Assembly (NCBI GenBank): GCA_963514005.1
Contig: OY740792.1
Location: forward strand, 21,080,001-21,144,000
Source of the DNA: Raja brachyura
Lineage: Eukaryota
DNA: 64,000 nt
Direction: 5' to 3'
Within the stretch, counting starts at the first letter, position 1; the number at the start of each line of letters is the position of its first letter. Of the stretch, positions 1-64,000 are shown piece after piece. The notes beneath the pieces were generated by a model. That model did not search any database. It was not told the origin of the DNA and saw only the letters and a program-made list of their open reading frames with translations. A program made the translations under genes and the position numbers.

Positions 1-1420
1 CAATAGCAAGAATGTCCTTCCTCAAATTAGGGGACCAAAACTGCACACAATACTCCAGGTGCGGTCTCACTAGGGCTCTGTACAACTGCAGAAGGACCTC
101 TTTGCTCCTATATTCGATTCCTCTTGTTATAAAGGCCAACATGCCATTCGCTTTCTTCACTGCCTGCTGTACCTGCATGCTTACTTTCATAGATTGATGT
201 ACAAGGACCCCCAGATCCCGTTGTACTTCCCCTTTTCCCAACTTGACCCCATTTGGATAGTAATCTGCCTTCCTGTTTTTGCTACCAAAGTGGATAAGCT
301 CACATTTATCCGCATTAAACTTCATCTGCCATGCATCTGCCCACTCCCCCAACCTGTACAAGTTACCCTGCATTCTCATAGCATCCTCCTCACAGTTCAC
401 ACTGCCATCCAGCTTTGTGTCATCTGCAAATTTGCTAATGTTACTTTGAATCCCTTCATCCAAATCATTGATGTATATTGTAAATAGCTGCGGTCCCAGC
501 ACCGTGCCTTGCGGTACCCCACTAGTCACTGCCTGCCATTCTGAAAGGGACCCATTAATCCCTACTCTTTGTTTCCTGTCTGCCAACCACTTCACTATTC
601 ATGTCAGCACTCTACCCCCAATACCATGTGCCCTAATTTTGCCCACTAATCTCCTATGTGGCACTTTATCAAATACTTTCTGAAAGTCCAGGCACACTAC
701 ATCCACTGGCTCTCCCTTGTCCATTTTCCTAGTTACATCTGCAAAAAATTCCAGAAGATTAGTCAAGCAGGATTTCCCCTTCGTAAATCCATGCCGACTC
801 GGACTGATCCTGTTACTGCTATCCAAATGTGCGGCTATCTCATCTTTTATAATTGACTCCAGCATTTTCCCCACCACTGATGTCAGGCTAACTGGTCTAT
901 AATTCCCCATTTTCTCTTTCCCGCCTTTCTTAAAAAGTGGGATAACATTAGCTACCCTCCAATCCACAGGAACTGACCCTCAGTCTATAGAACATTGGAA
1001 AATTATCACCAATGCATCCACGATTTCCAGAGCCACTTCCTTAAGTACCCTGGGATGCAGACCATCAGACCCTGGGGATTTATCAGCCTTCAGTCCCATC
1101 AGTCTCTCCAACACCATTTCCTGCCTAATGTGGATTTCCTTCCGTTCCCCTGTCACCCCAGATCCTCTGGCTACTACGATATCAGGAAGATTATTTGTGT
1201 CCTCCTTAGTGAAGACAGATCCAAAGTACCTGTTCAACTCATCTGCCATTTCCTTGTTCCTCATAATAAATTCACTTTTTTCAGTCTTCATGGGTCCAAC
1301 TTTGGTCTTAACTAATATTTTCCTCTTCACATACCTAAAGAAGCTTTCACTATCCTGCTTTATATTCTTAGCTAGCTTACCTTCGTACCTTATCTTTTCT
1401 CCCCGTATGGTCTTTTTGGT
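1..1420 (-). mobile_element. CR1-clade LINE ORF2 fragment (RT), 5'-truncated, inserted in an intron of the tandem array; runs off the window start
   Basis: Minus ORFs 980..1462 and 599..967 give KADKSPGSDGLHPRVLKE, NYRPVSLTSVVGK, HGFTKGKSCLTNLLEFF and DFQKVFDKVPH, typical CR1 ORF2. Array intron sequence resumes at ~1421. Confidence 0.92.
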
Positions 1421-1829
1421 TAAGTAGTTTCCTATGTATATTAGCATATTGAATACTATCATTATTTAATACAGTATGGGACAAAATCATCGAGCACATT
1501 TGAATGATACGAGAACCTAATAGAGCGATCCCATCAGTCCCATACCCCCTCGTATTTCCTTGCAACACTCACTCACATTGTTGCCAACAATGACGAAGCA
1601 AGTTAAGGAGAGACCATAACTGCACAGTATTTTGTGTTTTCCAGGCTCTTCCATGGGCTTACACACAACCAATCCAGATATTCATATAAATATTCATGTA
1701 AAAGCATAATGGCATCTGTGGCACATGTTCACACTTTTTTCCATAAATGTGATAAACCTAAGCATGCACTTTTGATGATTTGCTCCATTGCTTATTTCAA
1801 ACATAGAATACACATATTGTTAGGACTAC

Positions 1830-1973
1830 CTGAAAATTCTGCCTCTCCTATCTTAGCAGGTTCAAGTTCTGGGATTGGTTTGATCACACTGGGAATGTCT
1901 GTGGCTTGCCGTTCATAGCCAGATATTAAAGAGAACACTGTAGTTGTGTGAGAAGTTGACAATTCATGGTCTT
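1830..1973 (-). CDS. 144-nt phase-1 mucin-like repeat exon, unit 1 (EDHELSTSHTTTVFSLISGYERQATDIPSVIKPIPELEPAKIGEAEFS)
   Basis: Acceptor tttttatccgtag|AA, donor TCAG|gtagtc, open frame, 48 codons. Confidence 0.85.
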
Positions 1974-2442
1974 CTACGGATAAAAAGGAAGCCAAGTTAC
2001 AAAATTCTAAGCATCTTCTGAATGTACACCTGCACTAAGTAGTTCCCTATGAATACTAGCTAATTGAAAATAATCATTACTTAATTATTTAATGCAGTAA
2101 GGAACAAAGTCATCCAGCTCATTAGCATGATATGTGAACCAAACAGAGCGATCCCATCAGTCTCATACCGCCTCTTATTTCCTTGCAAGCCTCTCTCACA
2201 TTGTCGCCAACAATGACGAAGCAAGTTAAGGAAAGACAGCTAAGTGTACACTATGCTGTGTTTTGCATGCTCTTCCATGACTCACACATAGCCAATACAA
2301 ATATTCACATAAACACCTAGCATGCCATCTGTGGCACATGTCCAGAATTTTGTCCTTAATTGTGATAAACCTAAGCATGCACTTTTAATTATTTACTCCA
2401 TTGCTTATTTCAAACATGGAATACACATATTGTCAGAACTAC

Positions 2443-2586
2443 CTGTAACATCTGCCTCTCCTATCTTTGTAGGATCGGCTTCTGGGATTGGATTGATCAC
2501 ACTGGGAATGTCTGTGGCTTGCCGTTCATAACCAGATATTGAAGTGAACACTTTAGTCGTGTGTAAAGTTGATAATTCATGGTCTT
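2443..2586 (-). CDS. 144-nt phase-1 repeat exon, unit 2 (EDHELSTLHTTKVFTSISGYERQATDIPSVINPIPEADPTKIGEADVT)
   Basis: Acceptor ttttatccttag|AA, donor ACAG|gtagtt, open frame. Confidence 0.85.
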
Positions 2587-4401
2587 CTAAGGATAAAACG
2601 GAAGCCAAATTACAAAATTCTAAATATATTCTGAACATACACCTGTGCTGAGTAATTTCCTATGTATATTAGCATATTGAACACTATAATTATTTAATTA
2701 TTTAATACAGTATGCATCAAAATCATCCAGCTCATCTGAATGATACGAGAACCTAATAGAGCGATCCCATGAGTCCCATGTCCCCTCGTATTTCCTTGCA
2801 ACACTCACTCACATTGTTGCTAACAATGACGAAGCAAGTTAAGGAAAGACCATAAAGGCCCTTTCTCACGGTGCGAGTCATCCCACGAGTGACCCCAAGT
2901 GAAAGAAAAAAAAACAGACTCGTGGTTGTGTACGAGATCTCAAGTTTATGATCAAGTGTTTAACCGAGTTCCCACGGGTATATCAATGCTGCGATGTTCC
3001 AACTTACTCTCCCGAGTTAACAAGTTCCACTCCCGTTACTCTTGAGCCAACCGTGAATGAAGGTAAGTGTGTGAGGGGTGAGAAGTCCATGCCGGGTGCC
3101 GGCCGGCTGCAGCCGCTGTTCAGATTGTTGGGAGACGGAGCTCAGGGTTCGCCTCTTGAGCTGCTTTGGTGCCCAGGCGTAAGTTGAGGTGGAAGGTGGT
3201 TGGGGGTTGGTGGGAGGCTGACAGACAAGGCTCTTGGGTGCTGGGATCATTCTCTGTGGAATGGTCTTTGTGTGGGAGACATGTGTAGGAGAGGTGTGCT
3301 GACTGCAGGCAAACACTTTGGTAGTGATTGCCCACCAGTCTCAAAAGCCGCTGTGTCTCCCTCCACGTCCCCCTCCACGCCAACACAAAGGGCAACGATC
3401 CCACTTGTCAGCATTAAACTCCAGCCTCTTACCGACTTCATGTCGGCGACTATCCCAAGGCTTCAGACGGAAGGCAGACGCAACAAGCTGGAGTAACAAC
3501 GCGGGCCAGGTAACATCTCTGGAGAACGTGGGTAGGTGAAGGTGACGTTTCAGATAAGGGCTCATCTTCTGAAGAAGGATCTCGACCCACTGAATTACTC
3601 CAGCAGTGTTAAAGAAGGAACTGCAGATGCAGCAACATCGAGCGTACACAAAATTCTGAAGAAACTCAGCGGGTGCAGCAGCATCTATAGAGCGAAGGGA
3701 TGGGTGACAGAAGGGTCTCGACCTGCTGAAATTCTCCAGCATTTGGATCTAAACATCACCCATCCCTTCCCTTCAGAGATGCGGCCTGTCCCGCTGAGTT
3801 ACTCCAGCTTCTTTGTGTCCATCGTTGAATGGGTGACATTTCGGGTCGAGACCCTTCTTCGGACTGAAAATAAAACTTGCCTTGCGTGAAGCGGCTTGTA
3901 AATTAAAACATAAAAACAAGAAATGCTAAAGGTTGACTCATTTATGTGCTGCTATTCATTTACCTGGCCTGTTGCTGTCCTCCCTCGTCCACCGCGCTGG
4001 ATAAATCACCGGGTGCAAAACTCCGCTGCATCCTGGGCGGAGGGCGATGATCACCCGACTGACCGGCAAGTAGAGGCGGCGGGTCGGCCAAGCCCGGCTC
4101 CCCGCCACCGGGATAGACACCAACTACTGGAGTAAACTCAGCAGGGTCTCTGGAGAAGTCTGAAGTAGGGTCTCGACCTGAAATCTCACAAATCCCATCT
4201 CTCCAGAGATGCTGCCTGTCCCTCGGAGTTACTCCAGCATTGTGTGTGTCTATCTTCGGTGTAAACCAGCATCTGCAGTTCCTTCCCAATCCCACACTCT
4301 CGGCCCCGGGGGGTGGATGGAGCATCACACGTGGACACAACCCACTCACCGCCCCAGACTTGCCCCTCCGGTAGGTCTTTAACCGCGTCCTAAAGCCGTT
4401 C

Positions 4402-4592
4402 GTGTTAAAGAAGGAACTGCAGATGCTGGAGAATCGAGGGTTACACAAAAAGCTGGAGAAACTCAGCGGGTGCAGCAGCATGAAGAAGGTCAGCAGGTCT
4501 GAAGAAGGGTCTCGACCCGAAACGTCGCCTATCTCTTGCGCTCCTTAGATGCAGCTGCACCCGCTGAGTTTCTCCAGCTTTTTGTGTTATCC
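4402..4592 (+). mobile_element. Short Penelope-type (pLTR-derived) element with inverted arms and a hammerhead motif
   Basis: Same family as 43541..43766. Flanked by imperfect direct repeats taaagccgttc / tactgccgttc. Confidence 0.65.
4495..4530 (+). ncRNA. Minimal type I hammerhead ribozyme motif
   Basis: AGGU-CUGAAGA-A-GGGU(CUCG)ACCC-GAAA-CGUC-GCCU: conserved core, 4-bp stem II, palindromic ACGU stem III, GUC cleavage triplet and 4-bp stem I. Confidence 0.65.
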
Positions 4593-5363
4593 TACTGCCG
4601 TTCATTGAGACGAATACGAAGCCACGGGGCAGGTGCCTCAGTAATAAAGGACAAGTTGCAGATCATCGCAGAAAGGCCGAAGATAGACACAAAATGCTGG
4701 AGTGGGACAGGCCGCATCTCTGGAGAGAAGGAATGGGTGGCGTTTCGGGTAAGTCTGAAGAAGAGTCACGACTCCATTCCTTCTCTCCAGAGATGCTGCC
4801 TGGTCCGCTGAGTTTCTATCTTTGGGTCAGTCTTTACTCGAGCGAACGAACAGATTATAAGAAAGTTCCCACGGTAGACTTACGAGTCACTAAGGTAAAC
4901 GCACGGGCCACTACGTTACTACGAGTTTAAATGTTTCCATTTTTAACTTGAAGAGTTAATTTGACTCGTGGAAAAAATCAAACATGTTTGATTTTTTTCC
5001 ACGAGTTAACAAGCTTCCCGAGTACCTGCCGTTAGCGCCACGAGTCGATAAGTTGCTCGTGCGAGTTCCGACGTTCCCACGACGTGATCACCACGCGTGA
5101 AAACTCAGGGTCACTCGTGGGCCAACTCGCACCGTGAGACAGGGGTTTAAGTGCACAGTATGTTTGTGTTTTCCAGGCTCTTCCATGGGCTTACACACAA
5201 CCAATCCAAATATTCACATAAACGTTCATGTAAAAGCATAACATGGCATCTGTGGTACGTGTCCAGACTTTTTCCTTAATTGTGATAAATCTAAGAATGC
5301 ACTTTTTTATTATTTGCTCCATTGTTTACTTCAAACATAAAATACACAGATTGTTGGAACTAC

Positions 5364-5507
5364 CTGCAAATTCTGCCTGTCCTATCTTAGCAGGATCAGG
5401 TTCTGGGATTGGATTGATCACACTGGGAATGTCTGTGGCTTGCCGTTCGTAGCCAGATATTAAAGAGAACGCTGTAGTTGTGTGAGAAGTTGACAATTCA
5501 TGGTCTT
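5364..5507 (-). CDS. 144-nt phase-1 repeat exon, unit 3 (EDHELSTSHTTTAFSLISGYERQATDIPSVINPIPEPDPAKIGQAEFA)
   Basis: Acceptor ccttag|AA, donor GCAG|gtagtt, open frame. Confidence 0.85.
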
Positions 5508-5974
5508 CTAAGGATAAAATGGAAGCCAAGTTACACAATTCTAAACATCTTCTGAATGTGCACCTGCACCAAGTAGTTTCCTATGAATATTAGCACATTG
5601 TGAATAATCATCACTTAATTATTTAATACAGTAAGGAACAGTCATCCAGCTCATTAGAATTATATGAAAACCTAACAGAGCGATCCCATCAGTCTCATAC
5701 CGCCTCTTATTTCCTTGCAAGGCTCTCTCACATTGTCGCCAACAATGATGAAGCAAGTTAAGGAAAGACAGCTAAGTGTACAGTATGCTCTGTATTGCAT
5801 GCTCTTCCATGACTCACACATAGCCAATACAAATGTTAACATAAACGCCTAGCATGGCTTCTATGGCACCTGTCCAGAAATGTTTCCTTAATTATGATAA
5901 ACCTAACCATGCACTTCCATTTATTTTCTCCATTGCATATTTCAAACATAGAATACACATATTGTTAGAACTAC

Positions 5975-6118
5975 CTGTAAATTCTGCCTCTCCTATCTTA
6001 GCAGGATCGGTTTCTGGGATTGGATTAATCACACTGGGAATGTCTGTGGCTTGCCGTTCATAGGCAGATATAAAAGAGAACACTGTAGTTGTGTGCGAAG
6101 TTGACAATTCATGGTCTT
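5975..6118 (-). CDS. 144-nt phase-1 repeat exon, unit 4 (EDHELSTSHTTTVFSFISAYERQATDIPSVINPIPETDPAKIGEAEFT)
   Basis: Acceptor ccttag|AA, donor ACAG|gtagtt, open frame. Confidence 0.85.
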
Positions 6119-6323
6119 CTAAGGATAAAAAGTAAGCCAAATTACAAAATTCTAAACATCTTCTGAATGTACACCTGCACTAAGTTTCCTATGTATATTA
6201 GCACATTGTACATTATCATTACTTATTTATTTAATACAGTATGGAACAAAGTCATCCAACTCATTAGAAATATACGAGAACCTAACAGAGCAATCCCATC
6301 AGTCTCATACCACCTCATATTTC

Positions 6324-8101
6324 AATAGACAATAGACAATAGGTGCAGGAGTAGGCCATTCGGCTCTTTGAGGCACAACCGCCGTTCAATATGATCATGG
6401 CTGATTATCCACAATCAGTACCCCGCCTTCTCCCCATATCCCTTGGCTCCGCTATCTTTAAGAGCTGTATCTAACTCTCTTTTGAAAGCATCCAGAGAAC
6501 CTGCCTTCACCACCCTCAGGGAGGCACAGAATTCCACAGACTCACAACTCTCGGTGTGAAAAAGTATTTCCTCATCTCCATTCTAAATGGCTTACCACTT
6601 ACCACATGGTTTACCAGGAAAACATTCTTTACACAGAGAGTGGTGAGTCTCTGGAATTCTCTGCCACAGAAGGTAGTTGAGGCCAGTTCATTGGCTATAT
6701 TTAAGAGGGCGTTAGATGTGGCACTTGTGGCTAAAGGGATCAGGGGGTATGGAGAGAAGGCAGGTACGGGATACTGAGTTGGATGATCAGCCATGATCAC
6801 ATTGAATGGCGGTGCAGGCTCGAAGGGCCGAATGGCCTACTCCTGCACCTATTTTCTATGTTTCTATGTCTATGTTTAATCTTAAACTGTGGCCCCTGGT
6901 TCTGGACTCCCCCAACATCAGGAACATGTTTCCTGCCTCTAGTGTGTCCAAACCCTTAATAATCTTATATGTTTCAATAAGATCCCCTCTCATCCTTCTA
7001 AATTCCAGAGTATACAAGTCCAGCCGCTCCATTCTATCAACATAGGACAGTCCCGCCATCCCGGGAATTAACCTTGTGTACCTACGCTGCACTCCCTCAA
7101 TAGCAAGAATGTCCTTCCTCAAATTTGGAGACCAAAACTGCACACAGTACTCCAGGTGTAGTCTCACTAGGACCCTGGACCAGAAGGACCTCTTTGCTCA
7201 TATGCTCAACTCCTCTTGTTATGAAGGCCAACATGCCATTCGCTTTCTTCACTGCCCGCTGTGCCTGCATGTTTACTTTCAGTGACTGATGAACAAGGAC
7301 TCCCCAGATCCCGTTGTACTTCGCCTTTTTCCAACTTGTCACCAGTTAGATAATAATCTGCCTTCCTGTTTTTGCCACCGATGTGGATAACCTAACATTT
7401 ATCCACATTAAAATGCATCTGCCATGCAACCTGCCCACCCATCCAAACGGTCCAAGTCACCCTGCATCCTCATAGAATCCTCCACACATTTCACACTGCC
7501 ACCCAGCTTTGTGTCATCTGCAAATTTGCTAATGTTACTTTCAATGCCTTCATCTAAATCATTAATATATATTGTAAATAGCTGCGGTCCCAGCACGGAG
7601 CCTTGCGGTACCCCACTAGTCACTGCCTGCCATTCTGAAAGGGACCCATCAATCCCTACTCTGTTTCCTGCCTGCTAACCGATTTTCTATCCATGTCAGC
7701 ACACTACCCTTGTACCATGTGATCTAATTTTGCCCACTAATCTCCTATGTGGCACCTTATCAAATGCTTTCTGAAAGTCCAGGCACACCACATCCACTGG
7801 CTCTCCCCTGTCCATTTTCCCAGTTACATCCTCAAAAAATTCCAGAATATTAGTCAAGCATGATTTCCCCTTCATAAATCCATGCTGACTTGGACTGATC
7901 CTGCTACTGCAATCCAAATGTGCGGCTATTTCATCTTTTATAATTGACTCCAGCATCTTCCCCACCACAGACGACTGGCTAACTAGTCTATAATTCCCTG
8001 TTTTCTCTTTCCCTCCTTTCTTAAAAAGTGGGATAACATTAGCTACCCTCCAACCCACAGGAACTGATCCTGAATCTTTAGGATCCAATCCAAAGTACCT
8101 G
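6324..8101 (-). mobile_element. CR1 LINE (5'-truncated, frameshifted RT, 3' tail at left) inserted between units 4 and 5
   Basis: (caataga)n tail at 6323-6341. Minus ORFs give [31 protein letters not shown] and NYRLVSQSSVVGK. Array sequence resumes at ~8102. Confidence 0.9.
6610..6874 (+). mobile_element. Younger CR1 3' end nested in opposite orientation in the previous CR1
   Basis: FFTQRVVSLWNSLPQKVVEA...GY*, a 3' UTR and a ctatgtttctatgtctatg tail on plus. The host CR1 continues on both sides. Confidence 0.8.
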
Positions 8102-8377
8102 TTCCTTGCAACACTCTCTCACATTGTCGCCAACAACAAAGAAGCAAATTAAGGAAGGATATCTGTGTGTCGAGTATGTTTGTGTTTTCCAGGCTCTTCC
8201 ATATCTTACACACAACCAATACAAATATTCACATAAATATTCATGTAAAAGCATACCTGGCATCTGCGGCACATGTCCAGACTTTTTTCCTTAATTGTGA
8301 TAAACCTAAGCATGCACTTTTAATCATTTGCTCCATTGCTTACTTCAAACATAAAATACACAGATTGTTAGAACTAC

Positions 8378-8521
8378 CTGTAACATCTGTCTCTCCATTG
8401 TTAGTAGGATCGGGTTCTGGGATTGGATTGATCACACTGGGAATGTCTGTGGCTTGCCGTTCATAGCCAGATATTAAATTGAACACTTTAGTTGTGTGAG
8501 AAGTTGATAATTCATGGTCTT
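8378..8521 (-). CDS. 144-nt phase-1 repeat exon, unit 5 (EDHELSTSHTTKVFNLISGYERQATDIPSVINPIPEPDPTNNGETDVT)
   Basis: AG/GT intact, open frame. Confidence 0.85.
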
Positions 8522-8997
8522 CTAAGGATAAAAAGGAAGCCAGATTACAAATTCTAAATATCTTAAGAACATACACCTGCGCCAAGTAGTTTCCTATGTA
8601 TATTAGCACATTGAACACTACCATTACATAATTAATTAATACAGTATGGAACAAAATCATCCAGCACATTTGAATGATACAAGAAACTAATAGAGCGATC
8701 CCTTCAGTCCCATACCCCTCTTATTTCCTTGCAACACTCACTCACATTGTCGCCAACAATGACAAAGCAAGTTAAGGAAAGACCATAAGTGCAGTTTGTT
8801 TGTGTTTTCCAGGCTCTTCCAAGACTTACACGCAACCAATACAAATATTGACATAAATATTCATGTAAAAGCATAACATGGCATCTGTGGCACGTGTCCA
8901 GACTTTTTCCCTTAATTTTGATAAACATAAGCATGCACTTTTGATTATTTGCTCCATGCTTACTTCAAACATAAAATACACAGATTGTTAGAACTAC

Positions 8998-9141
8998 CTG
9001 TAACATCTGTCTCGACTATCTTAGTAGGATCGGATTCGGGGATTGGATTGATCACATTGGGAATGTCTGTGGCTTGCCGTTCATAGCCAGATATTAAAGT
9101 GAACAGTTTAGTTGTGCGAGAAGTTGATAATTCATCGTCTT
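8998..9141 (-). CDS. 144-nt phase-1 repeat exon, unit 6 (EDDELSTSRTTKLFTLISGYERQATDIPNVINPIPESDPTKIVETDVT)
   Basis: AG/GT intact, open frame. Confidence 0.85.
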
Positions 9142-9570
9142 CTAAGGATAAAAAGGAAGCCATATTACAAAATTCTAAATATCTTGTAAACGTACACCTG
9201 ATGCTTAGTAGTTTCCTATGTACATTAGCACACTGAACACTACCATGACTTAATTATTTAATACAGTACAGAACAAAGTCATTCCGCCCATTGGAATTGT
9301 ATGGTAACCTAACAGAGCAATCCCATCAGTCTCATACCGCCTCTTATTTCCTGGCAACGCTCTCTCACATTGTCGCCAACATGCTGTGTTTTGTATGTTC
9401 TTCCTTGCCTTACACATAACCAAAACAAATATTCACATAAACGCCTAGCATGGCATCTGTGGCACCTGTCCAGACAATTTTCCTTAATTATGATAAACCT
9501 AACCATGCACTTCCAATTATTTACTCCATTGCTTATTTCAAAAGTAGAATACACATATTGTTAAAACTAC

Positions 9571-9714
9571 CTGTAAATTCTGCCTCTCCTATCTTAGTAG
9601 AATCAGTTTCTGGGATTGGATTAGTCACACTGGGAATGTCTGTGGCTTGCCGTTCATAGCCAGATATTAAATTGAACACTTTAGTTGTGTGAGAAGTTGA
9701 CAGTTCATGGTCTT
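9571..9714 (-). CDS. 144-nt phase-1 repeat exon, unit 7 (EDHELSTSHTTKVFNLISGYERQATDIPSVTNPIPETDSTKIGEAEFT)
   Basis: AG/GT intact, open frame. Confidence 0.85.
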
Positions 9715-10196
9715 CTAAGGATAAAAAGTATGCCAAATCACAAAATTCTAAATATCTTCCAAACGTACACCTGACACTGAGTAGTTTCCTATGCATATTA
9801 GCACATTGAACACTACCATTAGTTAATTATTTATATAGTATGGAACAACGTCCTCCAGCTCCTGGGAATTATATGAGAACCTAATAGAGCGATTCCATCA
9901 GTCCCATACCGCCTGCTTTTTCCTTGCAACAATCACGCACATTTTTGCCAACAATGATGCAGCAAGTTAAGGATAGACATCTAAGGGTACAGTATGTTTC
10001 AGTTTTCCTGGCTCTTCCATGCCTTACACACAACCAACACAAATATTTACATAAATATTAATGTAAAAGCATAACATGGCATCTGTGGCACGTGTCCAGA
10101 TTTCTTTCCTTAATTGTGATAAACCTAAGCATGCACTTTTAATTTTTTACTCTATTGTTTACTTCAAACATAGAATACACATATTGTTAGGACTAC

Positions 10197-10340
10197 CTGT
10201 AAATTCTGCCTCTCTTATCTTAGCAGGATCAGGTTCTGGGATTGGATTGATCACACTGGGAATGTCTGTGGCTTGCTGCTCATGGCCAGATACTAAAGTG
10301 AACACTGTAGTTGTGTGAGAAGTTGACAGGTCATGGTCTT
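10197..10340 (-). CDS. 144-nt phase-1 repeat exon, unit 8 (EDHDLSTSHTTTVFTLVSGHEQQATDIPSVINPIPEPDPAKIREAEFT)
   Basis: Acceptor ccatag|AA, donor ACAG|gtagtc, open frame. Confidence 0.85.
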
Positions 10341-10769
10341 CTATGGATAAAAAGGAAGCCAAGTTACAAAATTCTAAATATCTTTTAAACGTACACCTGA
10401 CGTTTAGTAGTTTCCTATGTACATTAGTATATTGAACACTACCATTACTTAATTATTTAATACAGTACAGAACAAAGTCATCCCGCCCATTGGAATTATT
10501 TGGGAACCTAACAGAGCAATCCCATCAGTCTCATACCGCCTCTTATTTCCTGGCAACGCTCTCTCACATTGTCGCCAACATGCTGTGTTTTGTATGTTCT
10601 TCCTTGCCTTACACATAACCAAAAGAAATATTCACATAAACGCCTAGCATGGCATCTGTGGCACCTGTCCAGACAATTTTCCTTAATTATGATAAACCTA
10701 ACCATGCACTTCCAATTATTTACTCCATTACTTATTTCAAAAATAGAATACACATATTGTTAAAACTAC

Positions 10770-10913
10770 CTGTAAATTCTGCCTCTCCTATCTTAGTAGA
10801 ATCGGTTTCTGGGATTGGATTAGTCACACTGGGAATGTCTGTGGCTTGCCATTCATAGCCAGATATTAAATTGAACACTGTAGTTGTGTGAGAAGTTGAC
10901 AGTTCATGGTCTT
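10770..10913 (-). CDS. 144-nt phase-1 repeat exon, unit 9 (EDHELSTSHTTTVFNLISGYEWQATDIPSVTNPIPETDSTKIGEAEFT)
   Basis: AG/GT intact, open frame. Confidence 0.85.
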
Positions 10914-12293
10914 CTAAGGATAAAAAGGAAGCCAAATTACACAATTCTAAATATCTTTTAAACGTACACCTGACGTTTAGTAGTTTCCTATGTACATTAG
11001 TATATTGAACACTACCATTACTTAATGATTTAATACAGTACGAAACAAGGTCATCCAGCCCATTTGAATTATATGGGAACCTAACAGAGCAATCCCATCA
11101 GTTCCATACCACCCCTTATTTCCTTACAACACTCACTCACATGCCAACAAGTCACCTCTCATTCTTTTGCCACTTACAGTACTTACATTAGAGTTATTGA
11201 TTGCGCTTATTGAGAAACAAGAGACTGTATATGCTGAAATCTTGAGAAAGAAACAAACAGCTGAAGGAATTCAAGGGGTCAGGAAGCAACCAATTAGGGG
11301 AATGGACAGAGAATGTTTTGGGTCGGGACCCTTGCTTGGACTGGGGTGAAGGGGAGATTGCTGCTAGAAAGAGGTGATGGGTTTGTGGTGATTGCCCTCT
11401 ACTCCACCAGTCTGAAGACGGGCCTCAATCTGAAATGTCATCTGTCCATTTCCCTTCACAGGTAATGTATGTTCCACTGAGTTCAACCAACAGTTTGTGT
11501 TCAGCACATTTTGAGTTGGGCTAATAAACTGCAGCATCTAGAGAAAATGCATATTGTCACATGAAGAATGTTAACTCCACAAATAGAATAATTTTGGGCA
11601 CCATATTGGAGGAAGGATGTACCAGGATTGTGCCCAACAAATTTGAAGCAATGGTGATATATATCGACGTCAAATTGGTGTATGGCTGGGAGGGCAACTT
11701 CGAAATGGTGATCTTCCCATGTTTTCCTGCCTTCATCATTCTAGCTGGAAGTGATTGTGGGCTTGGAAGCTGCTGTCTATGGAATTGTGGTGAGTTGCTG
11801 CAACACATCCTGTCGACAGTACAAACTCTTGCTACAACGCATCAGTGGTGAAGTAGGTGATGTGTTTTGGACTAGGCTGCCTATCAGGTGGGCTACTATG
11901 TCCTGTATAAAAGCCTGCTTGTTTGTTGAATGCTGTTGAAGCTGCACTCATCCAGGCAAGTGGAGAGTATTCCATCATGCTCCTGATCTATTCCCCATTA
12001 CCTCATTATCCTTCTCAATTGCAGAGCACAAATTTCATGAAAGAAGCACATTGATTAAATAATTCAGCAGGTACATGGAAATCCATTAATTCCACAAGGA
12101 GTGCATTGGACTTCTTATTTCCTATAATTGGCGCCAAGGCTTTGCATGAGTTGAACGCAAAACAGTGAAGCAACAAATGCCCCCTATGCATAATCATTTA
12201 GATATAGGCTTCACACAAGTGACCTGAACACATAGTTTTTATAGTACAGCATTCTGGAGCTCACACCCAAGACACAAGTAATGTCGAAAGTAC

Positions 12294-12437
12294 CTGTGAC
12301 TTCACTAAATCTTATTTTAGTTGGTTCAAATTTTATGGCTGGGTTCAACACATGTGGAGGAGAGTCAGATACTGGCTGCTTATGACCTGGCAGTAAGGTG
12401 ACCACATTAGGAGTTTTTGAAGATGATACTGTATGGT
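12294..12437 (-). CDS. Diverged 144-nt phase-1 exon (DHTVSSSKTPNVVTLLPGHKQPVSDSPPHVLNPAIKFEPTKIRFSEVT)
   Basis: Acceptor tttatttcctcag|AC, donor ACAG|gtactt. Homologous to the young unit. Confidence 0.8.
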
Positions 12438-13069
12438 CTGAGGAAATAAAAAGGTAGCACGATTTTTTAAAACGTCTCCCATGTAAACATCCCCAAGGTA
12501 CCACAAAATAAATACTCCCTTTACGATAAAACATTAAAGGAATTCCAACACAAACACAAATTGACAATATACTTTTCATAAAACAATCCATAGATATTAA
12601 CAAATTAATTATTTACAGAAAATGTTGCACTTGAGTGAGATGACAACAGACAGTCCATGCATAATATTGCTTCCACAACCCAAAAGCCAATGATAATCTG
12701 AAAAGCTTTGATGTAAAGTAGATTTAATAAAATGAATGACAAATTATAGCCAAGTGCAATCTATAAACTAGATGAGGAAGGGACATTGACAAGTAATGCG
12801 TCAGAAAAAAGCAAAGGTGGTTCAAGTCTTTGTGAATTGCAGTGGATTGTTCATTCCATATAAATTGTGCAACTGGAATGAATGGATTCCATGCAAGACA
12901 ATGACAGCATGTACATCTCCCACGCAGACTGACTGAACACTAAACTAGAAAGGAGTGGCATGGCAACTGCAGCATGTGTCTCCACTTTCAGACACTTGAG
13001 CACAAATTTCAACATGCAACTATGATTTACCTCATCCCCAAGTTCAGACACAAATATTGTCAGAAGTAC

Positions 13070-13207
13070 CTGTAACTTCAGTAACTCGTATTTTAGTTGG
13101 TACAGATTCAGGGATCGAAGTGAACACAGGAGTGTCAATGATTTGTGGTTTAGACCCTGAACTTGTTCTGAACATGTTAGGAGTGTCAGCGGTTGGCTCC
13201 ATGTAGC
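13070..13207 (-). CDS. 138-nt phase-1 exon (GYMEPTADTPNMFRTSSGSKPQIIDTPVFTSIPESVPTKIRVTEVT)
   Basis: Acceptor tcttattccccag|GC, donor ACAG|gtactt, open frame (not the frame shown in the ORF track). Confidence 0.8.
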
Positions 13208-13980
13208 CTGGGGAATAAGAAAGAAGCCAGACACAAAAATTCTTAACCCCGCATTAAAATAAATCATTTATTATTTTGCTGATATTGTTTGATTCCTCTA
13301 TGCCATTAGAATATTAAATAAACCAAAAGATCATTCATTCATTATATAAACATACATATTCAAGTGCAACCATTTATTATGAAAAATATTTTTCTTTTCT
13401 TTTGCTGATAAACAATGAATAATTAATTGCATGTATCTCATAATGCATCAAATATGAGTGATTTAACAATTAGTAATCCATGCAATATTGTTTCACTACA
13501 TCAAAGCTAATTATCATTCACTAAATTTCACAACGATAAAACCATGATCCATTCACAAACACTGAACAGCCAAACAAACTCCAAAGTCAATAAGTAAGCG
13601 CATTGACAAACTAAACCAACAAAGATAGGCAAGATGGTAAATACAGATATGCAGTGGATTGCTCCCTTTATATATGGTATGAATTGACACTGAATGAGGT
13701 GCAACAAAGATTCGCACAAACTAACAAATGCACCTATAAGCACAGCATTTTAATGCAAATTTCAGACAAAGGTCTACAAATTCAATCACTTTGGATTTGA
13801 CGTTGTGAACGGTTGATGAGTAACAAAAGCAGTACACAGACACAAACTGTCATGTGTGGCAGCGAGGCCCATGAACTGTTATAGAACATAGAACAGTGAA
13901 GCACAAGAACAGGCCCTTCAGCCAAACATGATGCTAGACAATCTCTTATCTACCTACACATAATACATAACCCTCCATTT

Positions 13981-14212
13981 AGAAACATAGACATAGAAAT
14001 TAGGTGCAGGAGTAGGCCATTCGGCCCTTTGAGCCTGCACCGCCATTCAATATGATCATGGCTGATCATCCAACTCAGTTTCCCGTACCTGCCTTCTCTC
14101 CATACCCTCTGATCCCCTTAGCCACAAGGGCCACATCTAACTCCCTCTTAAATATAGCCAATGAACTGGCCTCAACTACCCTCTGTGGCAAAGAGTTCCA
14201 GAGACCCACCAC
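13981..14212 (-). mobile_element. CR1 3'-end fragment within older LINE/SINE debris (~13880-14420)
   Basis: agaaacatagacatagaaa tail; LWNSLPQRVVEASSLAIFKRELD on minus. Confidence 0.8.
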
Positions 14213-15344
14213 TTCTTGCCTATCCATATGCTGATTCAAAAGTCTCTTTAATGCCACTATCATATTCGTCTCAAGCACTACCCCCCCGGCTTTGTATTCC
14301 ACCCTCTGCGTAAAAACCTGCCCCGCACATCTCCTTTAAACTTTGCCCCTCTCACCTGAAAGGCTAGATCCTCTAGTATTTGATTTTTCCATCCTATCTA
14401 TGCCGTTCATAATTTTAAGCTGCATCATAACCTCCGGACTCTTACACTCAATGCCCCGACATATGACAGCAAGCATATCATATGCCTTCTTTATCACTTG
14501 GAATCATCTTGCAGGATGCTTGATTGAAAGCTGAAAGAGGGGTGTGGAGGTGTGGATGTTGGCTGTTTGGAGAAGTCAATGGTTGACTGCGGTCTGGGAG
14601 AAGTGTCTCAAGGGATAAAAAATGGACAGGCAGAGACAGGAATATTGTAACAGAGCAGGGAGAGGGGTAGCGGGTTGCTGCAGGGATGTGTCCAGAGTTA
14701 ATTGAGTTGTAGAGAGTGTAGGAATCTGATTGGGGTACATGGATAGGATGGTATTTGAACGCCCCTTCGGGGTCTTGGGAGTGCAGGATTGAAAGTCCAA
14801 TTAAGTCATGGCTGTGTTGGTATTCAGTGGTGAGTTGAAGCGGCTATGAGGCAATGGTGTGGCATTAGCTAAAGGTCATCATTTGGTTAAGGAGTAGGGG
14901 CTGGGGGTCTGTTGGTTGAGTGAGATGGGTGGGTTGGCAGAGCATGATGAGAGCTAGTAGCTAACTAAATTAATATTCCCCTGCTCAAATTGGGCTCCTA
15001 GTGTTGGGAAGGTCTCATTTAAGAGAGCTTTCTTTAAATCAAGCTATTAAAGAAATAGCAGAATTGTAAAAATCTGGTTGTTCCTAGTGTGTCCAAGGGT
15101 AGGCACATGTTTGTATTAGCTCGTGCCGGTCAAATCTTTAAAGGGGCATTGCACCAGAATGATAATGGAAATAGCATCAAATCACTAGTGGAAATGGCTG
15201 GTCATATTTGTCCCTGAAATGGTCACAAGTGTGTTGCAATCCAGACACAATCAATTTTCATGCAACTGAATTTCTAAGCTGAAGTTTAAACTTTTAATTT
15301 AGCACAAATGCGAACAAACAACATACAAACGTGGTCAATAATAC

Positions 15345-15482
15345 TTGTAACATCAGCATCTCTTGTTATAGCTTTTACAGATTTGGGGTTTGGATTGAAC
15401 ACATATGGAGAGTCAAAGACCAAGAAGTTATGCCCTAACCATAATGGTTTCCATTGAACCATTGATAGTAATATATGTCCGT
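15345..15482 (-). pseudogene. Probable dead copy of the repeat exon (acceptor AG replaced by AA)
   Basis: Open 138-nt frame ending DSPYVFNPNPKSVKAITRDADVT with donor ACAA|gtatta. The pyrimidine tract ends ttctatAA rather than AG. Confidence 0.55.
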
Positions 15483-15957
15483 TTATAGAATGCAAAAGTG
15501 TGCAGAATAAAACACCCTTTATCATTAGAGTAAATTTAAGTGGATGCTATGGAATACCAAAATTATGTAATTAATTATTTTCATACATGACTAAATAATT
15601 AATTACTTAATTTTCAGCCAAATAAATGTATTATTCTGAAGATTTCTGATGAAAGAGCTAATAAGCAGACAGTCCATGCAGCAACACAATATAAAGACCA
15701 ATTATTATTCACCAATTAGAACAAATTTAGTACCAAATTGAAAGTTTACAGTCAAGCACACTCTTTAAACTTCAAGAAAAACACTGGTCAAATGATCTAA
15801 CAGAAAAAAGTACTACATTTAAAATTCCTACATTAACTGTGCAAGGTGTGGTATAGCATTTACAGCATATGTCCTTGCTCTATTATTTTACACAATTCTC
15901 AACAGGCAACTACTCCAACCCTGGGTTCACAAAAAAACATGAATATCCTCAAAATAC

Positions 15958-16098
15958 CTGCAACATCAACAACTGGCCTGTAAGCTCGTTCTGATGCTGG
16001 AATTCTATTGAATAAATTAGGTGGCTTGGTGGGTTTTAGTTTACAGCTAGAGAGCAATTTGAAGAAATGAGTAGTATTAGAGGGTGGCATTGTATAGA
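15958..16098 (-). CDS. 141-nt phase-1 exon (VYTMPPSNTTHFFKLLSSCKLKPTKPPNLFNRIPASERAYRPVVDVA)
   Basis: Acceptor ttatcccttcag|TC, donor GCAG|gtattt, open frame. Confidence 0.7.
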
Positions 16099-16740
16099 CT
16101 GAAGGGATAAGACAAAAAGGCAGATACGAAATTCTTAATTTCTCATTAAAATAGTCACTTGTTTTGATGAATGTATTTCTTTACTGTTATGATTAATTGT
16201 ATTACATCACACCATTCTTCACCAATGTACCACCAATTCAGTCTCATCCATAAACTTACTAACAATGCAACTATATTCTCATCCCAATTGTTAATGTAGG
16301 TGACAAATAACAATGGGCCCAGCACCGATCTTACAGATCTTCAACCTGAAAAACAACTCTCCACCTATCACCCTCTGACATGTACCACCACCAACAAATA
16401 TTTTTGCACACTTCTTTTATATCATTACAATGTCATACCTTTGCAGAATAAATCTCATTTATTCCTTATACCATTGAATAGGTTCCTATTCACTCATAAT
16501 TCTGTGTTAAATTAGTCAGATTACAAAGAATGCAATGCCTATTTCAAGGAATTAGGCAATGTACTGTTCATTTTTTTCAATATATTTAACTTACTGCATG
16601 CAAGATTCATACAGGCTAACAAACATGTCTCACAAAAGTAACAAACATTAATTAACTGTGAATAGAAGATAGAGGTTGTGCAGCAGGTTTCCTAATTTTC
16701 TCACAATTTAACAACAAGACAGACACATTGTCGGAAGTAC

Positions 16741-16857
16741 CTGTAACTTCAGGACGTTCAGATTGTGCGATTGGATTGAACATGCAAGGGTTTGGCAGCT
16801 TAGAGCCTGATATTACAGTAATCGATTTAGGAGTGTGAAAGGTTGACATGGCATGGT
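16741..16857 (-). CDS. 117-nt phase-1 exon (DHAMSTFHTPKSITVISGSKLPNPCMFNPIAQSERPEVT)
   Basis: Acceptor ttattcccctcag|AC, donor ACAG|gtactt. Confidence 0.78.
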
Positions 16858-17437
16858 CTGAGGGGAATAAGAAGGAATTATGAAACAAATATTGTAATTC
16901 CCCATTGAGATAACGCACCCATGCATTCAAGAATTCAATTGTATTTATAGACATCATTAGAATAAAGTATTATTGCAGAAAAAAATCCTCCTTTTTGATA
17001 CAATAACAATAAATATCTCCCATGGCAAACATAAATTGCTGAATGCATGTTCAAGCAATACAGAGTAATCCATAATATAACGAGCAATATATTAATTTAA
17101 CATAATTCCAGATGTTTTAGTTAACTGTTATCGTAAGAGATATTCCATGCAACATTATGCAATCACTTGTAAAGGTTGATTAACACTTGACAGCTAAGCA
17201 CAATCTATAAATATGAAGGATGCACATTGCACAATAATTGTGCAACGATGCACAATAATTAAACAGAATGTTGACACTTAAGCTCATTTAACTTGGCAAA
17301 TAGATTCCAAGGTTTGTCAAATACATTTCATGCCCAAGGCAACCGATATTTGTGTTACTTTTGGATAAAACTCAGCATGCAAGTATTATTTATTTCATCA
17401 TGAAGTTGCGATCAAAATTGAAATATTGTCAAAGCAC

Positions 17438-17661
17438 ATGTGACCTCTATAAATCTGAAGAAGGGTCTCGACCCGAAACGTTGCCTATTTCCTTCGCTCC
17501 ATAGGTGCTGCCTCACCCGCTGAGTTTCTCCAGCATTCTTATCTACCTTCTATAAATTGAAAGGTAGTTGGCTCAGTTGCTGGAACATCTTGGCCATATT
17601 GGGAGTGTCAGTGGTTTGTTGTTTAGAACATGAGATTAATAGGAGTATCAATGATTGGTTT
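17438..17661 (-). pseudogene. Dead repeat exon interrupted by a Penelope-type insertion
   Basis: Flanks match the family (aaatattgtcaaag..., ggaataagaaagaatccagatactaaattcttaa). In-frame stops, degraded donor, insertion at 17455-17548. Confidence 0.6.
17455..17548 (+). mobile_element. Short Penelope-type insertion starting at a hammerhead core
   Basis: ctgaagaagggtctcgacccgaaacgtt...; 9-bp TSD tctataaat (17446-54 / 17549-57). Confidence 0.7.
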
Positions 17662-17961
17662 CTTAAGGAATAAGAAAGAATCCAGATACTAAATTCTTAA
17701 TCTTTCATTAAATTACAACAAACAAGCAGTTCACATAGCATCATTGTTGCTATCTAACAATATAGCCATAATTGGTTAACAGAGCCAGGCACACATTGAG
17801 CTCTATGAAAAAACAGCATTTACCAACTAACTCCATCAAGGATAAGCAAAATCTTATATCTCAGAAGATATGCAGTGAATTGTTCATTTCATAGAATTGT
17901 GCCTTTACATAATTAAACCACACAATATTTTCAACTGAGACACAAACATTCTCACATGTAC

Positions 17962-18102
17962 CTGTAGGTTCGATATCACTTATCGTAACAGATTCTGGTT
18001 CTGGGATTGGATAGATCACATTAGGGGTGTCAGTAACTGGAATTTCATGGTCTGCCATTAAAGTGGACACATTATTTATGTCAAACATTGGCACCTCATA
18101 GT
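17962..18102 (-). CDS. 141-nt phase-1 exon (DYEVPMFDINNVSTLMADHEIPVTDTPNVIYPIPEPESVTISDIEPT)
   Basis: Acceptor ttatcccctcag|AC, donor ACAG|gtacat, open frame. Confidence 0.8.
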
Positions 18103-18399
18103 CTGAGGGGATAAGAAGGAAATAATAGAAAATTCTTAATCTCACTTAAAGTTACACACATTCTTCCGATGACTATTGAAAACCAAAGCTATGTAGCAAA
18201 TGTAGTAAAATTGCCTTATTCTTGAGTTTTGATTAAACAGAATGAAATGTATGTAACTAATTTTTCATCTAAAAAACTATGCAAAAGATGTTAATAATAA
18301 CATTGTTAAAAAAAAGTGAGACAAATTAACGTAAATGTTTAATGAAATCTCATGAAATGTAATAACAAATAATGATAAAAAAGCCATTCACCCATTTAC

Positions 18400-19820
18400 T
18401 TGCCCTTATTGGCAACCTCTCAACTAGATATTGGCCCTATGATCTTTACATAATGCATGCCCTAGCCTAGCCTAACAGCTGTAATCTAGCCAGTAGGAGA
18501 TTGAAACCTATCGGATGGTCATGGCAGACAGCTCCAAGCAGCTTTAGTCTTCGATGGTAAGTTCACTACGTCGATGACTGTCAGCAATGTGGGATAATGG
18601 GCTTCAGGGTACTTGTAATGGAACTGTTAGAGATCTGTTAAAGGGTGGAAAGATGCTAGATCCCTAAAGAGAAAATCACGGGTCCTCCCAGGTGCAGTGT
18701 AAAGATACTACCAACATCTGTATTAGGCCTTTTTTTGTACTCGCAAGGGCATATGATTAAAGATTATGAAGAATCCTTCACAAATCTAGCTGTCCTACGA
18801 AATTCAATACTATTCAAAGCATGTGACAAAGAGATGCATGTTGTGATGGTAACCAACAAGTCCATCTCAAGGACAGTCTTTATGCACTCCAGGGACAAAC
18901 AAGCTGTGCCATCCAATACCCTCTCTGTATTCTTCACTTCAATACCAATAGATTTTGAACAGCAATGTGGTTAATTTATAGAAGATCCAACCCTCATTGT
19001 CTTCACTACTTGCAGATACTCCATCAACTTCCTTCATCAATTTAATTTGCCGACAGAACTTACGAAAGTGACTACTGAAATCTCCAAGTTATTGTTGGCT
19101 CTTTTACAGGAGCAAACAAAAGAATGAAACATGCACTAAACATCGGTAAGGCCCTTTACATATCTGCCACTACCTCACTGATAACCATTGTTTATAGATG
19201 GAGCTTGGAAAGCATGGACCACTTTCCACATCTTAGCAGCCATCTCACAGCAAAAGCAGACATAATTGATGAAGGATAGCACAGCATCCTGTGCATCAGC
19301 AAAATTATCATTGATGACCAATATCTCAAACCAGCATCAAGCTCATGGTTAACTGAGCAGCAGCAATTCTCAACTTCCTGTAATGTTCAAGAGTTATGGA
19401 TAGCCATCAGTAGGCTCCTCAATGCACTGAATACCACTGCTGCTGCATCCATAACACTTCAATTGGCAGATAAGAAAAACTATGCCAACATTCTCTCCTG
19501 GGCAAATGTCACACTCAACCAACCACCTAGATGATCCAGGTTCTTCCAAGAACTTCTAAAAATCTATACGAAATATTGTGACATCCTCACCAACCCATGG
19601 GAATCCTTGGTCCATCATGGGTGGATGTGATGGCCATTCATAAACAGCATAAGGAATGCACAGAATTCCACACTACAATGTCACCTGGCCCATATGGTTC
19701 CACCTGACTCAGCTGAGATAGTCTGTGACTTAGGCCAAGGAATTTTCAGCCACCTTAAAATACAAAGAACTGGAGTAGATGCATATCACCATGGATCCGG
19801 AGGAACTGCCCAAGAAGGAA
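18400..19820 (+). mobile_element. Old degraded RTE-clade LINE fragment
   Basis: Remnant near 19200-19250 reads ELGKHGPLS/DHFPHLSSHL across frameshifts, resembling the RTE motif VDHFPYLGS. Many stops; boundaries approximate. Confidence 0.4.
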
Positions 19821-21179
19821 TTGAAGTCAGTTTCACAGAGTCATAAAGTGATACAGTGTGGGAATCAAGCCTTTCGGTCCAACTTGCCCATAGCAGCCAG
19901 CATGTCCCAGCTATACTAGTCCCACCTGCCAGCATTTGGTCCATATCCTTCCAAACCTGTCCTATCCATGTTTCTGGGTAAGAGCAAGTAGAATGTTGCT
20001 TGGAGAACTGTGAGATCAGGGAAAATGAACTCTGAGCTGTATCAATACCGATATTTGCCTAACTCGGCTTCATTGGAAAATAGCACTGTTTTGGAATTGA
20101 TCTTATTCTCTGATTTCAAAATTGGAACAATTCCCAAGTTAGAACTACTGTATTTAGTCATGTCATAAAATCATGAACAATGCTTAGTCATTATGGTAAT
20201 TAATTAAATATTATTTAAAATAACCAGTACAAAAGCAATATGAAAACAAATGGAAAACCAAACAATGTCAAATATTTTTCATTCAAGCCATAACTGGCTG
20301 TTAGACATTTTAGACCCAAGCACAGTCACCAAGCTTCATGAAGTGAATTGTTTGATCACAGAATTCAACGCACAACACACAATAAGTGCTGAAATATGAT
20401 GAATAATGCAGCAAATTGCTATTTTCCCCCCAAAATTATTTTGTACAGTGACAAATGAGAATCATGCAAGACAGTGAAGTGCCAACAAATATGCATTATG
20501 AAAAGTACAATGAACATTAAATCAACTAAGAAGGTGCAGCATAGCATCTATGTGGCATACTATTTGATACCATGCAAACCTGAACAAATCCTGTTAATTA
20601 TTTAGTACATTCCTGAGTATATACCAGGAATGGAACTCCCATATTATTTTCAAATATTGTGATTGAACTGAACACATTAGGAATGCCAAAGTTTGGTCCC
20701 TCATAGTCTGCAGCTGACAATAAGGAAGCCAAATAAAAAGTCTTAAATTGTCAGGAAGATAAATGTTCCACTGTGCATCATTATAACGTAACCAGATTGT
20801 ATCATTGGTCTTATTCTTTCACCATAAAAACATTCAATATACAGTATTCAGATGTGCACCATGTGGTCTCTTACAATATTAAATTATACACAACATTTCA
20901 CTCATTAATTCAAATTCTTCAAAATAATTCATGCTGGCAATAATTTTTTCACTACAGAAAAACTAATTAAGACCCAATAAACTTCACAATGTAGCCTCGA
21001 AGAAATGACAACCAATTTACAGCCAAACAGCCATTAATGAAATGTTGACCAAATATTCCAACAAAAAAATGCTCCATCATCCAAAATTTCCACTAAAATG
21101 TTAGCAGTTCTGAGTGGAACTGCAGAACCAGGGAATTCAGAACTACTGTACATGCTTGCATGCATGTAGAAATCCAGAT

Positions 21180-21500
21180 CATAGAGTCACAGTGTTATCG
21201 AGAGATACAGCACTAAATGTGTCCTTCTGCCCATTAAGTCCTGGGCAACTATCCACTACTCATTTACACTATTTTACATTGATCCCATTTTTTATTTTCC
21301 CCTCCTGCCTATCAAGTCACCCCTGATTTTAATGCTCAGCTCCACGCGGCCAATAAATCTACCAACCAGCACATCTATGGGATATTGTAGCAAATCAGAA
21401 CACCAAAAGCTTACTTGTGCATTCAGAGGGAGAAGCTGCAAACTCCACGCACACAGTACCGAAACCAGGAATAAACCCGGGAAACTGGGAAAGAGAGCCC
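21180..21500 (-). mobile_element. Degraded V-SINE/HE1-like SINE
   Basis: gggagaagctgcaaactccacgcacacag is the reverse complement of a V-domain-like core. Confidence 0.5.
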
Positions 21501-22398
21501 AGTGTGACCTCCCTCACCACATGGAGTGCAATGGCCCAAGAAGGGAATGGCAATAATCTTTGTCCCTGTTGCTGATTCTCACATTCAGAGATTGAGAGCA
21601 AAATGGGAGGTCTGTAATGTTAGGGTGGCAGTGTGAGGAAACCCTGTTCAAACACTAAGTGTTCCGCGACCAACTACCCATTCTGAGTTCAGGTTAAAAG
21701 GACATCGACCTTAAACATTAATTCTGCTTCTCCTTCCAAAGACACTAACCTGCCTACTAAGTGTACAGCTCAAAATCTATTTTTGTTACTGTAAGCTAAA
21801 AATACTAAAGCTGTTTGTCACATTGTTTAAAAGAGCTAAGTGTCGATCACAGCAATTGCTTGTCAATTTCAACAACCTCTGCAGTGTAACTGTGGGGACG
21901 CTCCATCTGCCCCATCCAAATTCCGTTATAAATGCTTCTGCAACCTATCCTCTCTAGAGGGGTGACTTTGTATCACTTTGAAAGTTTATTATAAGTTTTA
22001 AATGGTTTATTATTTTACATTTTTAAATTGTGAATATTTAATTTTTTTTTAATTTAAAATGTTTTTTTGCAAACACAAGACTATATTAGAGCATGGCTTC
22101 CATGAATGTAGTTCAGGACCTTGTCCATCTTCTCAGAGCCAATGACTTAGTGGAAGTGAGAGGCCTTCACAGAATAAGACTAGATTGAGTGCATTGGTGA
22201 CCAAGCAAAAGCAACCTTGTGGAAACAGTGACATTGAATGATTTCATGCAAAACATAAAAGCTACTTTGCGTAACGGTATGGTATTGTGTGTACAGCACA
22301 TGACCATATTTTTGACAACTCAGCAAAGGTGTTAACACACACGTATATGTACTCATTCCTCAGCCTTACATACAAAGCACACATATTGTCAGAAGTAC

Positions 22399-22515
22399 CT
22401 GTTGGTTCAGTATCTGTGCTCTGTGTGATTGGATTGAACACCTGTGAAGAGTCGGAGGCCACCAACTCATTGTCTGACATTAAAGTGAACACTTTAGAAG
22501 TGTCAAAGGATGGCA
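22399..22515 (-). CDS. 117-nt phase-1 exon (VPSFDTSKVFTLMSDNELVASDSSQVFNPITQSTDTEPT)
   Basis: Acceptor ttcttttcctcttag|TG, donor ACAG|gtactt. Confidence 0.8.
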
Positions 22516-23480
22516 CTAAGAGGAAAAGAAGGAAATCAAGTACAAAATTCTTAATCAATGATGAAAGAGTTCTACTAGTAAATATATTTGAATTAGAATA
22601 TATTTTGCGATTCTACGGCTGGACAGAAAAACGTGCAATCTTAAAACTTATTGCGAAATGGTATATCAACTGACTCAGCTATTAAATTTAAATATTCTTT
22701 GTACGTTAAAAGTATTTGATTGATGATTCTTCAACCAAAATTAATGTGAATGTTCTATTAGCTGCAAACAAAGAGATTGCAGATGTTGGAATCTTGAGAA
22801 AAAAAATGAATTGTTCAGTTAATACTTTCAGTCTTAATTCAGGGTTCTTGACCTACAATGTCAAATATCTTTTTGCCTCTACAGATACTGCTTGACCCGC
22901 TGAGTTACTCCAGTAGTTTTAGTATTTTGTACCAAATTTTTTTAGATGCCCTATTTATAAGCAAACTAACACATCACGGGCAATATAAAGAAAACCACGA
23001 TGTATAAGTTACCCCATTTCTTTTTACATATTCTAGAAATAAAACTATAACAAAATTAGTTAGAAAAAATCAAATGCCTGATAAGTAAATAAAATTAGAA
23101 AAACTCAGTGTCACAGTAGTTTCAAACTTGCATAAAAATAGAAAAGCTATCGTAGCAGATGATTAACTTCAGTTACGTGTGCCAAATGTCTGATATGCTA
23201 ATGGGTGAGTTGGAAGGTACTCTACGATATGATAGAACTTTATTTATCCCAGGAGGGAAATTAATTTGTCAACAGTCATATAAAATGCAAAATACATGAA
23301 ACATGAAAATAAAGTGATGAGCGGTAAAGCTTTGGGGATGCCATCAGATTTCATCAAACAGTAATAAGCTCACCTTGTCCATCATCCCAGGTTATTTGGG
23401 AAGCAAAAATAGGTTGAGTTTCCTGCGAAGTTGTCTGACTCCACTTCCTTATAATTGTCCCACCAATCACACCACATGAT

Positions 23481-23764
23481 TTGAGAATTAAGGGACGGAA
23501 GTTTAAGGGTAACATGAGGGGGAACATCTTTACTCAGAGAGTGGTAGCTGCGTGGAATGAGTTTCCAGTGGATGTGGTTGGGGCAGGTTTGATTTTATTA
23601 TTTAAAAATAAATTGGATAGGTATATGGACGGGAAAGGAATGGAGGGTTATGGTCTGAGTGCAGGTAGATGGGACTAGGTGAGAGTAAGTGTTCGGCACG
23701 GACTAGAAGGGCCGAGATGGCCTGTTTCCGTGCTGTAATTGTTATATGGTTATATGGTTATATG
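23481..23764 (+). mobile_element. CR1 3'-end fragment
   Basis: IFTQRVVAAWNEFP..FKNKLDRYMD; (ttatatgg)n tail. Confidence 0.8.
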
Positions 23765-24067
23765 CTGTCATTCCAGTCAAATACTACACTTTTTTCCATC
23801 AGTTAATCACTTTCGTTTTTCATGCTTTAACACTAATATTCTGTGAATTCCAAAGTGTTTCCAAGGAATCAGGAAAAATGATGCAGGAGACTAAACAAAA
23901 ACTCTTCAAATTATTATGGGTGTGGAATGAATATTAACATAATTTGCTCCATTGAAAACATGAATAAAGATTACTGAATAACGCGATCCAACTGTTTCGT
24001 ATAAATATTCTTCTGTATAACATTAAGCTAAAATATGTAACCCAGAGTTAAGTATTGCTTGGAATAC

Positions 24068-24142
24068 CTGTGGATTCGTTCTCTTCAGGGTTATCAACAT
24101 CATACACAGTAACCGGAGTGTCAGAATCTAGTTGTGCATAAT
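24068..24142 (-). CDS. 75-nt phase-1 exon (DYAQLDSDTPVTVYDVDNPEENEST)
   Basis: Acceptor tttttgttatctag|AT, donor ACAG|gtattc, open frame. Confidence 0.7.
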
Positions 24143-24219
24143 CTAGATAACAAAAATATTAAATGCAATTTTCCAATTATGCAACATAGCAGCACTGATA
24201 CTGATAAAAGTGCATTATT

Positions 24220-24570
24220 GTTTAGTTCAGAGATACATCATGGAAACAGGCCCTTCAGTCCACCACATGTATTTCCATATCCGACCATCAAGCAGCCATT
24301 TTTATACTAATCCTACTCAAACCCATTTCCTTTTCGCAATAGTCCCATCAATTCTCCTCGTTTGCACACAAGGGGTAATTTACAATGGCCAATTAACCTA
24401 CCAATCCATGCGCTTTCGGTTTGTGGGAGGAAACAAAACCATCTGGTGGAAACCCATACTGTCAAATAAAGAGTGTCCAAACGCCACAGAAAGCACCAGA
24501 GATCAGAATTGCACCAGGAATGCTGGATATATGAGGCGACAGCTCTGCTAGCTGCTCCATGGTGTCACTA
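24220..24570 (-). mobile_element. Degraded SINE (V-SINE/HE1-like)
   Basis: caatggccaattaaccta..., gtgggaggaaac..., aaacgccacagaaagcacc match the reverse complement of the SINE at 47150. Confidence 0.55.
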
Positions 24571-27500
24571 ATATCTAGAATGAAGATAAGTTAAAGGAAC
24601 CAATCAACCCTAAAGATATAAGGAAAATCTTGTAACATTGTAGTTTCAGCATCAAGGTCCCAAAGTTGGTGACACATTACTGTGTTAAAATTAAGTGGGA
24701 GGCCCTTCACATTTTGGACTTCTAACCCTATCTGAATATTACATGCATTGCAGTTTGTTGGTCAAAACAAACTGTTTTGTCAACAACATTTCCATTGTGG
24801 GAGAAGAGTCAATGTTTCGGCTTAATAGCCTTCAGAGACACACAGCTCAGATGCAAGCCCTTCAGCCCTACTTATCCATGCCGACCAAGATACTCATCAA
24901 AGCTAGGCCCGTTTGCCTGTGTTTGACCCATATCACCAAACTGCTCTGATTAAAGGTCAATGGCTTGAAAGGTTAACTGTCTCTCTCTTTCTCTCTCTCT
25001 CTCAACAGATGCCAACTGATCTGTTGCATTTTCCCAACATTTTCTGCTTTATTTCAGATTTCCAGCACCAGCAATTTTTTTTTGTTTCTCAGTTAAGCTT
25101 GTCCTAATGCATCCAAAATTCAAATCAGTGCCCGTGCATCATTTTTTCACAGAGACAATTACATCAGTAGCTTACATCTGCTGTTATATTTTTGTGTACT
25201 AATGACAGGTTTAAACACATCACTTGCAATCATCTTCAGTTAATAAAGAACTGCCAGTTCTTGCCCTGTACTCTAAAGGGAAGAAAACAGACATTGCTGT
25301 CCATAATACGCTGCATTTCTGTGTAGTGTCTGAACTTCATGTTACTGGTTCATAGTAATTTTGTGGTTGGTCATTCAACAGATTCAAAACAGATGCAAGA
25401 TCTTCCATGAAGTATCAACAAAGAATTCATTCAGAGATTTCATGAGCTAAATAAATCACTAGGCATGTTTTAGGGCTGGTCTGGAAATAAAATAATTTAC
25501 TTTATTTCGTACACTGCCACCTCCTTCCAGTCCTAGAGAAACATAGATTGCTGTTGAAAGTACTCTCCTATGCTGTTGAGTAGAGAAGGCAAGGATTTAG
25601 CTCCAGGGAACTGAAGGAACAAAGGTTTATTTTCATATCAGGATCAAGTACGATTTATGGGAAATTTCAGAAGGTGGTGTATCCATGCATTTAATATTTG
25701 TGTCCTTCTTGATTATAGAGATCATGAGTTTGAAACTGATATCAGAGTAGGCCAGGTGAGAACAAAAGTGGCGAACACTTCAGCCACAGGTGCACCAGTT
25801 CAAGAGGGAATGCATGTTTAGTGTGGGAGATGGGCTACTGATCGATATGCTGCTTTGCCCTTGATGGTGTGAAGCTTCTTGAGAGCAGGTGGAGAGTATT
25901 CCACTGTTCTCCTGACTTGTGCCTTATTGAAGGTAGAATGGCTTCAGGCTGTCACTTGCCCTAGGATACTCAGTTTCTATCTTGCTCTTTTATCTGCATA
26001 ATCAGGGGCTCAATGATGGTAATACATTTGAATGTTGGACAATCCCTTGCTGCCGATGGTCAATGATTTAGGTGTGATGTTCATTTGCCACTTCCAGCCT
26101 CTGCCTAAATATCGTCCAGGTCTTTCTGCAAGCCAGCATGTATCATTCCGTTTGCTGAAGAGTTGAGAATGGAATTAAACATTATGCAATTATCAGTGAA
26201 CAATGCTACTCATGATCTTATAATCAAAGGTTGGTTGTTGATGAAGGAATTGAAGATAGTTTGGCCAGGACACTGCCCTGAGGAATCACAATGAGCTGGA
26301 GATGCGATAATTGATCGCTACCAACCACAACCACCTTCTTTTGTGCAGGATACGACTCCAAACCCTTAAATATTTTTCCTTTTGTGCCCCCTGACCATGT
26401 TCACCAGAGTTCCTTGTGCCATTTTCAATCAGTCAATTGTATCTCTGATGTGGTGTGGTCAAACATGTGCAATTTCTGAAAGTTAACTCTTATTTGCACT
26501 GTCAAAAGTGAGTTCTGGAGATGAGCAGCCTCGGCAAAATCCAAACTGGGCAAGGTTGAGTAGGTTAGTGGTGAGTAAGTACCTCCAGATAGTACTGTCA
26601 ATGATATATTCCAACTTTGAAGGTAGACTGATTGGATGATATTCAGTAAGGTTGGATTTCATGAACTTTTCATAAACCAGACATAACAGAGTAATTTACG
26701 GGTAAACACCAATACTATAAATGTACTGGGACAACTTGGATGGAGCACAGCTGGTACTCGAGTGAAAATATTTATTACTACAGCCAGGATGTTTGGTCCC
26801 ATAGCTTTTGCTATATCCAGTGCTCTCAATTGGGCATTGATATTACATGGAATGAACCAAATTGGCTGAAGACCGGCTTGTGCATTGATTGGGCTCTTAG
26901 GAGGAGGCCAACGTAAAGCTTTTGGATGACCTTAACTTTGCGACTCACTTAACATTCTATCAGCTATTTAACGTCATTCATAATCATATGTTGCGAAGCT
27001 GCAGGTTTGTTTAGTCTTTTTGGTCATGGGATCACTTGGCTCGATATAATGTATGTTGTGGGGTTTTTTTCTATTTGGAATGGATGAAGCACTGTTTTTC
27101 AGATTCACAAATTTGTCACGTGATTATTGCGACCATGCCCTTCGATGCCCTTCCAACTGAAGCAGGGTTGATCCCCTGTCTTGCTAAAATACCAGAGAGA
27201 AAGATATGCCAGCTAATGAGTTACAGATTGTGTTGGGATACAAATCTCACTGATTGTGGTCCACAGGGTCTCATTGATGCCTGGTATTGAACTGCCACAT
27301 CCATTCTGACTCATTGATGTTCTCTGGCTTAAAATTTAGCTCTCTTTTATGGTCTCCAATTGGCCACATCTCTTTTTACCACCATTTAATTGTTTAGAAA
27401 GATACTGCCAAGACATTTTGATTGCCAGAATTCCTCATGCTAATTTATCAGTCTTAATTTTTTCCATATTCCCTCTGATTACAAGAACATAACACATAGA

Positions 27501-28594
27501 GGCAGAGGTTATTAACTCTGCATATTTAGTAATTTTGTAAGATGACAGCTGACCTTTTCCATCATCACCAGTTTCTCATATTGTCTCCATGTCTCTTAAA
27601 TCCCTTAATGTCTAAATATCTTTTAATCTCTGCCGTGAATATACTCAACAACTAAACTTGCACAACTTTGTTAGAAATTTCTGAAGATTGACTACCACCT
27701 GGGTAAAGCGATTTCTTGTTATCTCAGTGGTTTGATGATGTGATATCTGGGAACCTAGCTTGGGAAAACATCATTTCTGAATCTACATTGTCAAGTAGGC
27801 AAGAATTTATATATATTCTCATTCTTCTGAATTAAAGAGGACTCATGCCTACTCTGTTTAATGTTGCCTCAAATAACAAACATCATCTCAGGAATTAATC
27901 TTGTAAATCTGCACAGCACTCCCACTGACACAACTTTTTCTAGGGAGGGAAACCAGACTTGTAGACAACATTTCAGATGCAGTCTCATTAGCTATCTATA
28001 TCGATATTGTTACTACAGTACAGGTAGTTTTGCTATGATTTGATAGCTGCATATCTAAAAAACCTCACGTTATAGAAAATCATGTTAAGAAAACAAATGT
28101 CTTACTAGGGAATAGAGGATTTAGGCCCAGAAAATTTCAGACCAGTAATAACAAAGTTATTTTCCTGCAGGATTTTCAAAAATACCTTTATATTTTTGAA
28201 TAACTACATTTGATAACCAATTCAGCCCACATAATACAAATGGTGTTCCCCAATTCATCAAACACATTGTATCTATTTAGCACAATGGAAACACATGCAT
28301 TTTAGGCAGAACTACATGTTCTCAAATATTTGACCCCAATTTGCCAAATCTGTTTTTAAATTTTTTTTTAATTTGGATGTCCTCCGAATAAGTAAGCTGG
28401 CAAGCTCCTTGTCCTTTCCTGTGCCAATCTAAACTTTGAGTATCATGTTTACTACATATTATAAATTTGGAAAGATAGCCAGCAAAGGAGGAAATAAGTT
28501 GCATGGTTTGTTTTTTTCCCAATGTTAAGAGATGCCAACAATTTATCTTTAAACAAAAGTTAGGTATTTTTTGCTGTGTATTTATTAAAATTAC

Positions 28595-28678
28595 CTGCAA
28601 ATGGCTGTTGAACTTTCTTGTCTGCATCAGTAATTGGATTTGAAGTGATGAGGGCTTTACTCGTGGTGAATGATGATT
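28595..28678 (-). CDS. 84-nt phase-1 exon (ESSFTTSKALITSNPITDADKKVQQPFA)
   Basis: Acceptor T-run...catgctag|AA, donor GCAG|gtaatt, open frame. Confidence 0.68.
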
Positions 28679-29506
28679 CTAGCATGTGCATTGAAAAAAA
28701 AAATTCTTGGATTCAGAAAGTTAATTAACATTTTTCCAAAGGGAACCCACACCTTGTCGTATGGCCAACAGTATTTATCAATCAAAAAAGGTCTGAAGGA
28801 AAAAGATAAGCATTTATTTTTTGTAGTTGACAGCAAAAATGAAAAGGAACTTGAACCATCTTAGACCTGGGAATTTATTTTGTCTAAGTTAGAAGTGAAA
28901 ATTCCTCTGACTCACAAACATTTCTTCCAACACGTCTTAATCTAACTGCCACTGTTATGAAGGAAACCTTAAATGTATTGCCATATGATCGAATAATTAC
29001 TCCACTTACCCAACAAAACATCTTCATTGACAAGACAGGTGCCCTTCACTCTGGATATATTTTCTCTTGAAATTCACCAGGTTCTATAGCAGACCATCTC
29101 TTACAGATAGTTCAGTTTTAATTTCAGAAATACTTTGCACATTTGAGTAGATTTGCTCACGCTTCCATTCAAGGATCATTTCACTTTCCATTGATAGATG
29201 TTCTGGTACTCCCAGATGAACATTAGATTTTCTTATCAACAGTGACATTTTCTCCCAATATATTAGAGTGGCACATGGTTGTTCCAACATACTTTCCAGA
29301 CATGCCGCGGGGTGACGCCTGCATGGTCGTGAGTAGTCGCCCAAATAGTCGTACCTTTTTCTGGTGAAGGGTGCTGGCAGTTGCCGAAAAAATTGCGTAA
29401 GTAGGCCAGGCCCTTTACCCAACCTAATTTCCTGGTGGTGTTGAGCGGTCTTCCTGAAGGTACCTCCTAGTGAAGGTACTTCCACTATGCTGTGAGTGTT
29501 CTAGAG

Positions 29507-29717
29507 CAAATGTTCCCAACTTGGGGTAAATTTACCCCCAGGGGGTAAATTTCGCCTACCCAGGGGGTAAATTTGTTGATTCTGGATTTGTACATATTTT
29601 TTCTCATTGACTGACTGGTATACCGCTATCTGTTTATCATTAGTTGTTCATAAATAAGTGAAATAACATTGTTATGTGCTATTAAAGTTGCCAAGGGTGA
29701 ACGGGATGAAAAACCTG
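29507..29717. mobile_element. hAT/Charlie-like non-autonomous element
   Basis: Starts caaatgttcccaacttgggg, has repeated gggggtaaattt subterminal motifs and ends cctg. 8-bp flanks ttctagag / ttctagaa have a central TA. Confidence 0.5.
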
Positions 29718-29885
29718 TTCTAGAACTTAAGAATACAAGAAAAAGAAGCAGGTTGGCCATTTGATACCTCATGACAGGGATATGGATCATGAGCAGGCAG
29801 ATAAGATTAGTTTATCTTGACATGTTGTTTGGCACAATATGCAAAATTCTCACATGACTTGACAAGATAGATGGGGAGATGATCA

Positions 29886-30410
29886 CATAGAAACATAGAA
29901 ACATAGAAAATAGGTGCAGGAGTAGGCCATTCGGCCCTTCGAGCCTGCACCGCCATTCAATGTGATCATGGCTGATCATCCAACTCAGTATCCCGTACCT
30001 GCCTTCTCTCCATACCCCCTGATCCCTTTAGCCACAAGTGCCACATCTAACGCCCTCTTAAATATAGCCAATTAACTGGCCTCAACTACCTTCTGTGGCA
30101 GAGAATTCCAGAGACTCACCACTCTCTGTGTAAAGAATGTTTTCCTCATTTCGGTCCTAAAGGAATTCCCCCTTATCCTTAGACTGTGACCCCTTGTTCT
30201 GGACTCCCCCAACATCGGGAACAATCTTCCAGCATCTAGCTTGTCCAACCCCTTAAGAATTTTGTAGGTTTCTATAAGATCCCCCCTCAATCTTCTAAAT
30301 TCCATCGAGTACAAACCGAGTCTATCCAATCTTTCCTCATATGAAAGTCCTGACATCCCAGGAATCAGTCTGGCGAATCTTCTCTGTACCCCCTCTATGG
30401 CAAGCACATC
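29886..30410 (-). mobile_element. CR1 3' fragment
   Basis: (catagaaa)n tail; IEGVQRRFARLIPGM..RRLRGDLIETYKI..TRGHSLRI on minus. Confidence 0.9.
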
Positions 30411-31897
30411 TGGGTTGCTAAATCTATATTCTGCTAATGTAGAATAGCCAGGGCAGAGGCAGAACATGTAGCTTTCCAGTCTGGGAATTTGCACTTTTCC
30501 CAAGCATTCTCTGTAATACCCTTTCTCATCTGAGCCTTTTTCATATTAATTGTCTGAAATCTTTGTGCTTCATGCTGCTGAGCCTTGCCTGATCTATTTT
30601 GACAAATCATGTTTTTAATATCGCTTAATTCACCCAGGGATCACAAAGCTGCCTACCCTCCTCCATATTGAAAAACCAATGGTTTAAAACTAGCGGTCAC
30701 GGTCACAAAGGAAGGGTTTCAGGACAAATTGAGAATAAATGTCTTCGCTCAGAGATAGTGAATTGTTGGAATTTGAGCCAGGCGGGCTGAGGAGGTTCTC
30801 ATACTTGTACACACAAAGCAGGAGTTGATAGAGGCTTATATATAAAGCACATAAAAGTGGTGCTAAAATGAAGCTGTGATCTTTTGAATGGCTGAGTGCT
30901 TGTGAAGGTCCAATTACCCTACCATGTTTTTAGTTCCTTTGTTCTTATATTTTACCAAATACTGATTTTCAGCACAATTATGTAGTCAACAGTACAAGAA
31001 AGCAGCGGCTCAATATCTTGTCAACAAAGCAAATTTTGGAGAAAGCCAGCATTGTATGAGTAGCAAAGAAACAAGTCAATCAATGAACTAAAGTGGTAAG
31101 TAAGAAATAATAATCACAACTAATGATAAGGCCATTTGTGTATTTTGTTCTTTCATGCTTTTGTCCACTATTATTTCCATTTCTAAAGGGTTTTTTTTTC
31201 TGATAATCCAAATCATGTTCAGCTATTTCCAATACACTCAATCATTACTGCACTCAGAAGTCAAAATGGTTCTGAATGGCGACTAAATATAATGTTTAAA
31301 AATGTATATTGATACAGATCACTTCACCAAACAGTGCCTGCAGGTAACAGGCAAACATATGAGAACATAGGATACGAAAAGATCAGCTCATCGATTCTGC
31401 ACTTTATCTGCAAATCATGACTCCATCGCAAAAGTCATCTCCCACAAGAGGGAGATAATGGGGATGAATACTTAAATTTTGGGATACAAGTCTCAGAAAT
31501 TCTTTCCAACCAAAATAATCCAAATGATCCAAGGTATATTGAACAATGTTATACCAACAAAGGTGTAGAATTGATCCTCAGAATAATGCGCTATTTAAGA
31601 GCAACAAAGTACACATGTTTAGGTACCTGTGAGCTATAGTTTCATGAGCGTATTGATTTACTCCACTCCAAAATATATTCTGCTTATTAGGAATCTATTT
31701 TATGCAAATACTGTAACTAACTGCTGGTCAATCACATTTTCTAAGTTTAAGGAAGCAAATTTCTTACTGGTCATTCGGACCTTCTGATTTTTCATTTCAG
31801 GTGAGAAAATGAAACTGACAATAACAATGTGAATAAAACGACGGAATTTACACATTGAAACAAATCAAGGTTAATTCATGTTTCTCGTTAAGAATAC

Positions 31898-31984
31898 CTG
31901 TGGATTGTTTTGGTTCCACTGCATCATCTTTAGATGATTCTAAAGAGTTGACAGGCGAACTGCTCAAGAATGGTTTCCCAAATT
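31898..31984 (-). CDS. 87-nt phase-1 exon (EFGKPFLSSSPVNSLESSKDDAVEPKQST)
   Basis: Acceptor gttccag|AA, donor ACAG|gtattc, open frame. Confidence 0.7.
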
Positions 31985-32463
31985 CTGGAACTTATTCAGA
32001 GAATACAAATAAAGCATTTATTTTACCAACTGGACTGTTTTGCATGGTATCAAATAAGATGTGAAAATGTATAGCATACCTTATTCAAAACCACATAAAT
32101 ATATGCAGAGCAGTGGCCAAGCATGATGGAATACATTGATCAAGCTAAGCAGTACTCTGGAGTAATCTGATACATTTAAATTACACCTCCATGCAAATTG
32201 TTCACTTAATAATGTGATTCATGCAAATGGTCATTGATACATTGATACCTGACTGAAGCTAGATTCTAAAGCTAAAATATATAGGTTTGCTTACCAAACT
32301 AATCCTAATGTATTGCACTGCGTGATTGCATATTGGCTTATTGATGCATTTTGCCACTTTCCATCTTTCAAGAGCAAGAAAGCACATAGATAATGTGTCT
32401 GCATTCCAGTGGTGAACAGGACAATGAAGTGTGCATCCATGCCATAGCTTATCTACATACTAC

Positions 32464-32553
32464 CTGAAATCTGCTCCCGTTGTGGAGGATCAAATTCATA
32501 AATTGTATTTGAGGTGGTGAAAAATGAATTGGCGGTGGGTTCAACCACACGTT
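32464..32553 (-). CDS. 90-nt phase-1 exon (ERVVEPTANSFFTTSNTIYEFDPPQREQIS)
   Basis: Acceptor attgcag|AA, donor TCAG|gtagta, open frame. Confidence 0.7.
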
Positions 32554-34677
32554 CTGCAATTTGGTCAAAACAAAGAGCAAACTCTGTAATATGAACATAA
32601 GAAAATAGGTGCAGAAGTATACTCATGCCTGCAAACCACAGACACCAAGAATGTAGCTGAACTATTCCATTAATTCAACTTTCCTATGTCATTTAGACAT
32701 TTTGTTTATCCATAGTGTGCAAAACCCTATTCTGTTCAATCTTTAATACATTTGTAATTATGCATCAGACCACAGAATTATTAATGCTGAAGAGGAAACA
32801 GATGTAGGGTTTTAAAAATAGATCTGACTGTGTGAAAGTGGTTATACTTTAATGAATGCAGATTCTTAACAGAATTCTTTGATGTGCCTTTCAAAAACAC
32901 CATAATAAAATGACTAAGTGATGGACTTTCTCTAAATGTCTATAAAATGATATCAGGGTAAGATGATTCAGGAAAGAATGTAAATTAATTTTAGAAATAC
33001 TATTTATTTACAATATTTTCTCGTTTGAAGTATTTGTTCCAATGCAGTGCATTTCAGGCAAACCCGAGTGTTTTACAGTGATGTACTTTAAAATTTGTGA
33101 AAATATCACATTTGATATAAATAGTGGACATGAACAGCTTTCTCTACAATATTCATTTCAAAGTAAAATTAATTATCAAAACTATTTGTAAGACAGGTCA
33201 TAATTTCATAACTTGAGGAAATGAGAATTTAAAGAAAATTAATGTCACACAAAGAATGGTCAATTTTAGTTCCCAATCACAAGCAAGATTTCTCTGATTA
33301 AAGGCCACTGATGTTTGAAGATTTTGTTTCATACACTCTTGCGAAGTGCCTGAGATATTTACCATACCAACTGGCCGAACAAATGCAATATTGGAGCTAT
33401 TCATTGTCACTGTTCACTCAGTCAAAATGAATCAAATAAATATCTAAAATTATAAAATAAAATAATGTATGCTTTGTTAAAGCTTATTTATATTGCTGGA
33501 GACCAATGTTTTACAACTCCCGATCTTCCAACTGTTAAGTCAATGATATGACAGGAATAAAATACTTAAGCAAATTACTTTTTTAATTTCGTAATAAATT
33601 AATGACATTCAATGTCCACTGCAAGACTCCATCAAGTTTCCCTCTACAGACATTTTCTCCTTAGAATGGCATGATGCAAAAACTTCCACAACATTTGGTT
33701 TGGATCTTTAGCTAAGGTTGTCCCTCAATAGATGTTTCTGTTATTTCCAGCAATTAATACGATTCTTTTACTCAATCCTTGCAGCATTATCTCGTAAATA
33801 TTGAATAGCTTTCAACAGGATGACAATGACGTTGCTGACTAATTTTCCATTCCATCTTTCCACCATTTAGTCTCGTCTTTGGCATTTATGTGTTGGGCCT
33901 GGCCAATCCTGAGTATATAAATATTTTTGGAGCCTCCTCATGCTCTTAGCTGTTGAATTGACCACCCCCAATCATGACTGGATATGTCTGGACAGCAGAG
34001 TTGTAATCTGATGTACTGGTTGGTTCAGACTGTTGCATGTTATGTTTAGCATACATGTTGGCTTCTGCTGCAGGTGCTTCAGTTTATCATCTTACTTTTT
34101 GGGCAACAGATGCTGCTCTCCACCTGCCATTTACACCCCTTATATAATGAGGGTTGATCCTCAGCTTGATTGCAACAGTAGAATGAAAGTTAAACTAACC
34201 GTAACTGGCAGGTAAATGTGGTAATGTACATATCTGCTGCCGTTAACAGTCTACGTCACCTCATGGTATTGAATTGCCAGACCGATTCCGAGTCAGTATT
34301 ATTTAGCAACATTGGAAAACAACATAACATGATGGTAATGCACTCAGTATCAAGACAAGACTTTGGCTCCACAAGAACTGCACATTGGTCACTTGTACCA
34401 GTGCTGTCATCAACTGATGCATTTACAATAGGTACACTGGTAAGGATGTGATTGTACAGACTTATCCCTTGTATTGGTTCAATTGCTGCCTACTGGCTAT
34501 CCAGTCCAGAGCTCTGAACTTCGGGATTCTGCCATCTCAGACTATGCTGGTAATACCGTGCTGCTACTGATGATGGTCATTGGAGTCTCCCACATGTAAC
34601 TATAGTACTTATATTGACACTGAGCAAAAATTATTGTTATTGAAAATAGATATATCTATTTCATATGCACTAACTAC

Positions 34678-34767
34678 CTGTGAATTGTTTATTATTCATA
34701 TTATCAGGTGCTGAGGTTGTGGGTGAATAGATGTAAAATGCATCACTGGAGGATGGTTCCTCATACT
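34678..34767 (-). pseudogene. Repeat exon with a defective acceptor or homopolymer frameshift (YEEPSSSDAFYIYSPTTSAPDNMNNKQFT)
   Basis: Family donor TTCACAG|gtagtt and family-like peptide, but the in-phase acceptor position reads cccAA. Confidence 0.5.
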
Positions 34768-35421
34768 TTGGGTTTTTTTTTTACCAAATGGAAGGAAACA
34801 CCTTTTAACAGATTTGATTTTTTTTCTTCATCATCCTCAAAGTCGACTGAAATGCTTCAAATGGCCAAAGGAGCACAATTTATGCATATTGTAGACAGAC
34901 TAAATGTTAGATTAGAAACCATATAGCAACTATACCAATATAGTACAATGCATGAAATCCATGCTGCATATAAAATAATTTACACTTATTAAAGCCAAAG
35001 GCACAAAAAAAATACACAAAATAATCTGAAGTGGAAGTAACCAGCCGGACAAGACACAACGTAGACAAAAACATGGACCTTCCAAGCAATGATTCACTTT
35101 GATTTTAAATAATGTGTCGTGCCCAAGCAAGGTAGATTTTAAATATCATTGAATTACGTTGCTTATAAGTGCTCATTTGCATGCTGTTTGCTGACTTGCG
35201 CACTTTGCAAAAGCAAACTGATTCTTGACTACATTGAGAAAAAGCCATCAACCAGACAACATACTTTTTGCTGGAACATGCTCACATGACATGGATGACC
35301 ACTGGTGACTAATACAATATTGTACTCATCACCTATGTATTCAAATATGATGTGCACAATGGATATGCTCAATTCAGTACAGACAACAAAACAGCGCAAC
35401 ATGCTCCATTCAGTAATCTAC

Positions 35422-35505
35422 CTGTGAACCACTCTGTGTGCACGGCCTCAGGGTTGGAAACCGTATCTGAACTGGACGAAAATGAACTAGTACTGGATGG
35501 AAGCT
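35422..35505 (-). CDS. 84-nt phase-1 exon (ELPSSTSSFSSSSDTVSNPEAVHTEWFT)
   Basis: Acceptor attacag|AG, donor ACAG|gtagat. Confidence 0.75.
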
Positions 35506-35944
35506 CTGTAATATCATTCATAGAAACAAAGAAAAATGCCTGTAATTTCAAATATTATAAGATGCCACAGTAGTTTCAATGGAAGAATATCTGAGCACAT
35601 AAATATCTAAAAGACCCTCAAACTTATCCAGTTTGTCCTATGTAAAATATATTCCAGATAACGTTTAATGCCCATATTGTTTGATCAAAGACAATAATTG
35701 ACTTGCAGGCATAAGTTGTTATTCATCATGAAAAACAGGTCTAGCAAATATAATATTAACGTTGATGCAAGATGAATAATTCTTTACGGATGCTAGATCA
35801 TAAAATATGCTTTGCAACACTATCTTCACTAACTTTGCATATTACAACTTATTAAAGCATTCCAAGGTAAAGTGCTCTGCTTCTTAAAGAAATGCAGCCT
35901 ATTCTTTCAAAAAGGCAGTTATATAACAGCCATTGACAAACTAC

Positions 35945-36025
35945 CTGTGAATATCTCCGTGTCCATAGTAACTGATTCAGGAACTGGATTGAGAGAGGAG
36001 GTGCTGGAGTATCGTATTTTAGGCT
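35945..36025 (-). CDS. 81-nt phase-1 exon (EPKIRYSSTSSLNPVPESVTMDTEIFT)
   Basis: Acceptor tttctctgaaatgcattacag|AG, donor ACAG|gtagtt. Confidence 0.75.
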
Positions 36026-38355
36026 CTGTAATGCATTTCAGAGAAACCAAATATAACTGACAATTTGTAAACAAAGGTAAAAATCAAATGCATTGTTTTA
36101 AAGATGACATAGATACACAGCACATATCAATCCCACAGACTGAAATCCATACAAACTACACAAAAGGAATGACAGGAAGAGGTCAGAAGGCAACAACTGT
36201 TCTGCAAAGTAGTTCTGAGTTCAGCAAAAGGGGTAGGAAGTTGACAAATTTTCCTTCTCTAATAAGGACATTAAACATAAATGGATAACACGAGACATGC
36301 GTGCACTTTGCACTGTCAAAGAAGTTAACCAAACTAACTAAAAGTGACAACTCATGCAGAACAACGTTAAGATGGAATAGTTGCATTCATGCAGTGCATG
36401 ACACGGTTCTTATAGCTATTGGAAAATCTTGAATAGACATGGTAATAGGCTACATAAGTGGATATATTTTTGTCCTGTGCTCAATCATGTCATGGTGATC
36501 CTTTCCCTTTTCAATTCAAACTTGCATCCTTATCCTCTGACATACCAGCTCAAACATACACAGCCTTTCCTCCCTTACATCATGTTGCTCCTTCCCCTCC
36601 AAATTATTCTATATTCTCCTTCCTCTGTACTCGATTTGTTGCTTCTTATTGGTTGGTCCTCAACTATCCTCACTGACACTAAGGTTTTTTTGGGACAAGG
36701 AAGCCCAATAGATCCTGATTCCACAATAATTCTTCTATCATTGTCTGCACAAGGAGGATACAGGAATGGCACTGATGACAAAAGTGAAAACAAAGACACA
36801 TTTTGGCTACAAAACAATGGAAGTGATTGAATAACCATCAGAATAGGAAGAAATAATGCTTATATTGCAATGCAAAAGCGAGGACATGGCTTATGCTCGA
36901 AACCTGAAATAAAAGCAGTAGAATGCTGGAAATTACATATCAGGCAGCATTTATGTAGAAAGAAACAGTCAGTCAATGGTTGAGGTAAATAATCCTTCAT
37001 AGGACTAGGACTACAGTTAAAGAAGAAATGCAGAGGCAAGGGGAGGAAGGAACAAAAAGCAAGACAGTGATAGGATGAAAGGCAGCAGAAATTGTAAGAC
37101 AAAAGGGGTGATAAAATGGTAGCAATAGCTTGAACGAGGTAGAAATGTAGAATAATGATGTGGGATTAATATGAAATCAGTGAGAATGTTGGAAATCAGA
37201 GTAAATATGCAGGAAGAGTGATTATTTAAAATTGTCGAACTCAGTGTCGAGTCTGGAAGACAGCAATAGACCTTCACAGAAGATGATAAATGTAAATGCT
37301 GTTCCTCACGCTCATTTACACAGAATATTTATTTTGTTTTACTCTCCATACCTACTAAATATGTCTTGGCATTTTCTGGATTTATCTTGTGTTCTACTAT
37401 TTTCTTCAAAAGCCCAAATGCCAGAACAAAGGATTGTAGATTAGCTTGTAAACAATGTTTTGAGGAAAGCGAAAGAAGGTGTACGTCGCTTACTCCAATG
37501 CGTATTTCAAGAATATCATTGATATCCTCCTAAAGCTTAAAAGCAAAGCTTACACTAGTAAAATAATAAATTACTTAATTGAATTTACTTGCCTTACTAA
37601 CCTATTTCCTCCTGTGCAGCTTTCTCACAATCTATTTCATGCAGCAGCAAGTAGATTATGAGAAATTAACTATTTTTTATCGTTAAAGGACTACAAACTA
37701 GACGCTGAAGAAGTCGCATTTAAACCATGTTACTGAGCTTTAACAACTAAATGTGTTGAGTCCTTGTTTAAAAGCTCCAAATGTTTGAAATTATTATAAG
37801 ATAGATATGAAATTTACACATCCTTACTTGAAAAGGACATCTGCTACAGAACTCTGAATGCAGTGAACTTCACCTTAGGTTCTACTATTTATGATGGGCA
37901 AGATGAGAAACAGCTTTGAATACAACACACTAGCGCATCAATATACGAGCAACAAAAGCATAATCCACAATTTTTTCAAGCAGTGCATTTCTGAATTAAA
38001 CATATGAGTGGAGTAAAATGAGAAAATGAAAATCAGCCAAGTTTCCTTCTGTGTCTTCAAAGGACCTGTGCAAAAGAACTTGCATGAAAATGGATATCAA
38101 CTTATCTACAATTTTCAAAAGGAATGCTGGTGAGAATTGGGAGGAGGATAGAAAAGGAGGATTAATACAGATTGGTAAAAAAAGGTTGAAAATATGGTTC
38201 GTGCAATTTATAGTTTTTGGAATGAATTAAATGTGGAAAAAAACATCATGAAATGTAGCAATAAATCAGTACATTTCAGTCCAGTTTGTGGACCAATATT
38301 TTTTTTGGAGAAAATTACAAATACATCTCATGCAAACAGCTCCATATCCGACTAA

Positions 38356-39243
38356 AGGGCCTGTCCCACCAGCATGCGACTCCATGCAGTGAGCACGACC
38401 AAACTGGAAGCGGGGGCCGCGCGGAGGTCAGGTGATCCCCGTACAGGGCCGGTCCCACCAGCATGCGCCTGCATGCGACGAGTGCGACCAAACCGGCAGC
38501 GGGGGCCGCGCGGAGGTCGTGTGACTGACGCGACGTGGCGCGAAGTTGGAGCGAAGTCCGCGGTAAGTTCACAAGGACAGAGAGGGACACACAGAGAGGG
38601 TCGCGGAGGCACACAGAGAGGGTCATGGAGGCACATATAGAGAGGGTCATGGAGGCACATATAGAGAGGGTCACGGAGGCACACAGAGAGGCTCACGGAG
38701 CCACAGAGGGAGGGTCACGGAAGCACAGAGAGAGGGTCATGGAGGCACACATATAGAGAGAGGCATGGAGGCACACAGAGAGAGGGCCACGGAGGCACAC
38801 AGACAGGGTCACGGAGGCACATATCGAGAAGGTCACGGAGGAACACAGAGAGGCTCACGGAGCCACAGAGAGAAAGTCACGGAAGCACAGAGAGAGGGTC
38901 ATGGAGGCACACATATAGAGAGAGGCACGGAGGCACACAGAGAGAGGGCCACGGAGGCACACAGAGAGGGTCACGGAGGCACATATAGAGAGGGTCACGG
39001 AGGCACGATGTCGAGGCGGTGCGTAATGCGTCAAGGTGGCTGCGGGCCGACAGGCCGTTGCTGCGTGGAATTTTTGGACACGGTCAGTTTTTCGGAGCCC
39101 TGCGCGATTTTGGGACCAGCCCCGCACAACTCTATACGGCTCCAGCGATCGAAGTGGGACCGGCCCCGCGAGGCCGGACGGCTCAAGCGACCACGTTAGG
39201 TTGCGCTCACCGCATGGAGTCGCATGCTGGTGGGACAGGCCCT
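38356..39243. mobile_element. PIF/Harbinger MITE with internal minisatellite
   Basis: TIR agggcctgtcccaccagcatgcgactccatgc / gcatggagtcgcatgctggtgggacaggccct; TAA at 38353-55 and 39244-46. Confidence 0.88.
38580..39006 (+). repeat. ~22-26-bp minisatellite (gagagggtcacggaggcacaca variants)
   Basis: Many imperfect tandem copies visible directly. Confidence 0.9.
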
Positions 39244-39397
39244 TAAGTAACTGAGAAAAACAACATTCTCTCATTGAAAACTATTATGTTTACAAATGCA
39301 GACGTAGATGTCAAAAATGATGCTGTTTAAAGGTGAAATATAATGCATGCATTATATTGTAAAAGACATCCTGATTTTTTATGCATCACTGAACTAC

Positions 39398-39478
39398 CTG
39401 TGAATTTTTGTGTATCCATGTCATCAGGTTCAGATGTTGGATCGAAATGTTTACTGCTTGTAGGTGGCATCTCAGGTT
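39398..39478 (-). CDS. 81-nt phase-1 exon (EPEMPPTSSKHFDPTSEPDDMDTQKFT)
   Basis: Acceptor ttttctctgaaataaattacag|AA, donor ACAG|gtagtt. Confidence 0.78.
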
Positions 39479-41457
39479 CTGTAATTTATTTCAGAGAAAA
39501 CAAACACTGTGATCATCCACATTAACTGATGTATGACAACTATGGTAGAAATGAAATGGAAGAAGCAGCTTGGCAATGCAGTGGGCTGGTGCAGATTAAT
39601 GGGTGTGAAATCAGAAAGGTAATAATTTTCTTACATAACATGGTATGTGAAATGAGAATTCAAGTAAAAATAATTGAAGTGGAGTAAAATAATAATTATT
39701 TCTACAAAAGAAGTAGGAACGATTCTCGGAATGACTTCTCCCGGTTAAATAGAATGCATTTAGAAAGTCCAAAATCTTGTTCTAGATACGCAGTCACTAC
39801 ATAATATCAGTAAATAATATCGGTATTAATATGGCGTACAAGCATATATATTCATATATTAATACATGGAATATATAACTATCAATATTGCTCAAAACTG
39901 AATGTTTTGGTGGTATACCATAAACCAAATGTGAATAAAGATGATGATGGCTGATAATTCATGTTTTTCTTATTTACATTTGGGATCCAAACAATATTTC
40001 ACAGAATATTTATTTCACTTTTGCTAACATCCAACACAATTCCACAGTAGGATATCTTGTTTTACATGGAAACTTCATCAGTTTCAGTTAAGAATTATAA
40101 CCATGGAGATTTGTTGTAGATAAATCAGACTGAGTGTTGTGCATGAAGGAGTGTTGAGCATGACCTCATAGGGCCTCCTAGGACCACGTGTCAGCCATGT
40201 TCTGAGTTTGAGTCGAGGGCAAACTCTTCTAAACTCACAGATTAGGTTGCCGCAGTGGGACAGCCCCTTAATTCTGTTCCCTCTTTGCGATGTCTGAGAA
40301 GGTGGCAATGAAAGGAAGCCAAAAGAGCAATACCTAAAGAACCTAAAGAACTATACCATTAATTATTTACTTTTTTATACCATTAACTGAATGAGATGAC
40401 CTAACAAGTCTATTAAATTACATAGCATACCCATTGTTAGAATGCTGCAATTTAACAAACTCTAAGGGACTCTGTGCAAACAGCAATAGACTGGATGTTA
40501 TGCAATTCTTCTTTTCCTAGTTTCTGGAAACTAATGCTCATTAATGTAGTAGGCACTGACTCACTTCAGCTCTGTGAAAAAGCAGAATTGCATTCTGTAG
40601 AAGAGCCCTTTAATGTCATGATCTGTGAAACCAGAATATTGCTCTCTGGCAGAAAGCAGAGTATTTTTTCTTCTATTGGCCATTTTTTCTCTATTTGTAT
40701 AGTAGAAGATGTAAAGCAGTGGAAGTGAAAGAGGATGCCACAAATCCAAGATTCCAGCCATCACGAGTTTTGGCCATGCTGATGGTCTGGCAGCTCTTTT
40801 CTAATTTTGTATGTTCAGACGTAGACTCATTATCTTATCCTTTTCAATTATTTAAATTCACAGTGGAAAGGAAGCAAACCAATTTTTTGAATGGGAAGAG
40901 TGGCTTAATAGGGGGTTGTTTTTGTACCTTTTGAAGATGCATCAAACACTTCTGGTTCAGACCTAGATACATATTACCTGTCCACCAAATGGTGAAATAA
41001 TCTCTTGGTATGGAGTGAGTTAAAAAGCAAACTAGAGGCACAAATTTATATCTCTGAACTTGATCAAGCAGTATAGTTCTCCTATTGTCCAATACATTTC
41101 TTAAAATATTCCAACAAATTTGTTGCGTCTGTATTTCTCATTTCCATGCCAGGTTTTATTGACCATGTACTGCACATCATGCAGGTGAACTGATTAAACG
41201 TTAGACAACCAAACTGTTATTTATCAATTCCAAACATTCCATTAGATTACTTTTAAACACAATCGGAGTATTTTTGCATTGGTCATGCTATGTATCAGGC
41301 GTCAACAAACTCAAGACCATGAAATCATGAACTTGTAAACTATTAAAGCTAAGAAAGCATTAGAATGGACACGCAAAGTCTCATAAACAATTACATGCAA
41401 CTTGCTGCAACTGTCCAAGAAAAATCTCACATCCATGTTAGCTCTTATTGTAACTAC

Positions 41458-41547
41458 CTGTGAACTGCTTCGTTTCCATGGAATCTAATGCAGATGGAGT
41501 GTCTGGAGGGTTTAAAAATGAATTGCTGGAGGATGGCAACTCAATTT
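41458..41547 (-). CDS. 90-nt phase-1 exon (EIELPSSSNSFLNPPDTPSALDSMETKQFT)
   Basis: Acceptor tcatccag|AA, donor ACAG|gtagtt. Confidence 0.78.
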
Positions 41548-42114
41548 CTGGATGATATGTGGAAAAGAACAAATATTTTGAATATTTAAGTAAAGTATCA
41601 CTGCAAAAATAAATCATATCCAACATCAGAATAAAAATAAAGTTGACTCAAATAATGACATTTATGATGGGACAACTAACATCTACTAAAAAAGTGGTTA
41701 GTTTTGAAATCAATTATTTTGTGAATGTGTAGTAATTCAAAATGAAGTATCAAAAATACATCAATGCATTTCAACGTATTCTTCTTTCAGCATTCTACAC
41801 ATATAAATGCTAAATAGTGTCTTACTTAATATTTTTTTAAAGTGCTGACATTGGCCTCTGTGAAAGGCAGGTGTATGCTTGAACATCATTTCATTAGCTG
41901 ACAGCTCCTGGATTGAATTGTCAACATATGATGTGTATCAAATGACTTGATATTTCAAAAATTGTTACGAGATACATTTCAAACTAGGTAAAGAATACTA
42001 ATATCCCAATGATGATTGGTTAAAACTATTCCATCAAATGCCTTATTCTGGAAAACAATAATAATTACAGCTCTTACAATACTCAAGTGGGCCCTTTGCG
42101 ATTTTATTAATGAG

Positions 42115-42410
42115 AGGAGATTAATTTGCAAGTTGAGTCAGTAGTAAGGAAGGCAAATGCAATGTTAGCATTCATTTTGAGAGGACTAGAATATTAAAGT
42201 AAGGATATAATGCTAAAGCTTTTTAAAGCAGACCACATTTGGGATATTGTGAACAGTTTTGGGTCCCATATCCGAGGAAGAATATGCTGGTGTTGGAGAG
42301 GCTTCAGAGGATGTTTATGAGAATGATCCTGGGGTTGATTAAGTTAACATATGAGGAGCATTTGATGACTCTGGGACTATACTTGGGGAAATTAGAAGGA
42401 TGAGGGGGCT
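42115..42410 (+). mobile_element. Degraded CR1 fragment
   Basis: gtaaggaaggcaaatgcaatgttagcattcatt (VRKANAMLAFI) and PHLGYCEQFWVPY remnants. Confidence 0.7.
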
Positions 42411-43540
42411 TATGATAATAACCAGAATTTTTCCCAATAATAACAGTTCAGATAATTATTATCAAGGCCATGAGGAGAATTAACCCTATTCTTCATTAAA
42501 TCTGTTCCTCCTGGATCTTTTACATCCAATGGACAGGGCAAACAAAATGTTAATTTATTATATCATCCACAAAATTACAACTCCAGCATCCTTGATAATT
42601 TAATAGTATCATATAATCTAATATTTAATATGAGTGTTATACAAATAAGCTCTGCGATGAAAGAGCAACACATTTAATAATGGCTGTGTTTAGGAACAGA
42701 ATCTGTGGTATGCAGAAAGCATCAATTCAGGGAATTAAAAAAATTACAATTACAGTACAATTTTTAGTATATATGGGCATGATTCTAAGCAAAAAGTGAC
42801 ATTAGAAGCACAAGGAACTGCAGATGCCGGAATCTTGAGGAAAACACAAATGCTGGAGTAACTCAGTGTTCAGGCAGCTTTTGTGGAGGGTATGGATAGG
42901 CAATGTTTTGGGTCAGGGCCCTTTTTCAGTCTCAGTCTGAACAATGTTGCTTATCCATTCCTTCCATAGATGCTGCCTGACCCAATGAGTTACTCCAATT
43001 TCGTGGTAAGCTTGAAAAAGTGACCATTTCTATTTCTGGTTTCCTTTGCTCCATTGATGCTGCCTCACCCGCTGAGTTTCTCCAGCATTTTTGTCTACCA
43101 GCAATTGCAGTTCCTTTTGTTCCTGGAGCGAGTTTTTGGTCGCTCTCGCTCCCACCACAGTTGGGCTCTGTACAGGAACGTCACCAAAGAAAAGTCATTT
43201 AACCACCACCTATCAACATTCCTAGTCAGCCAGAGAGCCAATTACCCAATTAACCTATATCACTATTTTCCACTCCTTGACTGCCAACCCACTGAATACC
43301 CAAAAGATGACGCCATACCCATTGTACCTGAGGCTCCCTTCTTCCTATAATTTAAGCCCATGTCCTGATCCATCAACAGGCAAAGCCATCGACCCCCAGA
43401 TGCCAACTTTCAATGGCTAATACGTTATCCCATCCAGCAGGGGGTTCTCTAATTGATAGTGCATCTTCCCACACCCAGAACTGATCCTCTCATAGCTGAA
43501 CCTATTCCTGAGAGGCCCTAAGCAAGGCTTTAATTACCAT

Positions 43541-43766
43541 GTGTTAAAGAAGGAACTGCAGATGCTGGAGAATCGAGGGTTACACAAAAAGCTGGAGAAA
43601 CTCAGCGGGTGCAGCAGCATTTAAGGAGCGAAGGAGATAGGCGACGTTTCAGGTCGAGACCCGAAGAAGGGTCTGAAGAAGGGTCTCGACCCGAAACGTC
43701 GCCTATCTCCTTCGCTCCTTAGATGCTGCTGCACCCGCTGAGTTTCTCCAGCTTTTTGTGTAACCC
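43541..43766 (+). mobile_element. Penelope-type inverted-repeat element with hammerhead motif (43669-43704)
   Basis: Perfect 14-bp TSD gctttaattaccat (43527-40 / 43767-80). 86-nt inverted arms at 43577-43662 and 43681-43766. Core CUGAAGA-A-GGGUCUCGACCC-GAAA-CGUC. Confidence 0.8.
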
Positions 43767-44270
43767 GCTTTAATTACCATTATCCTCTCCTAACCTCCAA
43801 ATCCACACTCAATTTCACTGCAAGCTCTCAAGTAACCTGCAGTGGTCCTGTTTCAAGAGGGAGTGCTGACCAACAGTTTTGAGTCCTGAATAATCAGTCA
43901 TTGAGTCATGGAAACTTTGGGCATCCTTTGGTTTGTGTGTTGCATTTAAATTGACATTTATGTATTTTAGCAACAGTCTACTGGAACTAATTATATCAAT
44001 TTGATGCATATTTCATTCTGGCTTATTTTTTCACAAATATTAAATCATACAAACAATTATTTGTTACTGATTAATTGGCTTTGAAAACCATCCCTAATTA
44101 CCATTATACATTATGGTAGACACATCAAGTTTTATATTTCAAACTATTCTTATCATGACCATTGACATGAAACATATGAATCTTTAGAAATTCTCATACT
44201 AATAAGCTGTATTTGTTACATTATATTTGTTTCCTTTCATGCAAAAATAACCCCTGCACGTAGAAGCTAC

Positions 44271-44360
44271 CTGGAAGATCCCGATTGCCCACATCAGTAT
44301 GGTCTGAAGTTGTTCTTAATATATTGAATGGCATTTTAGTAGAAGATGGCGTCTCAGGTT
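44271..44360 (-). CDS. 90-nt phase-1 exon (EPETPSSTKMPFNILRTTSDHTDVGNRDLP)
   Basis: Acceptor gcgttgcag|AA, donor CCAG|gtagct. Confidence 0.75.
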
Positions 44361-45265
44361 CTGCAACGCATTTTAGAAAATTAAGTTGAAATATTTTCCT
44401 GATCAAGTTACGAAAAAATGTTATCAAAATGGGATAAAGAATAGATTTTACTTCCAGTGACCCTAATTGGCATCTCGAGAAACACATTGACACCATGCAC
44501 TATTAATAGTTTTCTGGCAAAACTTACAACATTCTGATGTTGTCTATTCAGCTTCCAGCTTACTAATCAGACCATATGCTTAACCAAAATATGTTGAAAC
44601 ATTACTGGAAGTTGTAGCACACCATGTAAGTGATAGAACGTCACTTGCAGGATTAAGGATTTAAAGATGCAAATATTTTAAACCACCAACTTGCAAGCTC
44701 ATGAGATAGTAGAATGCAGATTCAAACATTACTGCACATTACAGACTTTCTCATTCTAGTTAGGTTCCTATGGAAATAATTAATGTAGTCCAGTAATCTG
44801 TCCACACAGTAAATGAATACTGGTGATAATGAATTTGCTCACATCTCTGCAGTTAATCCATAAAATCATTTTAGTAATCACTGCAACACATTACCCACCC
44901 ATTTCTCAGCTAAAGGCTATATCAATGGTCCACAAAAATGTGAAAAACAAAAAATAAAACATGAACAGAATACAGCCTCACACAGATTGAAAAATATTGC
45001 AAATACTTTCAGTTATTGGATATAGTTTCCTGAAGAAAAAAAACGTAATTTGGGTAATGAAACCTGACTTGGTTCACGTTGAAATACATAATAAACAAAG
45101 AATTTTACATTGAATTTGCCAAGTTTGGTAGATTAGATCTTAATGCCTAGAAAAATGAAGACTGTTTACACTAATGAAATTAATTTCCTGACATGATTCA
45201 CAATTTATAATGTGAATTATCTAATCGGATAATACACTCCTTGTTATTCCGATGAACAGGACTAC

Positions 45266-45334
45266 CTGTGAATTCATCCATGGTATCATGTTCAGAAGTT
45301 GTGCTTGGAGTGAGGAAAACTGGTAACTGAATTT
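45266..45334 (-). CDS. 69-nt phase-1 exon (EIQLPVFLTPSTTSEHDTMDEFT)
   Basis: Acceptor aattacag|AA, donor ACAG|gtagtc. Confidence 0.75.
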
Positions 45335-46565
45335 CTGTAATTTTTGCAGAAAAAAAACGTAAAGTTATTGAAGATAACAATTCCTTGTAATGTCAGTACT
45401 TTCCAATGAAACAAAGTTTGAGCATAATGCATGCACAATCACCTTGGTCAGCCATAACAATGAGAACAAAACCTTTAGTTATTAAATAAATCATAGCAAT
45501 CCAATCACAAAATACAATGATGAGGTCTGTTACATGGCATTGCATAAACACAACGTTGCTATACCATGCCATGCAGCAATACATGAAGACGTATATATCT
45601 CTGCAAGGTGCCATTCCATATCCCTTTGATAGAATGCAACCAGCATAACCAAACTATATTAATGTTAAAAGTTTGTTGGCATTATGGTAAAACATGAAAA
45701 CGTGCGACAACCAAAAAGTGAGCCTCAAGCAAATATCACTACAAAGCCAAATATAAAATATGGTTCCAAAATGCACTACGAAGCACACTGAATAATAAGA
45801 TTGCAGAGGGAACACAGAAAAATATTTTCTTTTGTTAGCCATTTATGATGTCAGTCTAAGTACAAGGATGTAGAACAGTTACAACTTCACAACTATTAAG
45901 AAACAGATTATTTAGCCAGACAGTACAGGGTGTTGTCTGCAATTTTTCACTTCATGCAAGTATCAAATTACCATGCTAAAACAATGGAGCAAAATTATTT
46001 TTGCTTCAAACATTCACAGGCAATGAGAACAAGGCACTCAATTAATACAATTAAGCCTCGTGCTCTGACAAATTAATAACTTCACAGTGATTAATTTATT
46101 TCTGCAAGATCCAAATAGGATTGCAGTTATATTCATGAAATACATGCTACACAGCCAAAGGTTAAATACCTCAAAGGCACTGCATTGCACATATTAATAA
46201 GTTCAAATAAATTGGATCATGTCTCATGAGAACTATTGGAACAATGTAAATGAGGAAAAGCAGATAACATCTTCATTTCAGTGCTATGCGCTTCAAAGCA
46301 TCTTTATTTGTGCTTTTGTACATGTAGTGGAAGTTTCTTTAATCACGAGTTCATAGTCTGAAGACATAGTCGACAAGTTACTTCAAACTAAAATGTCCAT
46401 ATAAATGATTTGGAATTATTCCAAATATTCAGAGATGTTTGTTTTACTTCTGTCTGTATATATACATATAAACAATAGAAGGACATACTATTTAACCAAT
46501 AATCTTCATAGAATAGCTTTATATATATATACACATTAGGTATCTGAAAAATATTGATGGCTTAC

Positions 46566-46634
46566 CTGTTCTGTCAGAATGAAGCATAGGTTTTGATGGG
46601 AAGGATGGAGTGGCTGAGGATGACAGCTTGGATT
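46566..46634 (-). CDS. 69-nt phase-1 exon (ESKLSSSATPSFPSKPMLHSDRT)
   Basis: Acceptor ttttgaattacag|AA, strong donor ACAG|gtaagc. Confidence 0.75.
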
Positions 46635-47149
46635 CTGTAATTCAAAATTGAACACATGACTGGAAAGACAGCTATTCTTTAATTCCCATTAAAAAAAAAC
46701 TGACTTTAAAAGCCTGTGGGAGCTTGCCCTTATGTCCTCTCATTATTCAGACTGACAAACTAAACCATCCTCTCTCCATGCCAAAACAATGGCAGAAACT
46801 TGGCATCTACGGTTCCTTTGGCCCTCAGGCTGTGTTACAATAAAAGTTTGGAACAGCATCACTGAAGTCCACGGAGCGTAATGCAAAAGATTTATAAGAA
46901 CATTATACCTTAATCTCAAAAACAAATGTTATTCCAATGTGGACAAGACCATCCCAGGAACTGTATAAGGGAAATTAAGTTCCAAATGCAATCTGTTGGC
47001 GAGGTAACATCAGTTTTTGTAGGCACAAGTTCCATTTGTGAGAACTTAAGTTTCATTTGTCTCTGCTTATACCTACTTATTTTGCACTTCAAGAACAATG
47101 TGCTTATATAATGCTTTATCGTATTCAAGTTACGTTAATCAAGTTACAT

Positions 47150-47460
47150 GGGCGGCACGATGGCGCGGTGGTAGTGTTTCTGCCTGAGCCCCAGGTCCAG
47201 GGTTCAATCCTGACTATGGGTGCTGCCAATATGGAGTTTGTACATTCTCCCCGTAACCTGCGAGAGTTTTCTCCAAGATCTTCGGTGGCCTCACACACTC
47301 CAAAGACGTACAGGTTTGCCTGTTAATTGACTCGGTATAAAATGTAAAATATTGTCCCTAGTGTGTGTAGAATAGTGTTAATGTGCGGGGATCGCTGGTC
47401 GGTGCGGATTCAGTGGGCTGAAGGGACTGTTTCTGCGCTGTATCTCTAAACTAAACTAAA
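47150..47460 (+). mobile_element. tRNA-derived SINE (V-SINE/HE1-like), near full length
   Basis: A-box-like tggcgcggtggt, B-box-like gggttcaatcc, V-domain-like tggagtttgtacattctccccgt and a (ctaaa)n tail. Confidence 0.8.
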
Positions 47461-48631
47461 AGTGTCCCAAGGCACGTTGCAAGAAAGTTATCCCACAAAA
47501 TTGGGCATTGAGCCCAATGATACACTAAAGGACATTAGAGCACTCTGCTGATAGGTGAAGAGTTTTTTGGTGCAAATTAGGACATGGGCAGCTGAGTTTA
47601 GAGAAGAAGCAAGCCATAGCCAGCTCAAGAGGTAATATGGCATGGATGAGAGTTTTGGGGCTAGGCTGCGGGGAAATACTGACCACGAAAAATGGGCTGA
47701 AGGGTATGGTCAAACATGAGACATAGTTATGAACAGCAAGGTTCAGTTGCAGATCAATGCCAAGGAAAAGGATGGAGTCACAGGACTAACATTGCGACTG
47801 AGATTAAAGGCAGTGGCTTTGGTCTTTCCAATGTTTAGTCATGGGAAAATAAAGGAGGAAATATCAGGCAGGTAATATTAAAACTATGAGCATCCACATG
47901 AACATGGGATTCATATTTGCAGTCCATGGTGATTCTGTTTTGCAAATGAGTGTAGGGCTTTGTGCTGTCTCGCTGTCTCTCTTATCGAATTCTAGTGGAC
48001 CTAGCAGCGACTGGTTAAACCAGTTGGGAGCAATATTCACACAAATCTACAATCTAGACTCCAGAAAGTGGAGATGAGGCTATAATGAAAAGTAGCCAAG
48101 GTAAATTATTTTAATGGGGTCTCGGCTATTCAAGGTGGAGACTAGTTTTGGTTTAGTAGACTAGTTCCATATGAATGTCAGATATTCCACAGTTGACATT
48201 TTGAAACTAAGTGAAAAAATTGAGGAGTTTTTAGTCACAATACTGAAAGAAAATAAGTCAGGGTAGTGATGGAGGATATGGGTGAATGAAACAATCTCAC
48301 TGGCTCACATAAACTATTGTAATAAAAAGAATGGCGAACCATGTGATAGACTGACAAAGGGGGTGATTGCAAATAGTTTAGTGAATTTATACTGAGGGAG
48401 AGCTAAAGGAAAGATAGCAGGTTGAGGAGATGGGTGGGAGGAGTGGCAATGGGGGAAGTGGAGTATGATGATTCTCACTAGAGGACTTTAGGATGTGCAT
48501 TCAATGGAGTGATTGGTTGCCTCACGCTGTAAATCTGTATGAGAGAGCCTAGGGAATGATTTGAAAAGTAAAAAATGACCAGTTGTTACCCAGACATCCT
48601 TTTTCACCCAATCCAATACCCAGGCCATTAC

Positions 48632-48724
48632 CTTTAGTTGTCAAGGGCTTCATTGCTGGTTTGTCATTTTCTTTTCTTGTTTTGCTCCTTTTCAGTGCTG
48701 GTTTAGAGACAGTGTTTGTAGTCT
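48632..48724 (-). CDS. 93-nt phase-1 Lys-rich exon (ETTNTVSKPALKRSKTRKENDKPAMKPLTTK)
   Basis: Acceptor cttatgtgtgcag|AG, donor AAAG|gtaatg, open frame. Confidence 0.65.
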
Positions 48725-51139
48725 CTGCACACATAAGATGATACATTATAAAACCAAGCTAATTTATAAACCCTAACTCAAGTTTCTTTAGAGTTACTAT
48801 AACATCCTTTATCAGCAAATGACATGAAATCACACAGTTTCATAAAAGTTGTTATTATGATAAAGTCATTAGGTTCCAGTTCTATGGGCTAACTTAATTT
48901 GCGAATTGTATTTGTTCTAAGATCTGAAATAAAAGAACAGCAATGTTTTAATTATCAATATAACTATTAATTATTTTATCATTCGTGTTACTACCCCTTT
49001 CTTAATTTAGAATTACATTTTCTTTCCTCCAGCAGTGGTATTCATGAAGGTGAGAGATGAACTGCAGAATGGAACATTTCTACTTTGCACATCATGACAA
49101 CATTAAGTGCTTCCTGACAATTTATTTATAGTGTTGGTCAGATGAAATGCTAATCTTTTCCTTGGCAATGTGGCTAACTCCCAGTCTCAGAACTACACTT
49201 TTCCTTTGCCAAGGAGTATATATTTTTTCCACTTCTGAAACTGACTATACTCATTAGCTTTGTGAAGATGTCAGATTAATGGAAAATTCAATTCTAAGTT
49301 ATCTCAGAAGAGATGCTTATAGGAAATTTGGACATTCTTCCACTGATAGCATTTAGTCCATTTATAATAATTAATATAACATCAAATGGGATACATGGCC
49401 AAATTCACAAGAATTGTTCCTGGCAAACAAGAGTCATAAATTTACTGCTTAAATATCTGGTTTGGCTGTTAGTTCTAGAGGCAAGTATACAGCATTACCA
49501 CCTCTTAATCTTTTATTCATCCTACCTTCTTTTATGCCTTCCTTGTCACGCAACCGATCACGAGTGTGCTCTGTGTCAAATAGAACAAAAGCAATGATTA
49601 GTATGCATTCATCTTTGAAAGATACTAAAAAAAGAAATCAGAATTAATTATTGATCCTATTATTTTGGAGAGGCAGGGAGAGGCAAGAAAGTAGCAGCAA
49701 TAGGGAATCCAGAAAAGGTGGATCATATATAAATGTCCAAGCATTTTTTTCCCTCCACAACAAAAATGTATCTGTTCCTAGTCAGCTGTCATTCAACGCG
49801 ACAACTTGTCTTGCTGTTGTCTGGGAAAACCTATGGTAGTAGGTCACAGACAGAAGACAAAGAGGATACAGGGAGACATTATAGTTGCAAGGTCAACAGT
49901 GAGACCAGATGAGAGATACTGCATCTTTGATAAGACCAGGGATGCAAGATACTACGGTTGAAGTCATGGTCTGAAAGGAAACTGGGAGCCATTAGATCAC
50001 AGTGTGAAGTTGCAGGGGAACAGTTGATGGTCGGCCAGTTGTTTCGATTGTGGGGACAAAAGCTGTGTTATAAGACTGCAGTATGATACTGACATATATC
50101 CTGTTATGAGCAGCAGAGAAACAGTTGATGCTGGGGCAATGAAAAGTAAGTTATGCTTTGGGGAAATTATTTTAGTGGTGGAGTAACAAGGCACTTGTGC
50201 CCCTGCTGGTTCACAATCAGTGCAAGAAAAGCATTCATTTGTCTTCCCTTCTGCTTCTGTCTAGCCTGAAACTTGATCCATGCAAATAAATGTTAAGTTG
50301 GGAAAATGTGAAGAGAATTATCAATCAAGAGAATCATGAGTGTTTATTTATCTCTGCATTGGATATGAACTGGAACAATGAGTCTTACTTGCTGCAACAA
50401 CCACAACAACAGTAAGTAAACAATAAATTGTCCGTTATTCTAAGTAAACCAAGCCAAAACCAAAGTAGCTAGAGCAACCATAGTATTTCAAAGTCTATAG
50501 TGGTTCGGTGCTGAGGTAAGGGTTGTGGCTAGCGATGTGTTGGATGGTTAAAGAACCTCATGGTTGATGGTATGAAATTATTCTTGAATCTGGAGGGAAT
50601 TCTTAGATTCCTGTATCTTCATCTTGATGATAGCAGTGCTAAAAGAACATGGCTTAAGTGGTGTGGGTCGCTGATGATATTAGCTTCCTTCTTCAGGCAG
50701 CACATCTTATAGATGTCAATGTCAATGTCAATGTCAATGGTGGAAATATGAGGCACATGCCCTTATTAAAATGTTAAAATTACATATCTGTTTCCGGCAA
50801 ATGGCTGATTTTTCCACCCACCAACTTATTATAAGGACAAATGACTATGATGGAGATGAATTTCTGTGGATTTCTGATTTTTGCTATTGTAACCATCATT
50901 CTGTCCCCTGCATTCCTGCTCATTGATTGGGAGTTAAACTGATTAATCTAAAATGGAACACCTTTCCAATAATTAATGCAGACACTAAAATGTTGGATCC
51001 CATTAAGGTAAAGCAGCAGGTTCATATTTTTCCGGAATACTTTCCTCGTTTAATTTGTCTGGAAGAATCAGTTGGTAAGTCAATATTCTTTCAGTATTTC
51101 CTTTATTTCTTCCCATAAGATAGAGTTTGCATCATGGTT

Positions 51140-51354
51140 ATAGACAATAGACAATAGGTGCAGGAATAGGCCATCTGGCCCTTCGAGCCAGTACCGCCAT
51201 TCATTGTGATCATGGCTGACCATCCACAATCAGTACCCCATTCCTGCCTTCGCCCCATATGCCTTAACTCTGCTATCTTTAAGATCTCCATCTAACTCTC
51301 TCTTGAAGCATCCAGAGAATTGGCCTCCACTGCCTTCTGAGGCAAAGAATTCCA
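51140..51354 (-). mobile_element. CR1 3' end
   Basis: (tagacaa)n tail at left, CR1 3' UTR and FKRELD remnant. Confidence 0.8.
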
Positions 51355-52177
51355 CTGATGTTTGGCAGATGCAGTATAATATAGATAAATGTGACGTTAT
51401 CCACTTTGGTGGCAAAAACAAGGGGGAAGATTATTATCTCAATGGGGTTAGATTAGGTAAGGGGGAGGTGCAGTGAGACCTGGACGTCCTTGTACACCAG
51501 TCACTGAAAGTTGGTGTGCAGGTACAGCAGGCAGTGAGGAAAGCTAATGGAATGTTGGCCTTCATAACAAGAGGATTTCAGTGTAGGAGTAAAGAGGTTC
51601 TTCTGCAGTTGTATAGGGCTCTGGTGAGACCACATCTGGAGTATTGCATACAGTTTTGGTCTCCTAATTTGAGGAACGACATCCTTGTGATTGAGGCAGT
51701 GCATCGTAGGTTCACAAGATTGATCCCTGGGATGGCGGGACTGTCATATGAGGAAAGATTGAAAAGACTAGGCTTGTATTCACTGGAGTTTAGAAGGATG
51801 AGGGGCTATCTTATAGAAACATATAAAATTATAAAAGGACTGGACAAGCTAGATGCAGGAAAAATATTACCAATGTTGGGCGAGTCCAGAACCAGGGGCC
51901 ACAGTCTTAGGATAAAGGGGAGGCCATTTAAGACTGAGATGAGAAAAAACGTTTTCACCCACGAGTTGTGAATTTGTGGAATTCCCTGCCACAGAGGGCA
52001 GTGGAGGCCAAGTCACTGGATGGATTTAAGAGAGAGTTAGATAGAGCTCTAGGGGCTAGTGGAATCAAGGTATATGGGGAGAAGGCTGGCACGGGTTATT
52101 GATTGGGGACGATCAGCCATGATCATAATGAAGGGCCAAATGGCCTCCTCCTGCACCTATTTTCTATGTTTCTATGT
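51355..52177 (+). mobile_element. CR1 3' portion of ORF2 with 3' UTR
   Basis: ORF 51516..51971 KANGMLAFITRG..LVRPHLEYCIQFWSP..TRGHSLRIKG; ctatgtttctatg tail. Confidence 0.92.
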
Positions 52178-52492
52178 AACATGTTATCGTAATAAGAACA
52201 CTTTTAAAAAAATGTTTAGAGATGGCAATTTTTTGGGGTTAGCTTGGGTTATAACTGATCATTTGGGTTATAACTGATTGTCTCTATGTATGTTAGACAA
52301 TAAATGCTGGAGAAACTCAGCAGGTGAGGCAGCATCTATGGAGAAAAGGAGTAGGCGATGTTTCGGGTCAAAACCCTTCTTCAGACTGACCTCTGTATGG
52401 TAAATCTGATCTATTTGAATAGCATGCAAAACAAAGCTTTTCACTGTATCTCGGTACATGTGACAATAATAACTGTAAATCTATCACTGTAC

Positions 52493-52573
52493 CTGGTTTA
52501 CTTGTAATAACAGGTTTTGGTGATGAACTTTTCCCAGGATGGACATCTGCACTGTTTGAAGCTGACTGGCCAC
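52493..52573 (-). CDS. 81-nt phase-1 exon (GGQSASNSADVHPGKSSSPKPVITSKP)
   Basis: Acceptor attgtttcag|GT, donor CCAG|gtacag, open frame. Confidence 0.68.
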
Positions 52574-53559
52574 CTGAAACAATTATCGATAATCTTATCA
52601 GGAATTGTAGTTCATTTTGTAGGCACACCATTAAAGATGGGTCGAGCTACACAGCCATGGTATGCACACTGATTCTAAGTTTATTAAGAATCGCTCGGTT
52701 CTTATCTTTGTATAGATAAAAGAGCTCAGTTTGACATTAACGGTGCATTTGACCATGTGTGGCACCAAATAGTCCGAGTAAAATTGTCTATTGACTAGAG
52801 TCATCCCAAGCACAAAGTGAGATGCTTGTGGTTGATGTAGATCAATCATCTCAGCCCCAAAACACTTTGACAGAAATTCCCCAAATCAGACTCCACATTC
52901 CTCAGATGCTTCATCGATTACCTTCCATTCAATATATGTCAGAAGTGGGACCATTCACTGATGACTGCACAACATTCAGTAGCATTCACAACTGTCTAGG
53001 TTGCAAGAAACAAAACCTCAAATCTGCAATCACACTATAACAATCTCCAGTAAAAGAGTGAGACTAATTACCTTTCCACGACAATTAATGACACTAGTGT
53101 TTCAGATACCTAACAAACCAAGTCCCATGGGTTCAGTGTTTACTAGAAACATGATTGGAGAAGTGTCAAATATGTGCAAGAGAATTATTCTCCACTTTCC
53201 TGGACAAGTAAACGCAAAAGAGTGTAGACCCATCCTAATAAAACAAGCCCACTTGATTGGCATTCCATTCATCAAGCTAGTATTCGCTCAATCCAGCAAT
53301 GCCACAACATGGATGCTAGGTGCTCCATTTATAAAATGGACTGCTTCACCTCCCAAGCCCACCAATCCACAAGCTGGAAGAAGAAGTGCACCATCATTCA
53401 CAAATTGCCTTCCAAATGAAACATCCATCAGACATGGATATACCATCTTTGCCACCAAATCAAGTTGTAACTTCTTACACGATAGCACTAAGGACCTATC
53501 CGAATATCAGAGAGAGTATTAGCATGAAATAGAGGTACACTTTTCAAAGGGATGCTGAA

Positions 53560-54336
53560 TGCTGAGGTTGACATTGATGTTCTGTAGTGGTACACATACC
53601 CCGGCATGCATTGATGGCACTAAAGTAGAGATGGTTGTAAGTTTCAAATTGCTAGTAGTAAATATCAGCAGCATCTTGTGCTGGACCACCCATATCAAAG
53701 CAATGGGCAAGAAAGTACACCAACACCTCTACTTCCTGAGAATGTTTAGGAATGTTTGGCATGTCCCAACAACTCTCATCAACTTCTACTGATGCACTGT
53801 AGAAAGCATTTTATCGGGATGCATCACAGCTAGGTTTGGGAACAACTCCATGCAAAACCCGCACAAAAATGCAGAGAATTGTAGTCGCAGTCCAGACCAT
53901 CACACAAACTAACCTCCCATCCATTCATTCCATTTACTCTTCACACTGCCTCGGTAAGGCCATCAGCATAATCAAGGATGAACTCACCCCGGTCACTGCC
54001 TCTTCTTCCCTCACCCATCAAGCCAGAGGTATAGAAGTGGGAAAATGGACGCCTCCAGATTCAGAGACGGTTCCTTCCCAGCTGCTATCAGGTAACTGAA
54101 CCATTCTATCAACAACCAGAGAGCAGGTCCGTGCTACTATCTACCACATTGGAGACCCTCAACCATCTTTAATCTGACTTTACTGGACTTTATCATGCAC
54201 TAAACTTTATACCCTTTATCATGTGTCTGTATTGGCTCGATTGTAATCATGTGTTGTCTTTCCGCTGACTGGTTAGCACGCAACATACGCTTTTCACTGT
54301 ATCTCAATACATGTGACAATAAACTAAACTAAACTC
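53560..54336 (+). mobile_element. Rex1/Babar-clade LINE 3' fragment
   Basis: GTKVEMVVSFKLL...KKVHQHLYFLR...LINFY*CTVESILSGCITA remnants; aataaactaaactaaact tail. Confidence 0.8.
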
Positions 54337-55232
54337 ACTATGCCGTCTGCTATATAAATAAAATATGTCTGTATAATAAAAATAATAAATAAAATATAAA
54401 TAAAATGTGTCTCTGTTTTTCAACCTCTACACAACCTAGCAATTTTAGCACTTATCTAGATGCAAGGACATTTTAATGGAATATGAACAGTGAATCCAGC
54501 CTGCTATAATAATGGAGCATGGGCAGGATATCCTTCTTAATATCATGGTTGGTACAATGGTGGTAATAGATATGGAGTAACAAAACAGAAGTGAGACATA
54601 TCAATGATAATTTCATGACTCATCTATCAATTTAAAAAGTGAGGTTTATTTCCATTTGATTAGAATACATAAAACATAACAATCTTGTTCTTGAAGCGCC
54701 AGAGAAAATCACTGCATTAAAATCCCATTTGTAATTACGTCCAAGTAAATCATTATTTATTTATACCTTTTTTTATGGAAGATATTAGTCAGCAGAGGAA
54801 ATTAAACCATGAATTGGAAGAACAATGTTATTTTATGAACTAAGATATAGTACTTAATGCAAACTGAAAACTGATAGATAATTTGTAAAGTACAAGTTTG
54901 TAAAAGTTAAAAAAATCACAACTACAAATCTTCCAGTAAATATAGAAAATGTGGTATTCATGACAATGTTGTCGCATTTTCAACTTCCCCTTTAAAAAGT
55001 TGAATATTGTATGCGTTACATACATCTGTGAAGACTCAATGATATAAAGGGCCTATTAGGTATGTAATTCTCAACATGAACTTCTGAATTATTTACCTGA
55101 ATATTAATAATGAAATTAATAATTACAATACCTAAATATTCAGCCCATGAGTGCAGAGAATAAACTCACCTAATACCTGTATGACAATATACAAAGAATA
55201 CAAGGAGATTGATATTTTGAATTATTACGTAC

Positions 55233-55301
55233 CTATGACTGCTTTTGTAATAAGATCAGGCTTTTCGGGTAAATGTAGTGTCCAGTTTGTTCTGTTGTTT
55301 A
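55233..55301 (-). CDS. 69-nt phase-1 exon (VNNRTNWTLHLPEKPDLITKAVI), two N-glycosylation sequons
   Basis: Acceptor ttcattccatttctag|TA, donor ATAG|gtacgt, open frame. Confidence 0.6.
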
Positions 55302-55757
55302 CTAGAAATGGAATGAAATTTCTCAGAAATACATCACAACTTCATATAAATATATTAAAGTACAGATTAGCAGTGCATAGCTTGTGGCTTAGTCACTAGC
55401 TTTGGAGGTTATCAATATAAGCGTGTAACAATTGGAGAACCAATACAAAGAAAACCACATTTGTTCCCGCTGCTACTGATATTTTTCTCTTTGCAGTACC
55501 TGTTGTATATGTCTATGGCTTGATTGTACTCATGTATGGTAGGATTTGACTGGATATCTCAGTACATTTGACCATAATAAGCTAATACCAGTAAGAAACG
55601 AGAGATTAAACAATTTTGTTTTACTATCAAAAATATTTATATTTATGGTGACATGGTGCACCGCAGTATATTAAATTGGAATGCAATTGATTATCAGAAC
55701 TTAAAACACAAATATTAATCTGAGGAATATTTTTTCCCCCAGAGTAGAAAGACTTAC

Positions 55758-55820
55758 CTGAACTAGATGCACCCAATCCCTTTACTTTTTTCAATCCTTT
55801 ATTATTATGATTATTTATTT
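55758..55820 (-). CDS. 63-nt phase-1 exon (EINNHNNKGLKKVKGLGASSS); 70 nt with phase-0 entry if the acceptor at 55827 is used
   Basis: Consensus donor TCAG|gtaagt. Acceptor region tttctttcag|ctaacag|AA; both options give the same reading frame. Confidence 0.6.
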
Positions 55821-57920
55821 CTGTTAGCTGAAAGAAATACAAATTACCATGAATTGTCTTTCTCAGTTTTCAGGTTCTGCTAGCAACTTATATGTCACCA
55901 TATGTTAATGGCATAGGGAAAATGCATTGAAGAAATTCACTGAGATTTTTTTGGATTATTTATATTTCCGATACATTTGATTCTCTTCCTGATTCTCTTT
56001 CAAAATTCTACCTAATTTAATATGATATACTTAATTATTTTTCAGTGGAATGCCAAATGTAAGTAAAATCATTTAAAAGTTAAAGACAAACAAAGACTGA
56101 TCTGAACTGAAGATGAATTAAGATTAAAAGGAACAGTAATAGAGAAACGCAGGAAAGTAGGAATAAAAGGAGCAACAATCTGTCTGGAACTCAGCATGTA
56201 GAGGAACATCTGTAATGGAGATGGAACATCTGTGATGGAGATGAATGGTCGACATTTCAGCTCAAAACCCTGCAAGCGGAATAAAAGGTCCTGCTGGAAG
56301 TAGTTGCAGATTGCTTCATTTTCAGAAGAGCTGGGAATGGAATTGAACAATGTACAAAAATCAGCTTCATTACTGACACATGATGGAGGTAGGTCAATGA
56401 CTATACTCTCTGAAGGAAGTTACTTTTTTGACATGGAACTAGAATTAGTGGGATATTACAAAACTTGTTTGTATTCTCTATTGTTCTGTATTTTTTCTTC
56501 GTATTCTCTATTGTTCTGTATTCTCATTCTAATAAAAGAGTATGTTCGTTATTATTAGCTGGTCTAGACTGGATTTTCAATTGTGTCAATGTGAAATGAA
56601 CAGGAAAATGTCCATGTTTGTTAGTTCTCGGACTAGCAAAATACCAAGAATCCATGTTATAAATCAAGAAATAATTTTGAAACCATTTAAATGCAGAATT
56701 AGATTAATTCCTGCACACCATTTTTTTTTTGCACAAGATTCCCGAATGACAACCTTTTGGCTTTATAAAGAAGGAGATCATGCTGGAAATGTAATACAGT
56801 TAATGAGAATTGAAGGTAGAAAAAATATGGACAACCTTAATGCTGCCCAATCCCTTTGTCACGGAACATAGATCAACTCTCCACTTTTCATAATGCCAAC
56901 AGCCAAAAATTAATTGGTCCAGTGAAAATCTAAAGCAGCAACTGCTGCTGGAGACATATAAAAACAATCCAAGTTGATGGAACTATTTCACAGCTGCTGG
57001 TAATCAAACAGTTGCAGGTGGCAAGTTGACAACGCAGCATATTCCAATGTGCAATCTGATCTGTTATTCTATCTGTATAAGTGTATCAGTTTGATTAAGT
57101 CAGTTTGCAGCTTGATTCTAGATTAAATAGAATACGTAGCTATGGACCCGATTTGAAAAACACAACATGCAGAATTAATGCATATAACTATGTAATCAAC
57201 AATGAAACATTGAGAACTTAAATTAGAAATAAAAATGATCCAGATACGTGTTCGCTCACTTGCTGTCACTGGTAGAAGAATTGAAAATAGGTGAGCACTT
57301 CAGTTTATGAATAACAAAATTCAGATTTCATTATTCTTGGCTTCAATTTCTAACTGTGGTACATGAAAGAGTACAGCTTTATTTTATTACAATATTATTA
57401 GTAAATTGTGTGCAGCTATCTGCAGCCTTCAATTATGTAGATAATGGCCTCTAACTATTATATCTGTTCAATGACAGTGCAGATTATAAAATATAGGTAG
57501 AGCACAAACCTATTGCAACCAAATCCAATCCAAGTTGTACCAAAAGCTCACAGCCATTAAAATAGTCATAGCAGATCAACCTACTTCCATGTTCCTTCAC
57601 AAACAATGATACGTTACTTCCGTTCTGCTTCACTCCACAAAATATCTAAACTGGTTTCCACTTTTTACTGACCATTTCGAGGTTCAAGATCAACTCTTGA
57701 TTTCCCACACATCGCTAAAGGGCTAAACAAACAAAAACATCTTCCAACTGCCCAGAACATTACTGTTCAAGTGTAGATGTCCATTCATTGTGCATTAGTG
57801 GACAGAGGAGATGGTGCTGGCCCCACAGTCAGATATTCAGCTGGGGACAGGGGCTGTATCATGTTCTACAAACATGCAATTTTTTCCTACCTTCACGAGA
57901 ACAGCAACCAGTAGATATAC

Positions 57921-58020
57921 TGAAGAAGGGTCTGAAGAAGGGTCTCGACCCGAAACATCGCCTATGTCCTTCGTTCCTTAGATGCTGCTGCACCCGCTGA
58001 GTTTCTCCAGCTTTTTGTGT
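57921..58020 (+). mobile_element. Short Penelope-type insertion with hammerhead-like motif
   Basis: TSD aaccagtagatatac / aaccagtaaatatac (57906-20, 58021-35); gggtctgaagaagggtctcgacccgaaacatc. Confidence 0.72.
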
Positions 58021-58394
58021 AACCAGTAAATATACGTTCCCTTAATTCTAGAACTTCCAACAATTGAATTTCAAAACCTATCACCACCTTCAACTACCCC
58101 ACAGTCTCCACTCCAACATGTTTGCTGCATATAAAAGTCAAGACAGGGTGATTAATTGTCACCAAATCAAATGAAATATTACTGTTGTGTAGTCAATTAC
58201 TTTGTGAGATTAACCAGATTCAGTGTACCTCTGCCAGTCAGTCACTTATGACCAGCCACCACTAATCCATAAAATATGCATAGAAATATAAATTCCCCTT
58301 CCCCATGAGAACCTGATATGCCAGGAAGAAGAAGAATGGAATAGCATCCAAAACGAATGGAGCATCGGCAGAGATCTACAGATGTACATGCAAT

Positions 58395-59455
58395 GTTCAT
58401 AATTTTTAGGAGCAGAATTAGTCCATTTGGCCAATCAAGTCTTCTCCGCCATTCAATCATGGCAGATCTATCTTTCCCTCTCATCCCTATTCTCCTGCGG
58501 TCACCCCGTAACCCCTGACACCCTTACTAATCAAGAGTTGACCTCTGCAGCGGTCTGTGGCAATGAATTCCACTGATTCACCATCCTCAGACTAAAGAAT
58601 TCCTTCTCATCTCCTTTCTAAAGGTATGTCCTTTTATTCTGAGGCTATTGCCCCTGATCCTAGACTCTCCCACTAATGGAAACATCCTCTCCACATCCAC
58701 TCTATCCAGGTGTCTTTCACTATTCAATATGTTTTAATGACGTCCCCACTCTCCCCACTCTTCCTTCCAAACTCCAGTAAGTACAAGCTCAGTGCCTTCA
58801 AATGCTCATAATATGTAACCCAATTATTCTTGGGATCATTCTTGTAAACCTCCTCTGGACCCTCTCCAATGCCAGCACATCCTTCCTCAGATATGGGGCC
58901 CAAACCTGCTCACAATACTCCAAATGTGGACTGTCCAGTGCCTTGTAAAGCATCAGCATTACATCCCTGTAGCCCAAAATAAACTTTAGCATTGCATTTG
59001 CCTTCCTTACTACCTTCTACTTGCAAATTAACCTTTTAGGATTCCTGCATTAGCACTCCCAAGTCGCTTTGCACCTCCAATTTCTGAATTCTCTCCCCAT
59101 TTAGAAAATAGTTTATGCCTATATTCCTACTACCAAGATGCATGACTCCACACTTTGCTATGCTGTATTCCATCTGCCACCGCTCAGCCCACTCTCCCAA
59201 CCTGTTCAAGTCTTTCTGCAGAGTCCCTGCTTTCTCTGTGCTATCTGCTCCTCCACCTATCTATGTATCATCTGCATACTTGGCCGCAAAGCCTTCAATT
59301 CCCTCATCCAAATCATTTATATACACCGTAAAGAGTAGAGGCCCGAGTACGTACCCTTGCGGAACACCGCTAGTCACTGGTAGCCAATCAGAAAAAGCCC
59401 CCTTTATTGCCACTCTCTGCCTTCTGCCATTCAGCCAACCTGCTATCAATGCACT
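58395..59455 (-). mobile_element. CR1 LINE 3' fragment
   Basis: SGVPQGYVLGPLLFTVYINDL..KYADDT and PHLEYCEQVWAPYLRKD on minus. Confidence 0.88.
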
Positions 59456-60374
59456 AACTATGAGCGTTTATTAGTGCAGATCCTAGTTATTTCAGAGGAG
59501 AAAAAAAAATCCAAATATAAATAAATCTTAACTCATTTCTTTCTTGTCAGGAAAGCTTTGGCATAGCAGCCGTTCAGCTGCCTCCTCTGCATTATAAGAG
59601 AGTGGAGGAGATTACAAGGCCTCCTGTCCAACGGAAACAGCTGTAAAATAAATAACTAGAAAATCTGTTGTAATGATCCTGGTTTGCATAAATGTTGGCC
59701 AGGAAGATTTTTGAAAAGTGAATTCCCGTCTGTCTAAGTTGTCCTCATTTTTGCTTCTCATCTAAAAGATAGCTTCTCTTTAAATGAAATACTCTATGTT
59801 GCACTGAAGCATCAGAGCGGACAACACATTCACGTCTCAGAAAACCATCACTGGGCCAAGGTTAACAACAGTCATGAGTGATGTCAGAAAACAGGTAACC
59901 TCAGTAACACATGAAACTTTACACAAATTTCTCAAATTGAGTAAACTTAACACTTTACTCAAGATTTATGGAGAGTCAATTCACAAACTATTGAGCTGAT
60001 GACTCTGCATTTGATATACACAGTCAAAAGCATTCAAGAAACACTCTGGACAGATTGACAGGAGGAGGAAGAAACTGTTGGGTGGCAGTTAATTTCTTTG
60101 AGATGGTTCTATTATGGGTCTCAGGATGTTACACTGCATTAATGGCAGAATATAGAGGTAAACTGCTGTTGTTACATCAGTCCAAAATTGTCAGGTATCT
60201 TGACATCCAAGAGATTCTGATTCTGTCCTCAATCGATGCACAATGCATACGTTAAGTCATATCTCATATTGTCCACGAACAGTACAAAGCAGGTCGTAAA
60301 CACTTTTATGCATCTTTACCATATTTTTGTTGTTATTTTCTTTCCCTTAGTTGTTTTTGTTTTGCTTCTGTTAC

Positions 60375-60458
60375 CATCCTCTTGTGCCTCATTGTATTGT
60401 CCTTTCAATGAGTGATGTTCGGTAGCATGATGTGATGACAAGTATTGGTTATGGCTTT
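60375..60458 (-). CDS. Tentative further phase-1 exon (ESHNQYLSSHHATEHHSLKGQYNEAQED)
   Basis: Open 84-nt frame between ctaaaag| and GATG|gtaaca. Weak acceptor and no clear homology to the family. Confidence 0.25.
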
Positions 60459-61079
60459 CTTTTAGACAGCTGATGCATGGAAAGCACTCTTCCCCATTTT
60501 ATTTCTACTCCCAAATATTAATTCCTTCCTTAAACGCTAAATCCCATCATGTCCTGTCAACTTACATTTTACAATAATTTGCTTTTCATATTCCTTATTC
60601 TATCATTTCTTCTCACTCTTCCCATTTAAACTAAGCAGGTAAAGCAAAGTGCCAATATACCAGTAGATAGGTAGGTGGTACAGATCATGCATGTCCTGCA
60701 AATTGAGAGGGAGGAGATTTTAAAGGAGATCTCTAAATTTGAGTACAAGAGTCAGAAAGCCATTTAGCAGCTTCATAACATTTTGCTTTGGCTGCATTTT
60801 TTGGACTGTGTGTAGTTCTGGTTGCTCCCTTACAGGGAGGATATGGAGGTTTTGAAGTGCATGCAGACCAGGATGCTATCTAGATCGGAGAATATTAGCA
60901 ATAAGGTGAGATTAAACAATCTTGGATTCATTTCTCTGAAATGACGGAGGTTGAGGGGAGACCTGATAGTTGTATATACAATTATAAGTGGCACAAGTAG
61001 GGTTGAGCTTATGGGACTTGATATTCCAATCCCTACTATAATTGGCACCTTCTTCATATCTTGAGTGGGAGTAGGGGTA

Positions 61080-61950
61080 AAGACTTCATTGGGGTCATGA
61101 GGTGGGCACCCTCCTTCCTTGGTGTTTTGTTGATAGGCCCACGACACCTCCACAGGGCTCAACAGCAACACCTGGTGTCCCAGGTGCACCCCCTCCATTT
61201 TACCCCTCTTGCTGGTCATTTTGTAGCCCAGTTGGAGTCCTTCCTCTTCAGCTACAGCCAGTTGCTGCTTTGCTCGGCAGCCTCTGACAGCGATCTGACG
61301 GCTTGCTGGAAGGCCTGTCCTCGAACTCCCATCCCCTCAGGAGTCTGGTTGTTGACATGGCTACAAACCTTCTGCAACCAACCTCTACAGGGAGCACCTG
61401 GGTACGCCAGCCGCGTTGTTCTGCCTCGGCTGCTAAGTCTGAATACTTCAGACATTTGCGTTCATGCGCTTCACCAACTGCAGCCTCCCAAGGCACAGTT
61501 AACTCCACGATGTACAGGGATTTCTGTCAGGTTGACCACAAGATCAGGTGCATGTGATGGATCTTCGCCAAACCACTGGTTTAGGTTCTTGGGTGTGGGA
61601 AGAATATCGTAGGTGGCCCTGAAGATGAAGCTAAGAAGGCTTCCTTTCATCTCCCACGGATCCTTCCAGGTGATCCTACGATGCTCCATGTTTTCCCAGG
61701 TAGTCCACTGGCCCTGTTTGGACTGTGAGACTGCCTTTGCGCATCTCTCTGCCTCCTCTTGCTGACGGACCTCAGCGACTACCAGCTTTCTTATCTGGGT
61801 GGATATTGCCTTGTGCCATGTGGGTCGACTTGTCCCGAGTCCAATCCCACCTCTTCCCTGCTGCACCTGTCCTACAATGTCTGCATGCCTGAGAGCAGAT
61901 TTTGCTTGCTCTACAGCCTCTGATGCGTCAGGACCTTGCGTCAGGGCTGA
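61080..61950 (-). mobile_element. 3' fragment of an RLE-encoding (HERO-like) non-LTR retrotransposon
   Basis: DIVGQVQQGRGGIG..QGQWTTW..SFIFRATYDILPTPKNLNQW..PDLVV, then ELTVPWE..EAHERKCLKY..PVEVGCR..AEQSSNWL across frameshifts. Confidence 0.75.
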
Positions 61951-61956
61951 GAGTAA

Positions 61957-62390
61957 AGGGCCTGTCCCACCAGCATGCGATTGCATGCGTCTAGCGCTAC
62001 CAAACGTGGTCGCTTGAGGCGTACGGCCGCGCGGGGCTGGTCCAACTTCGAACCGCGGAGGCATATGGAGTTGTGCGGGGCTGGTCCCTACATCGCACGG
62101 GGCTCCGTAAATCCTGCACTGTTCGAAAATTCCGTGCGCCAACGACCTGTTGGCCCGCAGGCACATTGAGGGCGTACGCAGTGTCTTGACGTCACCACCC
62201 AACGCCGTGCGACGTCCAAATTCAGTCCACTGCCCAGCTGATTGGTGAGTATGATGTCGGGACCAGCCCCACACAATTCCATACACCTACGAGGTTCGAA
62301 ATGGAACCGGCCCCACACGGCCGCACACCTCAAGCGACCACGTTTGGTCGCGCTAGACGCATGCAATCGCATGCTAGTGGGACAGGCCAT
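61957..62390. mobile_element. PIF/Harbinger MITE related to 38356..39243
   Basis: TIR agggcctgtcccaccagcatgcgattgcatgcgtctagcg with an inverted copy at the right end; TAA on the left. Confidence 0.82.
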
Positions 62391-63090
62391 TATGGGAAGA
62401 TAGCCAATCTAAAGAGGTCAGCGAGAGGGGCGAGTCAGGAACCAATCATGATTCTGTGGCATGATATCAGAGTAATCCAGCTAGTCCCACTTCTCTACTT
62501 GCTAAAGTTCTGCAAATTCTTTCCAATGCTTATCCTGTTCTCTTTTAATGCTACAGTTGAATTCTGTTCCACTGCTACATCTGGCAGTACATTCCAAACA
62601 GTCACTTGCTGTGTAAAAATATTTTTCCTCATTTCACTTTTTTTTGCCAATTACCTTTATTCTTTTACTCGTGTTCTTCACCAGTATGAAGAATTTCCTT
62701 CTATCTCCCTTGACTATACCTCTTATGATTGTAAGTACTTCCAGCTGATCTCTCACAGTCTGCTCTGTTCCAAGGAGAACAGCTTCTCTGGTGTATCCAT
62801 TTACCTGAACTCATTTTTAGATATCTTTTCTGTGACCCCTCTAAATTATTGGCTATGAAGTGTGGCATCCAGTACTAGATATACTGTTTTAATTGTATTT
62901 AATCAGTGTTTTATGAGGATCTGTTTGTTCTTCATTTAAAAAAAATCAAATGCTTTGTTACGTGGTTATTTCCAGGACAGTTTTATAATCTTTAGAACAG
63001 ACTTCTGAATCTGACATGGTTCAAATGAGTTCAAATTGGACTAGATCTCAGAAAATCTTTAAGATTGCTAAATTCAGATGATTTGGACTA

Positions 63091-63699
63091 ATGCCCCTGT
63101 CCCACTTAGGAAACCTGAACGGAAACCTCTGGAGACCTTGCGCCCCACCCAAGGTTTCCATGCGGTTCCCGGAGGTTTTTGTCAGTCTCCCTAATGGTCG
63201 AAAGTGGTTTCCGCTTCTTCTATGTTCCCGCGATTATTTTTAAAAAATTGAATAAACCTCTGGGAACCTCAGGGAACCTGACAAAAACCTCTGGGAACCT
63301 CCGGGAACCTCATGGAAACCTTGGTTGGGGCGCCAAGTCTCCAGAGGTTTCCGTTTAGGTTTCCTAAGTGGGACAGGGGCATTAGACCACCCTGGTGGAA
63401 TAAAACTGGGTGAAAAAAAGGTCTTACCTTCCAATACCTGCAACCTCTGGCAACCACCTTCAACTAGCATCGCAACCGGCTTTGACTAAAAAATTACCGA
63501 TTTTTAAAACAGCAACCTATTTTTAGTCGCGGCCGGTTTTGAATTTTTTGAAATAATTGCCGGAACATAGAAGAAGCGTAAACCACTTTCGACCATTAGG
63601 GAGACTGACAAAAACCTCCGGGAACCGCACGGAAACCTTGGGTGGGGCGCAAAGTCTCCAGAGGTTTCCGTTCAGGTTTCCTAAGTGGGACAGGGGCAT
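63091..63699. mobile_element. Composite MITE with long inverted repeats (gcccctgtcccacttagg TIR)
   Basis: 63091-63240 is inverted at ~63550-63699, and a third TIR copy ends near 63382. Confidence 0.75.
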
Positions 63700-64000
63700 T
63701 AGATTCTTCTAGCTCTTTTAGGAAAAAAACACTTTGACAATGCCATATAATAGTTCCTCATTTGTCCAATTTTTTTTGGATTCTGTCATCTGTAACTGCA
63801 AAAAATCTGATTATCAAAAGCGAAAAACATTTCTGCAACAGGTTGAGCAACATGTCAAGAGAGAGAAAGGCATTGACATGAATCATTATTCTGCTTTCCT
63901 CTCTGTAGAAGATGCCTTGGCTTGTTGATCTTGACCTGTATTTTTTATTTTATTAACAAATTGGTTATTTTTCAATCAGATTTCATAATGATTCCTCAAT

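Follow-up and report, generated by a model that had tools for sequence, protein, structure and literature searches.

A Tandem Array of 144-Nucleotide Linker Exons in the Probable ABI3BP Gene of a Skate

The stretch of DNA analyzed here (64,000 nt from Raja brachyura; hereafter, the window) carries on its minus strand an array of nine exons, each of 144 nt and phase 1-1, with no stop codons and with AG...GT at every border. The array lies among mobile elements and further short exons, as follows (array exons are numbered in the order of transcription).

1-1420, minus strand: non-LTR retroelement fragment with a reverse transcriptase (Pfam RVT_1), at the left edge of the array
1421-1829, minus strand: intron 3' of E9, which the element at 1-1420 breaks off about 63 nt short of where the next acceptor is expected
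1830-1973, minus strand: array exon E9
2443-2586, minus strand: array exon E8
2856-5147, no strand assigned: insertion of 2.3 kb whose terminal inverted repeats (37 bp) are 89% alike, with TAA on both flanks
5364-5507, minus strand: array exon E7
5975-6118, minus strand: array exon E6
6323-8101, minus strand: second non-LTR retroelement fragment, in the E5-E6 intron
8378-8521, minus strand: array exon E5
8998-9141, minus strand: array exon E4
9571-9714, minus strand: array exon E3, a young copy of E1
10197-10340, minus strand: array exon E2
10770-10913, minus strand: array exon E1 (transcribed first), 144 nt, phase 1-1, putative ABI3BP middle region
10914-11150, minus strand: partial first unit, the 3' half of the repeated intron, which sets the upper boundary of the array (11150)
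12294-22515, minus strand: older exons, paralogous to the array exon and from its super-family, six intact (12294-12437, 13070-13207, 15958-16098, 16741-16857, 17962-18102 and 22399-22515) plus decayed copies (near 15346, 17574 and 20590)
24068-55820, minus strand: further short phase 1-1 exons, collinear with residues about 253-670 of Amblyraja ABI3BP, among them 24068-24142, 28595-28678, 31898-31990, 32464-32553, 35422-35505, 35945-36025, 39398-39478, 41458-41547, 44271-44360, 45266-45334, 46566-46634, 52493-52573, 55233-55301 and 55758-55820

Once the transposons are set aside, the repeat unit measures 573-626 bp (eight complete units) and the array introns 429-482 nt. Exon and flanking intron are homologous head-to-tail, and the exon phase is symmetric. 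Tandem exon duplication, in which an exon is copied together with flanking intron, is common in animals according to the accessible part of Ivanov and Pervouchine (2022, PMC9013439), and the accessible main text of that paper does not name ABI3BP. Tandem Repeats Finder, whose period limit (500) is below the unit length, missed the array.

An earlier reading of this DNA, made from the sequence only, had proposed nine open 144-nt exons with both splice sites, and this was borne out for 9/9. The intron indels it described are also there (21 distinct gap intervals in the aligned introns and 0 in the exons), but the deletion near 9380 and 10580, which it put at some 37 nt, takes up 42 columns of the alignment (about 41 nt). 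Two of its three transposon insertions (2856-5147 and 6323-8101) do interrupt the array, the third being the element at the left edge, which we take to be a CR1. The two retroelement fragments are 89% identical across 992 nt, and their sites within the unit differ. The 2.3-kb insertion, with SINE-like pieces nested inside it, is presumably PIF/Harbinger-like by the target-site rule. The partial unit seen at the left end proved to be the intron that follows E9. As the same reading had supposed, the array runs past the window: the post-array exons and C-terminal domains of Amblyraja have no orthologue within it, and a contig of run X1 bears a unit variant absent among the nine. In run X1 the contig depth was 35-100 over the array vs 10-19 over the single-copy flanks, figures that do not amount to a copy number.

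To judge by homology, the array is part of the linker of skate ABI3BP (Target of Nesh-SH3, TARSH). The family assignment draws on collinear linker exons only, because the folded ends (fn3) and the TARSH_C domain lie outside the window, the latter past its left end. The 18 window exons upstream of the array are collinear with Amblyraja ABI3BP, with 505/553 residues identical (91%). In the first homologue search, 11/11 matches were elasmobranch ABI3BP-like models with a TARSH-type Pfam set; CD44, CD45 and a true mucin, also considered as gene identities, were accordingly dropped. The best profile match was Amblyraja radiata ABI3BP X26, which bears TARSH_C and two fn3 matches. The orthologue P0012 has TARSH_C (E 7.7e-50) plus two fn3 stretches. 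Pfam returned no family for the two exon peptides tried. Two prokaryotic sequences among the 12 profile matches (P0021 and P0022; E about 7e-4 and 9e-4) were treated as chance; four small matches (P0016, P0018, P0019 and P0020) resemble lone ABI3BP exons translated out of genomic DNA, and all six were kept outside the trees.

The exon order is the same as in XP_032888575.1 (Amblyraja radiata), XP_055500955.1 (Leucoraja erinacea) and XP_078265648.1 (Rhinoraja longicauda). These models (PF21731 TARSH_C plus fn3) hold the same amplified 48-residue unit in the same place, but unit number and order differ, with at least nine units here and 11-16 there. The predicted proteins contain 13 units in Amblyraja, 16 in Leucoraja and 11 in Rhinoraja, vs one each in the stingray-lineage models of Mobula birostris and Hemitrygon, and the number differs even among the models of one species (13 and 8 in Amblyraja; 16 and 15 in Leucoraja; 11, 10 and 9 in Rhinoraja). 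A unit pattern gave 0 in Narcine (a partial model), Cetorhinus, Stegostoma and Hemiscyllium; the pattern is skate-specific, so these zeros imply no loss. Chondrichthyans other than skates have amplified different paralogous exons.

The expansion had been described as young, and this is not supported. Units within the window share 79% protein identity (68-96%), whereas single-copy exons are 90-92% identical to those of three skates from two families. A single clade of 24 (support 98) took in the window units, those of Amblyraja and the lone unit of each of the two stingray-lineage models, and units from four skates were intermixed in the trees. Since the copies are less alike than skate orthologues, the expansion appears to be old, dating (in relative age only) to the skate ancestor, and to be still turning over. 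Only some duplications are young: E1 and E3, a pair particular to this genome, differ by 2.1% in the exon and 4.0% in the following intron, and the 42-column deletion is common to both introns. The units also recombine, as indicated by a compatibility statistic of 0.20 vs 0.31, a value reached by 0/1000 permutations; exon distances and intron distances among units are uncorrelated.

The earlier reading took the expansion to be coding and selected for frame, and set against this a neutral decay at intron rates. When such decay was simulated (n = 4000, on one intron tree, though the units recombine), freedom from stops together with intact splice sites had P = 0.0048, and with indels added the neutral survival of 9/9 exons fell to P = 7e-6 to 3e-4, which favors selection for frame and splice sites. 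Decay is possible at this locus, because older paralogous exons nearby have decayed. That the array was misassembled, or was amplified neutrally in the manner of a satellite with exons intact by chance or through constant homogenization, is by now largely refuted and highly improbable: gene conversion is evident and can keep copies alike, and no single contig spans the array, but the units are 4-19% apart in their introns and carry separate insertions, gaps fall in introns and never in exons, decayed exons lie close by, and the array is present in three other assemblies.

The 16-codon core, which had been called nearly invariant, is conserved without being invariant: among the nine units, 6/16 codons vary and 4/16 show an amino-acid change. 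Over 49 skate units, conservation is 96% in the core and 75% in the tail, i.e., the last 12 codons. Maximum-likelihood dN/dS was 0.87 overall and 0.70 in the core (P 0.40-0.59), with no partition differing from 1, at the low power afforded by 9 x 47 codons. Protein-level constraint on the core is thus read from the comparison with introns, because dN/dS is not distinct from 1. Synonymous change in the exons was slightly low (P = 0.045, simulation); gene conversion and splicing signals are possible causes.

The tail invites a different reading, namely, that its codons have been diversified by positive selection, for example toward binding partners or against proteases or parasites. Its pairwise dN/dS of 1.52 and its lower conservation point that way. 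However, 4.9 nonsynonymous differences were observed vs 3.9 in the neutral simulation (P = 0.12), the maximum-likelihood omega was 1.41 (P = 0.49), and part of the variation is accounted for by two old tail types that occur in all four skates, shuffled among units. We consider adaptive diversification improbable; the variable tail is neutral, with no sign of positive selection.

As for splicing, run X19 is presumed, as a guess, to be RNA, comes from a close relative (a differently labelled organism), and does not tell near-identical units apart. One X19 contig of 151 nt covers 10770-10915 with one difference, ending at the borders of E1, and a spliced contig joins the older exons 17962-18105, 16740-16857 and 13070-13206 across their introns. 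Cover was nil in the wholly intronic bin 9830-10165 and touched one intronic position (8764). Among the contigs examined, none held an array exon-exon joint and none the whole array.

The contig that stops at both borders of E1 is what many alternative neighbors would produce, and the accessible part of Hatje et al. (2017, PMC5740500) describes, in human ABI3BP, duplicated exon clusters, including one with 10 candidate mutually exclusive exons in frame 1-1 that mouse and rat have lost. The skate units might likewise be mutually exclusive, with one or a few per transcript, so that the linker would be diversified in sequence and not lengthened. Nevertheless, the predicted models of three skates hold 8-16 units serially, the 429-482-nt introns pose no steric bar, co-inclusion of 144-nt exons carries no frame penalty, and breaks at exon borders are also expected from near-identical neighbors with short reads. 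Mutual exclusion therefore seems to us quite unlikely.

What we regard as very probable is an old, frame-selected array of ABI3BP linker exons, still turning over, that would likely lengthen a spacer. Both ends of the ABI3BP protein carry a fibronectin-III region, the C-terminus also a TARSH domain, and between them runs a long, acidic, Ser/Thr/Pro-rich linker assembled from small exons of symmetric phase (1-1). One of these linker exons was probably duplicated in the skate ancestor, together with half of each flanking intron; later, in each skate lineage, unequal crossing-over and gene conversion would have added, removed and shuffled units. With every unit 144 nt long and in phase 1-1, the frame is kept however many of them are spliced in. 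Selection would purge stops, frameshifts and lost splice sites while tolerating most amino-acid change. The likely outcome would be an extended spacer between the two folded ends, disordered and probably O-glycosylated, whose length exon skipping would also vary.

The units contain 34% S/T/P, 17% D/E and 5% K/R. Their S/T/P content exceeds that of the folded ends of P0012 (23-25%), yet is moderate for a mucin-type PTS domain. AlphaFold2 predicted no secondary structure for one unit (pTM 0.13), although so short a peptide (47 residues) makes this a weak test. A literature search on ABI3BP glycans yielded no usable data.

Amplification of ABI3BP exons is already known in kind from the human gene, and the mechanism is ordinary. 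According to the accessible part of PMC5740500, the human clusters share with the skate array tandem phase 1-1 exons, a disordered middle and lineage-specific gain and loss. The two human exons compared are K/R/P-rich and of 63 and 93 nt, whereas the skate unit is acidic and of 144 nt, and the human cluster is described there as mutually exclusive while the skate models place units in series. A second parallel is the gain of mucin function through exonic PTS repeats, as presented in the accessible part of Pajic et al. (2022, PMC9417175), where a secreted protein likewise acquires S/T/P-rich repeats of variable copy number. Unlike in those mucins, each skate repeat is an exon of its own with its intron, so that splicing can alter the number; the S/T/P content is only moderate, and glycosylation is inferred.

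The function of ABI3BP as a matrix protein is poorly known (PMC6426741). Its disordered middle is alternatively spliced in humans (PMC9239745 and PMC13518942, in their accessible parts) and, by the first of these accounts, differentially so in cartilage disease, which lends interest to an array at this place. The array is a clean, datable one whose frame has persisted through copy turnover in two skate families. More speculatively, ABI3BP may act in cartilaginous fishes as an "exon accordion" that recurs from lineage to lineage: a different exon of the linker family would have been amplified in skates, in stingrays and mantas, in carpet sharks and in the elephant shark, selection repeatedly favoring a longer, acidic, splice-tunable spacer; we regard this as a tentative idea, more doubtful than not, and a tie to the mechanics of a skeleton that stays cartilaginous for life is possible. 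If it were true, the array of skates, whose two alternating tail types are kept across two families, would offer a natural allelic series for linker length. The literature searched gave no account of repeated amplification of different ABI3BP exons across chondrichthyan lineages and no paper on ABI3BP in Leucoraja, though supplements and subscription papers may mention the array.

The Leucoraja erinacea orthologue, XP_055500955.1, is labelled "mucin-2", a misleading name for which the amplified array accounts.

A direct repeat occupies window positions 1421–11150 in nine full copies, each carrying a 144-nt minus-strand exon of phase 1-1, without stop codons and flanked by AG and GT. The eight complete units measure 573–626 bp once insertions are taken out, and the repeated unit starts mid-intron, at 11150.

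Features of the window
10770–10913, minus strand: first array exon in transcription order (E1)
1830–1973, minus strand: last array exon in transcription order (E9)
2856–5147: 2.3-kb element with terminal inverted repeats, inside the array, TAA on each side
6323–8101: retroelement fragment inside the array
1–1420: retroelement fragment with reverse transcriptase (Pfam), left edge of the window
12294–22515: older paralogues of the array exon, upstream of the array
About 15346–15500, 17574–17663 and 20590–20708, minus strand: decayed paralogous exons, donor sites lost or frames broken
15958–16098, minus strand: intact paralogous exon with AG/GT
34678–34767, minus strand: exon matching a unit of Rhinoraja, Mobula and Hemitrygon models
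38356–39245, 61966–62390 and 63090–63700: three more insertions, each bounded by long terminal inverted repeats seen by eye

The intron alignment contains 21 distinct gap intervals, versus none in the exons; the introns following E1 and E3 have a 42-column deletion in common, and four array introns a 12-nt gap. The array is real, and the sequence-only reading of nine open 144-nt exons with preserved splice sites and indel-bearing introns was borne out. The three transposable-element insertions it reported were also recovered, but only two lie inside the array. The two retroelement fragments, which we take to be CR1, are related (89% over 992 nt), and the one at the left edge interrupts the last array intron about 63 nt short of the next acceptor; the 2.3-kb element is presumably PIF/Harbinger. 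One of the three further insertions contains a 22-bp minisatellite (38588–39006). The acceptors of all nine array exons are tandem, with a second AG 3 nt downstream whose alternative use would add or drop one residue; isoforms of homologous ABI3BP models show single-residue differences.

A profile from 15 window exons retrieved 11 proteins, every one an elasmobranch model carrying the ABI3BP domain set, seven of them named ABI3BP or Target of Nesh-SH3; the full profile search gave 12 matches, of which Amblyraja radiata ABI3BP isoform X26, containing TARSH_C and two stretches matching fn3, scored best. The window exons are collinear with this isoform from about residue 250 up to the array, and 18 single-copy exons match it at 505 of 553 residues; with Mobula and Hemitrygon identity is about 72%, alignable exons only. 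Identity over 15 exons is 91% with Amblyraja, 92% with Leucoraja and 90% with Rhinoraja, so the window comes from a skate that corresponds to none of these three models. The Leucoraja erinacea orthologue (P0054/P0061) carries a TARSH_C family match despite its label "mucin-2". Additional short phase 1-1 exons extend as far as 55820, and the folded ends of ABI3BP and the exons 3' of the array are absent from the 64-kb window. The stretch 59530–59650, which has an acceptor-like end on the minus strand, matched no tile of homologous proteins and is possibly non-coding.

Exons are lower than introns in substitutions as well as in gaps (mean pairwise difference 10.1% vs 14.7%; exon dS 0.129, dN 0.106). 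Neutral decay at intron rates, the alternative named at the outset, was simulated by evolving the exon along the intron tree: in 4000 runs, the nine exons were stop-free in 5.2%, splice sites were intact in 10.7%, and both held in 0.48%. With indels at intron rates included (9 to 21 events counted), the chance of finding all intact was 3e-4 to 7e-6, in a single-tree simulation that the mosaicism of the units weakens. The proposed selection for frame therefore stands. In the conserved core (16 codons), nonsynonymous differences were 1.25 against 5.2 expected neutrally, as low in none of 1500 runs; they were below neutral over codons 1–19 (P = 0.015), and the last 12 codons matched the neutral level (excess P = 0.12). 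Synonymous differences were likewise somewhat low (P = 0.045), and maximum-likelihood omega (0.87, 0.79, 0.70, 1.41) differed from 1 in no partition, so that part of the core conservation may be due to conversion or splicing signals. Across 49 skate units, core positions agreed with the consensus at 96% and tail positions at 75%. The units are mosaic (none of 1000 permutations equally compatible), the pattern expected from unequal crossing-over and conversion.

The array had been called young. This applies to some duplications (E1 and E3 differ by 2%), but not to the array as a whole, since its units are mutually 79% identical (68–96%), lower than skate orthologues (90–92%). Predicted models contain 13 units in Amblyraja isoforms X25 and X26 and 8 in X30, 16 in Leucoraja X1 and X4 and 15 in X5, and, among nine Rhinoraja isoforms examined, 11 in six, 10 in two and 9 in one; these are counts in the isoforms returned by the search, and genomic copy numbers are at least as high. 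The models of Mobula birostris and Hemitrygon (Myliobatiformes) contain the unit once. A tree of 147 linker units places the nine window units, 13 Amblyraja units and the two single units of the stingray lineage in one clade (support 98) in which skate units intermingle, and four skates gave the same outcome, although the sequences are short and inner branches weak. From these comparisons, amplification therefore started after the stingray split and before that of the skate families (Rhinoraja, Arhynchobatidae; Amblyraja, Rajidae). Turnover is ongoing; Amblyraja has four identical consecutive units. Two tail types occur in all four skates (P0054, P0012, P0055 and window units); those of Leucoraja alternate almost perfectly, suggesting a higher-order repeat of two units.

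Part of the window is contained in 20 of 22 sequencing runs, none recorded as RNA, and contigs of four runs were aligned to 8150–18200. On the flanks, run X1 shows 0–1 differences across kilobase contigs and run X3 <1%, so the assembly around the array is sound, X1 being possibly the assembly's own source and not independent support. A 417-nt X1 contig at 9566–9990 has letters at 9619 and 9673 found in none of the nine array exons, and is 8 nt shorter than its aligned place, like the intron after E9. From these features we infer a tenth unit, its letters partly seen, which either lies further along the array or is the uninterrupted form of the last intron; this variant supports the claim that the array continues beyond the window. 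Since an X1 contig with that intron's net 8-nt deletion runs uninterrupted into an exon, the insertion at 1–1420 may be polymorphic; equally, this contig could be a further paralogous unit rather than an empty site.

In run X19, from a differently labelled organism and guessed to be RNA, a 1050-nt contig connects 17962–18105, 16740–16857 and 13070–13206, leaving out the intact exon at 15958; a second contig, 151 nt long, fits E1 border to border with one difference. X19 coverage is nil in the intronic bin 9830–10165 and present at one intronic position, 8764; no joint between array exons was found among the contigs of the four runs on 8150–18200. Being skipped in X19, absent from the Amblyraja X26 model and grouped with a Narcine unit on a long branch, exon 15958–16098 may be rarely used or decaying. 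The decayed paralogues near 15346, 17574 and 20590 show that exon copies in ABI3BP can die. A run of A takes up the acceptor region of exon 34678–34767, from which the in-frame AG is apparently missing; neither the Amblyraja X26 nor the Leucoraja X4 model includes this exon, which was possibly lost in Rajidae.

Overall, our results show that exon and intron were duplicated together in symmetric phase, that the frame is under selection, that the units recombine with one another and that they share an origin in skates. The array exons would be included serially in transcripts, encoding a presumably disordered, acidic, S/T/P-rich spacer that could be O-glycosylated and tuned in length by exon skipping. 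The units comprise 34% S/T/P, 17% D/E and 5% K/R, and a structure model of one unit had no secondary structure, a weak test at 47 residues. ABI3BP, a matrix protein whose function is largely unknown, has been tied to adhesion and integrin beta-1 (PMC6426741). Alternative splicing of its disordered middle is described for human cartilage and stromal cells (PMC9239745, PMC13518942), and the human gene has a duplicated 10-exon cluster lost in mouse and rat (PMC5740500). Tandem exon duplication is common (PMC9013439), and S/T/P repeat gain in secreted proteins is likewise on record (PMC9417175). The array is explained as a further case of ABI3BP linker-exon duplication, a kind already known, and is already implicit in RefSeq models; no paper on it was found in the literature searched, whose coverage misses most subscription journals.

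Different exons of the same linker family have been amplified in other chondrichthyan lineages, and this repeated amplification across cartilaginous fishes is the part that merits follow-up. A linker exon single in Amblyraja and Narcine has four near-identical copies in Mobula and three in Hemitrygon, forming a clade of seven (support 96); Callorhinchus has a separate clade of 12 units of its own, and in Stegostoma the units alternate.

Follow-up and report, generated by a model that had tools for sequence, protein, structure and literature searches.

The array of small exons in the window, which is the 64,000-nucleotide stretch of Raja brachyura DNA analysed here, belongs to the skate gene for ABI3BP (TARSH). 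The middle of this gene consists of 52 frame-neutral exons that very probably encode a long, acidic spacer rich in S/T/P, with a length that is likely varied by exon skipping. Thirty of these exons, all delimited as AG..G/GT, lie within the window on the minus strand between positions 1830 and 55301. They are multiples of 3, in phase 1 at both ends and free of stops, just as a preliminary description had proposed. Their lengths of 45-144 nt add up to 3,288 nt, or 1,096 codons. Together with the next exon upstream they encode 1,119 aa with 51% S/T/P/E/D and two Cys, in agreement with the earlier figure of about 1,100 aa. The length range first given (63-144 nt) holds at its upper end; at the lower end, the shortest exon has 45 nt (49526-49570). 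A presumed symmetric exon of 63 nt from 55820 is more likely a 70-nt exon from 55827 running from phase 0 to phase 1, because the upstream donor GGG/gtaggt is in phase 0 and RKPG/LTEI is the sequence in the Leucoraja model. The bounds 1830..55820 were too narrow, since 22 further symmetric exons lie past the left edge, and in the exon-like stretch ending at 34678 the in-frame acceptor has been lost. Over 264 kb, one mechanical filter picked out 46 minus-strand candidates but just 4 plus-strand ones, which shows that the array is not a product of chance. The features of the gene, in window coordinates, are as follows.

149166-149244 (window-relative, beyond the right edge), minus: exon 1 with the ATG
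99812 to 72125 (beyond the right edge), minus: exons 2-6, N-terminal domain, first FN3 and start of the spacer
55828..64000, minus: part of intron 6
55758..55827, minus: exon 7, asymmetric, from phase 0 to phase 1, 70 nt
55233..55301, minus: exon 8, 69 nt, first symmetric phase-1 exon
52493..52573, minus: exon 9, 81 nt
49526..49570, minus: exon 10, 45 nt
48632..48724, minus: exon 11, 93 nt
46566..46634, minus: exon 12, 69 nt
45266..45334, minus: exon 13, 69 nt
44271..44360, minus: exon 14, 90 nt
41458..41547, minus: exon 15, 90 nt
39398..39478, minus: exon 16, 81 nt
35945..36025, minus: exon 17, 81 nt, singly skipped in Hemitrygon, Cetorhinus and Rhinoraja models
35422..35505, minus: exon 18, 84 nt
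34678..34767, minus: decaying exon, in-frame acceptor AG lost, donor and frame intact
32464..32553, minus: exon 19, 90 nt
31898..31990, minus: exon 20, 93 nt, or 87 nt from a second in-frame acceptor
28595..28678, minus: exon 21, 84 nt
24068..24142, minus: exon 22, 75 nt
22399..22515, minus: exon 23, 117 nt
20658..20762, minus: decayed long-type exon copy, 5' part only
17962..18102, minus: exon 24, 141 nt
17544..17718, minus: decayed long-type exon copy
16741..16857, minus: exon 25, 117 nt, one Cys
15958..16098, minus: exon 26, 141 nt, one Cys, intact
15314..15444, minus: decayed long-type exon copy, 3' part, donor A/gt
13070..13207, minus: exon 27, 138 nt
12294..12437, minus: exon 28, 144 nt
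1830..10913, minus: exons 29-37, nine of the 15 young 144-nt copies
10770-10913, 10197-10340, 9571-9714, 8998-9141, 8378-8521, minus: exons 29-33
5975-6118, 5364-5507, 2443-2586, 1830-1973, minus: exons 34-37
1..1829, minus: part of intron 37
-557 to -58932 (beyond the left edge), minus: exons 38-59, six more young copies and 16 further symmetric exons
-66744 to -96161 (beyond the left edge), minus: exons 60-66, second FN3, TARSH_C and stop

Joining all 66 exons affords a protein of 2,460 aa with no stop and with AG/GT at every intron; since homologues guided the placement of the exon borders, the open frame is in part a consequence of how the model was built. The proposal of one gene with one exon per repeat and frame-neutral skipping is borne out. 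Extension of both flanks, as had been recommended, led to a signal-peptide-like start (judged from hydropathy) and an FN3 domain upstream, and to an FN3 domain and TARSH_C downstream. The TARSH_C match (PF21731, E 6.5e-11) lies downstream of the window and is above cut-off in exons 64-66. The FN3 assignment rests on Pfam analysis of the Leucoraja orthologue, which contains 2 fn3 stretches, and on the 89-100% identity of the matching Raja exons to this protein. The top database matches are shark and ray proteins named 'target of Nesh-SH3' (95-98%), the homologous pieces follow one another in order along 245 kb of the minus strand, from the ATG to the stop, and the end domains are 93-98% identical to those of three skate orthologues.

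TARSH_C is borne by both ABI3BP and its paralogue FNDC1, and one Heterodontus orthologue model is labelled 'FNDC1-like'. Nevertheless, it is very improbable that the gene is FNDC1. The Raja genome contains two TARSH_C loci; the one with the array matches Hemitrygon abi3bpa at 90-98% and Chinchilla TARSH at 70-77%, whereas the other (C8) reaches 62% and 55-62%, respectively. ABI3BP has TFG and IMPG2 as conserved neighbours. Searches for the corresponding PB1 and SEA families gave 3 and 5 matches, none of them on contig C12 or near the locus, although split exons are easily missed by such searches. A search for tRNA genes found none.

Only composition and phase-1 symmetry favour a membrane-glycoprotein stalk, for which CD44, PTPRC, CD46, EMCN and adhesion GPCRs had been the candidates at the outset. 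The CD44 variant exons, the A/B/C exons of PTPRC/CD45 and the STP exons of CD46/CD55 are indeed frame-neutral and vary the length of a glycosylated segment. In contrast to these membrane-anchored stalks, which comprise few exons and are followed by a transmembrane segment or a GPI signal, the Raja array is an internal spacer of 52 exons, without a membrane anchor and followed by FN3 and TARSH_C. The likeness to the CD44/CD45/CD46 type implies no homology. ABI3BP domains flank the array on both sides in the same frame, and array peptides of Raja sit inside the ABI3BP models of other skates. Hydrophobic 19-mers above 1.6 start only at residues 1-6 of the 2,460-aa protein, and the maximum past residue 30 is 1.08; by this measure the joined protein contains no transmembrane segment. 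These observations leave the membrane stalk with next to no probability, and we consider it ruled out.

Public gene models of three other skates, Leucoraja erinacea (XP_055500955.1), Amblyraja radiata (XP_032888575.1) and Rhinoraja longicauda (XP_078265648.1), agree with Raja in their domains, the order of exon-sized blocks, the amplified 48-aa unit and the occurrence of isoforms that lack whole blocks. At a threshold of at least 80%, 63 of the 66 exons match 21 skate RefSeq models (29 of 30 within the window). In the relatives, annotation has not missed these exons, and the existence of a known orthologue with the same exon set refutes novelty in the sense of the preliminary description. The ABI3BP proteins of Hemitrygon (abi3bpa), Mobula, Stegostoma, Hemiscyllium and Cetorhinus contain an acidic S/T/P spacer as in Raja. 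Raja exons 8-21 map one-to-one on Hemitrygon X1 and the skipped blocks share borders, but Hemitrygon contains the 48-aa unit once and has repeated other units instead. Mammalian ABI3BP/TARSH (human 1,786-aa ENST00000471714; Chinchilla X1) likewise resides in the extracellular matrix and combines two FN3 domains with a long disordered middle that is subject to differential splicing. In a comparison that took in 7 of 10 proteins, the Chinchilla middle is proline-rich and basic (P 19%, K+R 14%, D+E 8.5%), whereas that of the skate is acidic (P 9.8%, K+R 7.9%, D+E 15.8%). The repeat units measure about 25 aa in the mammal and up to 48 aa in Raja. Human ABI3BP has about 68 exons.

The relationship between the exons is visible in part of the array. 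Half of the window exons (15 of 30) have the donor ACAG/gtagt or ACAG/gtact, and 12 end exactly in (E/Q)FT or (E/D)VT, so both shared features are present as first described, but not in 'most' exons. Descent from one ancestral exon, also proposed at the outset, is detectable for 22 window exons (z of at least 8 against shuffles; 24 at z of at least 4), whereas the same comparison detects none for the five exons nearest the 5' end. That all array exons go back to one ancestor is unproven, since 10 of 38 non-redundant exons are unlinked at z of at least 8. Pfam found no family in the repeat. A 47-aa repeat query found nothing among proteins of up to 2,000 aa; the repeat-bearing skate proteins have 2,046-2,349 aa.

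One 144-nt exon has been amplified to 15 copies in Raja, as a unit of ~610 bp that comprises exon and intron; units 37 and 40, if both are real, are 99% identical. The longest models examined contain 16 copies in Leucoraja, at least 13 in Amblyraja and 11 in Rhinoraja. Within the same array we found eight decayed exon copies, and this combination of amplification and decay points to exon birth and death. The exon at 34678..34767 is broken in Raja, present in Rhinoraja and stingray models, and absent from the Leucoraja and Amblyraja models examined. Exons 26 and 46 are missing from the Leucoraja, Amblyraja and Rhinoraja models and indeed from all 21 skate models (best identity 32% and 44%), and a look-alike of exon 26 occurs in a Narcine model. 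Use of exon 26 by Raja is uncertain, and both exons may be dying.

The young block could also be mostly neutral debris of tandem duplication that is rarely spliced in, with a short form as the usual protein. A pN/pS of 0.80, the eight decayed copies and the variable copy number among skates are consistent with this idea, as are the Pristis models examined, which lead from exon 12 or 14 straight to exon 53 and so skip exons 13/15-52 outright. Yet all 15 young copies have kept 144 nt, AG/GT and an open frame, with 0 indels in 144 exon columns versus 11 in 308 intron columns, and 11-16 intact copies are retained in the longest models of three other skates. We therefore judge the debris explanation unlikely. 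The young units are low-complexity and ~80% alike as protein, and their sequence is weakly constrained. We surmise that unequal crossing-over may add or remove units without frameshift, because every unit is in phase 1 at both ends, and that copies losing a splice site would simply decay. Each lineage could therefore build its own array, with frame and composition under constraint but exact sequence little so.

That the spacer of Raja ABI3BP is likely varied in length by in-frame exon skipping is suggested by orthologue gene models, which are themselves predictions; to this extent the proposal of length tuning finds support. In Hemitrygon, 16 of 19 isoforms deviate from the longest one in a single contiguous block, and 3 deviate in two blocks. 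Both ends of 14 of the 17 distinct deleted blocks fall on projected exon starts, compared to 0.1 expected by chance (maximum 3 in 2,000 draws); the remaining 3 fit at just a single end, and the placement of one among the 14 can slide over 23 positions. In skate models the loss comprises one or two 48-aa units, and in Chinchilla models the missing blocks range from 12 to 769 aa. In human osteoarthritic cartilage, a cassette coding for the disordered part of ABI3BP is differentially included (PMC9239745), and this disordered region is partly lost during osteoblast differentiation (PMC13518942). PMC11166397 does not treat splicing.

The exons might instead be chosen independently or mutually exclusively, with each combination having its own binding properties; a combinatorial repertoire had been envisaged in the preliminary description. 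Any subset of exons keeps the frame, RefSeq isoform numbers run up to X23 in Hemitrygon, X30 in Amblyraja and X50 in Geotrypetes, and human ABI3BP is reported to contain a cluster of 10 mutually exclusive exons, lost in mouse and rat (PMC5740500). The models, however, show loss of single exons or contiguous blocks. The longest of them carry all units in series (16 in Leucoraja), which argues against mutual exclusion, and the units are much alike and weakly constrained in sequence. Such a combinatorial repertoire is quite improbable. Under the preferred reading of a spacer of variable length, skate ABI3BP would be secreted into the matrix like its mammalian homologue, for which matrix localisation and integrin beta-1 binding have been reported. 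The putatively disordered and O-glycosylated spacer would connect two FN3-bearing ends, and cells may skip its exons singly or in contiguous blocks. The resulting short and long forms could set the distance between the folded ends.

It is conceivable, but distinctly doubtful, that skates amplified the one spacer exon with a Ser-Gly site to make a proteoglycan-like matrix protein of ABI3BP, in which skipping and copy number would set the number of glycan chains, in a gene where exon bursts would have occurred separately in skates, stingrays, sharks and coelacanth. Among the 15 young units 14 contain Ser-Gly, but no more than about one acidic residue lies within five positions of it, and skate spacers contain 21-22 Ser-Gly compared to 6-8 in stingray and basking shark. 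Glycosaminoglycan-site motifs alone are unreliable (PMC8418075), and the main text of two chondroitin-sulfate glycoproteome papers, including this one, does not name ABI3BP.

As a discovery the array carries little weight. Public models of close relatives, three of them skates with the same array, already cover gene, array and skipping alike, and splicing of the region has been published for human. In the open-access literature we found no paper on exon birth and death in ABI3BP of sharks or rays and none naming both abi3bp and skate; on tandem exon duplication in ABI3BP, only the paper on mutually exclusive exons was found (PMC5740500). The gene does illustrate cleanly how exons arise and die within a frame-neutral array: 15 copies are young, eight have decayed, and the units that were amplified differ between lineages. 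It also exposes an annotation trap, as the Leucoraja orthologue XP_055500955.1 is labelled 'mucin-2'. We reject MUC2 and other gel-forming mucins, which have Cys-rich VWD/CysD domains and place their repeats in a single large exon: the only Pfam families in the Leucoraja protein are of the FN3 type and TARSH_C, and the Raja gene has one exon per repeat and two Cys in 1,977 aa.

The region analysed comprised the window (C12:21,080,001-21,144,000 of the 2.70-Gb genome) and 100 kb on either side, in total 264 kb; coordinates beyond 1-64,000 are window-relative. A filter for exons with AG..AG|GT[AG] ends, a length of 3n, an open phase-1 frame, and S/T/P/E/D-rich content returned 46 candidates on the minus strand versus 4 on the plus strand. 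Every donor was then compared with all upstream AGs and with homologues, which left 30 symmetric exons (45-144 nt, 1,096 codons) in the window. The array of about 30 mucin-like exons reported in the preliminary description is genuine, and the counts and lengths given there were close to these values. Its most upstream exon also exists, but with better boundaries at 55758-55827 (70 nt, phase 0 to 1); a Leucoraja model confirms the upstream junction. The donor ACAG|gtagt/gtact, thought to be common to most exons, is present in only half of them (15 of 30). The intron after exon 16 contains a purine-rich tandem repeat (22 bp, 18 copies, 38588-39006).

The gene that contains this array is ABI3BP. 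A TARSH-like stretch was recognised among 90 long ORFs downstream of the array, and Pfam identified TARSH_C in one of seven submitted ORFs (E 6.5e-11). A protein search found 5,181 relatives, headed by "target of Nesh-SH3" proteins of sharks and rays with 95-98% identity. Between 149,244 and -96,158, pieces of 28 chondrichthyan proteins align collinearly with the minus strand. Joining 66 exons, with borders chosen under homologue guidance, affords a protein of 2,460 aa with zero internal stops and AG/GT at all introns. Exons 8-59 constitute the array: 52 exons, 1,912 aa, phase 1/1 throughout.

End-domain identity between this gene and models from other species
Leucoraja, 96/98%
Rhinoraja, 95/95%
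Amblyraja, 93/94%
Pristis, 90/93%
Chinchilla, 43/62%

These values mark the gene as that of a skate. Only one other locus in the genome carries TARSH_C (C8:26,503,884-26,517,942), and we presume that it is FNDC1. Identity to Hemitrygon abi3bpa is 90-98% for the present locus versus 62% for the C8 locus. The idea that the array forms a membrane stalk had to be abandoned: the gene encodes no membrane anchor, and strong hydrophobicity is confined to the N-terminus of the protein. ABI3BP would instead be secreted into the matrix. It is described as a protein of the extracellular matrix whose function is little understood (PMC6426741).

The array is a genuine but known architecture of a known gene, previously modelled in three skates. 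Of the 66 exons, 63 are each matched at ≥80% identity by at least one of 21 skate RefSeq models, which cover part of each species' isoforms (15 from a 23-member Rhinoraja cluster, three from Leucoraja, and three from Amblyraja); the best matches to exons 7, 26, and 46 reach 74%, 32%, and 44%. In the window, 29 of the 30 symmetric exons are matched at this level; the concern that annotation might miss them does not hold for these relatives. The Leucoraja orthologue (XP_055500955.1 / XP_055500958.1) is labelled "mucin-2", although the only families that Pfam detects in this protein are TARSH_C and those of FN3 type; the Heterodontus orthologue (XP_067897073.1) is labelled "FNDC1-like". Domains and sequence identity point to ABI3BP in both cases.

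Common descent was examined with shuffles that preserve the splice consensus. At z ≥ 8, 28 of 38 non-redundant array exons fall into a single group. With 14 further young copies, this group covers 42 of the 52 array exons. The suggested origin from one ancestral exon is supported for 22 of the 30 window exons; exons 8-12 show no link to any other array exon in this test.

Exons 29-43 are 15 copies of one 144-nt exon, duplicated in tandem together with their introns. Spacing is 573-631 bp for 11 of 14 intervals and 2.4-2.9 kb for the other three, with these insertions of ~2 kb in the block:

6119-8377, ORF resembling LINE reverse transcriptase, judged by eye
2587-5363
-556 to 1829, LINE-reverse-transcriptase-like ORF, by eye

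The last lies a short way upstream of an otherwise intact acceptor. On average, the copies share 90% identity in their exons, against 83-86% in the flanking introns; pN/pS is 0.80. In 14 units (unit 38 was excluded because of an insertion near its acceptor), we counted 11 distinct indels per 308 intron columns versus 0 per 144 exon columns, where a rough estimate predicts ~5. The young exons therefore keep frame and length while their sequence drifts. Units 37 (1830-1973) and 40 (-1924 to -1781) have the same exon sequence and, with introns counted, 99% identity overall; the pair reflects a duplication of very recent date, gene conversion, or an error in the assembly.

The number of young units differs between lineages. 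In the longest models compared, Leucoraja has 16 such units, Amblyraja at least 13 (its models were all late-numbered isoforms), Rhinoraja 11, and Hemitrygon one, with other units repeated instead in the last species. A 25-aa unit forms a separate run in Latimeria. Copies have also decayed: profile searches of the array located eight degenerate exons. Four are in the window; the other four lie to its left:

near -7.8 kb
near -13.4 kb
near -13.9 kb
near -15.3 kb

The decayed copy at 34.7 kb is still present in 14 of 15 Rhinoraja models and in none of six Leucoraja and Amblyraja models. Unequal crossing-over may have generated the array copies. The ABI3BP model of the frog Ascaphus truei, from a cluster of 42 isoforms, reaches skate-like length (2,493 aa) and suggests a further, independent expansion.

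The spacer is probably disordered and O-glycosylated. In the skate, the spacer has an acidic composition (D+E 15.8%, K+R 7.9%), in contrast to that of Chinchilla, which is basic and rich in proline. Of the 15 young units, 14 contain Ser-Gly, which the Hemitrygon counterpart lacks. These motifs are candidate glycosaminoglycan sites, a weak hint because no acidic cluster lies close to them. Chondroitin-sulfate attachment motifs are treated in two studies (PMC10424144, PMC8418075), the main texts of which do not name ABI3BP.

Predicted RefSeq isoforms, which rest on RNA-seq junctions, suggest that spacer length may be set by skipping of single exons or blocks. Relative to the longest Hemitrygon isoform (X1), 19 predicted isoforms (15 of a 17-member cluster, minus the reference, plus five others) lack 17 distinct blocks of 17 to 378 aa. 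Both ends of 14 blocks coincide with exon starts projected from the Raja brachyura genome (one of them free to slide inside a repeat), as compared to a chance mean of 0.1 and maximum of 3 in 2,000 random draws; the other three coincide at a single end. In Pristis models, exon 12 or 14 is followed directly by exon 53, and some Rhinoraja and Leucoraja models lack one or two 48-aa units. Among the isoforms listed for Chinchilla, Latimeria, and Geotrypetes the pattern is alike, with blocks of ~25 aa and multiples. For human ABI3BP, the longest isoform of which (1,786 aa) contains two FN3 domains, higher inclusion of a cassette for the disordered part is described in high-grade osteoarthritic cartilage (PMC9239745). 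A cluster of 10 mutually exclusive ABI3BP exons is listed as lost in the mouse-rat ancestor (PMC5740500). The acceptors of the 144-nt units (1830-10913) read tagAAG, with tandem AGs 3 nt apart. In three Rhinoraja models, a 48-aa unit starts exactly one residue late, consistent with splicing at the second AG.
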